Source: a virus. Taken from it: a stretch of DNA of 64,000 nucleotides. The first letter of the stretch is position 1. Each line of letters begins with the position of its first letter. This document shows positions 1 to 64,000 of the stretch, piece after piece. The stretch spans positions 1-64,000 of the IMG/VR virus record IMGVR_UViG_3300049491_000350, one strand, 5' to 3'. Both the position numbers and the translations under genes were made by a program. The notes under the pieces were generated by a model. That model was not told where the DNA came from, ran no database searches, and worked only from the letters and a program-made list of their open reading frames with translations.

Positions 1-110
1 GATTGCCCGGAACGATTGCCGGGGAACTGCTGCTGCTGGCAGGCTGCTGCCTGCCTGCTGCTGATGCTACTGGCTACGCTGGCTGCTGCTATGCTGGCTG
101 CTCTGCACTC
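1..110. repeat. Low-complexity GCT/CTG-rich tract
   Basis: Runs of GCTGCTG/CTGGCT and duplicated GATTGCC(C/G)GG at the window edge; overlapping ORFs are Ala/Cys/Leu artefacts. Confidence 0.5.
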
Positions 111-234
111 CTTTTGTTTGATAAGGTATCTTCCCTTCCATTATCAACCAGAAAGAAAATCAGGAGAGCTACTATTCCCTTATTTTATTTATTTTAATTA
201 TTTCTTTTCCTTTATGCCTCCTGTGCATAGGTTT

Positions 235-362
235 TGCATAGCACCTGCATAAGAAACAAAAATCATTGATAATCAATACCAACTTATGCAGGTGCATAGC
301 ATCTGAATAATTATGCAAGTGCATAGCGTTTGTATATATGCAGGTGCATAGCATCTGAATAA
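235..362. repeat. Direct and inverted repeats; candidate replication origin or operator array
   Basis: TATGCAGGTGCATAGCATCTGAATAA at 285-310 and 337-362, partial copy at 312-327, inverted GCACCTGCATAAG at 241-253; followed by AT-rich 363-440 and the replication genes. Confidence 0.6.
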
Positions 363-440
363 AGTGTTAATAATAGATTAAAATAAATTCTTTGAATTAA
401 AATAAACCAATTACTTTGCGTAAAATTATTACACCTAATC

Positions 441-644
441 ATGGCCAAGAAATCAAGCAACTACTCCCGGAGTATCTCACAGCCAACTGAACTGTGGGAT
501 TTGATTGACCGCTATTGCAGCGAAAATTTTACAACTCCTTCTCATTTTGTACAGAAGCTGTCTAACCAGTTCTTTAAAGACAACCCGTTCCCAGAGAACG
601 AGGAAAAAAAAGTACAGAATCCAATTGAAGAATTTGTAAAATAA
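441..644 (+). CDS. Ribbon-helix-helix DNA-binding protein (putative)
   Basis: 67 aa; strand RSISQP followed by helices TELWDLIDRYCSE and PSHFVQKLSNQFF, an Arc/CopG-like pattern; first gene of the replication operon. Confidence 0.55.
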   Translation: MAKKSSNYSRSISQPTELWDLIDRYCSENFTTPSHFVQKLSNQFFKDNPFPENEEKKVQNPIEEFVK

Positions 645-650
645 TAACGA

Positions 651-1796
651 ATGCTTACTAAAGAGACCCCATATTTCTCACATGACGCTAATGCCAGCCA
701 TGACCCTAAAATAGTCAGGGCAGAAAATAATTTTGGCGACATAGCGTACTGTTGGTTTTTCAAAACGCTGGAGCTTCTGCGGCAGGAAAGAAACTTAAAA
801 CTTTTACTTTCAGATATAGATATACTATACCCGAAAGTTAAATGCCCATCAGCCCAGATGTACTCCGCATTTATAAAAACATCAAACCTTTTTGATTTCA
901 ACGAAACCCACTTTTGGAGCAATAGCCTTATCGCAAGGGTAGGAAACGCTTTACTTTCATCATCAAAGAAAAGTAAAGCAGCCAATATGAGATGGGGCAA
1001 GTTTTATCTGGATAATGGAAACAATGAAAAAGCAATGGCATATTTTAGCCTTGCAGAAATATCCGATTCAAAACAACCAGACGTTCCTGCGCTACCACCA
1101 GCAAATCATAACCCACAGCAAAACAACGAAACAATATCGCCAGCGATTATCATATCAGAAAAACCCAAGACAGTACATGATATTATTTTACCTCTTGTTC
1201 CATTCCAGCTAACTCATAACGCAGAGCTATCTTGGAAAGCCTGCCTGTTCATGTGCAACAAATCATACGAAGAAATAAAAGCAATTCATGGAGAGTATGT
1301 TTCAGAAGAAATTTTTGAGAGCTACAAAAGATTTAATTCTATCATAGACAACCCAAACAATGAGCCAGACCTTAGACCCCTACGAATCTCAAACTTTCAA
1401 GTTGACCTTCAATCATTCGTAAAGCTATGCAAGCCATACGCAGATAGAGCTATCATTATAAGGGGAATGATTAAGATGCTGGGGTCTGGATTGAAGCCAG
1501 AGCATGTACTGTCTTTAAGGATACCTCAATTCATTGGATATATACTGGACGAAGGAAAAGAAAAGGGCAGCACTTCAACAGCAGGAAAATCGCAGCCAGA
1601 CAACGCAGCACCAGTATTAAAGGATGGATATTATTGGGCAAACAATAAAAAAATAATGACCATCAATATAGAAGATATGGAACAGTGCAGACAGTTAATA
1701 AAAATAAAGCACGACTTAGATTTATCTGATGAGGAAATAATCATGCAGCGCACAGCAAAAGGAGACCAGAATTTTACGTGGTGGCTTGAGCTATAA
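651..1796 (+). CDS. Phage replication initiator, DUF4373/Lin1244-like N-terminal domain
   Basis: YFSHDANASHDPKI...YCWFFKTLELL...FWSNSL..R...KAANMRW pattern; directly upstream of DnaB. Confidence 0.75.
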   Translation: MLTKETPYFSHDANASHDPKIVRAENNFGDIAYCWFFKTLELLRQERNLKLLLSDIDILYPKVKCPSAQMYSAFIKTSNLFDFNETHFWSNSLIARVGNALLSSSKKSKAANMRWGKFYLDNGNNEKAMAYFSLAEISDSKQPDVPALPPANHNPQQNNETISPAIIISEKPKTVHDIILPLVPFQLTHNAELSWKACLFMCNKSYEEIKAIHGEYVSEEIFESYKRFNSIIDNPNNEPDLRPLRISNFQVDLQSFVKLCKPYADRAIIIRGMIKMLGSGLKPEHVLSLRIPQFIGYILDEGKEKGSTSTAGKSQPDNAAPVLKDGYYWANNKKIMTINIEDMEQCRQLIKIKHDLDLSDEEIIMQRTAKGDQNFTWWLEL

Positions 1797-1839
1797 AATA
1801 TTTTACAATTGTTTTTTCAGAATAACCTAATCAAGTCCA

Positions 1840-3348
1840 ATGGCAAAAAAAGTATCAGAAACAGAAGGAAAAATAATGCCGCACTCTTACGAGATGGAAA
1901 GGAACGTATTGGGTGCGCTAATGGTTGATACTAAAACAATCAGCAGGGTAGCTGATATAATTTCAATTGATACATTTTACAACCCAGCACACCAGTTAAT
2001 ATACAAAGCAATATTCAATATATTTAAGAAGGGAGGTAAAATTGATTACCTTCTTGTATCCGATGAATTAAAAAAGATTAACAAACTTGAGGACGCAGGC
2101 GGAGAGGATTATATCAGGCAACTTACAGATGTAGCATCTATATCAAACTATTATTCATACGCACAGAAAATCGAGGAGAAGGCGATAGGTAGAAGGATTA
2201 TTGAACATTGCCATGCAGCCATTGCGTCTATATATGAAGGTGAGCAAGATGTAACGGCTGTGGCGCATGACCTAAATGACAACGTTTTCAAATCTCAAAT
2301 ATCATTAACAGCACAGAAGATAATTACACCAGATTATGTAGGCGACCTTTTGATTGACGAGATGATGTTTGGCATGACACATGAAGGCCTTGTGGGTGTG
2401 CCATGTGGAGTTAAACCAATTGATGATAAGACTGGCGGATGGCAGAACCAGCATGTAATAACTATTGGCGCACGTACCCGTCATGGTAAGTCTGCTATCG
2501 CAGCAGGGTATATGTACAATTCAGCTTTGATAAAGAACCCAGAGTACGGTAAAAGTCCAAATGAGAAGTGGAGTTTGTACCCTTCTGCATTCATGTCAAT
2601 GGAGATGCGTAATACAGAGGTGTTCTCAAGGCTGGTATCAATGGAAATCAAAAGAGTATTTAAGAGAAATGTTTCTTATAGTGCCATCTCAAAGGGAAAA
2701 CTTTCAGAGGAAGATGCAGACTTGGTAATCAAAGCTGTAAGGCAGCTTGCCCAAAGGGGTATATACATTGACGATAGCCCTGCGTTAACAACAAGTATCA
2801 TCAAGGCTAAGGTTATGAAAATGATAAATGAATATGGCATCAAGCAGGTATTCATTGATTACGTCCAGCTTGTTACAGAGGACAGGCAGACAAAGGAAAA
2901 CAGGGCGCAGCAAATATCTGGATGGTACACTGACTTTAAGAACCAAGCAAAACTGTTTAATATCCCTTACATTATCCTTTCCCAGATTGACAGGCAAACA
3001 GAGAAAGGCGGCACACCCAGACCACCTGCGCTTGCAGACCTTAAAGATTCTGGCGGCATCGAAGAAAAGTCAGACGTTGTTATGTTGCTATATAGGGCAG
3101 AGGTCAATGAGCATGAGCCAACAGATGAACATGGCAGGAGCTTGAAGGGAACAATAAATGTAAACATTGCGAAGCATAAGCAGGGCGGCACAGGAGAGTT
3201 TGTATTGCCATTCGATGTAGCAACAAACTCCTTTGGAGACTTTGAAGATGAACGGCCTTTTGTAAACCCCGTTGCGACCAGACCCAGCTTTAGCATAGGG
3301 CATTCCATTAACAACAACAGCTTAGGCTCTGACGACCAGCCATTTTAA
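1840..3348 (+). CDS. dnaB: Replicative DNA helicase
   Basis: PHSYEMERNVLGAL N-domain, Walker A GARTRHGKS, SMEM, FIDYVQL, LSQIDR, DLKDSGGIEEKSDVVMLLYR. Confidence 0.95.
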   Translation: MAKKVSETEGKIMPHSYEMERNVLGALMVDTKTISRVADIISIDTFYNPAHQLIYKAIFNIFKKGGKIDYLLVSDELKKINKLEDAGGEDYIRQLTDVASISNYYSYAQKIEEKAIGRRIIEHCHAAIASIYEGEQDVTAVAHDLNDNVFKSQISLTAQKIITPDYVGDLLIDEMMFGMTHEGLVGVPCGVKPIDDKTGGWQNQHVITIGARTRHGKSAIAAGYMYNSALIKNPEYGKSPNEKWSLYPSAFMSMEMRNTEVFSRLVSMEIKRVFKRNVSYSAISKGKLSEEDADLVIKAVRQLAQRGIYIDDSPALTTSIIKAKVMKMINEYGIKQVFIDYVQLVTEDRQTKENRAQQISGWYTDFKNQAKLFNIPYIILSQIDRQTEKGGTPRPPALADLKDSGGIEEKSDVVMLLYRAEVNEHEPTDEHGRSLKGTINVNIAKHKQGGTGEFVLPFDVATNSFGDFEDERPFVNPVATRPSFSIGHSINNNSLGSDDQPF

Positions 3349-3377
3349 ATAAAAATATTTTTTAAATATTTTTGAAG

Positions 3378-3385
3378 TATATTTG
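3378..3385 (+). promoter_or_regulatory. Bacteroidota-type -7 promoter element
   Basis: TATATTTG matches TAnnTTTG and is intergenic; no canonically spaced -33 element. Confidence 0.4.
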
Positions 3386-3389
3386 AATC

Positions 3390-3833
3390 TTGAATCTCAA
3401 TCAACTATATACACGAAAAAGCAGAGAGTATATTCTCACTCATCCTGTATGCGAAGCAAGGATATGTTGTAGGGGCGCAGCTTCCATAGAGGTTCATCAT
3501 AAGTCTGGTAGAACAGGCATCAATCTTGTCAGGCATTTCCTTGCAGTATGCAGGGGATGCCATGACTGGATTGGAAAGTATGTTACAGATGCGATAAGGC
3601 TTGGCTTTTCCTTTAAAAGGAATTTACAAATACCACTGGAACGTGTATTTGTTTTTACATTAAAATCAACATTCTCATATCAGGATAATAAGATAGGGCA
3701 TCAGGCCGATATGATTGACGTAATATCCTTAACATACGACCTCGCCTTACTTGACGCATGTAATGAATTTAAACGCAAGCATTCAAAATTCACTCATGTA
3801 TATTTTGAGGTTATAAAATACGAAATATTATAA
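3390..3833 (+). CDS. HNH endonuclease
   Basis: CEARICC...EVHH...LAVCRGCHDWI; TTG start. Confidence 0.75.
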   Translation: MNLNQLYTRKSREYILTHPVCEARICCRGAASIEVHHKSGRTGINLVRHFLAVCRGCHDWIGKYVTDAIRLGFSFKRNLQIPLERVFVFTLKSTFSYQDNKIGHQADMIDVISLTYDLALLDACNEFKRKHSKFTHVYFEVIKYEIL

Positions 3834-3835
3834 AC

Positions 3836-4120
3836 ATGCAAATAGAAATAAAAAACCTTCTCGATTTAAAAACTGTGTTAAATACCCTTACAGAAAAACA
3901 GTTAGTGCAGCCAGTCAGAATATGTGAAACAGATGTACCCATAAAAAGTATAGGCACTATTGATATACTTGAGGAAGATTACATCAACCCATCGGGAGAG
4001 TGCGCTGAAAAACTTTCAAGCTACCAGCCCGGAGGTGAGCATTATAACGAGGAAGATGATTACAGCGATGAGCCTATTGTTGCTACTGTTGGAGATGTGT
4101 TTCTTTTCATTTTAGAATAA
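3836..4120 (+). CDS. Hypothetical protein
   Basis: 94 aa ORF tightly packed in the operon. Confidence 0.65.
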   Translation: MQIEIKNLLDLKTVLNTLTEKQLVQPVRICETDVPIKSIGTIDILEEDYINPSGECAEKLSSYQPGGEHYNEEDDYSDEPIVATVGDVFLFILE

Positions 4121-4158
4121 TTATAAAATATTTTACAATCACAAAAAAAACAAAATGT

Positions 4159-4527
4159 ATGGAACTGAATTTAAAAAACTTTAGTGAACTAAATCGCCAA
4201 AGGGCAGAGGAAGGATTTAAAACTTACAAGAACGTACCAATAACATATTGGACAACTGCGCTCATGGGAGAAGGCGGAGAGTTGTGTAATATGGTTAAAA
4301 AAATGGAGCGTGTATCTCATGGTGGAATTGATGGCGGCAGTTCATATACTGCATCTGAAATAACTAAAGATATGCTGGAAGAAGAAATTGGTGGCATAGG
4401 CATCTATCTTGATTTGCTTGCAGGATTGTTGGGCATCTCTTTAGAGGAGGCTATAATAAAAACATTCAACAGTAAATCTGAAAAATATGGCTTCAAACAA
4501 TTCCTGCCGACTGTTCCAGAGTTATAA
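4159..4527 (+). CDS. MazG-like nucleotide pyrophosphohydrolase
   Basis: ALMGEGGELCNMVKK...LEEEIG...YLDLLA...LEEAIIKTFN. Confidence 0.8.
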   Translation: MELNLKNFSELNRQRAEEGFKTYKNVPITYWTTALMGEGGELCNMVKKMERVSHGGIDGGSSYTASEITKDMLEEEIGGIGIYLDLLAGLLGISLEEAIIKTFNSKSEKYGFKQFLPTVPEL

Positions 4528-4657
4528 GTATATAAAGCGAACTGAATTTTGGGAGGCATTTATTATAGTCTCCTTCTGCAAAGCATTAGGGTTTCCGTTA
4601 TATAGTTACGCATGGTGGAAATCACGATTGGCACTAATAAAAAAAGGGGAGATATGA
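4487..4657 (+). CDS. Small hypothetical protein (56 aa, not in ORF track)
   Basis: MASNNSCRL...KKGEI; its TGA overlaps the next ATG (ATGA) and fills an otherwise empty gap. Confidence 0.4.
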   Translation: MASNNSCRLFQSYKYIKRTEFWEAFIIVSFCKALGFPLYSYAWWKSRLALIKKGEI

Positions 4658-5313
4658 AAAATAAAAAAACAAAACAGCTTGTAAGAACGTTCAGTAGAGT
4701 TTACCCGAAGCGTCATAGGCGTGAAGGTGAGCGTACATTCTTTATTGAGAAGATACTGGCTGGTAAACACCCCGGTAACGATTTCTTTCCTTGCCATTGC
4801 GATTACTGCGGCGGACTATTCATGTCCTGCCTATCAACCAACTTTGACCCGGCTCTGCCACTGGATAAATACCAGACACAAGACTATCAGGTTATATGCC
4901 CGTTCTGCTGGGGAGATTGTATCAGCAGGGCGGATATTGATACGCTTGACTTCTATTCAAATAACATTGTGCCAAAACACCACACTATACGTGATGGTGA
5001 GCATTTGAGTAAAGGTGATATAATTATACCAAGAGCATGGAGCGCAAAGCCATACGCAAGCAAACAGTTACATATAGACGATTCGATTATCGTTACGAGT
5101 ACACATAAGTTTGAAATGAATTTAATATCAAGGCCAAACTATAAGATTGATGGCAAATCAATTTCAAATCGCACTCTTGATGAGGTTGTAAAAAATGACG
5201 GGCTGGATTCAGTTGACGATTTTGAAAATTGGTTTTGCTGTGGCCAACCATTATGGCGAATGGGGTTTTTTACCGGGCAAATTATTTGCTGGAATAAAGA
5301 AATAAAATATTAA
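4654..5313 (+). CDS. ASCH/PUA-like protein with Zn-finger insertion
   Basis: KHHTIR...WSAKPYASKQ...KNDGL..F..WF pattern; CxxC pairs CDYC and CPFC; start moved to ATG 4654. Confidence 0.5.
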   Translation: MKNKKTKQLVRTFSRVYPKRHRREGERTFFIEKILAGKHPGNDFFPCHCDYCGGLFMSCLSTNFDPALPLDKYQTQDYQVICPFCWGDCISRADIDTLDFYSNNIVPKHHTIRDGEHLSKGDIIIPRAWSAKPYASKQLHIDDSIIVTSTHKFEMNLISRPNYKIDGKSISNRTLDEVVKNDGLDSVDDFENWFCCGQPLWRMGFFTGQIICWNKEIKY

Positions 5314-5328
5314 TCAAAACACTTTAGT

Positions 5329-5652
5329 ATGAAAAAAGCATTATCAGTAACAGTTATAATTATTGTTATATTGTTTGCAGCCTGCAAAAAGAAAAACAAT
5401 TACAATATCCATGTAGTTGAGCGCAACAATCAGTACGCTGTATATGACAGCAATCTGCATGAGTTTATCTACAAGCCATACAAGGCAGAGGTGATTGTTG
5501 ACGGAGAGCCTATCACGTTCTATTGGATTACAGATACATGGGGTTATGGGTATTGGCAACCGCACAAATTTGTAGGGTACTCGACAATTGATTCCGCAGA
5601 ATCCGCAGCAGAAGCGTGGAGAGGTTACGGTTATACATCATCTTCAAAATAA
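5329..5652 (+). CDS. Putative lipoprotein
   Basis: MKK, hydrophobic stretch, lipobox FAAC followed by KKK. Confidence 0.65.
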   Translation: MKKALSVTVIIIVILFAACKKKNNYNIHVVERNNQYAVYDSNLHEFIYKPYKAEVIVDGEPITFYWITDTWGYGYWQPHKFVGYSTIDSAESAAEAWRGYGYTSSSK

Positions 5653-5662
5653 AATATTAAAT

Positions 5663-6214
5663 ATGGTAGTAGTAACAAATTTATCTGAAAGGCACAAAGT
5701 AGTTCCTGCGCTCTGTTTAGACTTTGATGGAACGATACGGAGAAGCAAAAGCAACCAAACGTTCATACAAAACTTTAAAGACATAGAGCTTATACCGGGG
5801 GTTGAAAATCTTATATGGAAGTACAGGGATGCAGGGTGGCTCATATTGGGAATATCAAATCAAGCAGGTGTAGCTCATGGCTTCAAGTTGCCAATGGAAA
5901 TAGAAAATGAAATGGATTTTACGTTTAAACTTTTCAAACAGAATCCGTTTCATATTGTAAAGTTTTGCTACCATGATGGCAAAGGCAAGATAGCTCCATA
6001 TAATCACAGGTCTCTATTGCGTAAGCCAGATATAGGTATGCTTGCATTGATGGAATCAGAGGCTTTCAGTTATGGGTACGTGATAGATTGGGATAAGAGT
6101 TTATTTGTGGGAGACCGACCAGAAGATGAGCAGTGTGCTAAAAATGCAGGTGTAAACTTTAGGCATATAGACAGCTTTCTTTCAGAGCCGCATGTATTCA
6201 TAATAAATCAATAA
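5663..6214 (+). CDS. HAD-IIIA family phosphatase (GmhB/HisB-N/PNK-phosphatase-like)
   Basis: LDFDGT, SNQAG, RKPDIGM and VGDRPED motifs; start at ATG 5663. Confidence 0.85.
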   Translation: MVVVTNLSERHKVVPALCLDFDGTIRRSKSNQTFIQNFKDIELIPGVENLIWKYRDAGWLILGISNQAGVAHGFKLPMEIENEMDFTFKLFKQNPFHIVKFCYHDGKGKIAPYNHRSLLRKPDIGMLALMESEAFSYGYVIDWDKSLFVGDRPEDEQCAKNAGVNFRHIDSFLSEPHVFIINQ

Positions 6215-6221
6215 CAATAAA

Positions 6222-7049
6222 ATGGGAGAGAACTCAAAAATAGAATGGTGTCATCATACTGACAATATCTGGGAAGGGTGCGACAAGGTACATGATGGAT
6301 GCACCAATTGTTATGCAGAAGCCAGAGCAATCAGATTCAAGTTTGATATATGGGGCGCAGACAAGCCGAGGAAGTTGATTAAAACAGGATTCACCAATCT
6401 GGCCAGACTTCAAAAAAAGGCAAGCGAACTTAATGAGATGCACCGGGTTTTTATAAATTCATTGAGTGATGTTTTTGAAAAGCCAAAGCCTTTGATTAGT
6501 TCAAGCAATGAACCGCTTGGCGTAAATACTGGCATACTAAGAGGGGAGTTATTTTCAAACATATCAATGGGCATGTACCCGAACCTCATGTTCCTGCTGC
6601 TAACAAAGCGTCCATCAAACATCTCTAAGTATATCCCGGAGAAATGGCTGGAAACTCCGCCAGCCAATGTAATGTTTGGTACATCTCCCTGCGACCAGAA
6701 AACATTCGATACCCTATGGTGGCAACTTGCCAGAGTGAACGGCAAGCGATTCCTTAGCATAGAGCCGCAGCTTGCGGAGATAATACTAAAAGCGTACTGC
6801 CCTTCCTGTGAGAAACTACTGGCAGGGTCTATGAGCCATCGTTGCGGCACATGCCATTCTGAAACTATCAGGCCAGACTGGATTATCAATGGCGGCGAAA
6901 GCGGAAAGAATAAAAGGCCGTTTGATTTATCGTGGGCATACACGTTACGTGATGCCTGCAAGACGCACAGCGTTCCGTTCTTCTTTAAACAGATTGACAA
7001 AGTGCAGGCGATACCTGATGATTTATTGATTCGTGAATTTTATAAATAA
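6222..7049 (+). CDS. DUF5131 (phage Gp37/Gp68) family protein
   Basis: SKIEWCHHT..NIWEGCDKVHDGCTNCYA, RVFINSLSDVF, LLLTKRP, RFLSIEP, DWIINGGESG, VPFFFKQ. Confidence 0.9.
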   Translation: MGENSKIEWCHHTDNIWEGCDKVHDGCTNCYAEARAIRFKFDIWGADKPRKLIKTGFTNLARLQKKASELNEMHRVFINSLSDVFEKPKPLISSSNEPLGVNTGILRGELFSNISMGMYPNLMFLLLTKRPSNISKYIPEKWLETPPANVMFGTSPCDQKTFDTLWWQLARVNGKRFLSIEPQLAEIILKAYCPSCEKLLAGSMSHRCGTCHSETIRPDWIINGGESGKNKRPFDLSWAYTLRDACKTHSVPFFFKQIDKVQAIPDDLLIREFYK

Positions 7050-7061
7050 AATATTTTAACA

Positions 7062-7544
7062 ATGAAAAAACTTACAGCAATCGTTACACTACTTACGTTT
7101 TTATTTTGCCAGTGCAAACAACAAACAGTTCAGGAATACATGCAGGAAAATGGTGTTCAAATTGGAGACAGGTGGCAAGGCCAAGATTATTCTCAATGGG
7201 ATGGGTTCACCCCTTATTATTTGACAGTAATTGATTTGCATGACACAACTGTTGTGTTCCAGATTCATGGGTGGCATGGAGGTATCAGGGAGGAAGGTGT
7301 ATGGTGGTTTAAGCGTGGCATCAAAAAGATACCAGACATTGATAGTATAGAAATTGGCAGAAGATACCGGGGCTTCCCTAATGCTGGGGATGCTGTTCAG
7401 GTTGACAGCATCAAGTTTGATGGCATTGATAGCATAGCCTATGTACATGACCTTAGATTCGACAACCCGGCATTGCAAGAAATGTTTAAACATGATTACA
7501 GTTTCCTTGATTTAAGGCGCAACTTTTTTTTGATAACAGAATAA
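7062..7544 (+). CDS. Putative lipoprotein/exported protein
   Basis: MKKLTAIVTLLTFLFCQCKQ leader. Confidence 0.55.
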   Translation: MKKLTAIVTLLTFLFCQCKQQTVQEYMQENGVQIGDRWQGQDYSQWDGFTPYYLTVIDLHDTTVVFQIHGWHGGIREEGVWWFKRGIKKIPDIDSIEIGRRYRGFPNAGDAVQVDSIKFDGIDSIAYVHDLRFDNPALQEMFKHDYSFLDLRRNFFLITE

Positions 7545-7556
7545 CCAACCTTTACA

Positions 7557-7838
7557 ATGGACTATAAAGTAATTTTCGACCACAAACTATTTTCTTCCAC
7601 TGTCTCAATGAAGCGTCTTGGAATGAAGCTAACCAAGAAAAAATTAGCAGAGGTAACAGGCATCAGCGTTTATCATATCACATCGCTTGAAGATGGCAAG
7701 CCAGACATCGTAATTGATTTTGTCGCCTTCGCATCCCTGTGTGTTTTCCTTGATATATCTATGGACAGGTATTTTACAAAACAGATTGATACTGGCTGTG
7801 GCAGTTTCAAGATTAAAAGGAAGCACACAAATGGATAA
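7557..7838 (+). CDS. XRE-family helix-turn-helix regulator
   Basis: LTKKKLAEVTGISVYHITSLEDGK. Confidence 0.75.
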   Translation: MDYKVIFDHKLFSSTVSMKRLGMKLTKKKLAEVTGISVYHITSLEDGKPDIVIDFVAFASLCVFLDISMDRYFTKQIDTGCGSFKIKRKHTNG

Positions 7839-8040
7839 CATCGAAGCATACCCATGTGGCACAAGTGTTGAAATAAAAATATTAAAGATGGAGGCAATGA
7901 TAACATGCGTGGCTATCCGCTTTGATAAAGTCAACTATGAGTTGTCTTATTTTTCAAATGGAGAGGAGAGGCTTATATGGCTTAACGAAAAACAGTTTAC
8001 AACACAATCAAACAAAGAGGTTATCGGGTTCAGGAAATAA
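7831..8040 (+). CDS. Hypothetical protein
   Basis: Start at ATG 7831 (MDNIEAYPCG...IGFRK), overlapping the upstream stop. Confidence 0.6.
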   Translation: MDNIEAYPCGTSVEIKILKMEAMITCVAIRFDKVNYELSYFSNGEERLIWLNEKQFTTQSNKEVIGFRK

Positions 8041-8067
8041 TTTTTACTAACTATAAACACAATCATT

Positions 8068-8355
8068 ATGTTTCATCTGTTCATTCACACCAAAGGAAAA
8101 TTAAAAGGCAAATATGATTTTGCTTTTATCGAAGGCTCAAAGTACATCTGCGGCAGCAGGCAGGGCTATGAGAATTTTTATGATGCCATGAAAGAGATTT
8201 ACAGGATTGGCACATCGTTCTTTCAGTTCAACCCTACCTTTCAGGACGACACTGAATTTACATCTGTTGTAAAGATGATGAAGAAGCCTGCTGGCAAAGG
8301 AAGGATTACAACTGTCGTATTAAACACTACCCCTAAAAAAGCGTATGCTGCATAA
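8068..8355 (+). CDS. Hypothetical protein, weak YegP/DUF1508-like pattern
   Basis: F.LF...KGKYDFAF....ICGSRQGYEN..DA...I. Confidence 0.45.
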   Translation: MFHLFIHTKGKLKGKYDFAFIEGSKYICGSRQGYENFYDAMKEIYRIGTSFFQFNPTFQDDTEFTSVVKMMKKPAGKGRITTVVLNTTPKKAYAA

Positions 8356-8673
8356 ATGGGGGAGCTTGTCAAAATATATGACAGGGTAAAAGAACTACTT
8401 GAGCAATATCCTTTTTACAGGGATAACGATAACGCTCTGGTATGCAGGATATGGACTATTGAGCTTGGCGGAGATGCGGTCATCAAACAGATGACCGCAT
8501 TTGATTTTATGGCAGAGTATGCTAAGGACAAATTGACTTCATCTGAATCTATATACAGGGCTAAAAGAAAGGTGATGGAGAACCATGAGGAACTGCGTGG
8601 CAAGTCGTATAGGCGCAGGCACGACCTTGAGGACGGTGCTATTGACGACATCATTGACCTAAACAATAAATAA
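8356..8673 (+). CDS. Hypothetical phage protein
   Basis: 105 aa; RDND..L...IW and ESIYRAKRK...LRG pattern. Confidence 0.65.
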   Translation: MGELVKIYDRVKELLEQYPFYRDNDNALVCRIWTIELGGDAVIKQMTAFDFMAEYAKDKLTSSESIYRAKRKVMENHEELRGKSYRRRHDLEDGAIDDIIDLNNK

Positions 8674-8704
8674 TAAGAAATATTTTTTTTTGAAATATTT
8701 TTAT

Positions 8705-8713
8705 TACATTTGC
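8705..8713 (+). promoter_or_regulatory. Bacteroidota-type -7 promoter element
   Basis: TACATTTGC, intergenic, 22 nt upstream of ATG 8735. Confidence 0.5.
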
Positions 8714-8734
8714 TGAAACTTAAAATGAAAACAC

Positions 8735-8926
8735 ATGGGCGCAATAGTATTTACGCAATCAATTGACGAAGCAGGAGCAGGCGAATTTGAAAGACTATAC
8801 GAGCAGATTTGCAAGTATGCAAACAAGAAGGGTTTAAAGAAACCAAAGAAGGGAGAGTTGCTGGTCTGGATAATAAAGCAGGCTGGGAAAGAATTTAACC
8901 CAGAGGGTTACTTTGCTGGCAAATAA
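8735..8926 (+). CDS. Small basic hypothetical protein (possible DNA-binding)
   Basis: 63 aa directly after a promoter-like element. Confidence 0.55.
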   Translation: MGAIVFTQSIDEAGAGEFERLYEQICKYANKKGLKKPKKGELLVWIIKQAGKEFNPEGYFAGK

Positions 8927-8950
8927 TCAAAACAAACAAACAATATATAT

Positions 8951-9445
8951 ATGAACAAAGGTACATTGATTGCTGGTCAGTGGTTCACCTTAACGGTGGC
9001 TGCAATAGAGCAAAATGCTGACAGCTTTAACAAATCTTCTGGCGGAACTTCGCACTGCCATTACTTCACACTTAAAGACGAAGAAGGCGGCGAATACGAC
9101 TGCCAGATATGCAACGATTTCATTGAGCAAAACTATTGTAAGGTTGGAGATGTGGTTAGGGTCAAGGTAAAAATATTTGCCAAAGGCAGGCACACCCTTG
9201 AAAGTATCACAGTTGCAGTAGCTGCAAATAGCACCGGGGCGCAACAGCCTGCTCCTGCATCCACTGGCAAGTCATCTCCTGTAAGCAACCCCAACGTTGC
9301 TGGCAAGGCTTCGTCTATTGCATTAAGCCTTGCCGTTACCTACCACCAGAACAGGCCAGCAGCAGGAACATCAGAGCCATCAGATTCCATTATAACGATG
9401 GCTAACAAGTTCTTTAAGTTTTTAACTGAAAAAGAAGTCGCATGA
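8951..9445 (+). CDS. Possible OB-fold ssDNA-binding protein
   Basis: Beta-rich N-domain (KVGDVVRVKV), low-complexity linker, C-terminal helix. Confidence 0.4.
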   Translation: MNKGTLIAGQWFTLTVAAIEQNADSFNKSSGGTSHCHYFTLKDEEGGEYDCQICNDFIEQNYCKVGDVVRVKVKIFAKGRHTLESITVAVAANSTGAQQPAPASTGKSSPVSNPNVAGKASSIALSLAVTYHQNRPAAGTSEPSDSIITMANKFFKFLTEKEVA

Positions 9446-9678
9446 GCAAGCAACTAACTATACAGAGCGAAAAGTCAAAGTATGACAAAGCGATAGCTAC
9501 TTTTATCGTATTCATTTTAATCGCTGCTGCAATTGGCTTATTTGTAATACCTGCCATCTATTCAATCAACCAAAACGCATCATGGAGCATAGCCTGCATG
9601 GCGCTTTTCTTTTTTATTATCCTGATAATAGGTGTCATACTCGCCTGCCTGATAAGCAAGAGAATGAGAATGAAATAA
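9442..9678 (+). CDS. Small two-TM membrane protein
   Basis: Two long hydrophobic segments; ATGA overlap with upstream gene. Confidence 0.6.
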   Translation: MSKQLTIQSEKSKYDKAIATFIVFILIAAAIGLFVIPAIYSINQNASWSIACMALFFFIILIIGVILACLISKRMRMK

Positions 9679-9703
9679 AATATTTTACAACAAACAAACA
9701 AAC

Positions 9704-10084
9704 ATGAAAAAGATAATCGTTTTTATTTTGATGGCAATTCCATTTGCCTGTGCTGCACAAACTCCGTCTCTGAATTTCAGGACAAACACCAGTACGCTCA
9801 TATATCCCGGCGGCACTGACACCATAATGACCATAGAGCTTTATGTGGACGTGTCGGTAACTGATTCTACGGTAAGGATACAATACGTTGGCGATTCAAC
9901 GTACAAGGAATTTTATAAAACTAAATACGTTGGGTATGACCCCAAAGGCGAATGGTTTATCAGTGAGATAATTGGAGAGCCATCAAAGAAATTCATCTGG
10001 GTTCACAAGAAACGGATAGAGATAGATGTAGTTCAGGATGGAGGCCAGAGGCAGTCTTATTATTCTCTCATTGTAAAACAATAA
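9704..10084 (+). CDS. Exported protein (Sec signal peptide)
   Basis: MKKIIVFILMAIPFACAA|Q. Confidence 0.65.
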   Translation: MKKIIVFILMAIPFACAAQTPSLNFRTNTSTLIYPGGTDTIMTIELYVDVSVTDSTVRIQYVGDSTYKEFYKTKYVGYDPKGEWFISEIIGEPSKKFIWVHKKRIEIDVVQDGGQRQSYYSLIVKQ

Positions 10085-10086
10085 CT

Positions 10087-10455
10087 ATGGTACTTGAGGC
10101 AACCTTCACCGGGCAGTTGATTTCTCTTGGTTATAAGCCCGGACACATTTACACTTTAATTCTGGCCGATACTGCTGGCGTTACCGTTAAGCAGCCTAAT
10201 GGTACTGGCATTGTCGCATACGCATCGCTGTCAGCCTTCTTTAAAAACTGGAATCATATCAAAGTATTAAATATTAAAAGGTTCTGCGATTTAGAGGAAG
10301 GCGAACATTTTAGATTCCCATACGACAACGCAGATGTCATAAGGACTGTTTGCCAAAAAGGAAACACAGAGATATACTGTCCATCTCAATTTTCAGTTCC
10401 AAATGATGAAGGGGAGGTTTACCTGAAAAGCGGCAGGGAAGTTTACGTGCTTTAA
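10087..10455 (+). CDS. Hypothetical protein
   Basis: 122 aa operonic ORF. Confidence 0.6.
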   Translation: MVLEATFTGQLISLGYKPGHIYTLILADTAGVTVKQPNGTGIVAYASLSAFFKNWNHIKVLNIKRFCDLEEGEHFRFPYDNADVIRTVCQKGNTEIYCPSQFSVPNDEGEVYLKSGREVYVL

Positions 10456-10473
10456 ACAAACAAAACAAAATAT

Positions 10474-11895
10474 ATGCTACTTGAAGTAAACGTTAAAAAT
10501 TTAAAAGTCCTCAAAGGGGAACACAAGATTTCCCCGGATGGCCAATCATTTGTAGTTCTCGGTGATTCTGGATTCGGGAAAACAACCCTTCTGGAAATCA
10601 TATCAGCGCACCTGATGAAAGAGGACTATCCGCAGAACCCATTGACTGACGGAGAGAACGATGGCTTTACTGAAACCGTACACCAGATAGAAGGGGTTAA
10701 GTATTCCATCAAAAGAAAGTTCAAGCGTCAGGAAGATGGCACTGTCAAGCTGGAAAGATTTGCCGTAACTTCTGCGACTGGCGGCAAATATTCCCTGACC
10801 GCATTCCTTGAAACTGTTTTAAAAGGCGCATTCAATAGCGGCAAGTTCGACTACTCAAAATTTTTCTTTGAATGCAAAAGCCCAGAGGCACGTTACAAAT
10901 ACCTTATTGACAGCATAGGCGGAGATGAAGTGTACGCAAATAACAAATTAGTTACAGAGCTTGAAGGAGAACGTGCTGCCGTTGGAACGCAAAGGACGCT
11001 GCATAAAGCTGCATGGGAACAGGAGGGCATCTTCAAAGCTGAAACGGTTGAGAAAGACCTGATATATTATGAGAAAGAAAAAACAACAGAAGAAGCGCAG
11101 GCAAACAAGCAGCAGTATCTGGCTAAAAGAAAAAGCATTGTGCTTATTACCCAGCAAAAGCAAGAGGTGGCTAATAGCAACAAAATGTATAACGATGAGA
11201 AGAAAGGTATTGAGGATGATGAGACGGGATTGCAGAGCCTGAAAAAAGAATACGAAGAACTTGGCAGGAAGATAAAAGAAAAAGAGCTTGCTATCACCAG
11301 CAGGAAAAATGGGTTCAAGAAATTCAAACTGGATGAGACCCTTGAGCAAAGCCTCGCTAAACAACTGGAAACTGTTGAGGCCGACAACAAACTGATAGAG
11401 AAAGAGGCAGATACCGCATACGACAAAGAGGTTGGGCTTGTCAACCTGTTTAATGTAAACAGGAAAAATTTTATGGACACGATTGCGTCATTCAGGCTAT
11501 GGGAGGCGGCAGATAAAGAGTGGGTTGAAACAGACAATAAGATAAAAGAGATACGTGAAAAAAACAAGACAATTTTCTCCAACAGGCTTCCGATACCAGA
11601 GTTGACAATAGGCGAAGTGAATGGCAAAGAGGTAGTCCTTTACAAAGGCAAAGAGTTTAGCTGGGATAACCTGTCAAAAGGGGAGACCATAAAAATAACT
11701 GCCAGAATACAAAGAGCTTTAAATCCTGCCCAAGACAGCTTTATTGTTATACCAGAGGCTCAATCTCTGGGCAGCAACCTTGATGACATACTGAAAGAGT
11801 GCAAGGAGTATGGGGTGCAGGCTTGTGTTGAATATACCCAGCGCAACGAGGATTTTAAGATGGTATTTGTTGACGACTTCATTAAAGAAAATTAG
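10474..11895 (+). CDS. SMC/Rad50-like ABC ATPase (AAA_23 type)
   Basis: Walker A GDSGFGKT, central coiled coil, signature LSKGE, degenerate Walker B FIVIPEAQSL. Confidence 0.8.
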   Translation: MLLEVNVKNLKVLKGEHKISPDGQSFVVLGDSGFGKTTLLEIISAHLMKEDYPQNPLTDGENDGFTETVHQIEGVKYSIKRKFKRQEDGTVKLERFAVTSATGGKYSLTAFLETVLKGAFNSGKFDYSKFFFECKSPEARYKYLIDSIGGDEVYANNKLVTELEGERAAVGTQRTLHKAAWEQEGIFKAETVEKDLIYYEKEKTTEEAQANKQQYLAKRKSIVLITQQKQEVANSNKMYNDEKKGIEDDETGLQSLKKEYEELGRKIKEKELAITSRKNGFKKFKLDETLEQSLAKQLETVEADNKLIEKEADTAYDKEVGLVNLFNVNRKNFMDTIASFRLWEAADKEWVETDNKIKEIREKNKTIFSNRLPIPELTIGEVNGKEVVLYKGKEFSWDNLSKGETIKITARIQRALNPAQDSFIVIPEAQSLGSNLDDILKECKEYGVQACVEYTQRNEDFKMVFVDDFIKEN

Positions 11896-11897
11896 CA

Positions 11898-12089
11898 ATG
11901 GAATCCATAGTTAAAATATTTTACAAACTTAGCCCTACCATTATGGAGAAGATGGTGTTGCAGTTTGATGATGCGGTTAAGGAGGCCAACAAAAAAGAGA
12001 ATACAAGGGATATGCTTGACTTGGCGGAGGCTATCAGGTTTGTATTAATGAATGGCATCTGGGAAAGAATTTGTCAGGATATGCAATGA
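11898..12089 (+). CDS. Hypothetical protein (possibly frameshifted; see findings)
   Basis: 63 aa; an overlapping frame 12052-12174 continues it. Confidence 0.45.
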   Translation: MESIVKIFYKLSPTIMEKMVLQFDDAVKEANKKENTRDMLDLAEAIRFVLMNGIWERICQDMQ

Positions 12090-12202
12090 TTACCTTACCG
12101 ATAATGACCTTGACGAGATAAGGGTACTGAACATTTACAACTATAACAAGCTGCGCCTTACAAGGAGGCGTTAACTGTATCACTAACAACACAGGAAATA
12201 AT

Positions 12203-12985
12203 ATGTTTTTTGAACAGAAAGATATAGAAACCTTTAATCTTGACTACTTTTTCAACTCGGCGTATTCTAAATCCTCTGATGAACTCAAGAGGCTCATCCC
12301 TATTGAGTTGCAGCGTAAAATATCCTTGCATAAAAAAGACCCATCAAGGGGATTGAAGCCTATTGAAAAGGTTCAAATCCTTACTGTGTGTTTAGGGTAT
12401 CAGTTCTTTAATGTATTTGCTAAGGATGAAGGTGTTACCCCGGAGGTATTTTCTGCCATTTCAAAGGCACAGGCTGGCAAGATAACCAACAGTGAGGCAC
12501 TGAAAGCTCTGGATAAGGAAGATGTGTTTATTGTGGGTAGCGCAGTGCTGGCAAAGTATTTTAACTATGGGTCTCATATCCAGTGTTCAAAGATTCATAC
12601 CCTGATACAAGATTACAAAGTAACGAAGGGTATGCACGGCAGGGGAGGCAAGGGCAAGATGTCTGCGTTGCGTGGTATTGTTGAATTTGTTTTTGCCTAC
12701 AACAGGCGGATTGACCTGATACTGAAAAGGCGCAACCTGACCCCAAGCGATTTTAATTTCCTGACGTACATATACGATGGCGAACACACGGCGGCAGACT
12801 TCCATAGCAATGTTATGACAGGGTACGCAAAGGGTTCTATCCATCTAAGGAAAGCGGTTTACAAAATGGTCAAGAAAGGGCTGGTAGAGGTGAGGGGTCA
12901 GCAGAAGAAAAAGCAGTACAGGATAAGCCAGAATGGAACAACGACAGTGAATAGCATCATGGATGAAGTAATGCAACATATATAA
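12203..12985 (+). CDS. Protein with C-terminal MarR-like winged helix
   Basis: LTPSDFNFLTYI...LRKAVYKMVKKGLVEV...YRISQNG. Confidence 0.6.
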   Translation: MFFEQKDIETFNLDYFFNSAYSKSSDELKRLIPIELQRKISLHKKDPSRGLKPIEKVQILTVCLGYQFFNVFAKDEGVTPEVFSAISKAQAGKITNSEALKALDKEDVFIVGSAVLAKYFNYGSHIQCSKIHTLIQDYKVTKGMHGRGGKGKMSALRGIVEFVFAYNRRIDLILKRRNLTPSDFNFLTYIYDGEHTAADFHSNVMTGYAKGSIHLRKAVYKMVKKGLVEVRGQQKKKQYRISQNGTTTVNSIMDEVMQHI

Positions 12986-12997
12986 AAAATAAATATA

Positions 12998-13043
12998 GGT
13001 TTCCCGTGGAACGTTCCATGCTGAAACCGTTATTCGTGGAACA
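12998..13043. promoter_or_regulatory. Cluster of degenerate parS-like sites
   Basis: GTTTCCCGTGGAAC (12999-13012), GTTCCATGCTGAAAC and half-site CGTGGAACA versus the parS consensus TGTTNCACGTGAAACA. Confidence 0.5.
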
Positions 13044-13261
13044 TGAAGAAAAAGAATTGGCATAGGAAACCTTACAGGTGGTACGGGTACAGGTCATTTA
13101 GGATTGACAGCTACTCTCCGTGCATTTGGGGCAAAGGCAGGAGCGGCCTATTTATGTACTTTCTTCGGAAGCCACCTATCAAATCAATGACACGAATTTT
13201 GAAGTTAAGAAAAGCATTAACCAAAAAGCAATATGGCAAACAAAAATCAAATACAGCTTAA
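13043..13261 (+). CDS. Small basic hypothetical protein
   Basis: 72 aa Arg/Lys-rich ORF. Confidence 0.4.
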   Translation: MKKKNWHRKPYRWYGYRSFRIDSYSPCIWGKGRSGLFMYFLRKPPIKSMTRILKLRKALTKKQYGKQKSNTA

Positions 13262-13415
13262 CGCTCATTACAAGCCCTTGCTTGACCTATTACAGAACAA
13301 GCATGGCATTTGCCCGTCTATGCTTGAGATGGACGAAATAATAGACACTGTGGAGCTTGTGAGCGCAAGTTTAAAGGAGTTGGTACAGATGCCTGTTAAA
13401 AAATCGGCAGAATGA
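13233..13415 (+). CDS. Hypothetical protein
   Basis: 60 aa; ATGA overlap with next gene. Confidence 0.55.
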   Translation: MANKNQIQLNAHYKPLLDLLQNKHGICPSMLEMDEIIDTVELVSASLKELVQMPVKKSAE

Positions 13416-13702
13416 TAAGCAAAGACGATATAAAAAACATGGTGCTGGTGGAAGGGATACCTGTATTCGTCAACATGGACACCTTGAAGGAATGCTTTGG
13501 GTTTAAAAGGGTGGATGGCTTGGCCTTTTCTATTTCCAAGCTGATAAAGCCCAGCCTGACGGAGAGGGAAGCATCAACCCTTTCAAAGCCAGAGCTTATT
13601 GAGGCAGTTGAATCATGGTGCAAATCGAATGGAATTTTGTACCAGTATCAGCAGGACAGGGATGCTTATATTTTAGGGAGGCCAAAAACAGATAACGATT
13701 AA
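13412..13702 (+). CDS. Hypothetical protein
   Basis: 96 aa operonic ORF. Confidence 0.6.
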   Translation: MISKDDIKNMVLVEGIPVFVNMDTLKECFGFKRVDGLAFSISKLIKPSLTEREASTLSKPELIEAVESWCKSNGILYQYQQDRDAYILGRPKTDND

Positions 13703-13714
13703 AATAATTTAAAC

Positions 13715-13975
13715 ATGGACGGGAAACAACTTTATCTAAAGCCTGATGAAATGAAATTTCTATCAATGGCTGTAATGTCAATGCTTGAACAAATAAAGCA
13801 AACACAGAAAAACGAAAAAATAAATTGGAGCGTAGAATCAAGAAAGATGCACAAGGAGATGGCTACTGCTGGCGATGGGCTTGTAGTTAAGATGACAAAG
13901 CTGGGTTTCGATATGAGGCCGCTACCTCCATACATTGACGGTGAAGAACAGGACTGGCTAACAAAAGAATCTTAA
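13715..13975 (+). CDS. Hypothetical protein
   Basis: 86 aa operonic ORF. Confidence 0.6.
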   Translation: MDGKQLYLKPDEMKFLSMAVMSMLEQIKQTQKNEKINWSVESRKMHKEMATAGDGLVVKMTKLGFDMRPLPPYIDGEEQDWLTKES

Positions 13976-14010
13976 TAGTTCTGGGCGGACTTATAAAACC
14001 CAATAATTTT

Positions 14011-14244
14011 ATGCAACAAATACAAACTTCAACCATCATCAAGCTGGACTTAATAGATTCCATAAAGGTTCTGCTTGGCAGGTGCATCAAGGTTGACATC
14101 AAGACGGACATACATCAGGAGCAAGAGATTGGTCATTATAACGCTTCGGCAAATGTGTCTATCGAAAAGACAACAACCCACTTTATTAAGCAGGACAAAC
14201 CAAGATTCGGATGGGCTGAAAGAGGGGAATTATCTCAAAAGTAA
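14011..14244 (+). CDS. Hypothetical protein
   Basis: 77 aa; preceded by a duplicated 25-nt leader. Confidence 0.55.
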   Translation: MQQIQTSTIIKLDLIDSIKVLLGRCIKVDIKTDIHQEQEIGHYNASANVSIEKTTTHFIKQDKPRFGWAERGELSQK

Positions 14245-14258
14245 AATATTTTACACCC

Positions 14259-14693
14259 ATGAGTTTCACATCAATAATCGTTTTAGCAAACGCTATCATT
14301 TTAATTTCTTTTTTTCTTCTGCACAGATGGATTGTAAAAAGAAAAACAAAAAATACAATATGCCTTCCGTTTGATAGCTACACTGAATTAGCAAGCCTGC
14401 TACACGACTGCAAGGTTAAAGTCAGGGAACTTGAGCTTAACCCTATAAGGGATTTACAGAAAGCGCATATAGATAAAACAAGAAATGCTGTGCTACTGTA
14501 TAACAAGAAGCATGAGGTGGCTGAATGTTTATCAGTTGACGACCTAATGAAATTCACTTACATAGCAGATGGCCACAGGTTAAGGTATATGTATGTCAAC
14601 TTTATTGTTGATATAGAGGACATCGCAAGCGTAAGTGAATATTTAAAACTAATTCAGGTGTGCAAGTATATGCTTGACCTAAACAACAGGTAA
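14259..14693 (+). CDS. Membrane-anchored hypothetical protein
   Basis: N-terminal TM helix followed by a basic patch. Confidence 0.6.
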   Translation: MSFTSIIVLANAIILISFFLLHRWIVKRKTKNTICLPFDSYTELASLLHDCKVKVRELELNPIRDLQKAHIDKTRNAVLLYNKKHEVAECLSVDDLMKFTYIADGHRLRYMYVNFIVDIEDIASVSEYLKLIQVCKYMLDLNNR

Positions 14694-14715
14694 CTTAACC
14701 AGTAAAATTGATTAA

Positions 14716-15231
14716 ATGAAAATGATAGTATTTGCCCTGTTCTCTGTATCTGGCCTTGCAATAGGAAGGATTATAGACGTGTACGGCCTTATTGAAACAA
14801 AAACACCAAATGACGTAGCGATGGTGTATGTTATCCCCTTGATAATAACTCTGATTATATCCTTTGTATTAATGCTTAGGCTTGTTCCTAAAGCTACTGA
14901 CGAGTTTAATGACGAGATAGCGTTATTAGGGCAGACGAATCGTTTTGCAGGAGAATACCAAAGCTACGAATCAAGGATTGGAGAAAAGGTTGCTATGTAC
15001 GGAGCATTGTATATAAAAGATAGCGTCCATTCTTCAAGAGAACACGGCATGGAAGAATACTTTCTTTTGGTGTGTACTAACAAGGGTGATATATGGCATA
15101 AGTCGCCAGTAAATCTTGAGGGCAAATTCGGTAGTCAAAGTGAATGGAGCAACCGAAAGTTAAAAGATATACAAAGGTTCTTGAGAGATGACTTTATTGA
15201 ATCAACTACTATTCCCGTTTTTAAACAATAA
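14716..15231 (+). CDS. Membrane protein, hypothetical
   Basis: Two N-terminal hydrophobic segments. Confidence 0.6.
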   Translation: MKMIVFALFSVSGLAIGRIIDVYGLIETKTPNDVAMVYVIPLIITLIISFVLMLRLVPKATDEFNDEIALLGQTNRFAGEYQSYESRIGEKVAMYGALYIKDSVHSSREHGMEEYFLLVCTNKGDIWHKSPVNLEGKFGSQSEWSNRKLKDIQRFLRDDFIESTTIPVFKQ

Positions 15232-15379
15232 CCGTTTGCGATGTGGGTGTCCGAAAGGAATATATAGATAAGATTTACGCCACTAACTGACGTAGTGGAA
15301 TCTGGGGCGATGCCATCCGAGACACAGGGAACAGGACGGCCAAAGCAGCTAAGTAAATCCTCGCCACATTGCAACGGTT
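15230..15379 (+). ncRNA. Candidate structured non-coding RNA (family not recognised)
   Basis: Closing stem AACCGTTTGCGATGTGG/CCACATTGCAACGGTT, TCC-GAAA-GGA hairpin, stem GATTTAC/GTAAATC, hairpin CCACTA/TAGTGG; GC-rich intergenic island. Confidence 0.55.
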
Positions 15380-15395
15380 TTTAAAACAGAGCCAA

Positions 15396-15809
15396 ATGAC
15401 TATAAAAGAACTTCTTGAGTACGCTGCTAAAAATGAGGTAGTGTACGTTCAATTGGAAACCAAATTAAAATTCGCAAGTTCTACCAAAGGCATTGTAGGC
15501 TGCATCAGGATAAGGGAAGGAGGTGTTACAGGGTGTGGCGTAATGTTTGAAGGTACTAATTGGGAGACATGGTTTCATGCTAAGGACGACAAGGATAAGA
15601 GAAGCAGGTATATGAGCCAGCTTAGTTTCTTTGTTAACGAACATGCTGCATGGTGGAACGGGCTGACAGACCCTCAAAGGGAAAAGGTTAAAGCGGCGTA
15701 CCATAGTGAGTATCAGTTTAAGGTAATAAGAGACCTATCTGATGACGAGATAAAACTGGTTTACTCAAAGAGAGATTTCTATGATACCATTTACAATTGT
15801 TTCAACTAA
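15396..15809 (+). CDS. Hypothetical protein
   Basis: Start at ATG 15396 after the structured element. Confidence 0.6.
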   Translation: MTIKELLEYAAKNEVVYVQLETKLKFASSTKGIVGCIRIREGGVTGCGVMFEGTNWETWFHAKDDKDKRSRYMSQLSFFVNEHAAWWNGLTDPQREKVKAAYHSEYQFKVIRDLSDDEIKLVYSKRDFYDTIYNCFN

Positions 15810-15819
15810 TAGAATAAAA

Positions 15820-16494
15820 ATGGAAGATAAGTATTACATAGTAAGTATCAAGCACACATCAAAAGGAGACAATGCGATAACGCTTTGGAGAGCGGATTCG
15901 TCCGGGTATTGCTTTAGAAAAGATTGGGCTGGCCTATACACAAAAAGCCAAATTGGTTTTATTGATATGAGGGAGACTGAAAATGTTGCAATATTGGCAT
16001 CTTCCGCAGACAAGTTGTTTGCGTCCGCTCTTTATGATGGGCAGGATATTGAGTGCCTTGAAAATTCAGAATCCGTAAGAGAGGCATTTAATCTGAACTA
16101 TGACAAGATGAAACAAAAGAGGATGGCTACCATCAATGTCTCGTATTACCACAAAGGCTCATCATTAAACAAGCAAAGTGATGACGAAGAAGAAAGCCGC
16201 ATTAAAAAAAAGATTGAATCAACGCTCGATGGCGTAGAAATAAAATGGAATTATCGCAGGTGTGGCAATACAACAAGGCAAGTGGATAGAGCGGTTCAAA
16301 TATTGTTTAGTGGGTCTATATGCAAAGTGAGAGACCATCACAGGATGGGCGAAGATACAAGGATGAATATGCGATTGGCTGACTTGATATTGAGGCGGAT
16401 GAACAATGAGGGGCATTTAGGAGGATTGGCTACAATAGGAGAACGTGTGTTGCTGAACAAGCAAAACATGACCCTTGAAATTTGCCGTAAATAA
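15820..16494 (+). CDS. Hypothetical protein, apparently two fused small phage domains
   Basis: N-part YIVSIKHT...TLWR...GY....AGLY; C-part RRCGNTTRQVDRAVQILF. Confidence 0.6.
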   Translation: MEDKYYIVSIKHTSKGDNAITLWRADSSGYCFRKDWAGLYTKSQIGFIDMRETENVAILASSADKLFASALYDGQDIECLENSESVREAFNLNYDKMKQKRMATINVSYYHKGSSLNKQSDDEEESRIKKKIESTLDGVEIKWNYRRCGNTTRQVDRAVQILFSGSICKVRDHHRMGEDTRMNMRLADLILRRMNNEGHLGGLATIGERVLLNKQNMTLEICRK

Positions 16495-16514
16495 AAGAAG
16501 TAAAATATTTTAAA

Positions 16515-16850
16515 ATGAAACATACGCTACTATCAATCGTTTTACTTTTCGCCTTGACGGCAAATGCCCAACAAGCAACCAAAGAAAAAGTGCCAGAGTT
16601 GAATCCGCTTATTTGGCATACGGTGTGGGAATGGAAGCCTATCAGATGGGCTGACTTTCCGCCAACTTCCAACAGGCCTATTTATTGGTATAATGATAGT
16701 ACCTGCGGAGGCAATGTTGTTTTTTCAAATTTAACGCTGGCGGATTTCTTTACACAACAGCCAGTTGTGATAAGAAATGATTCATGTACGTGCGACACTA
16801 AATTCAGGTGTGAAATGGGTGCGCCGTATGGGAAATGTATTTACCAGTAA
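16515..16850 (+). CDS. Exported protein (Sec signal peptide)
   Basis: MKHTLLSIVLLFALTANA|Q; Cys-rich C-terminus. Confidence 0.6.
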   Translation: MKHTLLSIVLLFALTANAQQATKEKVPELNPLIWHTVWEWKPIRWADFPPTSNRPIYWYNDSTCGGNVVFSNLTLADFFTQQPVVIRNDSCTCDTKFRCEMGAPYGKCIYQ

Positions 16851-16932
16851 AGCAGTAACTTTACTTGCTATTTTTTTAATTTCAAAATAAAAAAACTTCT
16901 GGGCGGAGTTATTAAACCCAACAATTACATTT

Positions 16933-17823
16933 ATGAATAAGCAGTTAATCGAGTTTCTTAACAAGCTCAATGCTTTTGATGCAATTGACGCTGTTAAGTT
17001 TCACATGCTAAAAAAAGGCATATCCATTCTGCAACAAGGCAAGACAGCGAAAGATGCCTTTTCTTTTGTTGAGACCCTGCACAGGGATGGCCATTACAAC
17101 AACATCATGGGTATGTACACCGAAAGGCAATTGATTGGTTTCGGCAATTATCTTCTTTCTCCTGAAAGAGATGCGAAATTTGACACAATGGATAAAAGCC
17201 TTCCGATTGATGACATGAAGAATGTTGTGCAGTTTGCTGACCTTAAACACTGGAAGTTCCCATTGTCTGATGTATCTGGTGATGATTTCAAAACGGCAGT
17301 AGAACAGGAGGAAGGTGCTGCAATTGAAAAAGGGAAAGTGATTGGTGAAGAAAAGATGGCTGAAAAAATAAATGAAAAGGCGGAAGAAAAAATTCAACAG
17401 CAGCAGGAGAAACAGGAGCAGCAGCAGGAAAAGCAACAGGAAGAAAAGCTGGATGATAAAGCAAATGAAAAGGCTGAACAGCAGGAAGAAAAACAGGAAC
17501 AGGTTGAAGAAAAGCAGGAGCAAATTGGGGAACAACAGCAGGAAGAAAAACAGGAGGAGAAAGCAGAAGAAAAAACTGAACAGCCATTGGAAGTGATTGA
17601 TGAAAAGGCTGATGAAAAAGCGGATGAGAAAGCGGATGAGAAAATTGAAGGCACTGATACTAAGCAGGAAGAAAAAGCAGAAGAATTGGGCAACCAGCAT
17701 GAAGAAAAGCTGGATGACAAAGCGAATGAAAAGGCTGAACAGCAGGAAGAAAAACCTAAGCCACACAGAAGGAGTGCTGCCGCTAAGAAGGCTGATGAAA
17801 AGAAGGAAGAAAACAAAGATTAA
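16933..17823 (+). CDS. Protein with globular N-domain and Glu/Lys/Gln-rich repetitive C-terminus
   Basis: EEKLDDKANEKAEQQEEK occurs twice (about 17440 and 17701); DEKA repeats. Confidence 0.75.
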   Translation: MNKQLIEFLNKLNAFDAIDAVKFHMLKKGISILQQGKTAKDAFSFVETLHRDGHYNNIMGMYTERQLIGFGNYLLSPERDAKFDTMDKSLPIDDMKNVVQFADLKHWKFPLSDVSGDDFKTAVEQEEGAAIEKGKVIGEEKMAEKINEKAEEKIQQQQEKQEQQQEKQQEEKLDDKANEKAEQQEEKQEQVEEKQEQIGEQQQEEKQEEKAEEKTEQPLEVIDEKADEKADEKADEKIEGTDTKQEEKAEELGNQHEEKLDDKANEKAEQQEEKPKPHRRSAAAKKADEKKEENKD

Positions 17824-17871
17824 ATGTGCTGATTGCGCCTATAACGGAGGGGCGTAATTGGTTTTAATTAT

Positions 17872-17907
17872 GCCCTCTGTCAAGATTTATTGGCAGAGGG
17901 CTTTTTT
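17872..17907 (+). terminator. Intrinsic terminator within an attenuator-like element
   Basis: GCCCTCTGTCAA-GATTTA-TTGGCAGAGGGC followed by T6. Confidence 0.8.
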
Positions 17908-17913
17908 AAGTTT

Positions 17914-18378
17914 ATGAAGTACAAACAAAAAGAGGCTTATGGTTGCGGATTGTATGCGGTAGCAAACGCTTGCAATTTAAACGATTTCGTAACAGATGAC
18001 AGGCTTGAGAAAAGCAAGGCTGGCTTATTGATAGGCCAGCTATCAAAGTGGATGCAGGATGACGGGAAAGCTATCTATATAGATACGCTTTATTACAATC
18101 ATGCAGGCAAGAAGCTCCCGTACTCCGCCTTGCATTATAAGCCAGTAGGCGAAAATGTTTTATTTTTACCTATATTGATAAATGTAAGGTTTTCTGACGC
18201 AGGTAAAAACCATTTGATTGGCGGCAAGATTGACAAAGAAGGAAAATTGTATTTGTATGACAGCTTAAAGGATGACGTTGTAGAGACAACCCTTTCAAAA
18301 GTAAATACAATGTATCATAATGTTTACGGGCTGTTTGTATTCATGTGCCTTGAGACAGGCGGCTACGTTTTTATTTAA
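17914..18378 (+). CDS. Papain-like cysteine peptidase (C39/Josephin-like residue order)
   Basis: KQKEAYGCGLYAVANA ... NHLIG ... YLYDSL gives Q-C-H-D; start at ATG 17914. Confidence 0.55.
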   Translation: MKYKQKEAYGCGLYAVANACNLNDFVTDDRLEKSKAGLLIGQLSKWMQDDGKAIYIDTLYYNHAGKKLPYSALHYKPVGENVLFLPILINVRFSDAGKNHLIGGKIDKEGKLYLYDSLKDDVVETTLSKVNTMYHNVYGLFVFMCLETGGYVFI

Positions 18379-18394
18379 CTATTAAAAAACTTTT

Positions 18395-18745
18395 ATGTCT
18401 AAGTTTAAAAAAGGAGACAAGGTAATTTGCGTTCACGACCATAATGACGTAAAGCAAGGCGATGTCCTTGAAGTGATAGTTCCTTCCACCAATTGCTGCA
18501 ATGGCATTATTTTCAAGGACAGGAATTACCACTACCCACAAGAATGCTTTGAATATTATAAAGAATCCGACAAGCCAAGCGGAGCTTTCCTTATTGACGA
18601 GCAGGGCATCATGGAAACCTTATTAGAAGTTGAACGTAAAATATTTTACAATCAGGTTCAAGGAGTGATACCAGTTGATATTGTAAAGTCGCAACTGTTT
18701 AAGATAATTAAGGCTTTAGGTTTACAAGAAAAAATGATACCCTAA
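18395..18745 (+). CDS. Hypothetical protein
   Basis: MSKFKKGDKVIC SH3-like phage N-terminus. Confidence 0.6.
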   Translation: MSKFKKGDKVICVHDHNDVKQGDVLEVIVPSTNCCNGIIFKDRNYHYPQECFEYYKESDKPSGAFLIDEQGIMETLLEVERKIFYNQVQGVIPVDIVKSQLFKIIKALGLQEKMIP

Positions 18746-18747
18746 GA

Positions 18748-20766
18748 ATGGCTACTCAAAAGATAGAATTAATGGGTGGCAAATGGAATGATGTTCCATA
18801 TATATTTGAGACCCCATCAGTACCAACTGACGAAAAGAAAATATACAACTTCGACAAGAAACGGAAAGACCAGATATGGTCTATCCCTGACGACATAAAA
18901 AGATTCAGGGAGATGTCTGTCGGGGAGAAGAAATTATTTGTTGAGCAGGAGAGGGAGAGATGGATAAATGGATTCTGGTTATTCATTGACGGAGAGCCTA
19001 CCTACATAACAGGTATGCACTATGACCATCTGGTGTACCAGACGTTTGAATTTGGCAAGGCTGATTATCTTGATAGCCAGAGGCACGATTTCTATTTCAG
19101 GGATTATTGCAGGAGGGATAAATATTCATACGGTGAGTTATGGATGAAGCCGAGGCGTTACGGGATGACTGCGGAGGAGATAACCGAGAATCAATATATA
19201 GCACTATCTGCGGAGAACATGCAGGTTGGGCTTGTGTCTAATGAAAACAAAAAGACAATTGATTCTATTTTCAGACCAATCGTTGATTCGTACATCAAGC
19301 GGCCTAAGTATATCAGGGCAAGGATATACATGCCTAATGGCAAGAAGCCCAGAAAGGAAATGTTGTTTCAGGGGAACGTGATTAAAAACTACGATTCCGA
19401 TGACCTGTACATGGATACAAATGGCGACCTTAATGGATGGATAATACCGAAGGCTACCACAGTTACAGCGTTTGATGCGATGAAACTGCATAAGCTAACT
19501 GCTGATGAAGTTTGGAAATGGATTATATGTAACCCAGAGGAGTTCTGGGGCGCACACAAGAAGTGCCTTGAAGATGGTGGGCGCATCATAGGCAAAGCAT
19601 CTTTCCTGTCAACAATGGGCGATAGCGATGACTACGCTGATGCTATTGAGGCAGGTGTACGCATGTGGCACGGCAGCGACCCGTCAGAAAGGGATGCCAA
19701 CGGAAGGACAAAGACTGGATTGTACAGGTACTTTATTGATGCTATATATTCCCTCCGGGAGTTCAAGAATGAATTTGGCAAAATAAATATTGACCAAGCT
19801 GAAACATTCCTTGAGAATGAGTTTGCTAAACTCGACCCTAACAGCAAAGAGTATGTGTTTGAGAAAAGGCGTATGCCGAGGAAGCCTGATGACGCTTTGA
19901 TGGGCGCAGATGTTTCAAAAATATTTGACAACCCACGCATACCAAAAAGGCTTGAGATTATAAAGAAGTTATCGCCTGCTGATAAGCCTTATGTATTTGG
20001 CAATTGCAACGAATTGAATAATGGCAGGGTAGAATGGGAGCCGACCCCAAAGGGTATTTGGAAAATGGCTACACTTCCAATGATGGACGCTGTTAGGAAA
20101 ATAGATGCCAGCAACAGGTATAAAAAAATAGGTGAGCTATTCTTCAAGCCAGTTAACCCGGAAGGCTGTGGCGGATACGATTCAATAAACTTTGCTGACG
20201 TTGATACAACCTCTGGCAACAAGTCAAGGGCTGCTGCAATATTCAGGCAGAAGTTTGATTACTATGGAAATGGAGGAGCTAACAGGTATGTATCATTAAT
20301 GGTGCAACGTCCTGATGAGCCAGACGATGCTCATTACGAAGTAATAAAAATGTGCAGGTTTTTGGGATACCCTGTAATGATAGACCGTGCTGCATTGACT
20401 GGAATCAAAAAGAAGTTCAAGGAGCATGGCATGGGCGACTTTCTTATGAAGAACCCGAAGGATGGAATCATGGGCATGTGGGCGGACAACCAAAAGCGTT
20501 TCACTAAGGATGGTGTAAATAAAGTGTACGGGTACTTTAAGAACCCACAAAGCGAACATGACTTTGATGCGATAGAAGAACAGCCTTTTGAAGAACTGTT
20601 TGAAGATATGATTCCATTTAAAATACACAAGACAACAAAGTTTGACGTTGCTATGGCCGACATATTGCTTGAGTATGGAATGGAGCAGATAATAGAAACA
20701 TCGCTTCGTGATTCTGCCGCAAGCGGCATTTATAAAAACAACCCTTTGTTTGGCAAGCGGAATTAA
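18748..20766 (+). CDS. terL: Terminase large subunit
   Basis: GFWLFIDGEPTYITGMHY, KPRRYGMT (Walker A variant), ADEVWK (Walker B), RTKTGLYRYFI, nuclease GGYDS; crAss-like/Bacteroidota phage type. Confidence 0.9.
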   Translation: MATQKIELMGGKWNDVPYIFETPSVPTDEKKIYNFDKKRKDQIWSIPDDIKRFREMSVGEKKLFVEQERERWINGFWLFIDGEPTYITGMHYDHLVYQTFEFGKADYLDSQRHDFYFRDYCRRDKYSYGELWMKPRRYGMTAEEITENQYIALSAENMQVGLVSNENKKTIDSIFRPIVDSYIKRPKYIRARIYMPNGKKPRKEMLFQGNVIKNYDSDDLYMDTNGDLNGWIIPKATTVTAFDAMKLHKLTADEVWKWIICNPEEFWGAHKKCLEDGGRIIGKASFLSTMGDSDDYADAIEAGVRMWHGSDPSERDANGRTKTGLYRYFIDAIYSLREFKNEFGKINIDQAETFLENEFAKLDPNSKEYVFEKRRMPRKPDDALMGADVSKIFDNPRIPKRLEIIKKLSPADKPYVFGNCNELNNGRVEWEPTPKGIWKMATLPMMDAVRKIDASNRYKKIGELFFKPVNPEGCGGYDSINFADVDTTSGNKSRAAAIFRQKFDYYGNGGANRYVSLMVQRPDEPDDAHYEVIKMCRFLGYPVMIDRAALTGIKKKFKEHGMGDFLMKNPKDGIMGMWADNQKRFTKDGVNKVYGYFKNPQSEHDFDAIEEQPFEELFEDMIPFKIHKTTKFDVAMADILLEYGMEQIIETSLRDSAASGIYKNNPLFGKRN

Positions 20767-20797
20767 AATATTTTAATAATCATAAAAAACAAAAACA

Positions 20798-21085
20798 ATG
20801 GCAAAGAACAAGAAAAAGATTTTAACTCCTTATGGAGACAGAGTATTGATAATACCAGAGGACAAGCTGGTTAAAACAGCAGGTGGTATTTATATACCAG
20901 AAACAGTTGTGCAGAAGCCAAGCACAGGGAAGGTGTTTAAGATTGGCGAAGATGTAAGCAAGACTAAGGTTGGCGACAATGTTATGTTTGGCAAAGAGGC
21001 TGGCATTGCTATGGAAGTGGACGGTGCAAAATATTTACTCATGCGTGAGGGCGAAATATTTATGAAGTATGAAGAAGAAGCATGA
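20798..21085 (+). CDS. groES: Co-chaperonin GroES (Cpn10)
   Basis: LTPYGDRVLI, KTAGGIYIPE, GKVFKIG, KVGDNVMF, YLLMREGEI. Confidence 0.92.
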   Translation: MAKNKKKILTPYGDRVLIIPEDKLVKTAGGIYIPETVVQKPSTGKVFKIGEDVSKTKVGDNVMFGKEAGIAMEVDGAKYLLMREGEIFMKYEEEA

Positions 21086-21797
21086 AATGAATCCGGGCAA
21101 GATACTTGTCAGGATTAACAAGAAGGAGAAGTCCGCAATGTTTGAAAAAGAGATACACTGCGATGATGGCACTACTGTAAATCTCATCACCAGTATTGAG
21201 GCTTCTGAAAACTCCGAAGCTCAATACACCCAATCAATACACGCAGGCGATGTGATTGCTGTTGCGGGAGATATTGACTGGATAAAGGTGGGAGACAGGG
21301 CTATGCTTGATTACATTGCCGATGTTGATGGAGATGTGGTGGCTTACAAAGACATCAACAAGGATAAGTATATCTGCATAGAAGTAAATGCAAAGTATCA
21401 CGACAGCGACTTCCTTATACCTGCTGACAGGAACAGGAGCTATGACAAATACCTATTCAAAAAAGGAGACCTTGATACATCTTCTATGCTTATTGCCATA
21501 ATGAGAGACGGCGTGTTGATTCCGAATTTCCCATACGTTATCTTAGCGTACAGGAATTTAAAGTCAATCGTATCGCAAGCTGGCATTATGACAATAGAAG
21601 TGGAGGAGACGGTGATAGAGAGGGTTGTAATAGCAACACATTCAAGAAGCAGGTTGAAGGTAGGAGACCATGTTATAATTGAGGCAGAGAGTATGTTTGA
21701 CAGAAAAACTGATGGCAAGATGGTGTCTGTTGTGTTTGAGCATGATGTGCTGGCAACCGTTGTAACAGAAGTAAATCTGATTGAAACACTGGATTAA
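21069..21797 (+). CDS. Tandem GroES-like domain protein
   Basis: Two degenerate GroES units (GDVIAV...IKVGDRAM and SQAGIM...LKVGDHVII...HDVLA); start may be 21087. Confidence 0.55.
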   Translation: MKKKHEMNPGKILVRINKKEKSAMFEKEIHCDDGTTVNLITSIEASENSEAQYTQSIHAGDVIAVAGDIDWIKVGDRAMLDYIADVDGDVVAYKDINKDKYICIEVNAKYHDSDFLIPADRNRSYDKYLFKKGDLDTSSMLIAIMRDGVLIPNFPYVILAYRNLKSIVSQAGIMTIEVEETVIERVVIATHSRSRLKVGDHVIIEAESMFDRKTDGKMVSVVFEHDVLATVVTEVNLIETLD

Positions 21798-21819
21798 AGC
21801 ATGAGCGGTTAGTAGCCCC

Positions 21820-21862
21820 AGCCAGTCGTAAAAGCCATTAAAGCTGATGCGGCTGGCTTTTT
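21820..21862 (+). terminator. Probable intrinsic terminator
   Basis: AGCCAGTCGTA...TGCGGCTGGCT stem followed by a T run. Confidence 0.6.
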
Positions 21863-21901
21863 GTTTAAAATATTTTATATTTTCGTACCAAACTTTTTTA
21901 T

Positions 21902-24358
21902 ATGGCACAAGAAACCCTCGGTAAAAACTCAAGGTATTTATATTGGGATACGTTGCACTTTATTGCTAACAGGCAGAAGGATAAACGTTGGATGGCAGAA
22001 TGTATCCTGTTTGCTAAACACAACTCCTCTTTCCTTGTTGACCCTGTGGAGGCCGAGAAGAAAAGGAAGATTAACATTGGTAAGCTGGATGCGGATGCCT
22101 ATAAAAAAATAATTGACCCGGTTATGCCAGACGGGAGCGGAGGAACGGCAGAATACTTTGCTGCTGATTTTGAAAAGGCTAATCCCATCTTTGTCCATCT
22201 GGATAATATACTGGAAGCACGGATGGAGAAAATACCTTTAAGTATATATGTTAAAGCTGCCGATGAAAAGTCGAAGCATAAAATGCAGAAAGAGAACGAT
22301 AAGATTCTCACGAAGAAATACTTTACGATGTTCGTAAATGAAATGAATGCCAAGATAGGTATTCCGCAGCTTGGCAAGGGGCAAGACCCATACAAGTATG
22401 TAAACCAAATGAAGGGCGGAGGAAAAGGCAATATGCCTATTACAATGCTTGACAGCATTAAATATGCCATCAATGATAACGAGGATTTAGCATTATTCAA
22501 TGAGTACATCTATAAAGACGGCGTGGAGATTGCGATGGAGCTTGGCATTGATTACTACATGAATCAAAACAGCTATCCAAGAATATATGAAAAAGGAGTG
22601 ATTGACATTAAAAACTTTAATGTTGGGCTATGCAGGTACTACACATCTAAAACTACTGGAAGGCCAGTTATAGAATACCTTGACCCGGCTACTGTAAGGA
22701 CTTCCCCGTTCTCTAAAAAAGATTTATCTGATATTGTGTACTGGTTCATAGAGTACGATGTAACCTTTGGTGATTTTGTAAGAATGTTTGGAGCTAAAAT
22801 AAAAGAAGATTGCGAAGCCACCAATCAGCAATATGACGAAGTGTTGAAAGATATATTTGACATGAACAGGATGCACAATGGCGTACTTGGTTTAAGGTGG
22901 GATACAGCAAGCAACAGTGAGCGCAGCAATTCAAAAATAAGGATAGGGTACATAGAGACAGAGACGCAGGACATGGAAGTGTATTCTGACAGGGAAGTGC
23001 GTGGCAATAGCAGATACAGGAAAGAGGCAATTGATTATAAGGTTAGCAAGGATTCCCGTAAGCGTTATGGTACTAAGAGGGAGGAATCTTATTACAACTG
23101 CTGGTACAGGGCTTATTACATACCATTGAACTCCGGGGCAAATGCTGTTCAAACAAGCGACTTTGATTTACAGGCTAAATATGTTTTTGATTTCGGGAAG
23201 GTGCAAGACCAGCAAAGGGAAGGCGATGATTACAGGTATTCAAAATGCACACTTGTAGGATGGAAGTCTGACAGGATGAGCTTCTTGGACATAATGGATT
23301 CCTACCTTCCAAAAATAAACCTTCTTTGGTTTCACTTCCAGAACAACATCGCTAATGCGATGCCGCATGGCGCAACGTTTGCAGACGAGATGATTAACCT
23401 GATGATGCAGGCAACTGACGATGCTAACAAGAATGGGAAGGATGGGAAGTTTGAAACATTGAGGAGGTTAAAACAAACTGGATACGCCATATCAAAAATG
23501 TTTAATGATGATGGCAAACTGATTAACGATGGCAAGCCTTTCGTTGAAGTTAAAACAGGCCATCTGGCATCTGCGGCGGAGAACCTTATGCTGATGCAGC
23601 AGTTGTATAACATGACCACACAATCGCTTGCTATGAGCGATATATCAGAAGGGTTATCACCGAAGCCCAGAGTATCGCTGGGCGCATTGCAATTATCCAA
23701 CAATGCTTCTTATAATGGTTCATTCTTTGTAGAGAAAGGATGCACAGCTTTAACCGTTGGCGTACAGGAGAGGCTCATGTATTACATCAAAGAGATTATA
23801 GACGAGGGCGATTTCCGTGCAGAGGACTTCACAAACATTGTTGGTTTGGCAAACTCTCTGGCGATGGAATCAGTTAAAGATATTCCTCTGCATGAGCTTG
23901 CGCTCCTGACGTACTCTATACCTACTGACGAAGAAAAGCAACGTGTTGTTATGCTGGCAGAAAAACTGGCTTCTGCTGGGCTGCTTGACCCTAATGATGT
24001 GCTATTCATATCAAGGATAGATAACCTTAAATACGCAGAGGCTATTATGCGTATCCGTTATAAATCAAAATTGAGGGAGCAACAGGAAAGGGAAGCCATG
24101 CAGCATCAATACAAGATGGAGGAAAAGAATGCAGACCTGCAAATTGAACTGGCTAAAATTGACAAGAAGAACGAAGGGATGCTTGAGGTTCAACAACTCA
24201 TCAAAGGCTTTGATGTCAGGATACAGCAGTTGATATTGCAGGCTAAAGATGTTACCCAATCAAGGCACATTGAACAAAGGGGCAACAACAAAGAGCATGA
24301 GACAATTTTAAAGCATGAATTAGACAAGAAAAAGGAAGGTGAAAAATCTTTGGCGTAA
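21902..24358 (+). CDS. Portal protein
   Basis: 818 aa after terminase; IEYLDPA, C-terminal Gln/Glu coiled coil; size and position match crAss-like portals. Confidence 0.8.
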   Translation: MAQETLGKNSRYLYWDTLHFIANRQKDKRWMAECILFAKHNSSFLVDPVEAEKKRKINIGKLDADAYKKIIDPVMPDGSGGTAEYFAADFEKANPIFVHLDNILEARMEKIPLSIYVKAADEKSKHKMQKENDKILTKKYFTMFVNEMNAKIGIPQLGKGQDPYKYVNQMKGGGKGNMPITMLDSIKYAINDNEDLALFNEYIYKDGVEIAMELGIDYYMNQNSYPRIYEKGVIDIKNFNVGLCRYYTSKTTGRPVIEYLDPATVRTSPFSKKDLSDIVYWFIEYDVTFGDFVRMFGAKIKEDCEATNQQYDEVLKDIFDMNRMHNGVLGLRWDTASNSERSNSKIRIGYIETETQDMEVYSDREVRGNSRYRKEAIDYKVSKDSRKRYGTKREESYYNCWYRAYYIPLNSGANAVQTSDFDLQAKYVFDFGKVQDQQREGDDYRYSKCTLVGWKSDRMSFLDIMDSYLPKINLLWFHFQNNIANAMPHGATFADEMINLMMQATDDANKNGKDGKFETLRRLKQTGYAISKMFNDDGKLINDGKPFVEVKTGHLASAAENLMLMQQLYNMTTQSLAMSDISEGLSPKPRVSLGALQLSNNASYNGSFFVEKGCTALTVGVQERLMYYIKEIIDEGDFRAEDFTNIVGLANSLAMESVKDIPLHELALLTYSIPTDEEKQRVVMLAEKLASAGLLDPNDVLFISRIDNLKYAEAIMRIRYKSKLREQQEREAMQHQYKMEEKNADLQIELAKIDKKNEGMLEVQQLIKGFDVRIQQLILQAKDVTQSRHIEQRGNNKEHETILKHELDKKKEGEKSLA

Positions 24359-24379
24359 TCAATAATACGCCTATATTTG
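24349..24379 (+). promoter_or_regulatory. Canonical Bacteroidota sigma70 promoter
   Basis: TTTG (24349-24352), 19-nt spacer, TATATTTG (24372-24379). Confidence 0.6.
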
Positions 24380-24415
24380 CAACCTGTACTTTTGTACAAT
24401 ATATTTTGTTTTAGA

Positions 24416-24442
24416 TAAGCCCCGGATAACCTCTGGGGTTTA
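24416..24442. terminator. Hairpin between convergent genes
   Basis: AAGCCCCGGA-TAACC-TCTGGGGTTT. Confidence 0.55.
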
Positions 24443-25042
24443 TTTATGTTTAAGGATGAACTGTTCGTGAGACATGAAATCAATATTCTCTGTTATCTTG
24501 TGCTTCCCTTCCTGTTCAAGTATGGTATCAAGATTAACAAACTCCGTTTTAATTTCTTTCCAGAGCTTCTCTCCTTCCTTTCTTTTATTTACGGCCTCTG
24601 TAATGCACCTGCCAATATCAAGTGTATCTTTTGAAGTTCCCATCTGCGGCATGTTCATTACGGTGCTGTGGTATTCAAAGCACCGTACTATTGTTTTCCA
24701 TCGCCAGTCTTTTTGATAGTCGAGAAACCATGATATTACTTGATTCGCTGCATCATCCTTCCCTTTAACGATATTGGCATACCGCTCTACTGACATACAT
24801 GATAAACCAGCAATGGTTTGCATTATCTTGGTTTTGTTTTCAATCCTGTCTTTATGAATCTGTATCCATTCAGACCGTCTATCGTATGACAGTATTATGA
24901 ATGCAAGGGCTACGTTCGGGTTATAGCCCTTGTCCTTTATGTTATAGAGCGGCTCTACATCTTCATACACGTTCATTAGCTCAAGCTCGTCAACCCAGCT
25001 TGATGAAAGCAATTTTATTTTGCTTATGATAAAGTCAATCAT
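24440..25042 (-). CDS. Hypothetical protein (candidate terminase small subunit or packaging accessory)
   Basis: 200 aa helical ORF with ALAFIILSYDRRS; function inferred from context only. Confidence 0.6.
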   Translation of the reverse strand: MIDFIISKIKLLSSSWVDELELMNVYEDVEPLYNIKDKGYNPNVALAFIILSYDRRSEWIQIHKDRIENKTKIMQTIAGLSCMSVERYANIVKGKDDAANQVISWFLDYQKDWRWKTIVRCFEYHSTVMNMPQMGTSKDTLDIGRCITEAVNKRKEGEKLWKEIKTEFVNLDTILEQEGKHKITENIDFMSHEQFILKHK

Positions 25043-25311
25043 TTTACAGCTTTCTTTTTTCTGGATGATATATTGCCGCCAGAGGCGGTTCTTTTTGTGG
25101 ACAGGATTGATTTAGGGATAACAATTTCATTGCTTCCGCACTTCTGGCAAGGCAACCCTTGCAATGCAATTATCTTTGGGATACTAAGGCCTGTACGCAC
25201 GGATACTTCGGCAGCTTTTGCCATCTCCGTTTCGCTAAGGCTAATGGATAGCTGGTTTGCTTTCCGTATGGCTATGTCGCCAATATAGTAAAGAATAGGG
25301 TTGCCCTTCAT
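25039..25311 (-). CDS. Small basic protein with CxxC
   Basis: 90 aa, PCQKCG; ATGA overlap with 24440-25042. Confidence 0.55.
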   Translation of the reverse strand: MKGNPILYYIGDIAIRKANQLSISLSETEMAKAAEVSVRTGLSIPKIIALQGLPCQKCGSNEIVIPKSILSTKRTASGGNISSRKKKAVK

Positions 25312-25415
25312 GTTATTATAAATGAAATCCTTTATAAATTTTATTGTACGAATATAGTCATTTGGGTTTTATTATTTTATTTTGGCTTCATAAAATATTT
25401 TAAAACGGAGAAACT

Positions 25416-26612
25416 ATGGACTTTTTAAATCAAGACAAGCTGGATGAGCAGGATAAATTGCCTGATGACCAGCACCAACAGCAGCCTCCTGACGGTGAAG
25501 AAAAGCCTGATGGTGAAGAAAAACCAGATGGCGAAGAAAAGCCTGACGGTGAAGAAAAACCAGATGGCGAAGAAAAGCCTGACGGCGAACAGAAACCTGA
25601 CGGCGAACAAAAGCCTGACGGTGAGCAGAAGCCTGACGGCGAACAAAAGCCTGATGGTGAGCAGAAGCCCGGCGATGATAAGGATAAGAAGGACGATGTG
25701 CCAGTAGATGAAAAAGCTGCCGAAGCGAAACTGCTTAAAAAATTAGGCGTATCCTCAATTGAGGAGTTGCGGCAAAAAATCAACCCGGAAACAGAGGAGC
25801 AGAAAAAAGAGCGTACAGAAAATTTCGTGGCTGCGGTAAACAAATACGCTGTTGAGAAAAAATATTTTACAAACGAGCAATTGGCTACTCTTGCAAACCT
25901 TAAAAAGGTTGCGCCAGAGCAACAGGTATATAATGACTTTGCTGAAAAGTTCAAAGCAAAGCATAAAGACAGGCAAGATGAACTTCAACAGCCTAAGCCA
26001 GTTACAGAAGAAGAAGTAAAGGCTGCATTCAATTCTACATTCCACATAGATTCTGACGATGCGGAATTAAAAGAGTTAGGCCAAGAGATGATTAAAACGA
26101 AGGCTAAGAAAATCTCTGGCGGCTTGGAGGAAAAGTTCAATGAGGTAGAGAATGAATTTAAAGAGGTAACTTTTAAAAGGCAGAAATCACAACAATTCTT
26201 TTCATTCATTAAAGAATTTGTTAAGGATAAATTGCCCAAAGAATTTACCTACGGCGAAAAGGATAATGCTCTTTCATATAAATTTGACGACAACAAAATC
26301 ACTGCCAAAGACATGGAGAATTTGGAGAAGCTGTTTGTCAATAATGATGACTTCAATCAGTTTATTGAGGAAGGTGGAAGCCAAAAGCTGCTTTCATCTT
26401 TTGAAGATAAAATGAAGAAGTATTTGTACATCACACACCACGAAAGTATTGTGAACACTGTTGGCAACCTGCGGTACGAACAGGGGTTGAAAGCTGGAAA
26501 GGTAGGAGCAAAAGCTCCTTTCTCTAAAGACGGACAAAAAATTGAACCTCTGGAAGTTGAAGGTGAATTGACGGAAATCGAAAAGAAGGAATTGAAAGAA
26601 TCATTAAGCTAA
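25416..26612 (+). CDS. Capsid scaffolding protein (putative)
   Basis: Acidic, helical, Cys-free, immediately upstream of the major capsid gene. Confidence 0.7.
   Translation: MDFLNQDKLDEQDKLPDDQHQQQPPDGEEKPDGEEKPDGEEKPDGEEKPDGEEKPDGEQKPDGEQKPDGEQKPDGEQKPDGEQKPGDDKDKKDDVPVDEKAAEAKLLKKLGVSSIEELRQKINPETEEQKKERTENFVAAVNKYAVEKKYFTNEQLATLANLKKVAPEQQVYNDFAEKFKAKHKDRQDELQQPKPVTEEEVKAAFNSTFHIDSDDAELKELGQEMIKTKAKKISGGLEEKFNEVENEFKEVTFKRQKSQQFFSFIKEFVKDKLPKEFTYGEKDNALSYKFDDNKITAKDMENLEKLFVNNDDFNQFIEEGGSQKLLSSFEDKMKKYLYITHHESIVNTVGNLRYEQGLKAGKVGAKAPFSKDGQKIEPLEVEGELTEIEKKELKESLS
25488..25667 (+). repeat. 10 x 18-bp tandem repeat encoding PDGE(E/Q)K
   Basis: PDGEEK x5 then PDGEQK x5 with synonymous variation. 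Confidence 0.95.
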
Positions 26613-26646
26613 AACAATTTTAAATCACAAAACTTATTTAAAAGTT

Positions 26647-28083
26647 ATGAACGGAAGTCAATTCAAGTGCGGTAATTCTACCTTCTCTATTGACCAGTGT
26701 ATAAATGGTCAAACACCGCTAACATATTATGATGCCCTTGCACAGGTAGGCTTACAGAGGAGCTTACGTGAAGGTACTGTGCTTTGCTATTGGGATACAG
26801 GCGTAGAAGGCTTGTTCTCTCAAATGGCTGCTGTATTGGGGCAGGACAAAAGGGTAGTAAAAGCAAACCCATTTTATTGGACGGAATCATGCAGTGATTT
26901 TGCTATTACTGTATGCGTAAAAAAATCAGAAGATGCTGTGCCAGACCCCGGCGATTCTGTAACTGTTTCACTTGATGATTCTTCAATGAGTGCAAATGGT
27001 AAAAATTCAATCCCTACTGGCGGATACCGTGCTTACATCAAAGAGCTTAAAGGTAAAGGCGTAAACATTCTTTCTGTTGATAAAACAGTAATGGGTGGCC
27101 ATACCATACAGCTTGAGCCATTGAACGGAGAAGTGTTAGACCTTACTGCTCTTGATAAATATACATTGCTGGTAGATACGCTACGCATGTACAAAAAAGG
27201 CGACACTGAATGTATCGTTACAGAAGGCTTCGTGCAGAACCCACCAGCCCTGCGTAAAGGCTATGTGCAGAAATTTGAAAAAGGCTACTGCATACACGAA
27301 GATGAAATTGACGGGTACGCATACAACGTTGAGTTCCGGGTGAATAAAGGCATTGACCCACTAACCAAAAAGAAAGTGGATTACTGGCATGTTCCGCAGG
27401 TAACAAACAAACTGCTTACTGACTGGATTGACAGCCGCAACATCAATACAATGTTTGGTGTGCGTGATGACGTTAAGCAGGAAGGGTTTGATGGTATGGT
27501 TACTACCGCAGAAGCACAGGGTATGTTCAGCCGCAACTATGACCCGGCATCAGGCGTATCCCTTAAAGCTCACTTGATGGGCATGATTAAATCTATCAGG
27601 AAAACAAACGGTTGTACAGACATGATGTTCCTGCATGATTTCAATTGGGGTATGGACTGGTCAGAAGGCATCGCTCAAATGGTTAAAGATTACGGCCAGA
27701 ACCTGAACTTCTCTTTGTTTGGTAATGGTGGCAAGGGAACGCAAAACTTTGAGTTCTTCCAGTTTAAGGACTTCAAAGCGTTTAACTATCAATTCAGGAC
27801 ATTCCAGATTGATATGTTTGACAACATGCGTTATGGCAACTTCCTTAGCGACTTCGCTATTGTAATGCCTGCCTGTAAGTTCAAAGACACTAACGGCAAA
27901 GTAGTGCCTCCTGTAACTTATACAAACATCGCTGCCGCAGAAGAAGCCGCACAGAAAAAAATATGGAGCTACAATGAAATGGAAAGGGGTTGCCGTGTGG
28001 TGAATGTATTCGCCAAAGATTCTTACGGCCTTGAAATTCACTGTGCTTCTAAGCTGGGTGTAATGAGGAAAGTGAAATGCTAA
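26647..28083 (+). CDS. Major capsid protein
   Basis: 478 aa after the scaffold; FYWTE, EGFDG and C-terminal GLEIHCASKLGVM resemble HK97-fold capsids of Bacteroidota phages. Confidence 0.75.
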   Translation: MNGSQFKCGNSTFSIDQCINGQTPLTYYDALAQVGLQRSLREGTVLCYWDTGVEGLFSQMAAVLGQDKRVVKANPFYWTESCSDFAITVCVKKSEDAVPDPGDSVTVSLDDSSMSANGKNSIPTGGYRAYIKELKGKGVNILSVDKTVMGGHTIQLEPLNGEVLDLTALDKYTLLVDTLRMYKKGDTECIVTEGFVQNPPALRKGYVQKFEKGYCIHEDEIDGYAYNVEFRVNKGIDPLTKKKVDYWHVPQVTNKLLTDWIDSRNINTMFGVRDDVKQEGFDGMVTTAEAQGMFSRNYDPASGVSLKAHLMGMIKSIRKTNGCTDMMFLHDFNWGMDWSEGIAQMVKDYGQNLNFSLFGNGGKGTQNFEFFQFKDFKAFNYQFRTFQIDMFDNMRYGNFLSDFAIVMPACKFKDTNGKVVPPVTYTNIAAAEEAAQKKIWSYNEMERGCRVVNVFAKDSYGLEIHCASKLGVMRKVKC

Positions 28084-28126
28084 AATATTTTATTAATTAA
28101 CGGAGAAATACAAAAGTTTAAAAATT

Positions 28127-29059
28127 ATGAGTAACAAATATTATTCAATCCTTGTAGGTGGCAAAAAGCCGCAAGAAGTGGAGGTCGGTTTTCTGGACAA
28201 GAACACCGGCCTTCCTAAAGGCAAAACAGATAAAGCGACAATCGCTATTGGTTCAGTGTCCATACCAAACTATTCAAGCGTATGGGCAAAGCTGGAAGAA
28301 AAGCAAGGCAAGCTGACTGGCGAAATAGAGTTTCTTACATGGGGTGCAGCAGGCGGAAGTGCCACAGAAATAAGGTACTTGCCCAATTGCAAATCATTAA
28401 GCAAACAATATCAGGAACAGGTTGCCAAGCTCAACCCCGGAGAGAACGACATGGAGATTATTTTGAAGATTGGTGTAAATGATTTTAACAGGGATACGCA
28501 AGGCGGCCTTATTAAGATGCTGGAACACCATTCTTTGAACAGCGACAACAGCAGCAGAGACCCTCTCAACGAAAACATTATTTTTAGTAACCATGACCCT
28601 AAAAGCAGGGTTGCTAAGAAAACAACTGAAATCAGCGAAAGGAACACGGCTACTGGTATTGTTCTCCTTGCTAAGGAAGATGCTCAAACCCTGTTGGTAT
28701 TGGCTGAAATATTCGGCCTTGACCCTAAGCGTCAGAGCGGCGACTTAGAAGAAGAATTGTTGACAAGGGCTGATGAGAAATCTAAAACCTTTAACCTTGT
28801 ATTATCAAATGCAAAATCTAAGGCAAGGCAATTGCTCGACAAAGCTGCAAGCTATAACCTGCTTGATGCTAAAACCGCACAAGGGGAGATTCATTATACA
28901 GACGGCAGCAAACGTGAGAAACTTTTTGTAGGTATTGACGAAGAAGCAAAAGATAAGTTTGCGTTTGTAGTTGACAGTTATCTATCTCCTGCAACATTCA
29001 ATGCTTTTAAAATCCTTGACAAAAAGGTAAAGAGCTACGAAAAAGACAGGATGGAGTAA
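28127..29059 (+). CDS. Conserved-type virion-module protein
   Basis: 310 aa directly after the MCP (EIRY.PN.KS...EQ); function unknown. Confidence 0.6.
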   Translation: MSNKYYSILVGGKKPQEVEVGFLDKNTGLPKGKTDKATIAIGSVSIPNYSSVWAKLEEKQGKLTGEIEFLTWGAAGGSATEIRYLPNCKSLSKQYQEQVAKLNPGENDMEIILKIGVNDFNRDTQGGLIKMLEHHSLNSDNSSRDPLNENIIFSNHDPKSRVAKKTTEISERNTATGIVLLAKEDAQTLLVLAEIFGLDPKRQSGDLEEELLTRADEKSKTFNLVLSNAKSKARQLLDKAASYNLLDAKTAQGEIHYTDGSKREKLFVGIDEEAKDKFAFVVDSYLSPATFNAFKILDKKVKSYEKDRME

Positions 29060-29098
29060 AACAATTTTATCTCACAACAATTTTAAATAGTTAAAGCA

Positions 29099-29647
29099 AT
29101 GGCTGTAATAAAAGTAAAAAAACTCTGGGAAGATGGTGAGTTAGTTGGCGCATGTAATATCCTTGTTGGCATGGACTGCGCTACCTTTAATATGGGTTCT
29201 TTGCGTCCTGTATGGGTGCAAAGGAAAGCTGGCTGCTGCGGAAATGGCGGCACTACCACCATCACATTCAAAAACCCAAATGATGCGAATGCCCTATCCG
29301 GCGTTTGGGTTGAATCAAACGGAAGGGGCATAGTTCTGGACGCAGTTGATGTGGCCGCAGTAGTTGACAAATGCAACCTGTGTTGCGGTGAGGACACTAC
29401 TGTTGAAGCTCAATTTGATGGAGTTATCCCTGCTATTGACGAAGGTGCGGATGCTACATTCTGCGTTACCCGTTCTGATGACGGAAGTTATCTGGCCGTT
29501 AACCAGACTTACCTTGACTATCTTGGTAAGTACACAACAATGGTACATAAATCAAACGCAGGCGGCGTTAGCAAATACGAAATCAAAGCCAAAGTTAAGC
29601 CAGTGGGCGTTGGTGCTGATGTCGTTGCTACCGGGGTTTGTGCATAA
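29099..29647 (+). CDS. Cys-rich structural protein (candidate capsid decoration)
   Basis: 182 aa, 9 Cys, followed by a terminator. Confidence 0.55.
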   Translation: MAVIKVKKLWEDGELVGACNILVGMDCATFNMGSLRPVWVQRKAGCCGNGGTTTITFKNPNDANALSGVWVESNGRGIVLDAVDVAAVVDKCNLCCGEDTTVEAQFDGVIPAIDEGADATFCVTRSDDGSYLAVNQTYLDYLGKYTTMVHKSNAGGVSKYEIKAKVKPVGVGADVVATGVCA

Positions 29648-29696
29648 GGTTTTAAAAAAGCCGCTCGGTAAAAACGAGTAGTATTCTCCGTTAATG

Positions 29697-29734
29697 AGGG
29701 CATTGGTCAATTTATTGCGCCAGTGCCCTTTTTT
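29697..29734 (+). terminator. Intrinsic terminator
   Basis: AGGGCATTGG...CCAGTGCCCT followed by a T run. Confidence 0.75.
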
Positions 29735-29756
29735 ACTTTAAAATATTTTACAACTG

Positions 29757-32700
29757 ATGGAAAATATAAAAATGATAGCCAACTCGCCCAACATAGCGCA
29801 GTTTGGATTTTCAACAACATTCAATCTTGAGAACAGGACTATTGAGTTATCAATAGGAAGCGGCCTTACTGTTTTCAAAGGGAGCGGCGCAACTGTTACT
29901 AAAATTTATTTTGAAGTAAAAGACCCGTCCGGGCTACGCCTCGCTGTTATAAACTATGACGAGCCTCCGCACATAGACCCAACGGTTAAAGACTTCTTTG
30001 TTATTGACCTCCCAAATGGATTTGCTCAATTCGGATACTTTTTAATAAAGGGTGTTATAAAAGATGCTGATGGAAAAGTGTACCCTGTTGAGTTCAAAAA
30101 AAATGTATGCAAGCCGAAAGGGTTTAAAAAAGATTGCGTGGCTGGCAAGTTTGACGTAGTGCCAAACTGCGACATGCCTAAAATATCTTTTTATGAAGTA
30201 ACAGATTTTTCATACGGCGGAAAAAGCCCTATTGAAACTGTTAAGGATGGGGTTGTTTACTATCCAAAAGGAACGCTTGCAGATGTACCATTTTCGTTTA
30301 CCCCATTTGAAATTGCTGGTAGCGGAAAAGTATATACAGGCGGATATACTGTAAGAAATAAAACAATTGCAACATACGACTTAGGCGACATGGTGTATGT
30401 TGTAGTTTCATATAAAACATCAAAAGATTTCTCTGTTGAATGCAACTCTAATTTATGCAGGGTTCTTTGCTGCATCATGGAGCTTGAAGAAAAGTACCGC
30501 AATAACGGCGGAACAGAAATAGGCAGGGATGCAAAGCGCAAGCTGGATGAGATAAGTGTTCCGCTATACATTGCTACTGCAAGGGAGCGTTGCGGAAAAT
30601 CAGCAGAAGATTATATCGCACAGATTGAAAAAATAATAGGGTGCGATTGCGGTTGCGGAAGTGAAAGCGTTGAGCCTAAGCTGTTGCTTGGTTCTGGAAG
30701 TGGGTCAACTATCAGCGTGGAAGGAGAATGCGCCACTACGGTTACGCCGCAGGTCTCTGGTGATACTATGAGGTATGTTGTTAAAACAAAATCAACTACC
30801 ATAGGAGACAACAATAAAGACTTGTCTTATTATGTTACAACTGTCGCAGGGCAATGCAACACTGATTACACTCTATGGTTCAATTATCCTATCCTTGCGG
30901 AAACGATACTGAATACCATCAGGACAGACGAAGCCTTGTCAAACATATTCAACCAGATTGTAAATGCTGCATCAGGGATTGACTTATCAGGCCTTGACGG
31001 CAAGTGTATCTTAAAAGACTTTAACAAGTGCGACTATACGCTTATTGAAGTTGTTGATGGCAGGGTGATAGATATGACAGGCGTAATAATTGACGGCCAG
31101 GTTTATAACGCTGGGGCAATTTCATTCGACCAGCCAGTAGGTGCTATTAAAGAGTTCCTCTCGTCTCTTGACCTCGGAGATTTTCAAGTTACATGGGATA
31201 ACAGCACAAAGTCAATCATGGTTACTTCGCATAACAACACCCATACAGTAAACGCATTGTTGCTGCATGAAGATGTTAAAGGTGGAGGGGAAAATAGCTA
31301 TTCAAAAGCATTTGTAAAATCTTGTAAAACATTTGCAGATTTTCTGCAAGCTGTTATTGATTATGTATGTTCTCTTACTATTGCAAAAATAGCATTAGGG
31401 GAGAAGATGATATTGTGCAAGATTGTTGGTGGCGAATTAAAACAGATTCCATACGAAGGAGATGTTTCATTGCTTGAATATATTAAAGGCCAGAATGAAG
31501 CCCTGTGTGCGCTGGCAACTACAATACAAACATTAAAGGGTTTGGATTGCACGACAATGAAAACAATCTTCCCGGCAACATCAAAAAAGGTTATTGAGGG
31601 AGATGTATTGTATGGCACTAAAGAAGCTGCCTGCGCTGGCGTTACTTATAAAGAGATAGCGGATAAGATATTGCATGTGATATTCAGCGATACCGAATTG
31701 AAGGAATATTTCTGCGCTCAAATTGCTACCTGCGGACAGCCCGGTTGCACACCTGTAAGTAATATCAGTGTTCAGCTTATACAGGCAAATGACGAAGGGG
31801 AATTTTCTGCTGAATTTGCTGAATCATTTAACGTCATCAATGGCGGCAGTGATTTCGGAATACTTATCAATGCGTTTGGCCTTGGGGATGCTACTGCATT
31901 CACCATTGGTTACAGGCTGTATGGAAGCGGAGACCCATTTGTTTACATCGAGCCAGAGCCTACCGCATTGCCATTCCTTATCACCAATGTTCCTAACGGT
32001 AGGTATGAAATATCTATTGCTAAGAAATGCGCCAATGGGGTGTATTCTAACCCGATATTCGGCACATCTGCTGGTTGCCCTGTACCAATATCATTTGCTG
32101 CACAGGCTGGCACAGACAACGACTTCCTTATCACGTATCAACTTGCACCGGGTCAGACTACCTATGATGTTGAACTTGTATCTCCTAATGGCGGCATAAC
32201 TGTTATTGAAGGCTCTGATGGCAATTCAGCCGCAGGCATATCAATACCAGCACCAATCATACTTAATGGCGAATGGACGCTTAGGCTGCGTGGTAAATGC
32301 GTTGCTGATATTCCGAGCCTGTGGAGCGATTGGAGCAACCCTATTGGCATCTTTGTTAACACACAGGATATTTGCCCACAAGTGTTGTCAGCCAGTTTCA
32401 CTAACATAACACCAACTGGTGCGGTTATCACTGCTGCTGTTCCAAACAATCAGCCATCAACAATAGGTTACACATTGTTATTGACCAAAGCTGGCGCAGG
32501 CCCTCTATACTATACGCAAGCTGGTTATATCTGGAATGTAAACAATCTGGAAGCGAACACTCTTTACAGCGTGTACATAGTAACTAACTGTGCAGGCGGA
32601 CTGTCATCAAGCCCTAAAGTTGTTGGCTCGTTCACTACGGCAGAATCAACTGTTGTATCAGGGGGAAGCGCATCAAACGGATTCAATCCTTCTAATGGAG

Positions 32701-32945
32701 CGTTTACCATTTCTGTTGATACAGATATGAAGTTGCAAATATTTAATACGATGGGTCAGAATGGTGCTGCTGCAACTATTGTAATAACGGATACGGTTGG
32801 TGGAGGAACAACAACTCAATCTGTTGACAACTCTACTGCCAATCCAAAATCTGTAACGTTTAATATGCCAGCAGGCTCTTACACATTTGTATTGTCTGTA
32901 TCAATACCTTCGGGAACATCATTTGCTACATTCATACAAGCATAA
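29757..32945 (+). CDS. Large Cys-rich structural protein with C-terminal FN3-like domains
   Basis: 1062 aa; FN3 patterns (NVPNGRYEISI, WTLRLRGKC...WSDWS, NLEANTLYSVYIVTNC). Confidence 0.7.
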   Translation: MENIKMIANSPNIAQFGFSTTFNLENRTIELSIGSGLTVFKGSGATVTKIYFEVKDPSGLRLAVINYDEPPHIDPTVKDFFVIDLPNGFAQFGYFLIKGVIKDADGKVYPVEFKKNVCKPKGFKKDCVAGKFDVVPNCDMPKISFYEVTDFSYGGKSPIETVKDGVVYYPKGTLADVPFSFTPFEIAGSGKVYTGGYTVRNKTIATYDLGDMVYVVVSYKTSKDFSVECNSNLCRVLCCIMELEEKYRNNGGTEIGRDAKRKLDEISVPLYIATARERCGKSAEDYIAQIEKIIGCDCGCGSESVEPKLLLGSGSGSTISVEGECATTVTPQVSGDTMRYVVKTKSTTIGDNNKDLSYYVTTVAGQCNTDYTLWFNYPILAETILNTIRTDEALSNIFNQIVNAASGIDLSGLDGKCILKDFNKCDYTLIEVVDGRVIDMTGVIIDGQVYNAGAISFDQPVGAIKEFLSSLDLGDFQVTWDNSTKSIMVTSHNNTHTVNALLLHEDVKGGGENSYSKAFVKSCKTFADFLQAVIDYVCSLTIAKIALGEKMILCKIVGGELKQIPYEGDVSLLEYIKGQNEALCALATTIQTLKGLDCTTMKTIFPATSKKVIEGDVLYGTKEAACAGVTYKEIADKILHVIFSDTELKEYFCAQIATCGQPGCTPVSNISVQLIQANDEGEFSAEFAESFNVINGGSDFGILINAFGLGDATAFTIGYRLYGSGDPFVYIEPEPTALPFLITNVPNGRYEISIAKKCANGVYSNPIFGTSAGCPVPISFAAQAGTDNDFLITYQLAPGQTTYDVELVSPNGGITVIEGSDGNSAAGISIPAPIILNGEWTLRLRGKCVADIPSLWSDWSNPIGIFVNTQDICPQVLSASFTNITPTGAVITAAVPNNQPSTIGYTLLLTKAGAGPLYYTQAGYIWNVNNLEANTLYSVYIVTNCAGGLSSSPKVVGSFTTAESTVVSGGSASNGFNPSNGAFTISVDTDMKLQIFNTMGQNGAAATIVITDTVGGGTTTQSVDNSTANPKSVTFNMPAGSYTFVLSVSIPSGTSFATFIQA

Positions 32946-32952
32946 ATAAACT

Positions 32953-33732
32953 ATGGCGCAGAAAATTATAACAATGGGTAGGGTGCTGAAATCTGTTCTT
33001 GCTTCGGCAAACAAAGAACAGAATCAGCACTATCCACCTCATATATTCAACGAACACTTTGTACTTGTTACAAAGTGGTTGTTGGATGAGATTGCCAAGA
33101 TATTCCCGACCCAACAGACAATCGTTGATTTGGCAAGGTCGTTCTTGAAAACTGCTGACAAGCAGGTAAAGAACGGCCTTATACCATTTCCTGACGATTA
33201 CAGGAATCTTCTTAGTGTAAGCATTTTTTCTTCTGATGATTTCAAGACTGCCTGCGATTGTACTAAACAAGATGGTGATGGCGATGAGTGCAGCGAATTT
33301 GAAAATGACCCAATAGCGCCTACTGACAAACAGATTGAAAGTAAAATTGCAGAGCGCAGGGCAAGAAGCAAAAGAGTTAAGATTGTAGATATAGATGAAT
33401 GGGATTATCTTACGCAGCACGTCTATAAAAAACCAACGCTACAAAAGCCAATAGCTTGTATATTTGAAGGCGAAGGAATAAGGATTTGCCCATTTGATGT
33501 ACCAAGCGTTGAGGTTAGGTTCTTGAGAAATCCAAAGGATTACGTTTACAACTATGACACACTCCCTGACGATACTTATGTGTTCAATACAGTAGGGAGT
33601 GAGGAGAGCGAATGGTTTGACAATGCGGCAACTCAATTATACAAAGGCGTTGCAACATTATACGCAATGTACGTGAAGGATACAGAGATGAGGGATTACA
33701 ACATAGAGCTTAAAAATTCAGGCATTTTTTAA
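32953..33732 (+). CDS. Head-tail ring/adaptor protein (putative)
   Basis: ANKEQ...PP..FN, FPDDY, RFLRNP; position in the tail module. Confidence 0.6.
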   Translation: MAQKIITMGRVLKSVLASANKEQNQHYPPHIFNEHFVLVTKWLLDEIAKIFPTQQTIVDLARSFLKTADKQVKNGLIPFPDDYRNLLSVSIFSSDDFKTACDCTKQDGDGDECSEFENDPIAPTDKQIESKIAERRARSKRVKIVDIDEWDYLTQHVYKKPTLQKPIACIFEGEGIRICPFDVPSVEVRFLRNPKDYVYNYDTLPDDTYVFNTVGSEESEWFDNAATQLYKGVATLYAMYVKDTEMRDYNIELKNSGIF

Positions 33733-33756
33733 ACACTTTTAAAATATTTTACAATT

Positions 33757-33993
33757 ATGAAAAAGAATCCAATCAGCTTCAACATTCAATCAGAATACCT
33801 GAAAGGAAAAGTAGAGGAGGAAGAAAAGGCAGAAGCCAAAGACGAAAGACAAAACCTGAACATCTCTATCCGCCAGATAGAAAACGGGTGGATAATTCGT
33901 GAAAGCTGGGATGAGCCTTGCGATGACGGGTGTGGAACAAGGTGGAAGGAAAGGGAAATGTATTCAGCAACCAATCCAGTGGAGGTAAAATAA
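33757..33993 (+). CDS. Small acidic hypothetical protein
   Basis: 78 aa; ISIRQIENGWII. Confidence 0.6.
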   Translation: MKKNPISFNIQSEYLKGKVEEEEKAEAKDERQNLNISIRQIENGWIIRESWDEPCDDGCGTRWKEREMYSATNPVEVK

Positions 33994-33995
33994 CT

Positions 33996-34604
33996 ATGGC
34001 AACAACTATCATCATTGTCTGTGTTTGCTTTTTGCTGGCACAGGCATTGTTCATTAACGGCGTGGAAATGGCATCATCAGGAAAGACGGAGATACTGCCT
34101 GACGGAAGCCACAAGGATTCAGAGATGATTCTTTACCCTATCGCCAAAGAAGTGAACAAAACTAAAGAGCGCAATGTATTGTACACTAACGAGCGTCTTT
34201 ATGCGCTGATGAACAATATCTCAAACGTGTATGCGGCTATTGACTGCAAGCCAGACAAGATAGGCATTGACCACATATACTTTGCCAGCCCGGACAAACG
34301 TGCCATATTCAGGCAACTGATTTCAAAAATCGAAAAGGATTTTAATTTGTCTGTGTCAAACGTAGAAGGCGAAGGCGACTTTTATTTTTCTATCATCGAA
34401 AAGACGCATGTGTACTCAAAGTATTTGCGTATGCCTACATTCGGCTGTATTAAATGTATGCCGAGTTTCTGGGGAAGCCTTACCTACTGGCCTTTCATTT
34501 CAATAGCGTTCCCGTCAATAGAGTACAAGTTGCTTTTGTGGGTATGCGATATTGTTATACTTGTACCAATCTGTTATTTCATTCACAAGAAACTGGATAA
34601 ATGA
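33996..34604 (+). CDS. Membrane protein with CxxC (DUF1360-like motif)
   Basis: N-terminal TM; PTFGCIKCMPSFWG followed by hydrophobic segments. Confidence 0.55.
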   Translation: MATTIIIVCVCFLLAQALFINGVEMASSGKTEILPDGSHKDSEMILYPIAKEVNKTKERNVLYTNERLYALMNNISNVYAAIDCKPDKIGIDHIYFASPDKRAIFRQLISKIEKDFNLSVSNVEGEGDFYFSIIEKTHVYSKYLRMPTFGCIKCMPSFWGSLTYWPFISIAFPSIEYKLLLWVCDIVILVPICYFIHKKLDK

Positions 34605-35254
34605 AAATAATCGTTATAGCCGCCGTATGTGAATCTGTTTACTACAACGGCAGGATAAAAACAGGAAGCAGGAAACTCGATATAGATGACTTTGAGCAGC
34701 TTGCAATAGCTGCTCATGGGTCTATAATGAGGAAGTTGTATTACGACCTGAAAAAGGCTGGCGGCGAAGCATTGTATTTCTCCGATTCAATTGATTACAA
34801 AACATTCAAAGTAAAAACAAGGGGCAAGGATAAATACTTTGAGATAGAAGAACAATTGGTAAACATGCCTTACGGCATGTCTATATTCGGCATATTCCCT
34901 GTTAATGAAAAAGGGGTCAGGACAGACAAGGACATCAGGTTTTTAAAAGCGCAGTATGGCCAAGACTGGCTTTACGATGGCGAAGATTTTGATGACGTTC
35001 CATTTTATATAAAGAAAGGTAAAAGGGTATGGCTATACAATTGCGACTTCTTAAAACAAGACGAGGAGGTAGAGGTAGAAGGGTTGTTTAACGAAGATGA
35101 CATTGATATTCCTAATGACGTAGCCTTTGAGGTTATAAACACCATTCTCGGAACGACCTTAAAGGTTGCAGGATTCCCTATTGACCCAACCAATGACAAC
35201 AATCCAAACTCTCTTGAGATAAGAAAAAAACTTGCAGACCCAGCTTCTGTATAA
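34601..35254 (+). CDS. Tail ring protein (putative)
   Basis: 217 aa in the tail module; D.IP.D...D.TNDN C-terminus. Confidence 0.5.
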   Translation: MKIIVIAAVCESVYYNGRIKTGSRKLDIDDFEQLAIAAHGSIMRKLYYDLKKAGGEALYFSDSIDYKTFKVKTRGKDKYFEIEEQLVNMPYGMSIFGIFPVNEKGVRTDKDIRFLKAQYGQDWLYDGEDFDDVPFYIKKGKRVWLYNCDFLKQDEEVEVEGLFNEDDIDIPNDVAFEVINTILGTTLKVAGFPIDPTNDNNPNSLEIRKKLADPASV

Positions 35255-35272
35255 AAAATAAAATATTTTATA

Positions 35273-35455
35273 ATGGCAAAGAAAACATTTAACATTGAAG
35301 AAGAATACGCAGGACAGTCTGGACAATCTGCTGCGGAAGAACAGCCAGCAGCAGAGGAGATAACAATTTCATCTGAACAGGTTACTGAAATGAGAGCCTT
35401 GAAGGATGCAGGTGATATGGAAGGGCTGGGCAACTATATTGCTAATATCATTTAA
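35273..35455 (+). CDS. Small acidic hypothetical protein
   Basis: 60 aa preceded by the junction palindrome. Confidence 0.55.
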   Translation: MAKKTFNIEEEYAGQSGQSAAEEQPAAEEITISSEQVTEMRALKDAGDMEGLGNYIANII

Positions 35456-35465
35456 AACAAACACC

Positions 35466-36476
35466 ATGTCAGAAGTACCGAGCTTATCTAATATGATGAA
35501 GATGGAGGATGCCATCAAGGGCATATTGCAGCGTGAAGGCGATGCAATGGGCGTAAACCTGCTTAGGTACAGGAGCGTTGCAAAAGATGTATTCCGCACT
35601 CTGAACCTTAGCAAAATACGCCAGACAAAAAGGGTTTGGCTCACCGTTGACAAGAGGACAAACTCTGTAAAAGTTCCTCCATACTATATGTTCTTTTCTT
35701 CCCTTACTATTCAGGATGACTGCGGACGGTGGATACCGTTAGTAATAAATTCTAACATCGTAAGAGATGTGGTTGATATTTCACAGGACAAAAATTGCCA
35801 TTGCGAATGCGGTTGTAATTCTTCTGCCTGTGGACAGATTCAAAACTACGAGCTTGTTGAGGAAAAGGTTATGGCAAAAATGCCAGACGGCACACAAAAA
35901 GAGTTTGATACATACACAAGGAAAAAAATAAATAAGGATGGCTCTATGGTAATAGAGAAGTCGTTTCCCAAAGCTATGTACGATGGAGGAGAATGGGTTG
36001 ATACGGCTATTGCTGTTGAAGAAGAATTTTTGTGTAAGCTGGAAGTGAAAGAATGCGGATGCCTTAAAGAAACAAAAGGCAACATGGATAAAATACATGA
36101 GTGCTGTGGAGATGCTTTCTTTAGTGTTGAATGCGGAGGCACTTGCTGTACCCCACAGAGCAGCCTTACATTTAACATTAGCGAAACAGGAGACAGGTTT
36201 GACTTCCCATCTGGCTTTCATTATCCAAAGGTGTTGCTGCGGTTCTTTTATGACGCTCCGCTTAAAGAATTAATGATACCAGTTGTGGCAAAGAAGGCTA
36301 TCATGCTTGGCATAAAAGCAGAGATAGCAGAGTTTGATGGAACGGAATCATTAGGGAGGATTGATTTCTATAAAAAGTCTTACAATCAGGAGGCGGAAAA
36401 ACTTCACCAGTTGCTTCAAAGGTTTTCTTTACGCAACTTCTATGAATATGTTTTAGGTCATAAAAAAATGTTGTAA
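35466..36476 (+). CDS. Tail ring/tubular protein, Cys-rich (putative)
   Basis: Directly upstream of the muzzle gene; CHCECGC, ECGC, ECC and TCC clusters. Confidence 0.55.
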   Translation: MSEVPSLSNMMKMEDAIKGILQREGDAMGVNLLRYRSVAKDVFRTLNLSKIRQTKRVWLTVDKRTNSVKVPPYYMFFSSLTIQDDCGRWIPLVINSNIVRDVVDISQDKNCHCECGCNSSACGQIQNYELVEEKVMAKMPDGTQKEFDTYTRKKINKDGSMVIEKSFPKAMYDGGEWVDTAIAVEEEFLCKLEVKECGCLKETKGNMDKIHECCGDAFFSVECGGTCCTPQSSLTFNISETGDRFDFPSGFHYPKVLLRFFYDAPLKELMIPVVAKKAIMLGIKAEIAEFDGTESLGRIDFYKKSYNQEAEKLHQLLQRFSLRNFYEYVLGHKKML

Positions 36477-39400
36477 ATGGGTCAGGTAATAAAAGTATTT
36501 AAACCATCGTATGTAAACACAGATGCTGATGCTATGTCATTAAAGCCTGTGGAATCTCCCTTTATAAAAGACTATACAGTTGAGGTTAATGATAACGGTG
36601 AGTTGCCTTCTAATACTGGCAATGATGTAAAGGTTGGCGGCAATATGAATGTCGGCACACCTCTTTCTGCCAATATTAAATTATGCACCCCGGAACTGCC
36701 AGATGGATTCAATAAGATTGTTGGCTCTGGCGAATTTACAGAAACCAATGAATTATATGTTTGCTTCTACAACTCTAAGGGCAAGCATGGCGTGTACCTG
36801 ATAGATGGCAATACAATGCGTTGCAGGAAAATAATATTTGACGCAAACCTCAACTTCTCTCTTGACCCGGCATTTGCCATCCCTGCACACAAGATGAGCT
36901 TGCGTGTGGTGTATGACGAACAAAATGGGGAATTGAGGAGTATTGTAGAAAAGCATTTAATCTTTACAGATAGTAACAACTGGCAACGCTGGATAAACGT
37001 GGAGGCCGCAATTAAAACAGATGGATTTAACGAGGTTCTTTTCCCATACTGGAAAACAAGGCTTCCTCATTTTGACAGGGCTGAATATATAGACTATATC
37101 ACAAGGCCTCCAATGCACTGCCCATCTGTTATACCAGTTCCATTTTCGGATACTGATAAGGGTAAGATAAATAAGCTGCTGAATGAAAGTGTTCAATTTG
37201 CTTATGACTTTATATACACAGATGGAAGGCCTACATCTGTATCTCAATATAGCTTGCCATTCTCTGTAACATCTTCGTCCTGTAACCCTAACAGTGCGAA
37301 CTTGAGCAGGTGCGTTGATATTGTCCTGTATGCAGGCTCTCCTATGGTTGAGAAGATACGTTTATATATGAGGCCTTGCGGAGGCGAATGGGTTCTGTAT
37401 GATACAATAGAAAGATTCAGCACCTGTGGCGATAACGACCCGGCACTTATTGGCAATGAATACTGGAAGCGCACAGGGCAATGGGCTGACGTTGGTTACG
37501 ACCCGGTTAAGAATACAATCAAGTACAGGTGGTGCGGCGACAAAGAGTTCCAGATTGCAGATAAAGAACATTTGAAAAGGCTTCAAAACGATATGCCTAT
37601 CAAATCAATTGCAATGACACCTGCTGGCGATGCAATCCTTCTATGCAACAACCTGTATGGGTATGAGAACCTATCATGTTCTGTTACAGATAAGATTGCA
37701 TTAAGCACCATACCTGATGACGCTACTGCTGGCTGTAAAGTTGACATGGTTAAAATAACTGTCTATTCGTATATGGGTAGCGGTGATTACTTCCATTCAC
37801 AGGCGGTGTACAAGCGTGGTGCTGCTTCAACCAGCAGGGATTTTGGTGGGTTCTTCCTTGACTATTCAAGAAGTGGCACTACCGTTAACGAGGAGTTCTC
37901 TCTTAATCAAGGTGCAGTAGATTACTTCGGCATGAAGCTGAACAATAAAGACGGGCATATCCTTTATCTGGCAGGCACACCTTACTATGCGATTGGCAAA
38001 CAATGTATAGTAACTGCTGCTGGTGTTATAAGAGAGTTTGGTATCCCGGACTTCAATAGCAACGAGGAGTTTAATTTTGTAAAAGCATGGGTACAAGGCG
38101 GAGGCTTTTTTGTAGAGAAATATGAGTTTACTGTACCTAAAGGAAAATATATAGCCCGGATGGCTGGGCATTCATCAATGCCAGATGACGATTACTCAAA
38201 GACATCTACATGGGTGATGGGAATAGCTGATAGCAGGATACGGACACAAGGCGGTGCGATTGTAAATTTCTATCAGGCTAAAAAGAGTTATAGCAAAGAG
38301 ATTGAAATAGATGCAACTAACGGCAACGTTGACCTGTGGGGTACTGGCGCAGATTTATTTTATATCTTCTGCCCATATTATTTTGATAGCGGCGCATTAT
38401 TCAATGTAGCTGGCGATGCTGAAAGATGGAGGTTTAATGAAGGGTATGTCAACGAGGACAATCAGAACAAGATAGGAGTAGAGCTTCTTCGCTATGGTAA
38501 CAATCATGGCCAATTTTTCAGGGATGGATTTTTTACTGACCACAACGGATTCTTTTTTGCGTTTGTCGGCAGGGGCGAAGCAAGGTATGCAGAGGTTGAT
38601 TTCCGGGGTACGCTTAATTGCAAGACTACAAACAATGTTTTGTTTTCATCAAAGAATGGCTCGTCTCCCGGAGGTTTATTCAGTTGGGGTGCTGATTCTG
38701 TCTATGTAAAATACAATGCTACCATAAAGGATAACAACGCTGGTATTATAGGCGATTGCAACCGGGTACTGGTAAAGGGCAAGATAACTGATTGCGATGG
38801 CGTGAACGGGCTTGCTGGGGTCGCTGTAACCATTACCAGAGGTGCTACGGCTTACACTGGCAGCGATGGAACATTTGAGCTTATAGTGCATAACAGCTAT
38901 GAGGCAATAAGGAAAGATAAGATATATGTAAATGCTGGCGGCGAATGCTTGTTTTATACATGCGACTGTAAAGCCCCGGAGCTTTACCCTTACGACAGCT
39001 CCCTATCTCCATGCGTTGCGTGTAACGTAAGGAACTACCCTACATCAATAGACGCAAAATTCAAGCTGGTAGTAGGCAGGAACAAAGCGTTGAAAGGCGG
39101 TGGCAGGTATGGCGTAGGAATGGTAGCATGGGATTTGGGCGGCAGGGGAACATTCGTTAACAGGATAAATTATGTTGACATACCAACCTTCCTTCAAACA
39201 AATTCTTATGCTCCGCAAAAAATAAAAGCATCGTTTCCGGCTTCTCTTGGACTGCCAAAGGGAACTGCATACGTTTCATTTTTCAGGACACCGAACCTGA
39301 ATTTCAGGTCATACCTGCAATGGGTAGGAGACGGAATAAAATTCCTTGACACAAAGGGCGATGAGGTTACAACTAAGGGAGGTTTGATTCGTGCCAAGAT

Positions 39401-41186
39401 TACGATTCAATCTCTTTTAGATTTCAACGTAGATAATAACTTCGCAACGACTGCGAAGTACCAGATAAACAAGGGCGATATTATCAGGATATATGATGAT
39501 GGTGATGGAACTTCATTTAACCCTACTGCTACTGACGGGTACATGGACTATCCGATACTCGGAACTAACTATAACGAATCAGTGCAGACACAGATTAACG
39601 TGCAGGCTAATGGCTCAAACATTACATTCAACCCGGAGCAGCAGACCGATGGCAAATCAATCATAATCGGCTATGACAAAAGGCTTGAGAGCTTACGTGA
39701 TAAGTGTGGCTTCTGGATAGAGGTAATAAGGCCAAAGGAAATTTCCGAAAGGGAGATGTATTGTGAAATGTGTGGTATGTACCCTGTTCAGGATGGAGAG
39801 CTTATGGGTGGCATCAGAGAGATAATATTTGACACTTGGGATACATACTACCAGAACAGGTACATCAAGATTAAAGACTGCTCTGGCAAGGCATTCAACC
39901 ATCCGTTTGAAGGGGCATCCATTACCGACTTCTGGGGAGAGAATTGTACCTCTTGCGGCAGGCTGCACACCACAGATGCACAGGCAGAGCAACGCTGGTA
40001 TCCTGACGATGTAATCAAGTCTGACGAGTTTGTTAACGAAGGAAGGGTTAATGGCCTTGCTACATTCAGGGAGCGTAACAGGAAACAATTTAAAGGTCAG
40101 GATTGGGGTGGCATAGTTGCGGCAAAAGCAGCAATGAATATCGTTGCATTCATTTGTCAAAATGATTGGTTCTTGACAGGCTATGACTTGAATTATGTAA
40201 AGTCAACTTCGGATGGAAGGATAATAGCAACAAACCTTGAGAACAATCTTGATAGCCCATATCAAAAAGTGGGAGATAATTACGGTTGCGAATACGAGCA
40301 TACATCATCTATTGTTTACCACGATGGAAAGATATTCTGGGCTGATTCAAAAAACAGGGCGGTTATATTGATGGATTTCAAATCAGCTAATGCAATATCT
40401 GAAATAGACAACTCATCTTATTTCAGTGCCAAGTTCACAACCATCACTAAATACAACAAGAACCTGTCTCCTGCAAACTACAAGAACAGGCTATTTGATT
40501 TGATAGCTGGGATTGACCACGCAAGGAATGAATACTACCTTACATTCAGGAGAAGGAACATTGACAGGCAGATGCCGATAAACTTTGTAAACCTTGAAAG
40601 GAAAATAGCCCTTGACAAAAGTGAAACATTTGTATTTTCTATCAACAACAGCAAATGGACAAGATGGGCTACGATTATCCCAGAATTTTACGGAAGCCTT
40701 AAACACGCTAAGGAAGGCAAACTGATGATTGTATTTAATAACGGAATGGCATGGGGTCATAATCTATTCCCGGCAACATTATTTAATACATTCTTTGGGT
40801 TCAGAGTTCCAGCCATGTGCGTTGTTGTAGAAAGCGACCCGGACAACAAAAACAAAATATACCAGTCTGTCGAGGTTGAATCCAACAGCGTAAGGTGGTA
40901 TGTTGACGAGGTGGTTACGCCAGAGCCTTTCAGCTATTCCTATATCCCTGTAAAATATTTTAAAAAGAAAGAAAATATACAGTACGCATCAGTGCTTAGG
41001 GATATGAGCAGCTATCCAAGCGATGAGGATTTGCGGCTTAACAGGTCAATGCTTTTGGATGGCAAAAGAATGTTTGGCCAATTCGGCAGGTTTAGGTTTT
41101 TAGTGTACATTGATGACGCAGATAAATATTTTGAAGTGGGCGCATTTAATATAAGAAATACTTTCTCTGAAAAAACAGGCAAATAA
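36477..41186 (+). CDS. Tail muzzle/stabilisation protein (P22 gp10-like)
   Basis: 1569 aa; FTD..N..R.IN, QFAY.FIY.DG..TS.SQYS, NGLATF, NYGC....S, FWADSKNRAV, NKIYQSVEVES. Confidence 0.8.
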   Translation: MGQVIKVFKPSYVNTDADAMSLKPVESPFIKDYTVEVNDNGELPSNTGNDVKVGGNMNVGTPLSANIKLCTPELPDGFNKIVGSGEFTETNELYVCFYNSKGKHGVYLIDGNTMRCRKIIFDANLNFSLDPAFAIPAHKMSLRVVYDEQNGELRSIVEKHLIFTDSNNWQRWINVEAAIKTDGFNEVLFPYWKTRLPHFDRAEYIDYITRPPMHCPSVIPVPFSDTDKGKINKLLNESVQFAYDFIYTDGRPTSVSQYSLPFSVTSSSCNPNSANLSRCVDIVLYAGSPMVEKIRLYMRPCGGEWVLYDTIERFSTCGDNDPALIGNEYWKRTGQWADVGYDPVKNTIKYRWCGDKEFQIADKEHLKRLQNDMPIKSIAMTPAGDAILLCNNLYGYENLSCSVTDKIALSTIPDDATAGCKVDMVKITVYSYMGSGDYFHSQAVYKRGAASTSRDFGGFFLDYSRSGTTVNEEFSLNQGAVDYFGMKLNNKDGHILYLAGTPYYAIGKQCIVTAAGVIREFGIPDFNSNEEFNFVKAWVQGGGFFVEKYEFTVPKGKYIARMAGHSSMPDDDYSKTSTWVMGIADSRIRTQGGAIVNFYQAKKSYSKEIEIDATNGNVDLWGTGADLFYIFCPYYFDSGALFNVAGDAERWRFNEGYVNEDNQNKIGVELLRYGNNHGQFFRDGFFTDHNGFFFAFVGRGEARYAEVDFRGTLNCKTTNNVLFSSKNGSSPGGLFSWGADSVYVKYNATIKDNNAGIIGDCNRVLVKGKITDCDGVNGLAGVAVTITRGATAYTGSDGTFELIVHNSYEAIRKDKIYVNAGGECLFYTCDCKAPELYPYDSSLSPCVACNVRNYPTSIDAKFKLVVGRNKALKGGGRYGVGMVAWDLGGRGTFVNRINYVDIPTFLQTNSYAPQKIKASFPASLGLPKGTAYVSFFRTPNLNFRSYLQWVGDGIKFLDTKGDEVTTKGGLIRAKITIQSLLDFNVDNNFATTAKYQINKGDIIRIYDDGDGTSFNPTATDGYMDYPILGTNYNESVQTQINVQANGSNITFNPEQQTDGKSIIIGYDKRLESLRDKCGFWIEVIRPKEISEREMYCEMCGMYPVQDGELMGGIREIIFDTWDTYYQNRYIKIKDCSGKAFNHPFEGASITDFWGENCTSCGRLHTTDAQAEQRWYPDDVIKSDEFVNEGRVNGLATFRERNRKQFKGQDWGGIVAAKAAMNIVAFICQNDWFLTGYDLNYVKSTSDGRIIATNLENNLDSPYQKVGDNYGCEYEHTSSIVYHDGKIFWADSKNRAVILMDFKSANAISEIDNSSYFSAKFTTITKYNKNLSPANYKNRLFDLIAGIDHARNEYYLTFRRRNIDRQMPINFVNLERKIALDKSETFVFSINNSKWTRWATIIPEFYGSLKHAKEGKLMIVFNNGMAWGHNLFPATLFNTFFGFRVPAMCVVVESDPDNKNKIYQSVEVESNSVRWYVDEVVTPEPFSYSYIPVKYFKKKENIQYASVLRDMSSYPSDEDLRLNRSMLLDGKRMFGQFGRFRFLVYIDDADKYFEVGAFNIRNTFSEKTGK

Positions 41187-41188
41187 AA

Positions 41189-41518
41189 ATGGAACTGATA
41201 CTTGAGAACGATATTGCAAGGGTGATAACAGCCACATACTGCGACAGGAAAGACTTGTTCTATTCTGGCAAACTTAGTACGCCAACAAAAATTGACAGGC
41301 TCGTTAAGGCTGCATTGAAGCTGGCAACAGATTGTCAGGTGTATAAGATAGAAGATGCAAGCGTATTTGCTGGGTTTGCTATTGTTGACTTAAATTTGGG
41401 CAGCAAGAAAGCAATAGTAATGCGTAGGGTATTCAAAGACAGGGAGCAGGAGGTGTCGAAGATAATAAGCCAGCTATTGTTAACCATATCAATATCAACT
41501 GATGACGAAGGACTTTAA
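41189..41518 (+). CDS. Hypothetical protein, possible degenerate GNAT fold
   Basis: Pattern similarity to 42641-43096 (Y.I....FAGF). Confidence 0.45.
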   Translation: MELILENDIARVITATYCDRKDLFYSGKLSTPTKIDRLVKAALKLATDCQVYKIEDASVFAGFAIVDLNLGSKKAIVMRRVFKDREQEVSKIISQLLLTISISTDDEGL

Positions 41519-42344
41519 TCTTGAGAACGTACTTGAGGGCAAAACCGGGGATGATTATTCCATCTCTGGCAATATTGTGTCTTACAAAGGCAAGCCCGTA
41601 TGCAGGATGGGGTCAGAGTATTCTGTGTTTAGCTTTGGCAGCAACTTTGAAAACGAAGTGTTTAAGTTAAACGCTTTTGCAGAGGTGCTACCAACACAAG
41701 TAATCGCAGTGCCAGAGCAAATGTTTTCATACCCAGAATCAATTTATGACAATGCTGAAATATGCGGAGACTGCTGGGTTAAAGCGTTTGAAAAATACAG
41801 GGCTGAATCTGCGGCTGGGAATAAGAAATCATTTTACTATCTGGAATGCCTGCTCGATAATTACTTCCTTTTTTACAAAGCATTTAAAATTGCAGTGCCA
41901 GACAAAGCAAGGCAGTTTATAGTAAGCAATAATTTACAGTCAATAAAAGAAAAATGCTTTAGTGTAAACATGGCAAAGCACCAAACATTTATTGAAAAAT
42001 CTCTTGAAGATTGGAGGGTTGGAAAAGGAAGGCCTGTGTTGCCAAACAAGACTGGTAAAGAGTACCTGCGGTTCAATCCTTCCAACAACACATACGAGAG
42101 CCTTACGGGCGTTATAGTTGACAAGGTTATATTTGAATCGCTATACAAAAGGTATCTTGATGGGGAGCGCAAATTAAGTGTGGCGCATACGGTACATGCT
42201 AACAACGAAGCAGGTGAGCTAAAGGCAATAGAATCAGCATCTGATGTCGTGGTATCAGACGATGGCTCTATCACTATTAACTGCATGGTTATATCAAAGG
42301 AGGAAATCATTAACGCAATAAATAACGGAAAGAATGCTAATTGA
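41502..42344 (+). CDS. Hypothetical protein
   Basis: 280 aa operonic ORF. Confidence 0.65.
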   Translation: MTKDFNLENVLEGKTGDDYSISGNIVSYKGKPVCRMGSEYSVFSFGSNFENEVFKLNAFAEVLPTQVIAVPEQMFSYPESIYDNAEICGDCWVKAFEKYRAESAAGNKKSFYYLECLLDNYFLFYKAFKIAVPDKARQFIVSNNLQSIKEKCFSVNMAKHQTFIEKSLEDWRVGKGRPVLPNKTGKEYLRFNPSNNTYESLTGVIVDKVIFESLYKRYLDGERKLSVAHTVHANNEAGELKAIESASDVVVSDDGSITINCMVISKEEIINAINNGKNAN

Positions 42345-42651
42345 CGAAAGGCCGCAGGCTTTAGCCTCGCAACAAATAAGTGTAGGACAGGAGAAGCACC
42401 CTGCTACATATCTTGGCAGTAAAACAATCCCTCCACAATGCAAGTTGTGGGAGTTTAATAAAAAGGCTTTAACGCTTGCGCTTGCTACATTTGAATATTC
42501 AGAAAAGAATATCGAAACAAAAAAGATAAGCAGGAAGCTGATAGTTAAAAAGGATTGCATTTACACCTATGCAATAAACAAGAAGAATGCGGAGCGGAAA
42601 ATAGAAAAAGAGTTATCAAGATTAAAAGCCGTAGCCAACAATGGAGTTTAA
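42334..42651 (+). CDS. Hypothetical basic protein
   Basis: 105 aa; LWEFN...Y.YAINKKNAERK. Confidence 0.6.
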   Translation: MLIDERPQALASQQISVGQEKHPATYLGSKTIPPQCKLWEFNKKALTLALATFEYSEKNIETKKISRKLIVKKDCIYTYAINKKNAERKIEKELSRLKAVANNGV

Positions 42652-43096
42652 AAGGGTTTATGACAGGACACAAATATGGGTCGCACTGCATACGATATAC
42701 AGTGGCGATACCGACTTTGTTCAGAACCTGCATAAAACCAAAAGCAAAAGCGCATACGGCGCAGCTAATGACAGCCTTAATAATATCAGCACAGACACGG
42801 AGTTTTATCTTGCTTATTCTGGCAGGCAGGTGGCTGGCTTTTTTGCTATAAACAAAACGTACCCCATAATGATGTACGTGATAGAAGGGTTTCATGTAAT
42901 ACCAGAATGCAGGGATGCAAAGTTCCTTAGCCAGTATTGGGCAGACGCAAAATTATTGATGGAAGGGAAGCCTACTGGCGTATGTATTTACAGCAAGAAT
43001 GAGACAGCGATTAAACATTTGAAAAAAAACGGGTTTGAAGATATAAGAGAAATGGTGCATGATGGAATTTCTCACGTACTTTTGATTCATTCATAA
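42641..43096 (+). CDS. GNAT-fold protein
   Basis: VAGFF...FHVIPECR...IYSKNETAIKHLKKNGFE. Confidence 0.65.
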   Translation: MEFKRVYDRTQIWVALHTIYSGDTDFVQNLHKTKSKSAYGAANDSLNNISTDTEFYLAYSGRQVAGFFAINKTYPIMMYVIEGFHVIPECRDAKFLSQYWADAKLLMEGKPTGVCIYSKNETAIKHLKKNGFEDIREMVHDGISHVLLIHS

Positions 43097-43107
43097 AATA
43101 TTTTACA

Positions 43108-43899
43108 ATGCCACTAATAGCAAGTGCAGTCATAGGAGGTGTTAGCAGTCTTTTCAAGATTGGCTCTGGTATAGGCCAGCTTAACAAAGCAAACCAGCTT
43201 GAAAAAACCAACAAGCGTCCTGTGTTCAATATACAGGACGAATACTTCAACAACCAAAGCATGTCTCAAAGCATGGCACAGCATGGCCTTACTGACAAGG
43301 CTATGGACTTCTACACCACCGAATCATGGAGAGGGCTTGGCAAAGGCGTTGACAGTACATTACAGGCTGGTGGCGGCATTAATTCCATTCAGGGTATGTA
43401 TGATGATTACCAGCGTGGATTGCAGGAGGTGGCAGCTAAGGATGCTGAACGGCAGACAACCAATATACAGTACCTTATTGAAAGGAACAAGGACTTGGCT
43501 GGCCAGAAAACGCAGAAGTGGGCTATTGATGAATACGAGCCTTATAAAGACAAAGCAAAGGCTGCTGCCGCAGCAAGGGCTGCTGGCAACCAGAACATCT
43601 CCACAGGGCTGTCAGAAGGCATGGGAGTGGCTACATCTATGTTTACAGGAGGGCAGAACGCAGATATGTTTAAGATGGGCGGAGGTGCTGCCGCTTCTGC
43701 TGCTGCACCAGCAGGTGAGCAGGTGGCAACTAATACGACACCGGGCATGATTCAGTATGGTGGGCAGACAGGAACTGGCGGATGGAATACCCTGACCCCA
43801 GAACAGCAGGCTTTAAGGCTGGCTATTGCACAGGGAACTCCTAATTACAAAGACATGGATATTGAAGATTTCTATAAACTTCAATACGGCGACTACTAA
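43108..43899 (+). CDS. Ejection/pilot (internal virion) protein 1
   Basis: Gly/Ala-rich hydrophobic N-terminus MPLIASAVIGGVSSLF, Ala/Gly/Gln-rich, Cys-free; podovirus position. Confidence 0.7.
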   Translation: MPLIASAVIGGVSSLFKIGSGIGQLNKANQLEKTNKRPVFNIQDEYFNNQSMSQSMAQHGLTDKAMDFYTTESWRGLGKGVDSTLQAGGGINSIQGMYDDYQRGLQEVAAKDAERQTTNIQYLIERNKDLAGQKTQKWAIDEYEPYKDKAKAAAAARAAGNQNISTGLSEGMGVATSMFTGGQNADMFKMGGGAAASAAAPAGEQVATNTTPGMIQYGGQTGTGGWNTLTPEQQALRLAIAQGTPNYKDMDIEDFYKLQYGDY

Positions 43900-43921
43900 C
43901 AAATAAAACCATTTTATTTAT

Positions 43922-45424
43922 ATGGCAAACGAACCATCATTAGGCGAAATAACCGGCATCAAGGGAGATGCCGATTTGGCTTATGGCACTGCTGGTGTCG
44001 GCGGTACTGACGTTGTGTTCAATTGGAACAAAGGCATTGACCTTTTAAACAACGCTACACTGGCCAAGCAACAGAATGACAGGTGGAAGTATGAGCAGTT
44101 CCAGAAGAACCTTGCTGATAACTTTAAAGGGTTTAATGACCTTGATGTTAATGGCGTGATGGAAAAAGATTACGACAAAATCATTGATGACTACAAAGGC
44201 CTTGCAGGCGAAATGGCTGAAAATATCGGAGTGCTAAGAAACCCTGCCAGCAACCCGGAGTTATATGCTGACCTCAAAAGAAAAGAGGCGGAGCTTCGTG
44301 GTAAAATATCACAATCAAAACAGGATTTGTCGTACAGGACACAGCACAAGAATTTCCTTATGGCTCATCCTGATTTCAATACCGACTTTAATAAGGGTGC
44401 AATAAGTTCTTTTGAGAATGCGCCTTTGGGTGAAAGGCAATTGTTTACGTTTGACACTCCTTATGTATTCGATGTTAACGAGCCTATTAAGCTGGCTACG
44501 TCTGTTGCCATGCAGAAAAGCAAAGAGGAGGCTGTTAAGCGTGGCATTGCCCCGGACAAGACAGAGGAGTGGCTTACAACAGCAGAAGGGGTGGAATACA
44601 ACAGGCAGGCATTTAAGGATGCGTACAAAGAGTATATCAATAACCAGAGAGACCGTTCCAATTCTGGAAAGACATTGCGTGATGTGGCAATGACTACATG
44701 GGATAAATTGCCAGCAAATTTGAAAGGGAATAATTTTGACGAATGGGTAGATAATGTCGCAGGCAAATTCATTCCTCAAAACAATTATTTCAATTCTATG
44801 GAGGAATCCAAATATGGATTGCAGGATGAGGAGCTTGATATGAAATGGAAGATTGCTAAACTTAACGATGGAACTGAAAGGTATAAAGCGAACCTTCCGC
44901 ATAAATACGAGGAGAAGCAGCTTGATGCGCTTGGCAGGTCGTACAATGAAGCATTGACTTCGGCATTTACCACAGGCGGCGTTAATGTTGGATACCTGAA
45001 TAATATCTATGGAGACGATTCAGAAGTTTCTGTGAAGGCAGGAACTGAAATACCAGACCTTAACAACCCTCTTGCTAAGACAACAACATCTGTTGAGACG
45101 AAAGTTCCAAAGAGAATTATAACAGGAAGCAGCAGGGATAAAGATGGAAACCTTGTTGTTGATTACCTTGATTACTCAAGCGGCAAACCCGAAGCTGGTA
45201 AAATCATCAGGAATAAAGAGCAGGGCAGGGTTGATTTTTATAGCCTCGGTGGAAAAAAATATGCAACTACGGTAGAGGACAGGGCTTCTAAATGGAGGAA
45301 ACAAAAAGGCTTTAAAGAAGGAAGCCCGGATACTGACGAGATGAACAAATTCTTTAAGTTTTCAGACCAAGCAAAAGGCAAGTATGTATATGCGAAGGGT
45401 GTCCTTACTTATGTAACCGAATAA
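43922..45424 (+). CDS. Ejection (internal virion) protein 2
   Basis: 500 aa, helical, Cys-free, between the pilot and giant proteins. Confidence 0.6.
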   Translation: MANEPSLGEITGIKGDADLAYGTAGVGGTDVVFNWNKGIDLLNNATLAKQQNDRWKYEQFQKNLADNFKGFNDLDVNGVMEKDYDKIIDDYKGLAGEMAENIGVLRNPASNPELYADLKRKEAELRGKISQSKQDLSYRTQHKNFLMAHPDFNTDFNKGAISSFENAPLGERQLFTFDTPYVFDVNEPIKLATSVAMQKSKEEAVKRGIAPDKTEEWLTTAEGVEYNRQAFKDAYKEYINNQRDRSNSGKTLRDVAMTTWDKLPANLKGNNFDEWVDNVAGKFIPQNNYFNSMEESKYGLQDEELDMKWKIAKLNDGTERYKANLPHKYEEKQLDALGRSYNEALTSAFTTGGVNVGYLNNIYGDDSEVSVKAGTEIPDLNNPLAKTTTSVETKVPKRIITGSSRDKDGNLVVDYLDYSSGKPEAGKIIRNKEQGRVDFYSLGGKKYATTVEDRASKWRKQKGFKEGSPDTDEMNKFFKFSDQAKGKYVYAKGVLTYVTE

Positions 45425-45448
45425 TAAAACTGCATTATAAAATATTTT

Positions 45449-48400
45449 ATGGACGAGAAATTACAAAGCATATACGACTTTATGAAAAGTCAGGGAGTTG
45501 AAGGGCTTCCTGAATTTCAACAGTTCAAAACTGACTTTGCTGCTAACCCGGAGACACAGAGAAGCACCCTTGATTTTATGAAATCAAAAGGGGTTGAAGG
45601 GTTGCCTGATATAGGCCAGTTCTCTAATGACATCGGCGTAAAAAAAAAAGATGGTGGCACAGATTTATCAAATGGGGATTCTATGGAGGGTACTCAAAAG
45701 GATACTGCTACATCGGGGTCAGAAGAATCAGGAAGTAATACCTTTGATTTTTACAAGGCTATTGACCCGATGGGTTTTATGAGAGGAGGGCTTGAGCTTG
45801 ATTACGATGGCGTGAAAATACCTGTTACATCTTTTGATATACCACAGCCACCTGACAGCCGACCATACCCTGAAAGGCTTGGGCAATTCGATACAGGCGA
45901 ATACAACAAAGCATTTGTTGGCGAAATACAAAACTACCTTACGGATGATAAGTACATAGGTTCTCCTGAAAGGCAAAAAGCGCAGGAATATGTACAAAAC
46001 ATCAGATTGAAAAATGCGTACAGGAATGACGCATTTTCTTTTAGCGATGTGAGCATGGCGGAAGCGCAGCGTTTTGCAGACAGGTACGGAGTGGAGCTTG
46101 GCACTGAACTTAACGGCGATTACTTTCAGAAAGTAAAAGCGTTAAAGGATAAGGTGAACGCAGATACAAAAGAGCAATACACAGAGCATCGTGTTCAAGG
46201 TAGAAGCGATTTGCCTTATGAGGTGTTTAATGACAATGGATATAAAAACGATGCAGATAACAATACGATAAACAATTTATTTGAAAGGCTTTCTTCTAAG
46301 ATGGCTGACAGGGGAACTGCTGACGATGCGAAAGATGTGGTGGTGCAGTATGCAGACCAGCGCACAATATTTGAAAAGGGCATGGATTACGCAAGCCCGG
46401 TTTATGGTGCTGCCAGTTCTGCCGTAAACAACGCTTTGCTTTTTGGCTCAAAGAAAATAGATGCAAATTTCATAACAGGGTTGAACCAGCGAAAACTTGC
46501 AGACCCTGTTGAGTATGCAAGGATTGCAAAACAGATTGCTAACGGAGAGCCAGTTGCTTCCAATGATTACTTCCGGCTTACTAATGTAGGCTTGTCAATA
46601 AACAATTCTGATAACCTTGAAGGCCTTTCAACCGGGAAGCAAACTATTGAAGATTTCATCTCCAACCACAGGGGCATCATGCAGCAATCTTCCGACCTGC
46701 TCTTAAATACAAAAGATGTATTGAAGTCTGCTATTGCTGATGAGCTTGGCAGCAGGCTTGATGAAAAGGCAGAGAAGGAATCATTGCTTGGCAACAATGT
46801 AACAGGGTCGTATATGTACAGCGATGAAGAAATCAATGCGGCATTGCCAGCCGCACTTCAATCTATTGGCGTAAACAAGGATGACCCAAGAGTGGTTGAT
46901 GCTATCAATTCAATCAAAGGAGACGAAGGATGGATGGTTGGCATGAATGGCGTTAAAAAGGGTGGGCTTGTACGTGAGCTATTTAAAGGTGCGGCACAAC
47001 CTTTCAGGGGCATCGCTGCATGGGGCGATTCTTTTGGAAAGCCATTATCGCAGGAATACAACGAAGCCAAGAACCAGCAGTTAAGCACATATACGGAGCA
47101 ACGGCCTGAATCAATGAAAGGAACAGTGCTTAATACATTGAGTGATGCGGTATATGGGTTAGGGCAGTTTGCATCGCAGGCAGGCCTTGCTTATGCAGGC
47201 GGCGAAATTGTTGGTGGCATTGGAGCTTTGGCAGGTGGTGTTGGCGAAGCTGGTGCTGCCGCAGCTACCGAAACTGCTGCCGCCAGAGGCGCATTGTCCG
47301 GGCTTGATGCTGCGGCAGAATCTATTGCCGCAGATGCAGTATCTGCTGGGAGCAAGATTGGAAACTACCTCCTGCGTAACCGTGAGGCTATATCAACATT
47401 TGCAACAGGCTATCTTCAATCATACGACAGCAACCTTAAAACAACTTTACAGATGACAGAAGATGATGCTTCTGCAAAGTTGGGGGCGCAGTTCCTTGCT
47501 GCAATGGAGGGAGCAAGCGAATTGATTTTACCTGATGTTAAATTAGGCCGTGAAATAATAGGCGGTTTCAAAAAGGAAGCGATACCCGGACTTCTAAAAA
47601 ACATTTCTGAAAATATTTTAAAAAAGGGAGTAGATAAAAATGCTTGGGCTAAAGTTGGTGAATATGCAGGCAAAAGATTATTGAGTGCAGCAGCCACTAC
47701 CGGGCAGGAAATTGCGGAGGAAGAAATTACGCAGCTTGCAAATTATGCAACTAACGTTGTGCTTAACCCTAAGCAGGCAGGCAACCGTGATTTAGGGGAT
47801 GAATTATTTAAGACTGCTGTATCAACGGCGGTATCCATGTCTATACCAGCATTCCTCCGTAGCGGCGGTGGCAACCATAATACAGGGCTTGATAATAATA
47901 AAGCTGCTCTTGTCCTTGCTTCTGCAAACCTGACAACCATTCAGGATTACATAAACACTGCCGTTAGTAAAGGCATGATGAACCCGGATGAGGCTTCTGC
48001 TAAAATGCAAATAGTTAACACGGCTCATTCTATTGCTTCTCAAATGCCAGCAAATAAGAATGACGGAACTAAAATGAATATAACTGAACGGGCAGAATAT
48101 TTATACAGCAGGACAAAGGAGGCTGCTCTTGCAGATGCAATAACCAAAACTACTGATGATGTTTTAAAAGAAAGGTACAAGAAGGAAATAGCCGAGGAAC
48201 AGGCTTTAAGAAAAGGCCTTATTGAGAAAACAGAAACAAGGTTTGATGGCAAATACCTTTCTGATAAAGAGCGCAATATTTTTGTCAATAAGCAATCAGA
48301 GCTTGCACGGATTGATACACGGCTGGCTGAAAACCCGGATGATAAAACACTGGTGCGCCAGCGCAATTCTTTGCGTTCCGATATTTACCGCATACGTGAT

Positions 48401-51400
48401 GGCAATTACTTCGGCGCAGTAAATAATATATCAAGGCGTATGGGTGTCCAGTACAATGGCATGGAGAGGGATGAGTACAACCGGGTAGTAGAACCTGCGG
48501 CTAATAATGCTGGCAGGTTTTCAACGTTCAATATAAAAGATGGCGATGAAATTGTTTTGCCAAACAATGAGAAGATGACTGTCGTTAGCGCAGATGAAAA
48601 CAGGATAGTAATGGATGATGGCTCTGGCAAAAACGATTTGATTTTTGACGGCAAATCAGAATTTGAAAATGTTTTTATACCTACCTTTTTTTCTGGCAAC
48701 AAACAGTTTGCCCAGCTTAACCCAACTATACATGCACAGGCTGTACAGTTCAGGAAGAAACTGCTTAATGAGCCTAACGCTGACGTACATAATATTGCTG
48801 TTAATTATGTACGGAACAATGGCATTGCCAACGATATTGATACAAGGCCAGTTACTTCCCTTAACGAAAAAGAATCTGCGGATAGAGCCAAAAGATTTGA
48901 GCAGGTTGTACATGCGCCAAAGGAGAAGGCTACAATAGATTCATACGAAGCCCTTAAAAAAGAAACGCTTGCACAATGGAATGCGATTACGGATGCAGGT
49001 TATAACCTTGAGCTATGGAGTGGCAAGGGAGAGCCTTATTCTTCTTCTAAGGCAATGACCGATGACGTTAGGGAGAATAAACATTTATGGATACTGCCTA
49101 CACTGAATGAGTTTGGCAGCAATGAAGATTTTGATGCCAGCGAAAACCCATTGCTTGAAAAGACAGGCATGGTTGCCAGTGGCATGGAGCTTACTTATAA
49201 CGATGTGTTCCGGGGCGTACATGATTTCTTTGGCCATGCCCATATTGGAAACCAGTTTGGTGCTATTGGTGAGGAGAACGCATGGAGGTCTCACTCTCAA
49301 ATGTATTCCCCTCTGGCAAGGAAAGCTATGACGATGGAGACCCGGATGCAAAACTCATGGGTGAATTTCAGTGGAGAGAATGTTGCAGCATTGAACTTGT
49401 TCAAAGAAGCTGCAACGCTGGAAAAACAGTCAAAGGATAAGAGCGGCAATATTATTGACCGTGATAAATATGAGCAGTCTATTGCGCTTAAAAAGGAAGC
49501 ACAGTTGAAATTTAAGTTTGCAGACCAGAAGGTAGCTGTGGCATCCGATGAAGATGTGCAGATGAGAGGTGCTTACGATAATGTACAGGAAGGGCTTGAC
49601 CAGCCATCAAGTATAACCCAATACAAGAAAGGTGAAACTGTTTCACTTGCAGACTTACAAAACGAGTGGCCTGTAACTAACGAAGGGATGGTTGATATGT
49701 TCCAGTGGGGCAAGTCTCAAGATGTACAGATTGGATTCCGGGCAATGCGCCAGACCGATGGCATTGCCTTTTACAATCCTTTAAGCGATGAGATATACTT
49801 CAACGTTAGCCATCCTGAATTTAAGAGCCTGACAGTTGCAGATACACAGGAGTTCTTGGCACATGAGCTTATCCATAAAGCTGCCCACTATTCTTTTGAA
49901 AACAACCCGGAGCTTGCTGGTGAGTTCAATAAGGATGCAGGCAAGGTGATTGCCTTCTTGAAGCAGCAGGATATAACCAAACTTGATGCCACCACACAGA
50001 AGTACATCTCGTTCATGCTTGAAGATAACGCAGACCCACAAGAGCTTATCACGTATGGTATGACTAATCCTTATATAGCGCAATGGTTTGCATCTCTTGA
50101 ATACAATGCCAGCGAACAGGGGCAAAAAAGCGGTAGCGTATGGCAGTGGATGAAAGAAAAAATATTACGCTTTGTAAGCAATATAGTTAAAGGTAAAAGC
50201 GTTTTAGATGAGACAGCCAGACTGCTTGATAAATATGTGAAGTTTGGGCTTCAAACAAGAATGAGTGAACGTGAACAATTGCATAGCCAGATATTAGAAC
50301 AGTTGAATAACTCAACTGTTCCCGACACTATGAAGATTGGCATTCGCAGTGCGCCAGCAGAAGATGTAATCAATTTCATTTACGAACAGGCTACCAATAC
50401 TACTAACGCAGATGGGCAATTGTATAGCGGCAGGGAAGCTCTTGAGCAGCAGTTTGGAAAGGAACTTGTTGATAGGGTAGTTGATTATAAGCAGCGTGAA
50501 ATATCTGCACCACTGGCTGCTAACAAACCTCTGGAAGGCAAACCTGAAAGGCTCGACAATGAAAGCGCATTTGATTATGCCAAGAGGGTACGTGAATGGT
50601 ACAACAAAGCAAGGCAGGACAAAGAGCTTGATTCAAAAGACAGGCGCAAGGCGCAGGTTGAATCCATAGAGGAACGTGATTACCTTGCCCACATACGGGA
50701 TGGGGTAGCCCTGTTGAAAATCAATGCAGGCATAAGCATAGAAGATTTCAACAAGCAATTGAATATCCCTGCGGATAATCTTGAGACCTATATAGCATCG
50801 CTGCAACAGTTGACAGAAGATAAAGAGGATGCTGCTGCAAACAAAAATGCGAAGGCTGTACTTGATGCTTTGCGCCAGCAATACCCGGAGAGGGTAACTA
50901 TGACAGAGGTAGAGCTTCTCCGTAAGCAATACAATGCCTACAACAATGGATACCGCAAGGCAATGAATACTGCCAGAAAAAACCTGTCTAAGGCTACCAA
51001 AGAGTTCAACGAAAATTATAAACTGCTAAAGGCATACAAGAATGCAGAGCGGCAGCAGATGGCTGCTGACCTTAAAGGTAAATCTGCGGCTGAAAGAAAC
51101 GAGTTGATAAAAAAGAAAAATGAGGAACGCAGGCAAAAAGTCTTAGCTCTTAAAGATAAGATGGAGCAGGCGAAGAAAGATTATGAGCAGAAGGTTGCTG
51201 ACATCAAAGACAGGAATAAATACTTCCGAGATAAGGTTGCTGATATTCTTACTGACCTGTACAAGTCTGGCGCACTGAAAGGAGTAACATTCACTGAACA
51301 AGAATTATTGCAACTTGCCGCTACTGCTGGCAACGTATATACGAACAAGACATTTAAAAAACTGCAACAGGTAATAGACAAGCTGATAAACAAAGCTGAC

Positions 51401-54400
51401 TATTATAATAAACTTACTGATGCAAGGAAAGCCCAGAGAGAAGCAAAGCGTATAGTTAAGAGCGGCGTGGTTACACAGAATGACATAGCTGTTATTAAAG
51501 AACTAACTGGCATGAATGTGTCTGACGTAACTGATTTGGATAAGTACCTAAGCATACTGAAAGACTTTAACGACAGCAGGGTTGTAAAGACTTCGCCTAT
51601 TCGCCAGTACACTAACGATGCTATATCTGATTTCATTACAACAGAAAAAGACGCACAGCTTGGCAATTACAGGCAGGAGATAAAAGACGAAATGGATGAC
51701 CTTAAATCATCTCTCGATTATACTGTTGCATCTCAAACAGTTTCCATTACTGCGCCAGATGGAGTTGATATTGAAAAAGAAATAAACGGCATTATCGCTT
51801 CCAATGAAATGTCTTTTGGTGAAAAGAGAAAAGCGATTGGCGAAATTGACAATGCTGTTGCTGGCCTGTCATCAAAAATAAGTGAGACCCTTGACGGCAT
51901 CAATACAGATGCCATTGTATTTGACGATATAAGGAACTCTGCTGACGATACAACCTCTCCACAACACGAAGGGCTGATTACTGCGCTTGAAGATGTGATG
52001 GCTGCACAGCAGGCTATAATTGATTTAGACGACACTTCCCTGACAGATGAACAACGGTATAAATTAAAAGTATTGAAAGATGTGGTGCTTGACGGCATGG
52101 ATGCAAATGAGCTTCGTTTGTTTTCCAATGTTCTTAATAATTACATTGACAACAATGACGATAGCGGATTTGATTATATCGAATCAATTTATCTGGCACA
52201 GGAGAGCGTAAGGGAAATGACAGACTACATGCTGGATAACCATATTGTTTTAAAGGACAACGCATACGATGGAAAGGTGCTGGGTAAAACATTTGAATCG
52301 CTGTCAAGCGTGGAGCAGGTGTTCCTTCACATAGCAAACTCTGGTGCAGTGTTCACATCAAAGTTATTTAATTGGGCTGGCGTAAACAAGTTTCAACAGC
52401 AGGCGCAAAAAGCGTACAATCATTATCGTGAACAATTTCAAACACCACTTGAGGAGATATTGAACAGGAACAAAAAGGAAATGGATATACATGCCAATAC
52501 CCGGATGCAGGTGTTCAGCATATTAAACCAGTCTATTCAAAATTCCAGCTTATTGGAAAAGAATAAAGAGTTGCTGAAAAGGATTGATGAAATGTATTCT
52601 GATATTGGCATAAAGCGTCAGGGCAATAATCAGGAAAAGGCCGAAGCTGAAATAGAATACGCACAAGTTGAATCCCTTCGCTTGCTTGTTGCAGACAGGG
52701 CAGGTATTGATTGGGCAGATGCAGACCAGCGCAAGCTGCTTACTAAAGAAATCTTTGATAATTCAACTGGCGAATATTTAGACCCAGCAGAGAAAGAGGT
52801 GTACGCACTGGTTCAGAAATTCTATGGCGATACCAAGCAGACATTCCAGCAGACAATGAACGGATTACTGAATGAGAAGTTTGAGGCTTGGGATAATTAC
52901 AGCCCTGATTCATTCAGGAATCTTAATGGCGGCGTAGTTGCAGTGGATGAGAACTCATGGAAGGGTTCAGCATTTGCTGCTCAACAGAACGGGTACACGC
53001 TTACTGGCGGAGCAACAAACCAGCGTGTCAAGGGAAACAGGGTGCGGCTTGCAAAGGTTGGCGATAACCAGAGGGTGTTCAGGATGGATTATCTTGGCCT
53101 CAATGGTAAGAACATAATGTCTATGCTGCATGACGTGTACACTGCTAAAGAGCGCATGGTTATGTATAACGTATTGAAGTCAGAGGACTTCATCAAAAAC
53201 GTTGGAACATCGAACCATGAGACGATGAAGAAAACAATTACTCGCCACGTAAACAATGAGGTTGGATTACAGAAGCTGGAACAGGATGCGGTTAGTAAGA
53301 ATATAAGGGCTGTTGCAAATGAAGTTGGGCAACTTGCCACCAAGCGTCAGCTATATTCATTCTCTGCATTCGTTAAGCAAAGCATATCCGCATACTCAAA
53401 TACGGCAGTGTACATGGCATTGAACGGCAGCATGGATTCTTTTCTTGAAGGTGTACGTGCTGCGGCAAATGACTTGGATGCAAATGAATTGCTGCATGGC
53501 CAGCAGGTAGGAAGGAGGGGAGAGACAAAGGCAGGCCTCAATATCTTTAATGATTTCAATAAAGAGAAAGAGCTTGCAGCGCAGGATAAAGATAAATCTG
53601 TTTTCAAAAAATACTACGACAAGGTGGTGCATGGTGAAAACAAATACACTGGCGAAAGGGCAAAGCGTATGGGGTACTTCATTGAGAAGGGCGATGTGGT
53701 TGCCGCCAGAGGTTCTTGGCTTGCCTATTACGCACAACACCTTGTTAAGAATGGCGTGGTTACAAACGCTTCTGATATTGATTGGGCTAACGAGAACCAG
53801 AACCCTAATCAGGAGGCTGTGTCATACGCACAGATAATGACCAGTAATGCAATGAACGTAAATGCAAACTCATCACGCAGCGAATTTCAGCAAAGCACTT
53901 CTGGTGGTCTGGTGTTTGTTAAGGCGATGCTTGCTGCATTCAGTTCATTCCAATTTAATAAAAGCGTCAGCCTGTTCAACAACTTGCGCTCCCTATCTAA
54001 AGGAAGCTATGCCACTATTCTTGATTCTAATGGGCAGGAGCAAATCATTAAGGCATCGGAAGAACAGCGCAAAGATGAAATCAATACATCTTACAAAACA
54101 TTACTGGCATCGCTATCCGAAGAAATGATTTTCAATGCAGCGAAGCTGGGCATAGGGTACACGCTGTATAAAACAATTCCATTCCTGCTTGGCTCACTGT
54201 TTGGAGGAGACGATGATGAAACAAAAAAGAGAAAGAAAATAATCAGCCAAGAAGGGGAGCAATCTTATTGGGATAACGCAGGCATTAAATGGTGGACAAA
54301 TGTATTCAATGGGTTTGCGTTATCAATAATACCAGACATCGCACAGAAGCAATTGAACTCCGGGGTTAACGAAATCGCTAAGGCTTCTGGCGGAGATAAA

Positions 54401-54961
54401 ATATTTTACGAACCGAAACAAAAAAGCGGACAGTCATCACTAATGGGTTCATTTCAGGCAGCAGCACAAGATGTGCCAGAGGACGTATCGAGGCTGTACG
54501 AATATTTATTTAAGCACACAGCCAGCGATGGAAGCCCTGTTACTGTGTCAAGCAAAGACAAAGGGATGGCATTGCTGGGCTTATTGAGCGATGGTGCAGG
54601 CTTTACTGGATATGGAGACGCAGACCTTAACAGGGTGCTACATGCCCACATCAAACAGGCGCAGGTAGATAACGATGCAAATTTCAAGAAGCCTTATACT
54701 ATCCTTATGAACGACCCGGACAAGGGGCGTGTGGTAACAGTGAACAAAGAGAAGATAGAATTGACTGATGACCAGACCGATTTCTTTAATGATAAAAGGA
54801 AGGAGTATTTTGACAAGATGCCTAAGACTGTCATAGACGCAATGGATAAAAACGAGACCGTTAAGCAACGAATGAATACAGCCGCCACTACGTTTGCGAA
54901 AGCTGCAACCATGCTCAAGTATGGGGAGCAGATACGGGAAGCCATAAAGAAAGCGAAGTAA
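45449..54961 (+). CDS. Giant ejection/polyvalent protein with zincin-like motifs
   Basis: 3170 aa; duplicated DFMKS.GVEGLP N-terminus, Gly/Ala segment, FRGVHDFFGH domain (about 49220), AHELIH (about 49862), long coiled coils. Confidence 0.75.
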   Translation: MDEKLQSIYDFMKSQGVEGLPEFQQFKTDFAANPETQRSTLDFMKSKGVEGLPDIGQFSNDIGVKKKDGGTDLSNGDSMEGTQKDTATSGSEESGSNTFDFYKAIDPMGFMRGGLELDYDGVKIPVTSFDIPQPPDSRPYPERLGQFDTGEYNKAFVGEIQNYLTDDKYIGSPERQKAQEYVQNIRLKNAYRNDAFSFSDVSMAEAQRFADRYGVELGTELNGDYFQKVKALKDKVNADTKEQYTEHRVQGRSDLPYEVFNDNGYKNDADNNTINNLFERLSSKMADRGTADDAKDVVVQYADQRTIFEKGMDYASPVYGAASSAVNNALLFGSKKIDANFITGLNQRKLADPVEYARIAKQIANGEPVASNDYFRLTNVGLSINNSDNLEGLSTGKQTIEDFISNHRGIMQQSSDLLLNTKDVLKSAIADELGSRLDEKAEKESLLGNNVTGSYMYSDEEINAALPAALQSIGVNKDDPRVVDAINSIKGDEGWMVGMNGVKKGGLVRELFKGAAQPFRGIAAWGDSFGKPLSQEYNEAKNQQLSTYTEQRPESMKGTVLNTLSDAVYGLGQFASQAGLAYAGGEIVGGIGALAGGVGEAGAAAATETAAARGALSGLDAAAESIAADAVSAGSKIGNYLLRNREAISTFATGYLQSYDSNLKTTLQMTEDDASAKLGAQFLAAMEGASELILPDVKLGREIIGGFKKEAIPGLLKNISENILKKGVDKNAWAKVGEYAGKRLLSAAATTGQEIAEEEITQLANYATNVVLNPKQAGNRDLGDELFKTAVSTAVSMSIPAFLRSGGGNHNTGLDNNKAALVLASANLTTIQDYINTAVSKGMMNPDEASAKMQIVNTAHSIASQMPANKNDGTKMNITERAEYLYSRTKEAALADAITKTTDDVLKERYKKEIAEEQALRKGLIEKTETRFDGKYLSDKERNIFVNKQSELARIDTRLAENPDDKTLVRQRNSLRSDIYRIRDGNYFGAVNNISRRMGVQYNGMERDEYNRVVEPAANNAGRFSTFNIKDGDEIVLPNNEKMTVVSADENRIVMDDGSGKNDLIFDGKSEFENVFIPTFFSGNKQFAQLNPTIHAQAVQFRKKLLNEPNADVHNIAVNYVRNNGIANDIDTRPVTSLNEKESADRAKRFEQVVHAPKEKATIDSYEALKKETLAQWNAITDAGYNLELWSGKGEPYSSSKAMTDDVRENKHLWILPTLNEFGSNEDFDASENPLLEKTGMVASGMELTYNDVFRGVHDFFGHAHIGNQFGAIGEENAWRSHSQMYSPLARKAMTMETRMQNSWVNFSGENVAALNLFKEAATLEKQSKDKSGNIIDRDKYEQSIALKKEAQLKFKFADQKVAVASDEDVQMRGAYDNVQEGLDQPSSITQYKKGETVSLADLQNEWPVTNEGMVDMFQWGKSQDVQIGFRAMRQTDGIAFYNPLSDEIYFNVSHPEFKSLTVADTQEFLAHELIHKAAHYSFENNPELAGEFNKDAGKVIAFLKQQDITKLDATTQKYISFMLEDNADPQELITYGMTNPYIAQWFASLEYNASEQGQKSGSVWQWMKEKILRFVSNIVKGKSVLDETARLLDKYVKFGLQTRMSEREQLHSQILEQLNNSTVPDTMKIGIRSAPAEDVINFIYEQATNTTNADGQLYSGREALEQQFGKELVDRVVDYKQREISAPLAANKPLEGKPERLDNESAFDYAKRVREWYNKARQDKELDSKDRRKAQVESIEERDYLAHIRDGVALLKINAGISIEDFNKQLNIPADNLETYIASLQQLTEDKEDAAANKNAKAVLDALRQQYPERVTMTEVELLRKQYNAYNNGYRKAMNTARKNLSKATKEFNENYKLLKAYKNAERQQMAADLKGKSAAERNELIKKKNEERRQKVLALKDKMEQAKKDYEQKVADIKDRNKYFRDKVADILTDLYKSGALKGVTFTEQELLQLAATAGNVYTNKTFKKLQQVIDKLINKADYYNKLTDARKAQREAKRIVKSGVVTQNDIAVIKELTGMNVSDVTDLDKYLSILKDFNDSRVVKTSPIRQYTNDAISDFITTEKDAQLGNYRQEIKDEMDDLKSSLDYTVASQTVSITAPDGVDIEKEINGIIASNEMSFGEKRKAIGEIDNAVAGLSSKISETLDGINTDAIVFDDIRNSADDTTSPQHEGLITALEDVMAAQQAIIDLDDTSLTDEQRYKLKVLKDVVLDGMDANELRLFSNVLNNYIDNNDDSGFDYIESIYLAQESVREMTDYMLDNHIVLKDNAYDGKVLGKTFESLSSVEQVFLHIANSGAVFTSKLFNWAGVNKFQQQAQKAYNHYREQFQTPLEEILNRNKKEMDIHANTRMQVFSILNQSIQNSSLLEKNKELLKRIDEMYSDIGIKRQGNNQEKAEAEIEYAQVESLRLLVADRAGIDWADADQRKLLTKEIFDNSTGEYLDPAEKEVYALVQKFYGDTKQTFQQTMNGLLNEKFEAWDNYSPDSFRNLNGGVVAVDENSWKGSAFAAQQNGYTLTGGATNQRVKGNRVRLAKVGDNQRVFRMDYLGLNGKNIMSMLHDVYTAKERMVMYNVLKSEDFIKNVGTSNHETMKKTITRHVNNEVGLQKLEQDAVSKNIRAVANEVGQLATKRQLYSFSAFVKQSISAYSNTAVYMALNGSMDSFLEGVRAAANDLDANELLHGQQVGRRGETKAGLNIFNDFNKEKELAAQDKDKSVFKKYYDKVVHGENKYTGERAKRMGYFIEKGDVVAARGSWLAYYAQHLVKNGVVTNASDIDWANENQNPNQEAVSYAQIMTSNAMNVNANSSRSEFQQSTSGGLVFVKAMLAAFSSFQFNKSVSLFNNLRSLSKGSYATILDSNGQEQIIKASEEQRKDEINTSYKTLLASLSEEMIFNAAKLGIGYTLYKTIPFLLGSLFGGDDDETKKRKKIISQEGEQSYWDNAGIKWWTNVFNGFALSIIPDIAQKQLNSGVNEIAKASGGDKIFYEPKQKSGQSSLMGSFQAAAQDVPEDVSRLYEYLFKHTASDGSPVTVSSKDKGMALLGLLSDGAGFTGYGDADLNRVLHAHIKQAQVDNDANFKKPYTILMNDPDKGRVVTVNKEKIELTDDQTDFFNDKRKEYFDKMPKTVIDAMDKNETVKQRMNTAATTFAKAATMLKYGEQIREAIKKAK

Positions 54962-54991
54962 ATTATAAATGAAATCATTTATAATTCCGAG

Positions 54992-55024
54992 AAGCCTGCT
55001 TGTATTAACTACGGCAGGCTTTTA
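54992..55024 (+). terminator. Intrinsic terminator
   Basis: AAGCCTGC...GCAGGCTT followed by a T-rich tail. Confidence 0.7.
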
Positions 55025-55051
55025 TTTTGCATTAAAATAAAATATTTTATT

Positions 55052-55525
55052 ATGGCAGACATTACAAAAGGGGCGAAGATATTGGGTATCGCCTCAAAAG
55101 AAGTTGGATATACTGAAATCCCTGCTAACACTAACAAGACAAAATACGGAAAGTGGTTTGGCTTTGATGGTGTTGCATGGTGCGGCATATTCGTTAGCTG
55201 GTGTTATTTCATGGCTGGATTCCCGTTGCCTAATATCGGGTTTTCAAAAGGCTATGCAGGATGCCAGACTGCGGTTGCTTTCTTTAGAAAGAAAGGCTGG
55301 ATTGTAACAGACCCACAGGAGGGCGACATTGTTTTCTTTGACTGGAATAACGATGGCAGGTATGACCACACAGGATTGTTTAAAAAACGACTGGATGAAA
55401 GCCATTTCTCAACCTACGAAGGCAACACTTCCTTGACTAACCAGAGCAATGGCGGTCAGGTCATGGAAAGAAAAAGAACGTTTGGCGCAGGCGTGGTATT
55501 TGTCCGCATACCTAATTCAAAATAA
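55052..55525 (+). CDS. CHAP-domain endolysin
   Basis: TKYGKWFG...AWCGIFVSW, PQEGDIVFFDW, DHTG, EGNTS. Confidence 0.9.
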   Translation: MADITKGAKILGIASKEVGYTEIPANTNKTKYGKWFGFDGVAWCGIFVSWCYFMAGFPLPNIGFSKGYAGCQTAVAFFRKKGWIVTDPQEGDIVFFDWNNDGRYDHTGLFKKRLDESHFSTYEGNTSLTNQSNGGQVMERKRTFGAGVVFVRIPNSK

Positions 55526-55538
55526 TCCCTTTAAATAA

Positions 55539-55841
55539 ATGGCAATGAAACTGAAAACATTTGAGTACACGATTCTTGACGGAGAATTACTGCCATGTTC
55601 TAAAGAGATTGTAATAGACCTTGATAAAACAGATATAGTAGGCATCAGGAAAGGGAGCGTATTGAGCGGCGTTCAGTACATAGAAAAGACTGCACTGTTT
55701 ATTGTGTTCAATGACCATTCATACGGCAACGAAGCAATTAATACCTCTGACTTTATTGACACATCAAACCAATGCTGCGGTGCTAAAGATGCAGGGTCTC
55801 AAGATTTTGACGACACCGACTTTAATGACGATTTTAATTAA
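55539..55841 (+). CDS. Small protein with acidic DFxxDF C-terminus (candidate fibre adaptor)
   Basis: Ends NQCCG...DFDDTDFNDDFN. Confidence 0.55.
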   Translation: MAMKLKTFEYTILDGELLPCSKEIVIDLDKTDIVGIRKGSVLSGVQYIEKTALFIVFNDHSYGNEAINTSDFIDTSNQCCGAKDAGSQDFDDTDFNDDFN

Positions 55842-55863
55842 CGAATTAACAAACAAAAAAACG

Positions 55864-57030
55864 ATGAAACAGATTCTAATTGCAACACTTATTTTAACAA
55901 GCGTATTTTCTTTTGGGCAAACCCCAACGGCTACACTAAATGATGCAAAGACTTATATCAATGCTAATATAAAAAGCAATGGGCTTAACAGTATCACTGG
56001 CGCAAAGCTCAATACAGCTATGACTAAGTTGAGCAACGCTGTAATGGGTACTGTTGATTCTCTTGGTACGGAGGTTAAAGCTGTTGGCATAGACGTTAGC
56101 TCTATATCCTCAACTGTTAGTACGCATACGGGGCAGATTTCAACTATCAACGGACAAATCTCTACAATCAATTCTTCAATAGCATCACTTATTCCACTGC
56201 CATCGCAGTCCGGGCAGAGCGGAAAGTACCTTTCAACTGATGGAAGTAATTTGAGTTGGCAGGCTGCAAGTGGCGGCGTTCCATACACAGGAGCGACAGG
56301 CGATGTGAATTTAGGCAGCAATAATTTTACTGCCGCAATTGGAACTTTTAATAATTTCATCAACACTTCCGGCGGCATTATCGTAGGAAATAACTTTAAT
56401 ATAATCCCTGACGGAGGAGGGCTTATGAGATGGGCAACTGGCAGTGGTGCTATAGTTCAAAATTTTAGTGGGGTTGGCTTCCCTACAAAAACAGTTACAT
56501 GGCAAAACCAAAGCGGTACGGTTGCGGTAGTAGGAACAACAGTAAATACATTCCTTAATACTCCTACCAGTGCGAATCTATTAGCTGCGCTTACGACAAA
56601 GACAGGAACAGGCAACGCTGTGTTCGGTACGCTTCCAACTCTTGCAGGCTTCAATACTCCGCAGGCAGGAACAACGGCAACTGATGGATGGAATTTGGGT
56701 ACAGGGCAAGCAATATTTAGAAGCACCGCTACAGCTATTACTATTACAGGCTCAAAACTGATGTTTGATTTTACAAATACAACGGCAGGTACTACTGGCA
56801 ATCAAACAATTAATAAGCCAAGCGGCAGTGTAAATATTGCTACTGGCGGTTCTTCTATAACTGTTACTAATAGCTTAGTTAATGCTGCATCAAAAGTGTT
56901 CGCAACTATTGCAACCACAGGCATGACAATTTCGGTGGCAAGCATTTCTAAAAATTCAGGTTCTTTTACAGTTACCCTGACAGGGGTAACGAGTTCGGAG
57001 ACTATCATTGATTTTTTTGTCATCAATTAA
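55864..57030 (+). CDS. Tail-fibre-like protein with signal peptide
   Basis: MKQILIATLILTSVFSFG|Q; coiled coil; LPSQSGQSGKYLSTDG, VPYTGATGDVNLG, FLNTPTSANLLAALT..TGTG fibre motifs. Confidence 0.7.
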   Translation: MKQILIATLILTSVFSFGQTPTATLNDAKTYINANIKSNGLNSITGAKLNTAMTKLSNAVMGTVDSLGTEVKAVGIDVSSISSTVSTHTGQISTINGQISTINSSIASLIPLPSQSGQSGKYLSTDGSNLSWQAASGGVPYTGATGDVNLGSNNFTAAIGTFNNFINTSGGIIVGNNFNIIPDGGGLMRWATGSGAIVQNFSGVGFPTKTVTWQNQSGTVAVVGTTVNTFLNTPTSANLLAALTTKTGTGNAVFGTLPTLAGFNTPQAGTTATDGWNLGTGQAIFRSTATAITITGSKLMFDFTNTTAGTTGNQTINKPSGSVNIATGGSSITVTNSLVNAASKVFATIATTGMTISVASISKNSGSFTVTLTGVTSSETIIDFFVIN

Positions 57031-57058
57031 AATATTTTAAAATTTAAACAAACGCAAA

Positions 57059-57772
57059 ATGAAAACAGTAAAGTTTCAACAGACAACAGTTATCACCGAC
57101 AATGAAACAGGTGAAGAAATTTCAAGAGATGTAGTTGAGCGTTGCTATGACGTTCATGTTCAAATGAACAAGGCTAATACAATGCCTTACGCCAAACTTG
57201 TATCCATTGCCTGCAACAATGCTGGTGAAGGAGGCGGCAATAACAATGAGCCACCAAATGACAATGGCGGCGGCAACAACAACCCTCCTCCTGATGCACC
57301 ATTGCCAGCCATAGAGCTTGCTTATGAGTTTGTGCTTGACCCGGCATGTGATTACACAAACAGGTTTCCAAATTTAAGGGTGGGCAATGCTATCCCAATC
57401 AGCAATGCTTCTGGCAACGGACTTGAGTGGACACCAGATGGCAGGTACACAGGTTTATTAAGTGCTGGTGCGACAGAAAATACAACAGACCAAGAAGGCC
57501 TGACTGGTACTAAAACAATCGAGAGGGTTGACGACCCTAACGCTTATGTTGCTGTTTTGATGTCGCCAAAAAGGTTTGTTAACCAGTACGACCCGAATGC
57601 TTTGGACGGCCGCACACCTGTTGGGAATGCTGATTACAGGCCTGTTGAAATACTCGAAGATGGCGTGTTGGCAACAGACTGGACTTATATAGAGGAAGGT
57701 AACAATGTTGTTTACTGGAAAAAATTTCCTAATGACATTGTTAGCATCCCATCATTAACATTCAATGTTTAA
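57059..57772 (+). CDS. Hypothetical structural protein
   Basis: Short N-domain, G/N/P linker, beta-rich C-domain; no signal peptide. Confidence 0.55.
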   Translation: MKTVKFQQTTVITDNETGEEISRDVVERCYDVHVQMNKANTMPYAKLVSIACNNAGEGGGNNNEPPNDNGGGNNNPPPDAPLPAIELAYEFVLDPACDYTNRFPNLRVGNAIPISNASGNGLEWTPDGRYTGLLSAGATENTTDQEGLTGTKTIERVDDPNAYVAVLMSPKRFVNQYDPNALDGRTPVGNADYRPVEILEDGVLATDWTYIEEGNNVVYWKKFPNDIVSIPSLTFNV

Positions 57773-57778
57773 TTGATT

Positions 57779-59170
57779 ATGAAAAAGTTAAAATGTTTTA
57801 TTTCAGCAGTGCTGCTCTTATTGAGCAGCACCTGCTTTTCACAAACTCCAACGGAGCTTATTGATTCGATGGAACGGCAGGTGAATAACGACATCGTATT
57901 TAATACCACTGGTGCAATTACATCTGCCAAAGTAAACCTTGCCTTTGCAAATGTCGCAAGGGCATTAAGGGCTTTAAGGGATACCAGTAACGGCGTAACC
58001 TATCCTATTGGCGTGGATGAAAACGGCGACCTGTTTATATATCAAAGCTGGGTTGATAGCCTCTTTGCTGATGCGAACCCGGCAACTAACACAGGCATTG
58101 TACAGTTCTCTGGTTTGTATCTTGGCAACGATACTTTGTACGCTAATATGGCCTCGCCATTGATATACAAAATTAATGGCAGCACATTCATCCGTTCAAC
58201 AGAATGGAACACGGTTGTAACCGGGGCATCCCCAAGCCATTACAGGACAGATATTATTTACATCAATGCGCTTGAGGAAATAGTTTACGAGGCTGGCGTA
58301 GAGAATACTGATGCTGGGCTTGCGGTTGCGCCTACACCGCCATCTGATGTCGTAGTGCTTGGTTACATGAGTGTGTTTGAGGAATCGCTGCTTGTTATTC
58401 CTGTTCCCCCATTGTACCAGCGAAATGGAGTTTTGTATGTTGATGGCAATGCTAATGTTGTAACAGACAGTACAGATTTTACTTATCAAAACACCTCTAC
58501 ATTTTCTGACTTAGAGATAGGAAAGAAATTTGCTTTTTCAAATCAGACAAGGTTTGGGTTGCATGGCGGAAGGGCAAAGATAATTGGCTCTGCATTTGGG
58601 ATGCAGATAAATGTTGGTAGCGGAGAGAGTGGTGTGCCAGACCCATCGAAGCATATTGTATTTGGCAACAGGGGTACAGTCTTTGGTGAATTTGGTTGCT
58701 CTGTTAACGCAGCACCATTTTATAACTGGTTCAAGTTAACAGATACTGCCACCGTTTTTGCTTTAAAGAAAAAAGATGTTGTTACAGACTTGGCAACAGC
58801 AGATGCGGTGTGGCACAATGATACTTTAAAGTCAAGGCCAATAACCTATCACAAATGGGTAGGGCTTGTATCGCAGACAGGTACTGCTGACCCGGTAGCT
58901 ATCACTTTAGAGAATACATTCCCGGCAGGCTTTGAGCCGCAATGGCATAGGGTAGGGCTGGGCAATTACGATGCAACAAACCTGTCAGGAGTAGCAGCTA
59001 AGAGGGTGGTATTTGTATCGCCGCTTGAATCAGGCAATCGTGTGTCTGTTTACAATCAGGTAAACAATAAGGTAATATTCTCTACGTGGACAGAGGCAAG
59101 CAGCTACGCAACAACGTGGTCTGACGGGCTGCTTACCAATTGGAGCGTAACCATAATACAATACTTCTAA
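57779..59170 (+). CDS. Tail-fibre-like protein with signal peptide
   Basis: MKKLKCFISAVLLLLSSTCFS|Q; N-domain similar to 55864; RTDIIY...P.PP; SQTGTADP...LENT...W.RVGLGNY C-domain. Confidence 0.7.
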   Translation: MKKLKCFISAVLLLLSSTCFSQTPTELIDSMERQVNNDIVFNTTGAITSAKVNLAFANVARALRALRDTSNGVTYPIGVDENGDLFIYQSWVDSLFADANPATNTGIVQFSGLYLGNDTLYANMASPLIYKINGSTFIRSTEWNTVVTGASPSHYRTDIIYINALEEIVYEAGVENTDAGLAVAPTPPSDVVVLGYMSVFEESLLVIPVPPLYQRNGVLYVDGNANVVTDSTDFTYQNTSTFSDLEIGKKFAFSNQTRFGLHGGRAKIIGSAFGMQINVGSGESGVPDPSKHIVFGNRGTVFGEFGCSVNAAPFYNWFKLTDTATVFALKKKDVVTDLATADAVWHNDTLKSRPITYHKWVGLVSQTGTADPVAITLENTFPAGFEPQWHRVGLGNYDATNLSGVAAKRVVFVSPLESGNRVSVYNQVNNKVIFSTWTEASSYATTWSDGLLTNWSVTIIQYF

Positions 59171-59205
59171 AATATTTTATAATCAAACAAAAAAGGAGAA
59201 TTTTT

Positions 59206-62200
59206 ATGAAACAACTAAGGCTATGGAGTTTAGCTCCGCTTATTATGATTGCGGTGTTTCTGTCCGGGCTGACAACAGCATCGGCACAAGCACCGTATTT
59301 GTCCTGTGATTCGTTCTGGGCTGCGAACAACAAGACGTGCAGTGGACGGCTCAACTTTAATTCAAGTGGTTTATCATCAGCTACCACAGGGATGAAACTG
59401 ATTGACACATTAAGTGAAAGGTGGATACGCAGTTATGTTGACAGAAGCCTGCCGAAGATTGGATTGAATTACAGGGATGAGTTCAAGCAAGTGAAGGTTG
59501 AGATACCTGACAGCGCAGTGGCGCAAAAGTTTTTTATGTTTGACTACTACGCAGTTGACTATGCTTATGACAGCAGGAACTCATTGTGGTGTCAGTTCAA
59601 ATACGGAGACTATTATCCGCAGCTTTCATTAGGTGTGCGCCCCATAAGTGGCGCATTGTGGCTTTGTATTGTAAGGCAATACGACACAGCAACCGCAGGT
59701 ACACACGTACCAAAGGTTTCTATTATCACACCCGTACAACCTATCGTATCAAACCAAAAGCAGAATATAATTTTTGAAGTAAACTGGCAGAGCAACTATA
59801 CCGGGTATGTTAAATTATATATTGACGGCGTTTTAAAAGCAACAGTCAATGGCCCGAATATGGATAAGTCATACAATATGTCTCAAAGGTCTTACCCTCC
59901 ATTCAGGCTTGGCAACTATCAGTTTACATGGGGCGATATAGCAACAGCACCAGCCATTACAAAACGCACTGTATTATTCAGGCATGTAGTTATTGGTGGG
60001 CAGAATATGAACATCAATCAATTGCTCCCTACGCCATCAGTACCTTCTGCATTGCAGTTAAATACATCTTCCATTACTACTGCATCATACAGGCAAGGCG
60101 GCGTACAGGCATCTGGAACAGTGTTCAACATCAAGGGCAGCAACCTTACTAGCTTCCCCGGCAATGTAACAATAACCGGAAGCACCCACTATGAAGTATC
60201 TGCAACATCTGCAACTACCGGGTTCAGCACCAGCGTAACAGTACCATACACATCTGCAACGCTTGCACAAAAGAATCTATGGGTGAGGTTGAAGTCTGGA
60301 TTATCCAGCAGTGTATATAATGCGGAAACAATATCATTTGCAAATGTTGATACAACAATATACTTGACCGTTAATGGGCAGGTGCTTGCTGCAAGCGGCA
60401 CAAACTATTACATATCTAATGCAGGTAGCGATGTTGCTGCTGGCACATCTACCGGAACTGCATGGCAAACTATTAGTAAACTGAATGCTATGTCTGGTGC
60501 GTTCTCGTCAGGAGACAGCATCTTCTTCCATCGTGGCGAAACATACTTTGGTGCTGTGAATGTAGGCAGCAGCAATTTGTATTTTGGTGCTTATGGTTTA
60601 GGAACAAGGCCTGTAATTTCTGGCTTCGTAACTGCTGGCTCATGGGTTGCTGATGTAATGACTGGCGTATGGAAAACACCAGTGAATGCAAAAAACAATT
60701 TGATTATGGTAACTAAGGATGGCAAGCCGCAGCAGATAGGCAGATACCCTAATGCTGATGCAACCAATCATGGATACCTTACGTTTGAGGGCTTCAACAC
60801 TGGCTACATAATTGACAGCCAGTTGACATCTGCTACCAACTGGACAGGCGCAGAGCTTCTGTTAAGGGGCAATGACTGGAATATTGACCGCACTATCATT
60901 ACGTCTCATTCTGGAAACAGATTGAATTACAGGGTAGGTAGGGGCGTTAGTTCATGGATAACACCATTGTTATCTATTGTAAAAGCCAATTACGGATACT
61001 TCATACAGAACGACAAGCGTACACTTGATAAGGCAGGCGAATGGTGGTATGACAGCACTGGAAAATACATCTATATGTACTCTGGCGTATCTGCGCCATC
61101 TGGCGTTAAAGTTTCTGTGATTGATACGCTGATGAATTGCAGAAACAAAAACAATATAACTATTTCGGATATTGATTTTGACGGTGCTAATATGTCTGCT
61201 ATTTATTTAAAGGATGCCAGTACGCTTACTGTTAAGAACAGCAACATCACAAACTGCGGAGCTAAAGGTGTTCATGTTTATAATACATCTGACGTTCTTG
61301 TTCAGGCTGTATCGTGTAATAACATTTTAAGCAATAGCATTTATGTCAACTCAAAAACTAAAAACAATGTAGCTATCAGGGCTTGCGCTATTAAAAACAA
61401 TGCGCCACTGGTAGGCATGGGTAGTTACTTTGAATACAACGACAACAAAGCAATCGTTGGCGTAACAAACAATTTAACTATTGAGGACAACTCTGTTGAC
61501 AGCACCGGGCTTAACGGTATTGACTGGAACGGCTCAAACGTTTTGATTCAGCATAACACCGTAAAGAATTTCTGCCTTGAACTGCATGATAACGGAGGCA
61601 TATATACTTACTTTGATATTAATGGTGGAAGCACCAACATTGCTCTTACAAACAGGGTGATAAAAGAAAATACTGTGTTGTATGGGTATGGCAATTTCAA
61701 TGGCACTCCCAGAGGAACTAACAGCGATGCAGCAGATGGAGGCGCAGGTGTTGCAGGCATCTATCTTGATGGCATAACAGCTAACGTTTCTGTGGTAGAT
61801 AACAACATTGGTTTTGTTGGCAAGAATGGTATCCATACCAATAACCCAATGAACATAACCATCACTGGCAATGTAATATGGGCTGCAAGGAACTACATAT
61901 CATTCATGGTGTGGCCTTATGGTGTTGTTGGAAACCTGCGGATAACAGGCAACGTCCTGTTCCCAAGAAACGACAGTGAGAATTTGTATTACTATACCAA
62001 TGCAAAATACTCTCCGCCTCTTGGATTGAATTTGCAGAACCTTGCATTCATAGACAGCAATTACTATTCCCTTTACAATGAGGCTGGTTTTGTTACAGAA
62101 TTTTCTAATGCTGGCAATATTATAAAGTCATCTCCTTTGAGTTATGATTCTTGGAGGGCGACAACCGGGTTCGATGCAAACAGTTATACATCTGTACGGA

Positions 62201-62889
62201 AGCCTTCATACAAAGTAACCAGTATGGTAAGCGCAAACAAAGCATCCAATGCAGGAACATTTAATTCTAACATTACCGGGTACACTGTTTATGGAACAAG
62301 CACCACTGGCTTATGGGATAATACCAACAAGATAAATGGTGGCAGCTTGAAATTCAATTTCACTGCGCCTCAAGCAGGAAGGTTTAGTTTTGTGCATTCG
62401 CCTGTTGGCGCAATAAGCAGTGCTAAAAAGTACCTGCTTAGGTACACAACGCTTGGTACAGGCTCTGGCATTACTAATGCTTATATCAGGAGGACAGCTT
62501 CTCCATACGAGAGCCTTACCCCTGTACAGAGAGGGGTATTCGGTGCTGTTGTAAAGACGCATGAGTTTTTATTCACTGCACCAACTACCGTTACAGCAGG
62601 CAGTATTGTGATTGCTATTGACCAGTCGAGCGGAGCTACTTACCTTGACAACATTCAGTTCTACGAAGTGAATGCAACGCTCCTTGATGTACTCTCTGAA
62701 ATCAGGTATGAGTACAATGATACAGGCGCAGAAAAAGTAATCACGACCTCAAGGAAATACATAACGGCAGCAGGCGAATCTATTAACGGAAAGATTACCA
62801 TGCCACCGTACTCAAGTATGATGTTCATTGATAACGGAGCAGCTACTTCGACAGCTACAAGCGGCAGGATTTTTAACAAGTATCAGTAA
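59206..62889 (+). CDS. Modular polysaccharide-degrading protein (lyase-like jelly roll, Ig-like, right-handed beta-helix, CBM-like) with signal peptide
   Basis: Signal ...TTASA|Q; VNW...GYVKLYIDG...FRLGNY; YYISNAGSD..GTS...AWQTI, GDSIFFHRGE, DNGGIY, GIYLD. Confidence 0.75.
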   Translation: MKQLRLWSLAPLIMIAVFLSGLTTASAQAPYLSCDSFWAANNKTCSGRLNFNSSGLSSATTGMKLIDTLSERWIRSYVDRSLPKIGLNYRDEFKQVKVEIPDSAVAQKFFMFDYYAVDYAYDSRNSLWCQFKYGDYYPQLSLGVRPISGALWLCIVRQYDTATAGTHVPKVSIITPVQPIVSNQKQNIIFEVNWQSNYTGYVKLYIDGVLKATVNGPNMDKSYNMSQRSYPPFRLGNYQFTWGDIATAPAITKRTVLFRHVVIGGQNMNINQLLPTPSVPSALQLNTSSITTASYRQGGVQASGTVFNIKGSNLTSFPGNVTITGSTHYEVSATSATTGFSTSVTVPYTSATLAQKNLWVRLKSGLSSSVYNAETISFANVDTTIYLTVNGQVLAASGTNYYISNAGSDVAAGTSTGTAWQTISKLNAMSGAFSSGDSIFFHRGETYFGAVNVGSSNLYFGAYGLGTRPVISGFVTAGSWVADVMTGVWKTPVNAKNNLIMVTKDGKPQQIGRYPNADATNHGYLTFEGFNTGYIIDSQLTSATNWTGAELLLRGNDWNIDRTIITSHSGNRLNYRVGRGVSSWITPLLSIVKANYGYFIQNDKRTLDKAGEWWYDSTGKYIYMYSGVSAPSGVKVSVIDTLMNCRNKNNITISDIDFDGANMSAIYLKDASTLTVKNSNITNCGAKGVHVYNTSDVLVQAVSCNNILSNSIYVNSKTKNNVAIRACAIKNNAPLVGMGSYFEYNDNKAIVGVTNNLTIEDNSVDSTGLNGIDWNGSNVLIQHNTVKNFCLELHDNGGIYTYFDINGGSTNIALTNRVIKENTVLYGYGNFNGTPRGTNSDAADGGAGVAGIYLDGITANVSVVDNNIGFVGKNGIHTNNPMNITITGNVIWAARNYISFMVWPYGVVGNLRITGNVLFPRNDSENLYYYTNAKYSPPLGLNLQNLAFIDSNYYSLYNEAGFVTEFSNAGNIIKSSPLSYDSWRATTGFDANSYTSVRKPSYKVTSMVSANKASNAGTFNSNITGYTVYGTSTTGLWDNTNKINGGSLKFNFTAPQAGRFSFVHSPVGAISSAKKYLLRYTTLGTGSGITNAYIRRTASPYESLTPVQRGVFGAVVKTHEFLFTAPTTVTAGSIVIAIDQSSGATYLDNIQFYEVNATLLDVLSEIRYEYNDTGAEKVITTSRKYITAAGESINGKITMPPYSSMMFIDNGAATSTATSGRIFNKYQ

Positions 62890-62909
62890 ACCAAAAAAAA
62901 CAAAGACTT

Positions 62910-63179
62910 ATGAACCGCTTTAGTTTGCAATTGCGTGATTGGCTGAAAGGTTTAATCATCGCCGTAGGTACACCAGTGTTGTATTTAATGCAAGAGTTGA
63001 TTCCAAACTGGAATCTTACTCCAATCGAAAAGGCTGCGCTGTCAGCATTTGTAACTTACATGCTGAAAAACCTTTTCACTGATGATGTAAAGGCTGCAAA
63101 GAAAACACTGGTTAAGGCAAAGGAAATCGAGAAAAAGGCAGAGGAAAAGCAGCAGCAGAAAAATGATTACCCAGAGTAA
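62910..63179 (+). CDS. Holin-like membrane protein
   Basis: DWLKGLIIAV...AALSAFVTYMLKNLFT; two hydrophobic segments and a charged tail. Confidence 0.55.
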   Translation: MNRFSLQLRDWLKGLIIAVGTPVLYLMQELIPNWNLTPIEKAALSAFVTYMLKNLFTDDVKAAKKTLVKAKEIEKKAEEKQQQKNDYPE

Positions 63180-63262
63180 CAACCTGACACTGGCTCTCCG
63201 ATGAGAAGCCCAACAAAGAGTAAATTATTAAAGACCAATGAACAACATTTGGAAAATATTTT

Positions 63263-63640
63263 ATGAATGCAAACGACAAAATTTTAGCAGGATTGATTTT
63301 ACTTTCTTTCTGCTGTTCGTTGGTCGCTCTTTTTTTTGGAAAGAACAACGACTTCAAGACCGGGTTAAAAATGTTATTCGGAGGGTTCTTCTTTGGGTGT
63401 GTTTCTGCCTACGTTGTACATGATGGTACATTTTTTGAATGGATTAAGCGGCTTGTAGTTTTGCTGACAAGCATGTTTGGCAAGCCACTGTACGATAAGA
63501 TTAGCATAAGGATTGGAGCTTGGCTTGATAAGATAGTAACAGCAAAGGTTGATTCGGTTTCTACCTCTATTAAATCTGAACCGCAAGATGAAACAAAAAC
63601 ACTAAACAAAACATCAAGCAATGACACTTCTAATAGTTAA
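63263..63640 (+). CDS. Holin-like multi-TM protein
   Basis: Three hydrophobic segments and a polar C-terminus. Confidence 0.5.
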   Translation: MNANDKILAGLILLSFCCSLVALFFGKNNDFKTGLKMLFGGFFFGCVSAYVVHDGTFFEWIKRLVVLLTSMFGKPLYDKISIRIGAWLDKIVTAKVDSVSTSIKSEPQDETKTLNKTSSNDTSNS

Positions 63641-64000
63641 CGGCATATTTTTCTTGGTATGCTCCCTCTTTGGAATGTACAGCATGTACAAAAACGATTG
63701 CATCATAACAAACAGATGGCTGTTCCTGACGGGATGGTTTTTGTTTGTTTGTACCATCAGCCTGTCTGCTATCAACTTCCTAAATTATTTTACAGCGCAG
63801 GGTATAATCAGTTTTAGTTTTGCTACACTTGGCATAGGGCTACGTGCAAGCGTGTCTGACTATGTTACAGGTGGGGCAACAATATTATTTGCATTGTATT
63901 TATTTTCGCTCCGTAAAAAATGTATGAATGCAGAGTACCTTCCGAGGACATTCAGGATATGGATAACAAGGTGGTGGCACTCATTCAAATACAGGCGGCA
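63621..64000 (+). CDS. Membrane protein, truncated by window end (not in ORF track)
   Basis: MTLLIVNGIFFLVCSLFG...; open to the end with three hydrophobic segments. Confidence 0.55.
   Translation, partial: MTLLIVNGIFFLVCSLFGMYSMYKNDCIITNRWLFLTGWFLFVCTISLSAINFLNYFTAQGIISFSFATLGIGLRASVSDYVTGGATILFALYLFSLRKKCMNAEYLPRTFRIWITRWWHSFKYRR

Follow-up and report, generated by a model that had tools for sequence, protein, structure and literature searches.

A 12-bp palindrome repeated at gene borders of an uncultured phage, a putative site for a dimeric DNA-binding protein

Proteins of the ParB/Noc/KorB family bind as dimers to perfect palindromes of 13-16 bp, and in mycobacteriophage L5 comparable near-invariant sites are found in short gaps, where they overlap start and stop codons. 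In lytic-looking phages, iterated invariant palindromes had been recorded by 2015 at the latest, when a 17-bp palindrome, TGTTCGGNNNCCGAACA, present in 34 copies and explicitly not tied to gene starts, was described in the Cluster O mycobacteriophages (Corndog and relatives) and contrasted with stoperators (PMC4351075). On plasmids, the KorB/OB system provides global transcriptional control (PMC11790492). We describe here an independent and much more deeply conserved example of an iterated phage palindrome, in an uncultured lineage.

The window, that is, the whole stretch of DNA analysed, comprises 64,000 nucleotides (positions 1 to 64,000 of IMG/VR record IMGVR_UViG_3300049491_000350) of the 82.75-kb genome of an uncultured phage. 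The original prediction, made from the letters alone, was that a 12-bp palindrome punctuates gene junctions across this window. The observation is confirmed, and all 26 core start coordinates are exact. The core, AAAATATTTT, occurs 26 times in the window, where dinucleotide shuffles give 0.51 expected copies (shuffle maximum, 3), and 34 times in the whole genome. The full 12-mer, TAAAATATTTTA, accounts for 22 of the 26 window copies (0.01 expected). Genome-wide, 28 exact 12-mers were counted and only seven copies with one mismatch, two-mismatch copies being at background level. The halves hardly ever occur alone, nearly every half being part of a full palindrome. The enrichment also held when the Markov background was trained on junction DNA, with the motif masked or unmasked: the 8,317 nt of junction DNA (66.6% A+T) contain 26 copies versus 0.11-0.66 expected at orders 0 to 3, hence at most 0.7. 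In coding DNA, 8 copies were found versus 0.5 expected. The copies present in the window are the following.

Copy 1, 1794..1805: TAA is the stop of 651-1796; core 35 nt from the ATG (1840) of a DnaB-like helicase
Copy 2, 3352..3361: core only, A/T flanks, 3 nt past the stop of 1840-3348; followed by two degenerate copies with an 11-bp period, then about 470 nt without a called gene
Copy 3, 4124..4135: 4 nt past the stop of 3836-4120; ATG 4159 is 24 nt downstream
Copy 4, 7047..7058: TAA is the stop of 6222-7049; core 4 nt from ATG 7062
Copy 5, 9676..9687: TAA is the stop of ORF 9442-9678; core 17 nt from ATG 9704
Copy 6, 11912..11923: 17 nt past the stop of ATPase gene 10474-11895, in weak ORF 11898-12089; neighbour copies at 2236 and 2330 bp
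Copy 7, 14242..14253: TAA is the stop of 14011-14244; core 6 nt from ATG 14259
Copy 8, 16501..16512: 7 nt past the stop of 15781-16494; core 3 nt from the ATG of ORF 16515-16850
Copy 9, 18637..18648: in ORF 18395-18745; terminase ATG (18748) 100 nt downstream
Copy 10, 20764..20775: TAA is the terminase stop; core 23 nt from ATG 20798
Copy 11, 21866..21877: 9 nt past a strong terminator hairpin (stem end 21858, -21.5 kcal/mol); ATG 21902 is 25 nt downstream
Copy 12, 25391..25402: in the sole internal divergent gap, 14 nt from ATG 25416; leftward gene start 25311 is 79 nt away
Copy 13, 25859..25868: core only, A at -1, in 25416-26612; next copy 2223 bp away
Copy 14, 28081..28092: TAA is the stop of 26647-28083; core 35 nt from ATG 28127
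Copy 15, 29739..29750: 10 nt past a strong terminator (stem end 29730, -20.3 kcal/mol); ATG 29757 is 7 nt downstream
Copy 16, 33740..33751: 8 nt past the stop of 32953-33732; ATG 33757 is 6 nt downstream
Copy 17, 35259..35270: 5 nt past the stop of 34601-35254; core 3 nt from the ATG of ORF 35273-35455
Copy 18, 40951..40962: in the 1569-aa gene 36477-41186; next copy 2143 bp downstream
Copy 19, 43094..43105: TAA is the stop of 42641-43096; core 3 nt from ATG 43108
Copy 20, 45438..45449: final A is the A of the ATG (45449) of a 3170-aa gene
Copy 21, 47610..47619: core only, G at -1, in the 3170-aa gene, 2171 bp past copy 20
Copy 22, 54397..54408: in the 3170-aa gene; core 35 nt from an in-frame ATG (54443)
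Copy 23, 55038..55049: 18 nt past a terminator (stem end 55021, -15 kcal/mol); ATG 55052 is 3 nt downstream
Copy 24, 57028..57039: TAA is the stop of the upstream ORF (end 57030); core 20 nt from ATG 57059
Copy 25, 59168..59179: TAA is the stop of the upstream ORF (end 59170); core 27 nt from ATG 59206
Copy 26, 63253..63262: core only, G at -1; ATG 63263 directly next

By our gene calls, 20 of these copies are at junctions, the number first estimated by eye, and 6 within ORFs. The palindrome fills minimal intergenic gaps, with its TAA serving as the upstream stop, and it ends 0-36 nt before the next ATG, the core-to-ATG distance being 0-7 nt in about 13 cases. The ORF list bears out the nine stop-codon overlaps (ends 1796, 7049, 9678, 14244, 20766, 28083, 43096, 57030 and 59170) and the two directly abutting ATGs (45449 and 63263). 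It is also correct that no single temporal class is involved, as replication, structural and lysis genes are all preceded by the palindrome. An extension with CAA, described as frequent, was found in approximately 9-10 of the 26 copies and is limited to this genome, the flanks being symmetric in relatives. A separate operator-like triple repeat is located before the first gene (284-362).

The same TAAAATATTTTA was found in two relatives sharing about 40% terminase identity, with 14 copies in G003 and 17 in G005 (reversed-pattern controls, 0-1), as well as in three shorter metagenome contigs (L117, L124 and L129). In both relatives the junction anatomy is that of the present phage, and in this phage and its deep relatives the palindrome stands at the 5' border of approximately one third of genes or gene blocks. 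In a terminase tree, lineages with the motif form a paraphyletic group, suggesting that the motif is ancestral and was lost once. The palindrome thus looks ancient within this lineage, which probably consists of Bacteroidota phages.

Conservation extends beyond the 12-mer. In G003, a purine is found at -1 and a pyrimidine at +13, with TTT...AAA extensions, and in G005, T is absent at -1 and A at +13. The effective site is R-TAAAATATTTTA-Y, about 14 bp with symmetric R/Y flanks. As RNA, the palindrome does not fold (0 kcal/mol). Upstream, positions -30 to -2 each carry at most 0.26 bit, and nothing is conserved at -35 or -33. Symmetric flanks, unfolded RNA and the lack of a -35/-33 partner together point to a dimeric protein reading double-stranded DNA. 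Symmetry alone would leave room for an asymmetric promoter, because an A/T-only 12-mer is palindromic by chance in about 1 case in 64.

Several features place the palindrome at transcription borders. On the plus arm, three of the four strongest junction terminators have a copy 9-18 nt downstream, and one more case of this arrangement is present in G005. The terminase gene is preceded by a copy in G003 (26 nt) and G005 (23 nt) also, and the divergent junction, with a copy 12-16 nt before the rightward gene, is kept in all three complete motif-bearing genomes. On the minus arm, ten units have a pseudoknot leader. A hammerhead ribozyme precedes seven of them, the exact palindrome precedes one, and a variant, TAAAATATTAAA, precedes another. 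The last A of the exact palindrome coincides in the alignment with the point of hammerhead cleavage, each lying 11 nt before ACAGG. The degenerate junction copies at 5650 and 80753 (minus arm) are the variant TAAAATATTAAA, which retains the half lying upstream with respect to transcription. As copies follow terminators, occupy the divergent junction and, in one leader unit, replace a hammerhead at exactly its point of cleavage, the site probably functions at the beginnings of transcripts.

Three options had been offered in the original prediction: a site for a dimeric DNA-binding protein, an mRNA processing mark, or a translation termination/re-initiation element. The first fits best, in view of the exact palindrome, the halves hardly ever found alone, the symmetric flanks and the unfolded RNA, and also of the copies right behind strong intrinsic terminators and in the divergent gap, which neither a processing nor a re-initiation mark would need. 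We therefore tentatively favor R-TAAAATATTTTA-Y as a putative high-specificity double-stranded DNA site of a symmetric, dimeric protein acting at gene-block borders, at a confidence somewhat short of even. The bound protein would act on transcription there. It may, together with the TAAAAT half, define a compact phage-specific start site, with transcripts beginning at the last A or near it, or RNA polymerase may be gated by it, with the site as an operator or roadblock. Some observations fit less easily. With starts at the sites, about 13 genes would receive leaders of 8 nt or less and the eight copies inside ORFs would be odd; without transcript starts at the sites, the link with terminators is only marginally significant. 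Moreover, one strong terminator (stem end 17901) adjoins a gene without the motif.

Starts at the sites would also be expected if the palindrome were a true promoter which, like T4 late promoters, is read by RNA polymerase itself, with a host sigma or an undetected phage sigma-like factor, a possibility that we hold to be unlikely. TAAAAT would then serve as the -10 box and ATTTT as an A/T-rich discriminator, with transcription starting at the last A; palindromy would be incidental to an A/T-only box. Such a promoter would account for copies following terminators, filling the divergent gap and lying directly 5' of genes, for the alignment with the hammerhead cleavage point, and for the half kept in TAAAATATTAAA at 5650 and 80753. 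In one-mismatch variants, A2 and T6 are kept and T1 is variable, as a promoter would also allow. It accounts poorly for the conservation, in three deep lineages, of a perfect 12-bp palindrome flanked symmetrically, and being palindromic it would fire in the antisense direction as well. Leaders of 0-8 nt would be common, and some copies are intragenic. In addition to the missing -35/-33 element, a sigma-70 scan does not single out the sites, and the Bacteroidota pattern TTTG-N17-21-TAnnTTTG gave five matches, none of them at a palindrome. No sigma or RNA polymerase family was matched in Pfam, and the DxDGD motif is absent from the giant proteins. A T4-type late promoter class fits poorly, no sigma-like factor having been found and the box preceding helicase, terminase, virion and lysis-region genes alike.

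Returning to a dimeric reader, three ORFs of the window had been named as candidates, and none stood up well. No counterpart of 441-644 or 7557-7838 exists in the motif-carrying relatives. The 12203-12985 protein is conserved in G003 and G005, but it is also present in the motif-free G001 and G004, and its putative recognition helix is not conserved. The best candidate is the phage's own ParB/Noc/KorB-family helix-turn-helix (HTH) protein, a conserved host protein being the main alternative.

12203..12985, plus strand: weak candidate reader, 260 aa, winged-helix-like (MarR/TrmB-like) C-terminus, weak match
74264-75127 of the genome (outside the window), minus strand: ParB-family HTH protein, Pfam HTH_ParB at 6.8e-9, above cut-off

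Profile comparison with the PDB matches the ParB-family protein to ParB, Spo0J, Noc and KorB chains (3e-12 to 4e-5), and GxRR and ENxxR-type boxes are seen in the alignment, so that N-terminal CTPase-type boxes accompany the HTH. Its gene is present in 3 of 3 complete motif genomes and 0 of 3 motif-free ones, a co-occurrence that amounts to one split in the phylogeny. Upstream of the gene, at 166-204 nt, there are three motif copies, and four fall within about 560 bp nearby, whereas the ParB genes of G003 and G005 are without a nearby site cluster. Despite the identical site, the recognition helix, which follows G(I/M)S, is not conserved (SRMHVDN, NEMQIGL and STMMVSL in the three genomes). The only invariant stretch is the segment after it, I(K/S)xTAAVKL. 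The differing helices weigh against a ParB reader, as does the fact that the co-occurrence, counted over three versus three genomes, reflects one phylogenetic event.

With the same protein, the sites could serve as parS/OB-like loading sites tiling the genome for a ParB/KorB-family clamp, which we judge improbable. Spreading from these sites, the clamp would silence, compact or protect the DNA, and junctions would simply be where a 12-mer fits. CTPase-type boxes with an HTH, a palindrome of the size and symmetry typical of the family and the four copies near the gene are in keeping with a clamp, and Cluster O mycobacteriophages likewise pair 34 palindromes with a ParB-like gene. Among neighbour spacings, 10 of 33 fall within 2127-2377 bp (P = 0.0015-0.0045, for a regularity noticed post hoc). 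An intragenic copy takes part in 7 of the 10, as if such copies filled gaps. The ~2.2-kb preference is, however, marginal in G003 and absent in G005, and the helix is not conserved. No ParA/CbiA-type partner was matched in Pfam among 65 proteins scanned, the structural genes being scanned with PHROGs only. Neither a temperate phage encoding a ParB-like protein nor G006, an IMG/VR virus contig that also encodes one, has an iterated palindrome. Phage ParB-like proteins have other roles as well, such as activating T-dioxygenases (PMC13229309). A bolder version, to which we give still less weight, is that the genome is tiled both at gaps and at ~2.2 kb, so that its own CTP-dependent ParB/KorB-type sliding clamp coats the whole chromosome. 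Such a coat would time transcription or shield the DNA, and the sole purpose of intragenic copies would be a dense tiling. If so, the same logic could explain the Cluster O palindromes.

It is very unlikely that the palindrome is an RNA-level signal, either an endoribonuclease cleavage mark that separates cistrons as the hammerheads do, but by means of a protein, or an A/U-rich element for ribosome loading or re-initiation. The palindrome does take the place of the hammerhead in two leader units and is 0-7 nt before ATG in about 13 cases, and AU|AUU within it resembles the preference of RNase E. Yet an RNA signal need not be a DNA palindrome, the RNA is unstructured and the symmetric flanks favor double-stranded DNA. 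Little upstream RNA would arrive after strong terminators or in the divergent gap, and the spacing to the ATG is variable (0 to 36 nt or more), sometimes with SD-like boxes between. Least probable of all are stoperator-like silencing sites, at which a repressor of a temperate or carrier-state phage would block elongation at many junctions: near-invariant sites in short gaps overlapping stop and start codons, and the triple repeat at 284-362, would suit them, but stoperators have an asymmetric, oriented sequence, in contrast to the symmetry of these sites (perfect in the core, and seen in the flanks in G003 and G005), and neither ParA nor, by Pfam, any integrase or immunity repressor family was found, most small proteins being without any family.

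The anatomy of the sites narrows the options, as they are tied to gene starts and terminators and are interchangeable in position with a self-cleaving ribozyme; the co-occurrence with a ParB-family protein and the ~2.2-kb spacing in one genome narrow them further. If the reader were a ParB/KorB-like clamp, long-range clamp-based gene control would be extended from plasmids to viruses. If the site were a promoter, it would represent a compact 12-bp class in hosts whose phage transcription signals are almost unknown. Either way, the exact 12-mer is a practical marker of operon borders in these metagenomic genomes.

Among known systems, the start-associated sequences of Cluster K mycobacteriophages are also short, conserved and a few bases upstream of many starts, but they are asymmetric, include the ribosome-binding site and always lie equally far from the start codon. 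A short, A/T-only, nearly invariant box immediately upstream of many genes, without a -35 element, is also seen in T4 late promoters (TATAAATA) and comparable single-box phage promoters. Unlike the present sites, T4 late promoters are non-palindromic, serve late genes only and depend on gp55, gp33 and the sliding clamp, of which we found none in this phage. Cluster A stoperators (L5 gp71) likewise number tens of copies in short gaps genome-wide, often overlapping stop or start codons, but they are asymmetric, oriented with transcription and bound by a monomeric immunity repressor in temperate phages. The RK2 KorB operator (OB) and Noc NBS sites (PMC11790492) come nearer, with a ParB-family CTPase/HTH protein encoded by the replicon and a perfect palindrome of 13-14 bp present on it in many copies, mostly in promoter or intergenic DNA. 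The palindrome described here is similarly perfect and multi-copy (28 exact 12-mers, 34 cores, ~14 bp with flanks). In contrast with KorB OB, site density is about twice as high, binding is only a candidate activity, no ParA/IncC or KorA-like partner was found, and the recognition helix is not conserved among orthologues sharing one site. The closest precedent is the Cluster O palindrome, an analogue rather than a homologue, the sequences being unrelated. Both systems have about 34 near-invariant dyad-symmetric copies (more than 30 invariant here), many intergenic and about one third in or near ORFs; in both a dimeric protein is predicted, a ParB-like protein is encoded, and integrase and parAB are lacking, in our phage as judged by Pfam. 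The Cluster O site is G+C-rich with a 3-bp spacer, whereas ours is an uninterrupted A/T-only 12-mer, from phages of a different host phylum and conserved across much deeper divergence. Unlike in Cluster O, the copies described here abut start codons, supply stop codons and follow terminators.

The palindrome is a real, robust and conserved feature of this phage, whose genome (G000) is a single contig of 82,750 bp, the window being its first 64 kb. The 26 positions reported for the core AAAATATTTT in the window were all exact, against 0.51 copies expected and a maximum of 3 in dinucleotide-preserving shuffles, and 22 of the 26 extend to the full 12-mer TAAAATATTTTA (0.01 expected). Genome-wide, the totals are 34 cores and 28 full 12-mers. 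The placement given by the original prediction also held: the nine stop-codon overlaps and the two directly abutting ATGs match the ORF table, and the approximately 20 copies said to lie at gene junctions are 20 of the 26 by our own crude gene calls (94 genes, 92.7% coding). Junction DNA was defined as every gap extended by 12 nt at either end, a total of 8,317 nt with 66.6% A+T. It contains 26 copies, whereas Markov models of order 0 to 3 trained on it, with the motif masked or unmasked, predict 0.11 to 0.66, so that the enrichment survives an A/T-rich intergenic background. Coding DNA is enriched as well, with 8 copies versus 0.5 expected. The site is sharply defined, since only 7 one-mismatch copies (0.85 expected) accompany the 28 exact 12-mers and two-mismatch copies are at background (21 versus 15). 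That the terminal 1.8 kb and 4.4 kb of the genome lack the palindrome is not significant at such a copy density.

No close relative was found among phage records (megablast, 20 kb query), and a single-protein terminase scan of viral contigs gave no match. The closest terminase relatives are 50-69% identical. A terminase profile yielded the five whole IMG/VR genomes used for comparison, with terminases 35-42% identical (G001 to G005), as well as 24 metagenome loci. Exact 12-mers number 14 in G003 (100 kb) and 17 in G005 (98 kb), for 0-1 in the reversed control, and zero in G001, G002 and G004. The copies of G003 and G005 repeat the anatomy seen in G000, overlapping stop codons and having an ATG at a distance of 2-30 nt. 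Among the metagenome loci, L117, L124 and L129 also carry the motif, and in L122 a single exact copy is accompanied by a variant with one mismatch, found at an orthologous position. In the terminase tree, the motif-bearing lineages are paraphyletic (G000, a clade of L122, L117 and L129, and a clade of L003, L005 and L124), and 11 members without the motif form a well-supported clade. Such paraphyly implies that the motif would be ancestral in the group and was probably lost once.

In all three complete motif-bearing genomes, the terminase gene is preceded by a palindrome (at 100, 26 and 23 nt), and gene 25416-26612 or its orthologue by another, at 12-16 nt, in a conserved divergent junction with a leftward 90-aa gene 79-95 nt off on the other side. 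Near its start, gene 25416-26612 contains an 18-bp coding repeat of about nine copies, encoding PDGEEK-like units (25488-25666). Because the 12-mer is identical among phages whose best-conserved proteins are 35-50% identical, its putative reader would have to be very slow to change, and must be encoded either by the host or, under constraint, by the phage. No occurrence of the exact 12-mer was found in the phage literature, nor any Bacteroidota-phage promoter motif of this kind.

In the usual case, the intergenic spacer is mostly made up of the motif. Eleven of the 34 G000 copies provide, with their TAA, the stop codon of the preceding gene, and the next ATG is 0-36 nt from the core, at 7 nt or less in about 13 cases. 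Upstream, no conserved element was detected, with at most 0.26 bit at every position from -30 to -2. Downstream, the G000 flank is biased to A-C-A-A. The flanks of the relatives are symmetric: in G003 a purine at -1 and a pyrimidine at +13 are present in 13 of 13 copies, with TTT...AAA further out, and in G005 T is never found at -1, nor A at +13. Such symmetry suggests that the unit is a symmetric site of at least 14 bp, the 14-mer form being RTAAAATATTTTAY. A directional ACAA extension was rejected as specific to G000, where it is best explained by A-rich leaders. One half of the palindrome is almost never found without the other. The half-site TATTTTAC, tried as a directional element in the motif-free relatives, was found before one orthologous gene, yet showed no genome-wide enrichment and was discarded.

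The gene map of G000 has two convergent arms, one rightward over 1-65,548 and the other leftward, starting at the right end and reaching 65,584; the palindrome is found on both. Annotation is sparse: a DnaB-like helicase, a terminase, DnaG-type primase, PNK phosphatase, PAPS-reductase-like, Lar and MazG-like domains, a DUF5131 protein, an ABC/AAA_15-type ATPase and a Lin1244-type replication-initiator-like protein. Since neither an RNA polymerase nor a sigma factor was detected among the proteins scanned (nor were integrase or ParA families), the phage presumably uses the host RNA polymerase. A crAss-like virion RNA polymerase was rejected as reader, as no giant protein contains DxDGD. Relatives come from soil and freshwater, and a distant terminase match is present in an Owenweeksia MAG, which would fit Bacteroidota as the host group; a species-genome scan gave no match, and hence no host clue.

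Several other features were noted along the genome. An exact 127-nt inverted terminal repeat, odd, G+C-rich and CTG/CAG-like, is found at its ends (window 1-127 and genome 82624-82750). The repeat of G004 is also exactly 127 nt and that of G001 is 11,478 nt, both being ITR genomes according to IMG/VR; the 127-nt length suggests an assembler k-mer effect at the edge of a longer true repeat, or a fold-back artefact. A 27-bp unit, with the palindrome TATGCAnnTGCATA in each copy, is repeated three times in tandem at 284-362, immediately before the first gene (441-644, 67 aa), an arrangement that looks like the classical triple operator of an early promoter. The helicase gene is followed by some 480 nt without a convincing gene (3349-3835), at whose start the palindrome core is succeeded by two degenerate versions of itself, with a period of 11 bp (AAATATTTTTG x3.2); this stretch is a candidate replication origin or non-coding RNA. 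A small inverted repeat, TTATAAATGAAATC(C/A)TTTATAA, occurs twice, in the divergent gap (25314-25338) and right after the gene of a 3170-aa protein (54962-54985), each time upstream of a palindrome copy. Within that same gene, 35 nt past the intragenic palindrome that starts at 54398, an in-frame ATG at 54443 could initiate a C-terminal product of its own, 172 aa long (54443-54961).

The reading we place first, tentatively and at slightly less than an even chance, takes the palindrome as the DNA target of a symmetric protein that would act at the 5' borders of transcription units. On the plus arm of G000, a palindrome copy comes within 9-18 nt after three of the four strongest terminators at junctions:

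Terminators preceding a palindrome copy (-15 to -21.5 kcal/mol)
21858, plus arm, stem end of terminator
29730, plus arm, stem end of terminator
55021, plus arm, stem end of terminator

A palindrome copy also opens the rightward block that comes next after the terminator at 24439 and a pair of reversed genes, and G005 provides one further case of terminator, motif and genes in succession. A strong terminator at 17901 adjoins a gene without the motif. A terminator followed by a promoter is a classical layout; the terminator-palindrome order reproduces it, with only marginal significance.

On the minus strand, ten leader units ending in CTATAACAG are found at genome 77256-82478 (13256-18478 of the right-arm locus L081). 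Seven of them are preceded by a hammerhead, with cleavage after GTC, 11 nt before ACAGG. In the unit at 78350, an exact palindrome takes the place of the ribozyme, and the distance from its last A to ACAGG is also 11 nt; the unit at 80734 has the variant TAAAATATTAAA in front, and the remaining one is the first unit of the arm. The last A being in register with the hammerhead cleavage site, the palindrome sits where an RNA 5' end is made. The variant TAAAATATTAAA is present at junctions 5650 and 80753 (minus arm), and in both the half that is upstream in the direction of transcription is kept, a small hint that TAAAAT may act as a -10-like element.

The terminator layout, the hammerhead register and the retained upstream half would all be accounted for if the palindrome were a bare promoter, one of the two main rival readings. 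We nevertheless find this doubtful, as a pure start site is at odds with the eight copies inside ORFs, themselves enriched, would leave about 13 leaders of 8 nt or less, and would fire in both directions. Moreover, the sites match neither the results of a sigma-70 scan nor the Bacteroidota -33/-7 pattern, and host-type promoters at the palindrome were rejected.

The distances between copies are a hint that the palindrome may work on DNA, and in a distance-dependent manner. In G000, 10 of 33 spacings between neighbours lie within 2127-2377 bp, a preference noticed post hoc (P = 0.0015 for uniform placement and 0.0045 when junction-restricted, for the maximum over all 250-bp bands), and seven of these ten involve an intragenic copy, as if filling gaps. 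In G003, a distance of 4.3-4.5 kb is weakly preferred (P about 0.06), and G005 has no preferred distance.

Candidate readers were sought by comparing six complete genomes, three motif-bearing and three motif-free. Five proteins are common to the former and absent from the latter:

Proteins restricted to the motif-bearing genomes
651-1796, replication-initiator-like protein
8951-9445, OB-fold SSB-like protein
10474-11895, ABC-type ATPase
45449-54961, 3170-aa protein
genome 74264-75127, minus strand, 287-aa ParB-family protein

The SSB-like and ATPase genes form a cassette with a winged-helix-like one (12203-12985), in an order kept in G003 and G005, and these first two genes are absent from motif-free G001, G002 and G004. 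The SSB-like protein was rejected as reader, its OB fold indicating a single-strand DNA-binding protein. For two of the readers suggested by the original prediction, 441-644 and 7557-7838, neither G003 nor G005 has an orthologue. The third, 12203-12985, has a weak winged-helix-like C-terminus; it is also encoded by genomes that lack the motif, and the helix predicted to recognise DNA is variable.

The ParB-family protein matches HTH_ParB at 6.8e-9, and the profiles of ParB, Spo0J, Noc and KorB structures, with GxRR and ENxxR-type boxes visible in the alignment. Members of this family bind as dimers to perfect palindromes of 13-16 bp, and KorB is a global repressor with 12 sites across plasmid RK2 (PMC11790492). 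The gene has three motif copies 166-204 nt upstream of it, at distances of 16 and 22 bp from one another, and a fourth some 500 bp beyond them. The second main rival reading, in which the genome is tiled with loading sites for a ParB-type clamp, is improbable in our view. Several points also count against the protein as the reader. Its putative base-reading helix differs among the three orthologues, no site cluster is found near those of G003 and G005, and co-occurrence with the motif represents one evolutionary event. G005 also has a separate array at one end (genome 97733-98040), of about ten 15-bp palindromes TTAATGTNACATTAA, mostly at 21-bp spacing, which has no counterpart in G000 and looks more like a centromere or origin, iteron-like or centromere-like; it was counted against the ParB-family reader. 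Phage ParB-like proteins may have other jobs (PMC13229309). A rule that a ParB-like gene implies an iterated palindrome was abandoned, as none is present in Pseudomonas phage PPpW-3 or in the IMG/VR virus contig G006. A conserved host protein is a serious alternative as reader. Reading at the RNA level is less likely, and an RNA hairpin or hairpin promoter was rejected, the transcribed motif being unstructured (0 kcal/mol).

Among known systems, stoperators of Cluster A phages have a distribution like that of the palindrome but are asymmetric and oriented, and a stoperator-like reading is also less likely. T4 late promoters share a single A/T box without a -35 element; however, they are not symmetric and require dedicated factors, which were not found in G000. 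The closest precedent is the 17-bp palindrome TGTTCGGNNNCCGAACA of Cluster O mycobacteriophages, of which Corndog has 34 invariant copies, many intergenic; its authors predicted that a dimer reads it and assigned it no function, and a ParB-like protein is encoded in those genomes too (PMC4351075). The G000 palindrome differs from it in being unrelated in sequence, A/T-only and without spacer, in its tight link to gene starts and stop codons, in its association with terminators and its positional equivalence to a ribozyme, and in its conservation across a much deeper divergence. The kind of feature is thus already known, yet unexplained, and the G000 palindrome is a distinct case of it.

Follow-up and report, generated by a model that had tools for sequence, protein, structure and literature searches.

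Is the GC-rich gap of about 150 nt at 15230–15379 in this phage genome the locus of a new structured RNA, or an element of another kind? A first-pass annotation had described it as a nested, multi-stem RNA candidate and proposed an undescribed phage ncRNA, a ribozyme or an RNA released by RNase III. The window analysed here covers the initial 64 kb of an IMG/VR virus record of 82,750 bp, which carries inverted terminal repeats and has an estimated completeness of about 65%. The phage is uncultivated, and its own family of uncultivated relatives is detected. Its large terminase (TerL) shares 24% identity with the terminases of Flavobacterium and Cellulophaga podophages, while the closest TerL relatives, at 57–69% identity, are known on Logan contigs only. 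The phage was found in a freshwater sediment sample and, letter-identical, in a freshwater metagenome of a second study. Three DNA runs carry the identical sequence, and no RNA run is among the listed holders. In the other runs holding the phage, neither variants nor joints nor an empty-site form lacking the element were found. The genes around the element all lie on the + strand, and its features are as follows.

14716–15231, + strand: orphan ORF upstream of the element, 171 aa with two predicted membrane helices; the first P1 base pairs overlap its stop codon
15217–15225, + strand: left copy of the 9-nt direct repeat GTTTTTAAA, within the last codons of ORF 14716–15231
15230–15246, + strand: 5′ arm of P1, the closing inverted repeat, pairing with 15364–15379
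15247–15263, + strand: P2, hairpin with a GAAA tetraloop (TCC-GAAA-GGA at 15250–15259); C-G pair probability 0.98
15272–15359, + strand: P3 domain, with a 7-bp stem (15272–15278 with 15353–15359) that encloses P4 and P5
15280–15298, + strand: P4 (15280–15285 with 15293–15298), within the P3 domain
15312–15340, + strand: P5 (15312–15318 with 15334–15340), one A·C mismatch, within the P3 domain
15364–15379, + strand: 3′ arm of P1, the closing inverted repeat, pairing with 15230–15246
15377–15385, + strand: right copy of the 9-nt direct repeat GTTTTTAAA, overlapping the P1 end and the T run
15378–15382, + strand: T5 run, a terminator-like U tract directly after the 3′ arm, with two T inside P1
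15396–15809, + strand: orphan ORF downstream of the element, 137 aa; its start lies 13 nt past the T run, and the usual junction motif is missing

A closing stem around a GC-rich gap

Composition sets this gap apart from the others in the genome. Its GC content of 0.50 is the highest among gaps over 100 nt, the rest ranging from 0.20 to 0.42, and the element itself has 0.49 against 0.38 and 0.40 in the flanking genes. The gap had rightly been called GC-rich. It had also been called the largest non-coding gap in the accessory region, which by crude gene calls is not quite the case (7545–7713 measures 169 nt). The element lacks coding capacity: stop codons occur in five of its six frames, and the remaining frame, on the − strand, runs open through the whole element as part of ORF 15135–15374, a non-protein-like frame of 79 aa with a TTG start. 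The flanking genes are orphans. ORF 14716 matches only itself in 5.8 billion proteins, neither flanking protein has relatives in IMG/VR, and no usable atlas match was obtained for either.

All stems listed in the first-pass annotation can be read in the sequence where it had placed them, and so can the terminal T run. The closing stem P1 consists of 16 bp (16 of 17 positions pair), with eight G-C pairs, one G-U pair and one bulged T. Folded alone, it reaches −20.1 kcal/mol on the + strand and −18.7 kcal/mol on the − strand. Its pair probability over five sampled pairs is 0.73–1.0, the outermost A-U pair having 0.73 and the other four 0.89–1.0. P1 brackets the gap from the upstream stop codon up to a point 16 nt short of the next ATG. 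A dinucleotide-shuffled genome contains 0.63 ± 0.75 stems of this grade with a span of 90–260 nt; the real genome has three, starting at 187, 4443 and 15230. Because they also arise in shuffled genomes, P1 is remarkable mainly for its placement: it brackets exactly one GC-rich gap, and T5 follows at once.

Could P1 have arisen by chance, within a spacer that has no function or within what is left of a decayed gene? The expectation of about 0.6 such stems per genome would allow it, and so would the chance-level folding of the interior. When MFE is regressed on GC across the genome, the element lies only about 1.5 sd below expectation, and several other sites are far more extreme. A chance stem, however, must fall exactly across one GC-rich gap that makes up 0.2% of the genome, and a T run and a flanking 9-mer repeat must be added to it. 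The identical sequence in two independent studies likewise speaks against chance, though it shows only a recent common origin. We consider a chance origin improbable.

The stem starting at 4443 (window 4443–4575) is a long-range stem of 18–20 bp that runs from the 3′ end of ORF 4159–4527 into the next gap. It has no T run, and its overall z is only −1.1.

Folding of the interior and the search for an RNA family

The whole element folds better than its dinucleotide shuffles (z = −2.4 to −2.65), and this signal comes entirely from P1. For 15225–15390 the MFE is −46.9 kcal/mol on the + strand and −45.5 kcal/mol on the − strand, with z = −2.4 each. Once P1 is removed, the interior of 117 nt (15247–15363) is left with z = −0.07 and is equalled by 100 of 200 shuffles. 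The P3 domain has z = −0.7 with 40 of 200 shuffles equally good, and the ensemble diversity of the interior is ordinary. P1 is the sole part of the element that exceeds chance. Since the interior folds at shuffle level, the nested multi-stem appearance is what would be expected of any sequence with such composition. Of the multi-stem fold proposed at first, the 16-bp closing stem is real, but the nested interior does not stand out from shuffled sequence.

The locus could encode a genuine new structured ncRNA that acts in trans or as a cis-regulatory leader. Its roughly 150 nt would comprise P1–P5 and a GNRA loop, with the closing stem as protection and a U tract of its own at the end, and the RNA may be carried as a small cassette. 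The highest GC content of the long intergenic gaps is a classic structured-RNA signal in AT-rich genomes. P1–P4 are well defined, with pair probabilities of about 0.9–1.0, while P5 has 0.55–0.64. The named five-helix structure has −43.5 kcal/mol on the + strand against −38.5 on the − strand, and these 5 kcal/mol in favour of the + strand arise because three G-U pairs turn into C·A on the − strand. All nearby genes have the + strand as their sense strand, and only there does the T run follow the stem. A GAAA tetraloop is present, the closing stem with a U run resembles that of many stable small RNAs, and the element is unexplained by any known family. Against these points stands an interior that equals shuffled sequence in both energy and ensemble diversity. 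Homologues were not found in the collections searched, so there is no covariation; the promoter-like junction motif is missing upstream; and no partner protein family occurs nearby or in the genome. A new ncRNA is thus unlikely in our judgement. Less likely still is its narrower form, a self-contained phage ncRNA of ~150 nt, built of five helices that include a protective closing stem, with a GNRA loop and its own terminator, that would move as a mobile cassette between junction sequences and act in trans on host or phage targets.

Searches against known families gave no assignment, in agreement with the first-pass annotation, which had not recognised the element as a tRNA, a hammerhead or a known riboswitch. 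In Rfam 15 no family reaches its gathering score in the window, and at E ≤ 10 over 15100–15500 two chance rows appear, scoring 17.7 bits where the threshold is 52 and 11 bits where it is 60. The description as undescribed holds. ARAGORN reports 0 tRNA or tmRNA genes in the window, and none of the ribozyme models scores on the element. A hammerhead would have the core CUGANGA ... GAAA around three stems. The only CUGA word is CUGACGU in the P4 loop, so the essential A9 is absent, and no Rfam hammerhead model matches. Other RNA classes were rejected as well. For a riboswitch, P1 with about −20 kcal/mol is too stable to be a ligand-switched helix, and a separate expression platform is lacking. 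A CUAAG of the 11-nt tetraloop receptor is present, but the opposite strand does not fit UAUGG. Complementarity between loops never exceeds 4 nt, which leaves no pseudoknot. The arms are inverted and not direct, unlike those of a CRISPR-repeat mimic, and the element is too small and of the wrong architecture for a group I intron. Together, inner stems at chance, the missing hammerhead core and the lack of a ribozyme model match lean against a dedicated multi-stem RNA or ribozyme.

Relatives of the element were sought at several levels. The element with its surrounding 5 kb gave nothing in blastn against 50,697 phage records, and the element gave nothing against plasmids. A TerL profile yielded 4 viral and 27 metagenome loci, with TerL identity of at most 50%. 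The one sequence and its named structure served to build a covariance model (R1), which was run on these loci, on four whole related IMG/VR records and on the whole genome, and found only the query. Its sole weak match, L033:1397–1496 (E = 0.57), lies within a 321-aa ORF and was rejected. Viral and metagenome collections and a genome collection of 185,579 species were scanned for exact patterns, an approach that would miss diverged copies; these scans were empty save for a chance match in coding sequence (L034). Within the phage genome a second copy was not found. The multi-stem RNA that had been claimed is unsupported, yet unrefuted. Covariation of the inner stems in relatives would define a new phage RNA class, and nothing found points there.

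Stronger folding signals exist elsewhere in the genome. On the + strand, 160-nt windows at 33041, 57681, 241, 24321 and 54961 have folding energies 3–4 sd under the genome-wide GC regression. The strongest RNA-structure signal of the genome lies outside the window, on the + strand at G000 65230–65490 (L035:1230–1490). These 261 nt fold with −104.9 kcal/mol and z = −6.23, 0 of 200 shuffles being as good; the − strand reaches only −76 kcal/mol and z = −3.1. The segment lies within a 280-aa ORF on the + strand (G000 64706–65548) that has no PHROG match, and no Rfam family or tRNA was found in it.

Junction signals, direct repeats and the origin of the element

The position of the element within its transcription unit was read from a palindromic motif, TAAAATATTTTACAAT, that recurs 0–30 nt before gene starts, at times reaching over the ATG. 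At module boundaries it often stands directly after short canonical terminator hairpins. Its sites in the window include 1799, 4129, 9681, 14247, 16506, 21871, 25396, 29744, 33745, 35264, 43099, 55043, 57033 and 59173, and it is also present on the − strand beyond 64 kb. TAAAATATTTTACAAT is probably a promoter or junction signal of the phage, and it resembles the TAnnTTTG box of Bacteroidota only loosely. The copies nearest to the element are those at 14247 and 16506, which places it mid-way in a four-gene unit. Unlike at the ordinary terminators of the phage, no TAAAATATTTTACAAT motif stands right after the element.

In the source sample, a low-depth contig of 151 nt is 84% identical to the start of ORF 14716 (window 14716–14829) and has the junction motif before it. 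Therefore a close relative of the phage is present in the sample, unassembled.

On the sense strand, the G-C-containing 16-bp stem (8 G-C) followed by T5 at 15378–15382 has the make-up of an intrinsic terminator. A compact hairpin is not what it closes, as the loop measures 117 nt, and a terminator consensus scan made no call here. Such a helix may nevertheless have evolved in place, with no insertion, as a terminator, attenuator or RNase III processing site. Selection would have acted on the transcript, setting the expression or stability of the gene pair upstream apart from that of the pair downstream, and the direct repeat would simply reflect junction composition. The stem and T5 right after a stop codon on the sense strand fit this explanation, as does the excess of long-range stems in the genome (3 against 0.63 expected, including 4443–4575 at another ORF end), although that excess is only weakly significant. 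Further points in favour are the branched hairpin with T6 in an intergenic gap of a relative (L020:785–950) and the overlap of the direct-repeat word with the junction and T-run vocabulary of the phage. Ordinary terminators of this phage, on the other hand, are short hairpins, so that a loop of 117 nt has no evident need, and a foreign origin explains the GC jump better. Across the phage group, stems of at least 10 bp with a T run after them show just a modest enrichment, 52 against a shuffle mean of 36. Evolution in place is conceivable, but we doubt it.

The locus in that relative, a phage whose TerL is 35% identical, has an intergenic 10-bp stem around two small hairpins, then T6, and shares no sequence similarity with the element. 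Outside the window, on the − strand at G000 73565–73714, a 14-bp closing stem with T6 surrounds the first ~45 codons of an ORF that starts at a junction motif. It has the same 150-nt span as the element, and its MFE is −55.2 kcal/mol over 161 nt. As a homologue of the element it was rejected, the two not being homologous.

A second feature brackets the gap. The word GTTTTTAAA occurs on both sides as a direct repeat, with only 6 copies on the + strand of the 82.7-kb genome, and a 9-mer shared between windows equally far apart is seen at 0.3–0.5% of places. The word resembles the T-run-plus-AAA vocabulary of the gene junctions of the phage, which weakens the significance to an estimated 0.03–0.05 or so. 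It abuts or overlaps the right P1 arm and lies 4 nt from the left arm (left inverted repeat 2–7 nt subterminal). When the element is deleted at GTTTTTAAA, the upstream ORF extends by eleven codons and overlaps the next start, which is a normal junction for this phage.

We favour, with a probability of roughly 45%, the reading that a lone element with inverted repeats at its ends, MITE-like or left over from a cassette, was inserted at this gene junction, and that its transcript hairpin and U tract make a mid-operon terminator or processing site. The inner fold at chance level and the lack of any relative in the searched collections make an inserted element or terminator hairpin likelier than a new RNA gene. 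According to this proposal, a non-coding, GC-rich piece of about 150 bp would have been inserted between two co-directional accessory genes. The terminal inverted repeat of 16–17 bp and the 9-nt direct repeat would be footprints of MITE-like transposition; alternatively, a cassette may have been captured between two copies of the junction sequence of the phage. Upon transcription of the + strand, the arms would pair into a long helix that closes a branched loop of 117 nt, with UUUUU immediately after it. Helix and UUUUU could then act as a mid-operon intrinsic terminator or attenuator, possibly also as an RNase III or 3′-end-stabilising hairpin, and the two downstream genes (15396–16494) would be expressed less. 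The inner hairpins would be incidental. Irrespective of origin, the sense transcript should contain a helix of about −20 kcal/mol with U5 after it. The RNase III or hairpin role, already suggested in the first-pass annotation, is plausible, given the real helix of 16 bp that P1 makes on the sense strand. Both termination and cleavage at the element are predicted, and a terminator with a loop of 117 nt would be kinetically unusual.

Several observations weaken the insertion reading. A single copy is known, and the searches of large collections used exact patterns only. The left inverted repeat is offset from the direct repeat, so the geometry is not textbook, and the repeated word may belong to the junction vocabulary. 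A search of the record for a transposase, integrase, reverse transcriptase or TnpB gave nothing. Should the insertion reading hold, the element would be another small inverted-repeat-bounded element in a freshwater Bacteroidota-type phage, which is ordinary biology, and it would have created an internal terminator in an accessory operon. A matching copy in a host could in principle tie the phage to that host.

Comparison with known systems

With intrinsic (Rho-independent) terminators the element shares a G-C-containing helix followed by a U tract, on the sense strand and just past a stop codon. It differs in its branched loop of 117 nt, where terminators have 3–10 nt, in having only 3–5 U, in its mid-operon position and in the absence of a junction motif after it.

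RNase III processing hairpins stand between genes of phage early operons, and the R sites of T7 are hairpins of 50–60 nt with an internal loop. Like the T7 R sites, the element has a bulged double-stranded stem between genes, about 1.5 helical turns long, within a polycistronic phage transcript. It has no sequence or structure homology to them, and its stem closes a multiloop of 117 nt. Its 16-bp helix makes it a candidate RNase III substrate.

Mobile regulatory cassettes or 'morons' occur in phage hyperplastic regions. Like these, the element is a unit between two junction-like copies in an accessory region, with a putative terminator at its end; unlike these, it contains neither an ORF nor a recognisable promoter copy.

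The element also resembles small inverted-repeat elements. Phages, those of Bacteroidota among them, are documented to carry MITEs of 50–800 bp, with terminal inverted repeats (TIRs) of 10–15 bp or more and target-site duplications (TSDs) of 2–10 bp (PMC11602168). The element differs from these MITEs in being single-copy: neither a second copy nor a related autonomous IS as its parent was found in the phage or in the searched collections, the large ones by exact pattern. Its left repeat is 2–7 nt subterminal, and its direct repeat may be junction vocabulary. With a non-coding length of 150–160 bp it lies within the documented range, and with 16 of 17 positions pairing its TIR exceeds the minimum of 10–15 bp. 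The element is like prokaryotic and viral MITEs and the Correia and ERIC-type elements in its non-coding body of about 150 bp, its TIRs of 14–17 bp and its flanking direct repeat of 6–9 bp. The likeness extends to the intergenic site, the deviant composition and a long transcript hairpin able to terminate or be processed.

Follow-up and report, generated by a model that had tools for sequence, protein, structure and literature searches.

The window analysed here, a 64,000-nucleotide stretch, belongs to the 83-kb genome of an uncultured freshwater phage of Bacteroidota, which is probably a divergent phage of the short-tailed type with a host among the Chitinophagaceae. Three late genes, referred to here as p1, p2 and p3, adjoin the lysis genes (Table 1). 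The endolysin encoded upstream of them has no N-terminal membrane segment and should therefore be holin-dependent. A sequence-only reading of this DNA had placed p1 to p3 between endolysin and holins; the endolysin is borne out by its CHAP domain, but the "holins" proved to be small membrane proteins that resemble holins without matching any family. One of these, the 89-aa protein, has a 30%-identical relative near the endolysin of a phage-like locus (L036). Neither of the two leaderless ORFs in this block, the 100-aa one (possibly an adaptor or partner) and the 237-aa one, matched any family in Pfam or PHROGs. Mature p1 contains no Cys and mature p2 contains one.

Table 1. Features of the p1-p3 locus (nucleotide positions in the window; residues of the leader-bearing proteins)
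Feature	Position (nt)	Strand	Residues or length	Remarks
CHAP-domain endolysin	55052-55525	+		Pfam CHAP E 4.6e-9; PHROG endolysin families, best E 7e-26
Leaderless ORF	55539-55841	+	100 aa	acidic Asp/Phe-rich C-terminal tail (from sequence)
p1	55864-57030	+	388 aa
p1 leader	55864-55917		1-18
p1 N-module, common to p2		+	~20-77
p1 helical stretch			up to ~106	probably coiled-coil
p1 fibre motif	56521-56673	+	220-270	FLxTPxSANLxxAL
p1 conserved C-terminal beta domain	56758-57027	+	299-388
Palindrome TAAAATATTTTA	57028-57039	+		overlaps p1 stop codon; next ORF 20 nt on
Leaderless ORF	57059-57772	+	237 aa	Gly/Asn/Pro-rich linker
p2	57779-59170	+	463 aa
p2 leader	57779-57841		1-21
p2 N-module, common to p1			to ~80
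p2 beta-sandwich			~100-205	confidently modelled
p2 C-terminal tip domain	58841-59167	+	~355-463
Palindrome TAAAATATTTTA, then AAGGAG	59168-59198	+		palindrome over p2 stop (59168-59179); AAGGAG at 59193-59198
p3	59206-62889	+	1227 aa
p3 leader	59206-59286		1-27
p3 Polysacc_lyase-like domain	59560-59925	+	119-240
p3 Ig-like module	60052-60390	+	~283-395	"SYxLSGxNLT"
p3 beta-helix + CBM-like core	60388-62850	+	~395-1215
Holin-like protein	62910-63179	+	89 aa	two hydrophobic stretches, charged C-terminus
Two small multi-pass membrane proteins	63263-63640; 63621 to beyond window end	+		putative lysis proteins

All three proteins begin, at the coordinates and with the N-termini that the sequence-only reading had given, with a basic-hydrophobic leader that ends before Gln: MKQILIATLILTSVFSFG↓QTP in p1, MKKLKCFISAVLLLLSSTCFS↓QTP in p2 and MKQLRLWSLAPLIMIAVFLSGLTTASA↓QAP in p3 (arrows mark the predicted cleavage sites). 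Substrates of the Sec pathway and signal peptidase I were recognised by a basic n-region, an uncharged hydrophobic core of 8-15 residues and small residues at positions −3 and −1, and the Q-rule of Bacteroidota describes Gln at position +1 after the signal peptidase I site (PMC5837995, PMC10653852). Read directly, the N-termini of p1, p2 and p3 each display all of these features. Our own heuristic leader scan flagged p2 and p3, while for p1 it chose an upstream in-frame start. Lipoprotein status was considered and rejected, since none of the three has a lipobox Cys where the leader would be cut.

The leader-bearing starts are also genuine, and the concern that the true ones lie downstream was not borne out. 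The ATG of p3 at 59206 is preceded, 7 nt upstream, by AAGGAG; the entry in the source database (P0001) begins instead at Met63, which has no comparable ribosome-binding site, and a downstream start for p3 was rejected. The starts of p1 and p2 lie no more than 25 nt from the preceding stop codon, and the sole alternative start of p1, at 55825, retains the leader.

The bodies of p1 and p2 are fibre-like, as had been noted from their sequences. The two proteins share an N-terminal module of ~77 residues (E 7e-8), p1 carries fibre motifs and has its C-terminal domain in common with leaderless phage fibres, and the p2 model resembles phage tail-fibre and receptor-binding-protein models in BFVD (45 matches at E<=0.001, the best being the tail fibre of Olleya phage Harreka_1 at 5e-8). 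The tip domain of p2 is likewise found in leaderless phage proteins. Thus, fibre-type modules or a fibre-type fold are present in both, but the lack of a signal peptide that goes with tail fibres and receptor-binding proteins is not seen in either, as both have conserved leaders. Neither protein matched an entry in PHROGs or Pfam; a Foldseek search of the PDB with the p2 model gave nothing significant, and a sequence search of the PDB with p1 gave insignificant coiled-coil matches only. The single-sequence AlphaFold model of p1 (pLDDT 40) was too poor to use, and p2, for which no close relatives were found, is an orphan in that sense. Beyond these two, no protein of this genome could be recognised as fibre-like; a 1062-aa protein from the virion region, considered as a possible leaderless fibre, gave weak fn3-like leads only in an Atlas search.

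Judged by its predicted domains, p3 has a mosaic make-up, in which a lyase-like domain is followed by an Ig-like module and then by a beta-helix core. Matches to Beta_helix, Polysacc_lyase and GH141_M agree with the earlier description of its body as resembling a spike-type depolymerase, and the beta-helix (PF13229, E 7.5e-11), into which GH141_M is inserted, is of the kind that makes up tailspike bodies. A PDB sequence search with p3 returned nothing. Only a short distance separates the leader from the lyase-like domain, apparently too little to accommodate a particle-binding domain, and no docking domain was recognised. The closest relatives of the core are beta-helix proteins of Chitinophagaceae and Sphingobacteriaceae (for example P0002-P0006; PF13229 + PF18962), which are 40-47% identical to p3 over residues ~395-1215 and, like it, combine an N-terminal Sec leader with a beta-helix and a domain of CBM type. 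However, these are bacterial genes, whereas p3 lies in a phage late operon and has the lyase-like domain and Ig-like module in addition, at its N-terminal side; p3 follows the Q-rule, whereas most bacterial copies have A↓K/T-NYY at the cleavage site. Furthermore, about half of the bacterial proteins have a T9SS sorting domain, but p3 ends 5-12 residues past the shared core and has none: PF18962 was not matched at E 0.01 in Pfam, and an ad hoc CTD HMM, which found the domain in 34 of 66 p3 relatives (62 bacterial and 4 from phage contexts), was also negative. Export of p3 by the T9SS was therefore rejected.

Whether homologues keep the leader, a check that the sequence-only reading had called for, could be answered in the affirmative. 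Of 17 relatives of the p2 body, 16 have a leader with Gln at +1, as do both relatives of the p2 N-module (2/2), but it is found in none of 26 proteins having only the tip domain in common with p2. In an alignment of 13 members with a mean column identity of 22%, Gln +1 (Gln22 of p2) is invariant, and conservation does not extend to the internal Met residues. The C-terminal domain and fibre motif of p1 recur in some 40 proteins of fibre-like type, and 15 of these have a leader and Gln. Four relatives of p3 lie in phage or prophage contexts (one each in L002 and L003, two in L036); all have kept their leaders and lack the sorting domain. Within this genome, such leaders are found in only ~8 of 106 ORFs. 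Because of this rarity and the invariance of Gln +1 at so low a mean identity, the leader pattern of p1-p3 is not due to chance.

The p2 profile did not find its family in 401 Chitinophagaceae genomes, giving only two weak N-terminal matches, and this absence suggests that the family is probably phage-borne. The same profile found nothing in four genomes holding p3 relatives. DNA and protein searches with p1-p3 against 50,697 cultured phage records produced no matches, and scans of IMG/VR found relatives of p3 (L002) but none of p1, p2, P0058 or P0061.

A second line of evidence came from O-glycosylation, as the motif D-S/T-x is glycosylated only outside the cytoplasm (PMC12871550). Sequons, defined as D-[ST]-[AILVMT], were counted in the mature leader-bearing proteins and in the remaining proteome, a test that is independent of the leader itself. 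Their density was 9.5 per 1000 aa in the former and 2.5 per 1000 aa in the latter, a 3.8-fold difference (Fisher p 1e-6). The leader-bearing set contained 23 sequons versus 7.7 expected, a number reached in none of 300 shuffles, while the rest of the proteome contained 60 versus 60.4 expected. Individually, p2 (6 versus 1.8 expected, p 0.006) and p3 (8 versus 3.9 expected, p 0.03) were enriched, but p1 was not (1 versus 1.2 expected). This enrichment points to a periplasmic location of the leader-bearing proteins.

Export of p1, p2 and p3 is thus well supported by canonical leaders, real starts, the family-wide conservation of leader and Gln +1, and the enrichment of the O-glycosylation motif, in agreement with the sequence-only reading. 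That reading had gone further, proposing that the exported fibres subsequently join the particles. Here the evidence consists of the gene position in the elemo phages and the MS/MS annotation of phage phi18:3 (see below), which makes joining the particle plausible, least so for p3. As p1-p3 carry secretion signals of the host type, the periplasm is probably the place where these host-recognition parts mature. Our preferred explanation as a whole, to which we assign a probability of roughly 0.5, is that p1 and p2 are exported fibres and p3 an exported enzyme, and that they meet the particles at lysis.

We infer the following route, including cleavage, pyroglutamate formation, glycosylation, and the time and place of joining the particles. 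The three proteins would be made late, directed to the periplasm by their Sec leaders and cut by signal peptidase I before Gln, which would probably be converted to pyroglutamate in the mature proteins; p2 and p3 would probably gain host O-glycans there. p1 and p2 would be the receptor-binding fibres of the phage, with the module behind their leaders used by both for docking or trimerisation. They would meet the cytoplasm-built particles only after the holin has opened the inner membrane, either while the outer membrane is still closed or in the lysate. p3 would be a polysaccharide-degrading enzyme, derived from the bacterial family and provided with the lyase-like domain and Ig-like module; since it has no sorting domain, we propose that it stays periplasmic until lysis, after which it would act on capsule or exopolysaccharide, free or particle-bound.

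A serious competitor, though a less probable one, is that p1-p3 are exported but are not virion parts, forming instead an accessory cassette that acts on the envelope or on neighbouring cells. Such a cassette might strip or block the capsule or EPS receptor of the infected cell (giving superinfection exclusion, or keeping progeny off debris), supply a soluble depolymerase at lysis, or be displayed on the surface of the infected cell like the MAT fibres of Bdellovibrio. This is consistent with the membership of the p3 core in a bacterial family, about half of which has the T9SS sorting domain, with the lack of a docking domain in p3, and with the surroundings of the p3-core gene in at least two genomes (L014, L020), where neighbouring genes probably encode glycosyltransferases, as far as inspection of their N-termini by eye can tell. 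In addition, an unrelated siphovirus-like contig (L002) has a leader-bearing fibre and enzyme pair in its head module, between capsid and connector genes, in the manner of a mobile accessory cassette, which fits a virion-independent role just as well. The P. gingivalis prophage Q-rule proteins, thought to modify the host surface (PMC10367356), also favour this possibility. However, p1 and p2 occupy the position of the elemo fibre genes in a genome otherwise devoid of recognisable fibres, their common N-module is reminiscent of receptor-binding-protein sets that dock on one adaptor, and gp085-087 of phi18:3, the only fibre candidates of that phage, are annotated by MS/MS as virion proteins.

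It is improbable, in our judgement, that the virion form of these proteins arises without cleavage of the hydrophobic N-termini as export signals. These N-termini would then be either uncleaved anchors that keep fibres at the inner membrane or bypassed by internal starts (Met63 of p3, Met31 of p2, Met53 of p1), which would yield leaderless cytoplasmic isoforms for the particle in addition to exported long forms. The source gene caller did place the p3 start at Met63, a sub-threshold Bbp16-like head-decoration protein of L002 is also leader-bearing, and Matrishin et al. noted that in P. gingivalis phages even the major capsid proteins have predicted signal peptides, the removal of which they attributed to the prohead protease (PMC10367356). 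Yet small residues at −3 and −1 together with an invariant Gln +1 are meaningful only when the leader is removed just before Gln; the AAGGAG is ideally spaced for the ATG at 59206 while Met63 has nothing comparable; the internal Met residues vary among relatives; and the sequons point to the periplasm. Chance hydrophobic N-termini or miscalled starts on ordinary cytoplasmic fibres, as might be suspected from the orphan status of p2 and from leaders read by eye and by a heuristic scan, are very unlikely indeed given the conservation of leader and Gln +1 across distant relatives, the start-codon context and the leader-independent sequon test.

Returning to exported fibres that meet the particles at lysis, we tentatively extend this explanation, at somewhat less than even odds, to tailed phages of Bacteroidota in general. 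Assembly would then take place in two compartments, with heads and tails made in the cytoplasm and fibres (as well as some depolymerases) exported by Sec, carrying pyroglutamate and O-glycans, and added between holin triggering and outer-membrane rupture; placing fibre genes in the lysis cassette would time this step. To our knowledge, the particles of tailed phages are built entirely in the cytoplasm, and we found no description of exported tail fibres or of such a route for tailed phages in the literature. If the explanation is true: one step of virion maturation would be periplasmic; host modifications (pyroglutamate, O-glycans and perhaps disulfides) would be present on the parts that decide host range; and lysis timing would be concerned as well if lysis doubles as an assembly step. 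It also bears on the annotation of Bacteroidota phages, in which gene callers clip such leaders (p3 being an example), and on how such fibres and depolymerases are to be expressed when they are studied.

Phage tailspikes and soluble depolymerases are beta-helix enzymes that are virion-bound or freed at lysis. p3 is like them in being a predicted right-handed beta-helix enzyme, made late and encoded beside lysis genes; it differs in that it has a Sec leader and lacks any recognisable domain for binding to the particle, whereas all those known to us are leaderless and fold in the cytoplasm.

The MAT fibres of Bdellovibrio bacteriovorus (Caulton et al. 2024) are phage-fibre-like proteins with a signal peptide and, directly behind it, a conserved N-terminal domain, as in p1 and p2, with variable tips beyond it, and they recognise prey from the cell surface (PMC10769870), a likeness that favours an accessory cassette. 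However, they are the predator's own cellular proteins, whereas p1 and p2 are phage genes; searched against the PDB, the p2 model picked up a MAT tip structure below significance, and neither sequence nor fold gave a significant match. Leaders of the Bacteroidota type that expose Gln, like those of p1-p3, are also encoded by P. gingivalis prophages, but for their proteins a role in modifying the host surface was suggested; they were not presented as fibres or depolymerases, and no link to virion assembly was proposed (Matrishin et al. 2023, PMC10367356).

Among cultured phages, the elemo phages are the nearest TerL relatives, and their fibre genes follow the endolysin gene in a position like that of p1 and p2. 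The fibres of both the elemo phages and Harreka are leaderless, however, which we have counted against our preferred explanation.

The closest parallel is Cellulophaga phage phi18:3 (Pachyviridae, NC_021794), a cultured Bacteroidota phage with a TerL 26% identical to that of the present phage. Its gp085, gp086 and gp087 are consecutive large proteins encoded beside holin-like and endolysin genes, just as p1-p3 adjoin lysis genes, and their leaders end in the same small-x-small↓Gln pattern (...GYS↓QV, ...VSA↓QT and ...LNA↓QT, respectively); gp087 has fibre-like motifs. The record annotates them from MS/MS as "virion structural", "structural" and "tail protein", although co-purifying proteins might be included, and none of the other nine MS/MS virion proteins (0/9) has a leader. 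We found no paper commenting on these leaders. No sequence homology was found between the two sets, so that they correspond in position and architecture only. They also differ in several respects: gp085-087 lie upstream of the terminase, whereas p1-p3 lie at the end of the late operon; their sequons are few, one each; and they have no Pfam domain, so that no depolymerase is evident among them. Nevertheless, phi18:3 offers a cultured system in which the proposed route is open to a direct test.

Three late genes near the lysis genes encode proteins (p1, p2 and p3) whose N-termini up to the predicted cut, marked here by a slash, read MKQILIATLILTSVFSFG/Q, MKKLKCFISAVLLLLSSTCFS/Q and MKQLRLWSLAPLIMIAVFLSGLTTASA/Q, respectively. 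In each, a basic n-region leads into an uncharged hydrophobic core, the residues at -3 and -1 are small, and Gln follows at +1. Signal-peptidase-I substrates of Bacteroidota are known to follow this pattern, the Q-rule (PMC5837995, PMC10653852). The p3 ATG has an AAGGAG 7 nt upstream, directly behind a TAAAATATTTTA palindrome on the p2 stop codon, the p1 and p2 starts lie no more than 25 nt past the preceding stop, and the single alternative start of p1 would only lengthen its n-region. The three leaders ahead of Gln described in the sequence-only reading were therefore confirmed from the N-termini and the start-codon context, and the leader starts, rather than codons downstream, are sound. 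As called in the public database, p3 (P0001, 1165 aa) begins at Met63 and loses its leader (window 59206-59391), which in our view is an error; gene callers may systematically clip the leaders of phage proteins in Bacteroidota phages. The TAAAATATTTTA palindrome overlaps the stop codons of both p1 and p2, 20-27 nt ahead of the next gene, the copy before p3 being followed by the strong AAGGAG, and it resembles a junction signal used more than once, be it a promoter, a terminator or a processing site.

Bacteroidota O-glycosylate the sequon D-S/T-(A/L/V/I/M/T) in non-cytoplasmic proteins only (PMC12871550). The mature leader-bearing proteins hold 23 sequons in 2415 residues versus 60 in 23,950 for the remaining proteome (odds ratio 3.8, Fisher p 1e-6). 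Composition predicts 7.7 for the leader-bearing set, and 23 was reached by none of 300 shuffles; the rest of the proteome is exactly at expectation (60 vs 60.4), and the three largest virion proteins have less than half of theirs. Both p2 (6 vs 1.8 expected) and p3 (8 vs 3.9) contribute to the excess, and p1 does not (1 vs 1.2). The excess is an independent sign of a periplasmic location of the leader-bearing proteins, and we put the probability that p1-p3 are exported at roughly 0.85. Leaders of this type occur in about 8 of the 106 ORFs of the genome, and in six of these Gln stands at +1. Since three small Q-rule proteins encoded outside the late operon add to p1-p3, the phage is predicted to export at least six proteins.

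The first ~77 residues are common to p1 and p2 (30% identity, E 7e-8). In p1 this N-terminal module is followed by a helical stretch, probably a coiled-coil, by the strings SGKYLSTDGSNLSW and FLNTPTSANLLAALT (residues 220-270), which we take to be typical of tail fibres, and by a beta domain at the C-terminus (residues 299-388), which also closes many fibre-like proteins. Leader plus Gln occurs in 15 of the 40 proteins related to p1 through its C-terminal domain or fibre motifs, and neither in 23. p2 lacks close relatives; when 1.8 billion representatives were searched in full with HMMER, 45 distant ones emerged. A leader with small-x-small/Gln is kept in 16 of the 17 whose match spans the p2 body (the remaining one is cut within the leader) and in both proteins sharing only the N-terminal module, versus 0 of 26 sharing only the C-terminal tip domain, and a 13-sequence alignment (mean column identity 22%) has three invariant positions, among them Gln at +1. 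As the p2 family was not found across 401 Chitinophagaceae genomes, bar two weak N-terminal matches, it is probably phage-borne. The AlphaFold model of p2 (46 sequences, mean pLDDT 69) has two confident beta-sandwich domains and gave 45 matches at E<=0.001 in a viral structure library, the best being a tail fibre from Olleya phage Harreka_1 (5e-8); a Flavobacterium phage lotta8-1 structural protein and several models named "receptor binding protein" were among the other leading ones. Matches in the PDB were insignificant, with fibres on top, and the language-model neighbours fell in tail-fibre clusters with scores of at most 0.87, to be taken as leads only.

The core of the p3 mosaic (residues ~395-1215) is 40-47% identical to Ferruginibacter, Ginsengibacter, Flavisolibacter, Pedobacter and other Chitinophagaceae/Sphingobacteriaceae proteins. 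Its relatives occupy 56 loci, often as multiple paralogues in one genome, and at least two of the genomes have it amid probable glycosyltransferase genes, called by eye from N-termini. In the bacterial proteins the leader is directly followed by the beta-helix, and 34 of 66 p3 relatives carry a T9SS sorting domain. No such domain is present in p3, which ends 5-12 residues beyond the shared core, and all four relatives in phage-like contexts keep the leader and lack the sorting domain. In the three loci concerned (L002, L003 and L036) the enzyme always adjoins leader-bearing fibre-like proteins, and L036 also encodes a protein related to the 89-aa membrane protein found 3' of p3. The fibre-like and depolymerase-like bodies that had been proposed earlier hold for p1 by its motifs and C-terminal domain, for p2 by its model matches to fibres and receptor-binding proteins, and for p3 by the domains in the table. 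Because the relatives of the p3 core and the Ferruginibacter locus L003 point there, the host is probably a member of the Chitinophagaceae; L003 hints at the host of phages of the p1-p3 kind. An export signal would be odd on a protein of head-decoration type, which the 136-aa protein of L002 might be.

Features of the late region, of p3 and of related loci (window positions unless stated otherwise)
Feature	Position	Strand	Description
Small Q-rule protein	7062-7544		LFC/QC; 4 sequons vs 0.4 expected
Small Q-rule protein	9704-10084		CAA/QTPS; 3 sequons in 108 residues
Small Q-rule protein	16515-16850		ANA/QQ
3170-aa protein	45449-54961		HELIH (HExxH-type) motif; residues 1159-1309 match phrog_3170 (unknown function)
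CHAP endolysin	55052-55525	+	family matches
100-aa ORF	55539-55841	+	leaderless; acidic Asp/Phe-rich tail at C-terminus (DFDDTDFNDDFN)
p1	55864-57030	+	leader-bearing, fibre-like
Palindrome TAAAATATTTTA	57028-57039; 59168-59179		
237-aa ORF	57059-57772	+	leaderless; Gly/Asn/Pro-rich linker
p2	57779-59170	+	leader-bearing, fibre-like
p3	59206-62889	+	leader-bearing, depolymerase-like mosaic
p3, Polysacc_lyase (PF14099)	residues 119-240		
p3, Ig-like module	~100 residues		repeated in several secreted Bacteroidota proteins, T9SS domain in 3/7
p3, Beta_helix (PF13229)			GH141-type insertion
p3, end			CBM-like
80-aa protein	G000:C1:64058-64300 (just past window)		lipoprotein-type leader (LTGC/S), hydrophobic C-terminus
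280-aa protein	G000:C1:64706-65548 (just past window)		N-terminal membrane anchor, four sequons
p3 relative, L002			siphovirus-like IMG/VR contig
136-aa protein, L002	L002:8080-8490		directly after capsid gene; Q-rule leader; sub-threshold match to Bbp16 (Bordetella phage protein family), E 6e-5
Locus L036, two p3 relatives			also has tail-spike-type protein, HNH endonuclease, endolysin
Locus L003, one p3 relative	JAYRPG010000133.1, 3996-18410		Ferruginibacter MAG, prophage-like end; leader-bearing 614-aa protein with weak tail-fibre matches, small membrane proteins, leader-bearing beta-helix enzyme without sorting domain, tyrosine integrase

The genes 3' of the 3170-aa protein run from the endolysin to p3 in the order tabulated and are followed by three small membrane proteins. 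The leaderless 100-aa and 237-aa ORFs alternate with the exported-type fibre genes p1 and p2; leader-bearing fibres are likewise accompanied by small leaderless ORFs in L002, L003 and L036, although these have no sequence similarity to the two ORFs here. As the endolysin sequence has no membrane segment, lysis requires a holin, and the 80-aa and 280-aa proteins, whose genes close the lysis region, are spanin-like candidates.

In the route that we propose, p1-p3 would be exported by Sec and cut before Gln, the exposed Gln would be cyclised by a host glutaminyl cyclase, p2 and p3 would be O-glycosylated, and folding and trimerisation would take place in the periplasm. Canonical holins make very large inner-membrane holes, and the outer membrane remains intact until a further step. 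This order of events would briefly bring particles and periplasmic fibres together in a common compartment. As p3 has no sorting domain, it would leave the cell only upon lysis, either free or bound to particles, and would then cut capsule or EPS.

The sequence-only reading had the receptor-binding proteins exported and either joined to particles only at lysis or acting as released factors. Its export half is supported by the leaders, their retention in relatives and the sequon excess; the joining step is one that we infer, most weakly for p3. That p1 and p2 are virion parts seems to us slightly the better bet, and for p3 the same role is doubtful. Counting against virion membership, a docking domain would have no space in p3, and the leader-bearing fibre and enzyme pair of L002 lies between capsid and connector genes, a placement expected of a mobile accessory cassette. 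Leaderless fibres are also in use among Bacteroidota phages (Harreka and the Flavobacterium elemo phages), which counts against virion membership as well.

The whole IMG/VR virus record comprises 82,750 bp with inverted terminal repeats, the window covering its first 64 kb, and the + strand carries nearly all genes as far as ~65.5 kb. Its sole family-recognisable protein is the large terminase, TerL (phrog_6681), whose nearest cultured relatives (24-26% identity) are from the elemo podophages, Cellulophaga phages including phi18:3 (Pachyviridae), and Tenacibaculum and Maribacter phages. In size and order, the set of large late proteins is similar to the MS/MS-verified virion set of phi18:3: the portal has 818 aa here versus 812 aa, a large late protein 1569 versus 1612 aa, and the late trio 263/500/3170 versus 227/499/1935 aa, the 3170-aa protein being in the position of gp123, a virion protein of 1935 aa. 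In the elemo phages, which have the closest TerL, the fibre genes directly follow the endolysin and have no leader, and one of their products is a small protein sharing the tip domain of p2. In phi18:3, three consecutive proteins (gp085-087) beside holin-like and endolysin genes start with MKNKITIIMILMSISFGYS/Q, MKKTIYILSILLLTISGVSA/Q and MKHTFSIVLFFILSIGLNA/Q and are annotated as "virion structural protein", "structural protein" and "tail protein" from "experimental MS/MS proteomics analysis", whereas the remaining nine proteins of the MS/MS set are leaderless. The elemo and phi18:3 comparisons favour virion membership of p1 and p2; that no sequence similarity was found between p1-p3 and gp085-087 counts against it.

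Our literature search found no description of Sec leaders on tailed-phage tail fibres or depolymerases. For P. gingivalis prophages, Q-rule proteins that may modify the host surface have been described (PMC10367356), and Bdellovibrio exports phage-fibre-like trimers with a conserved post-leader domain (PMC10769870). p1-p3 would be proteins of known kinds, tail fibres and a depolymerase, that differ in their route.
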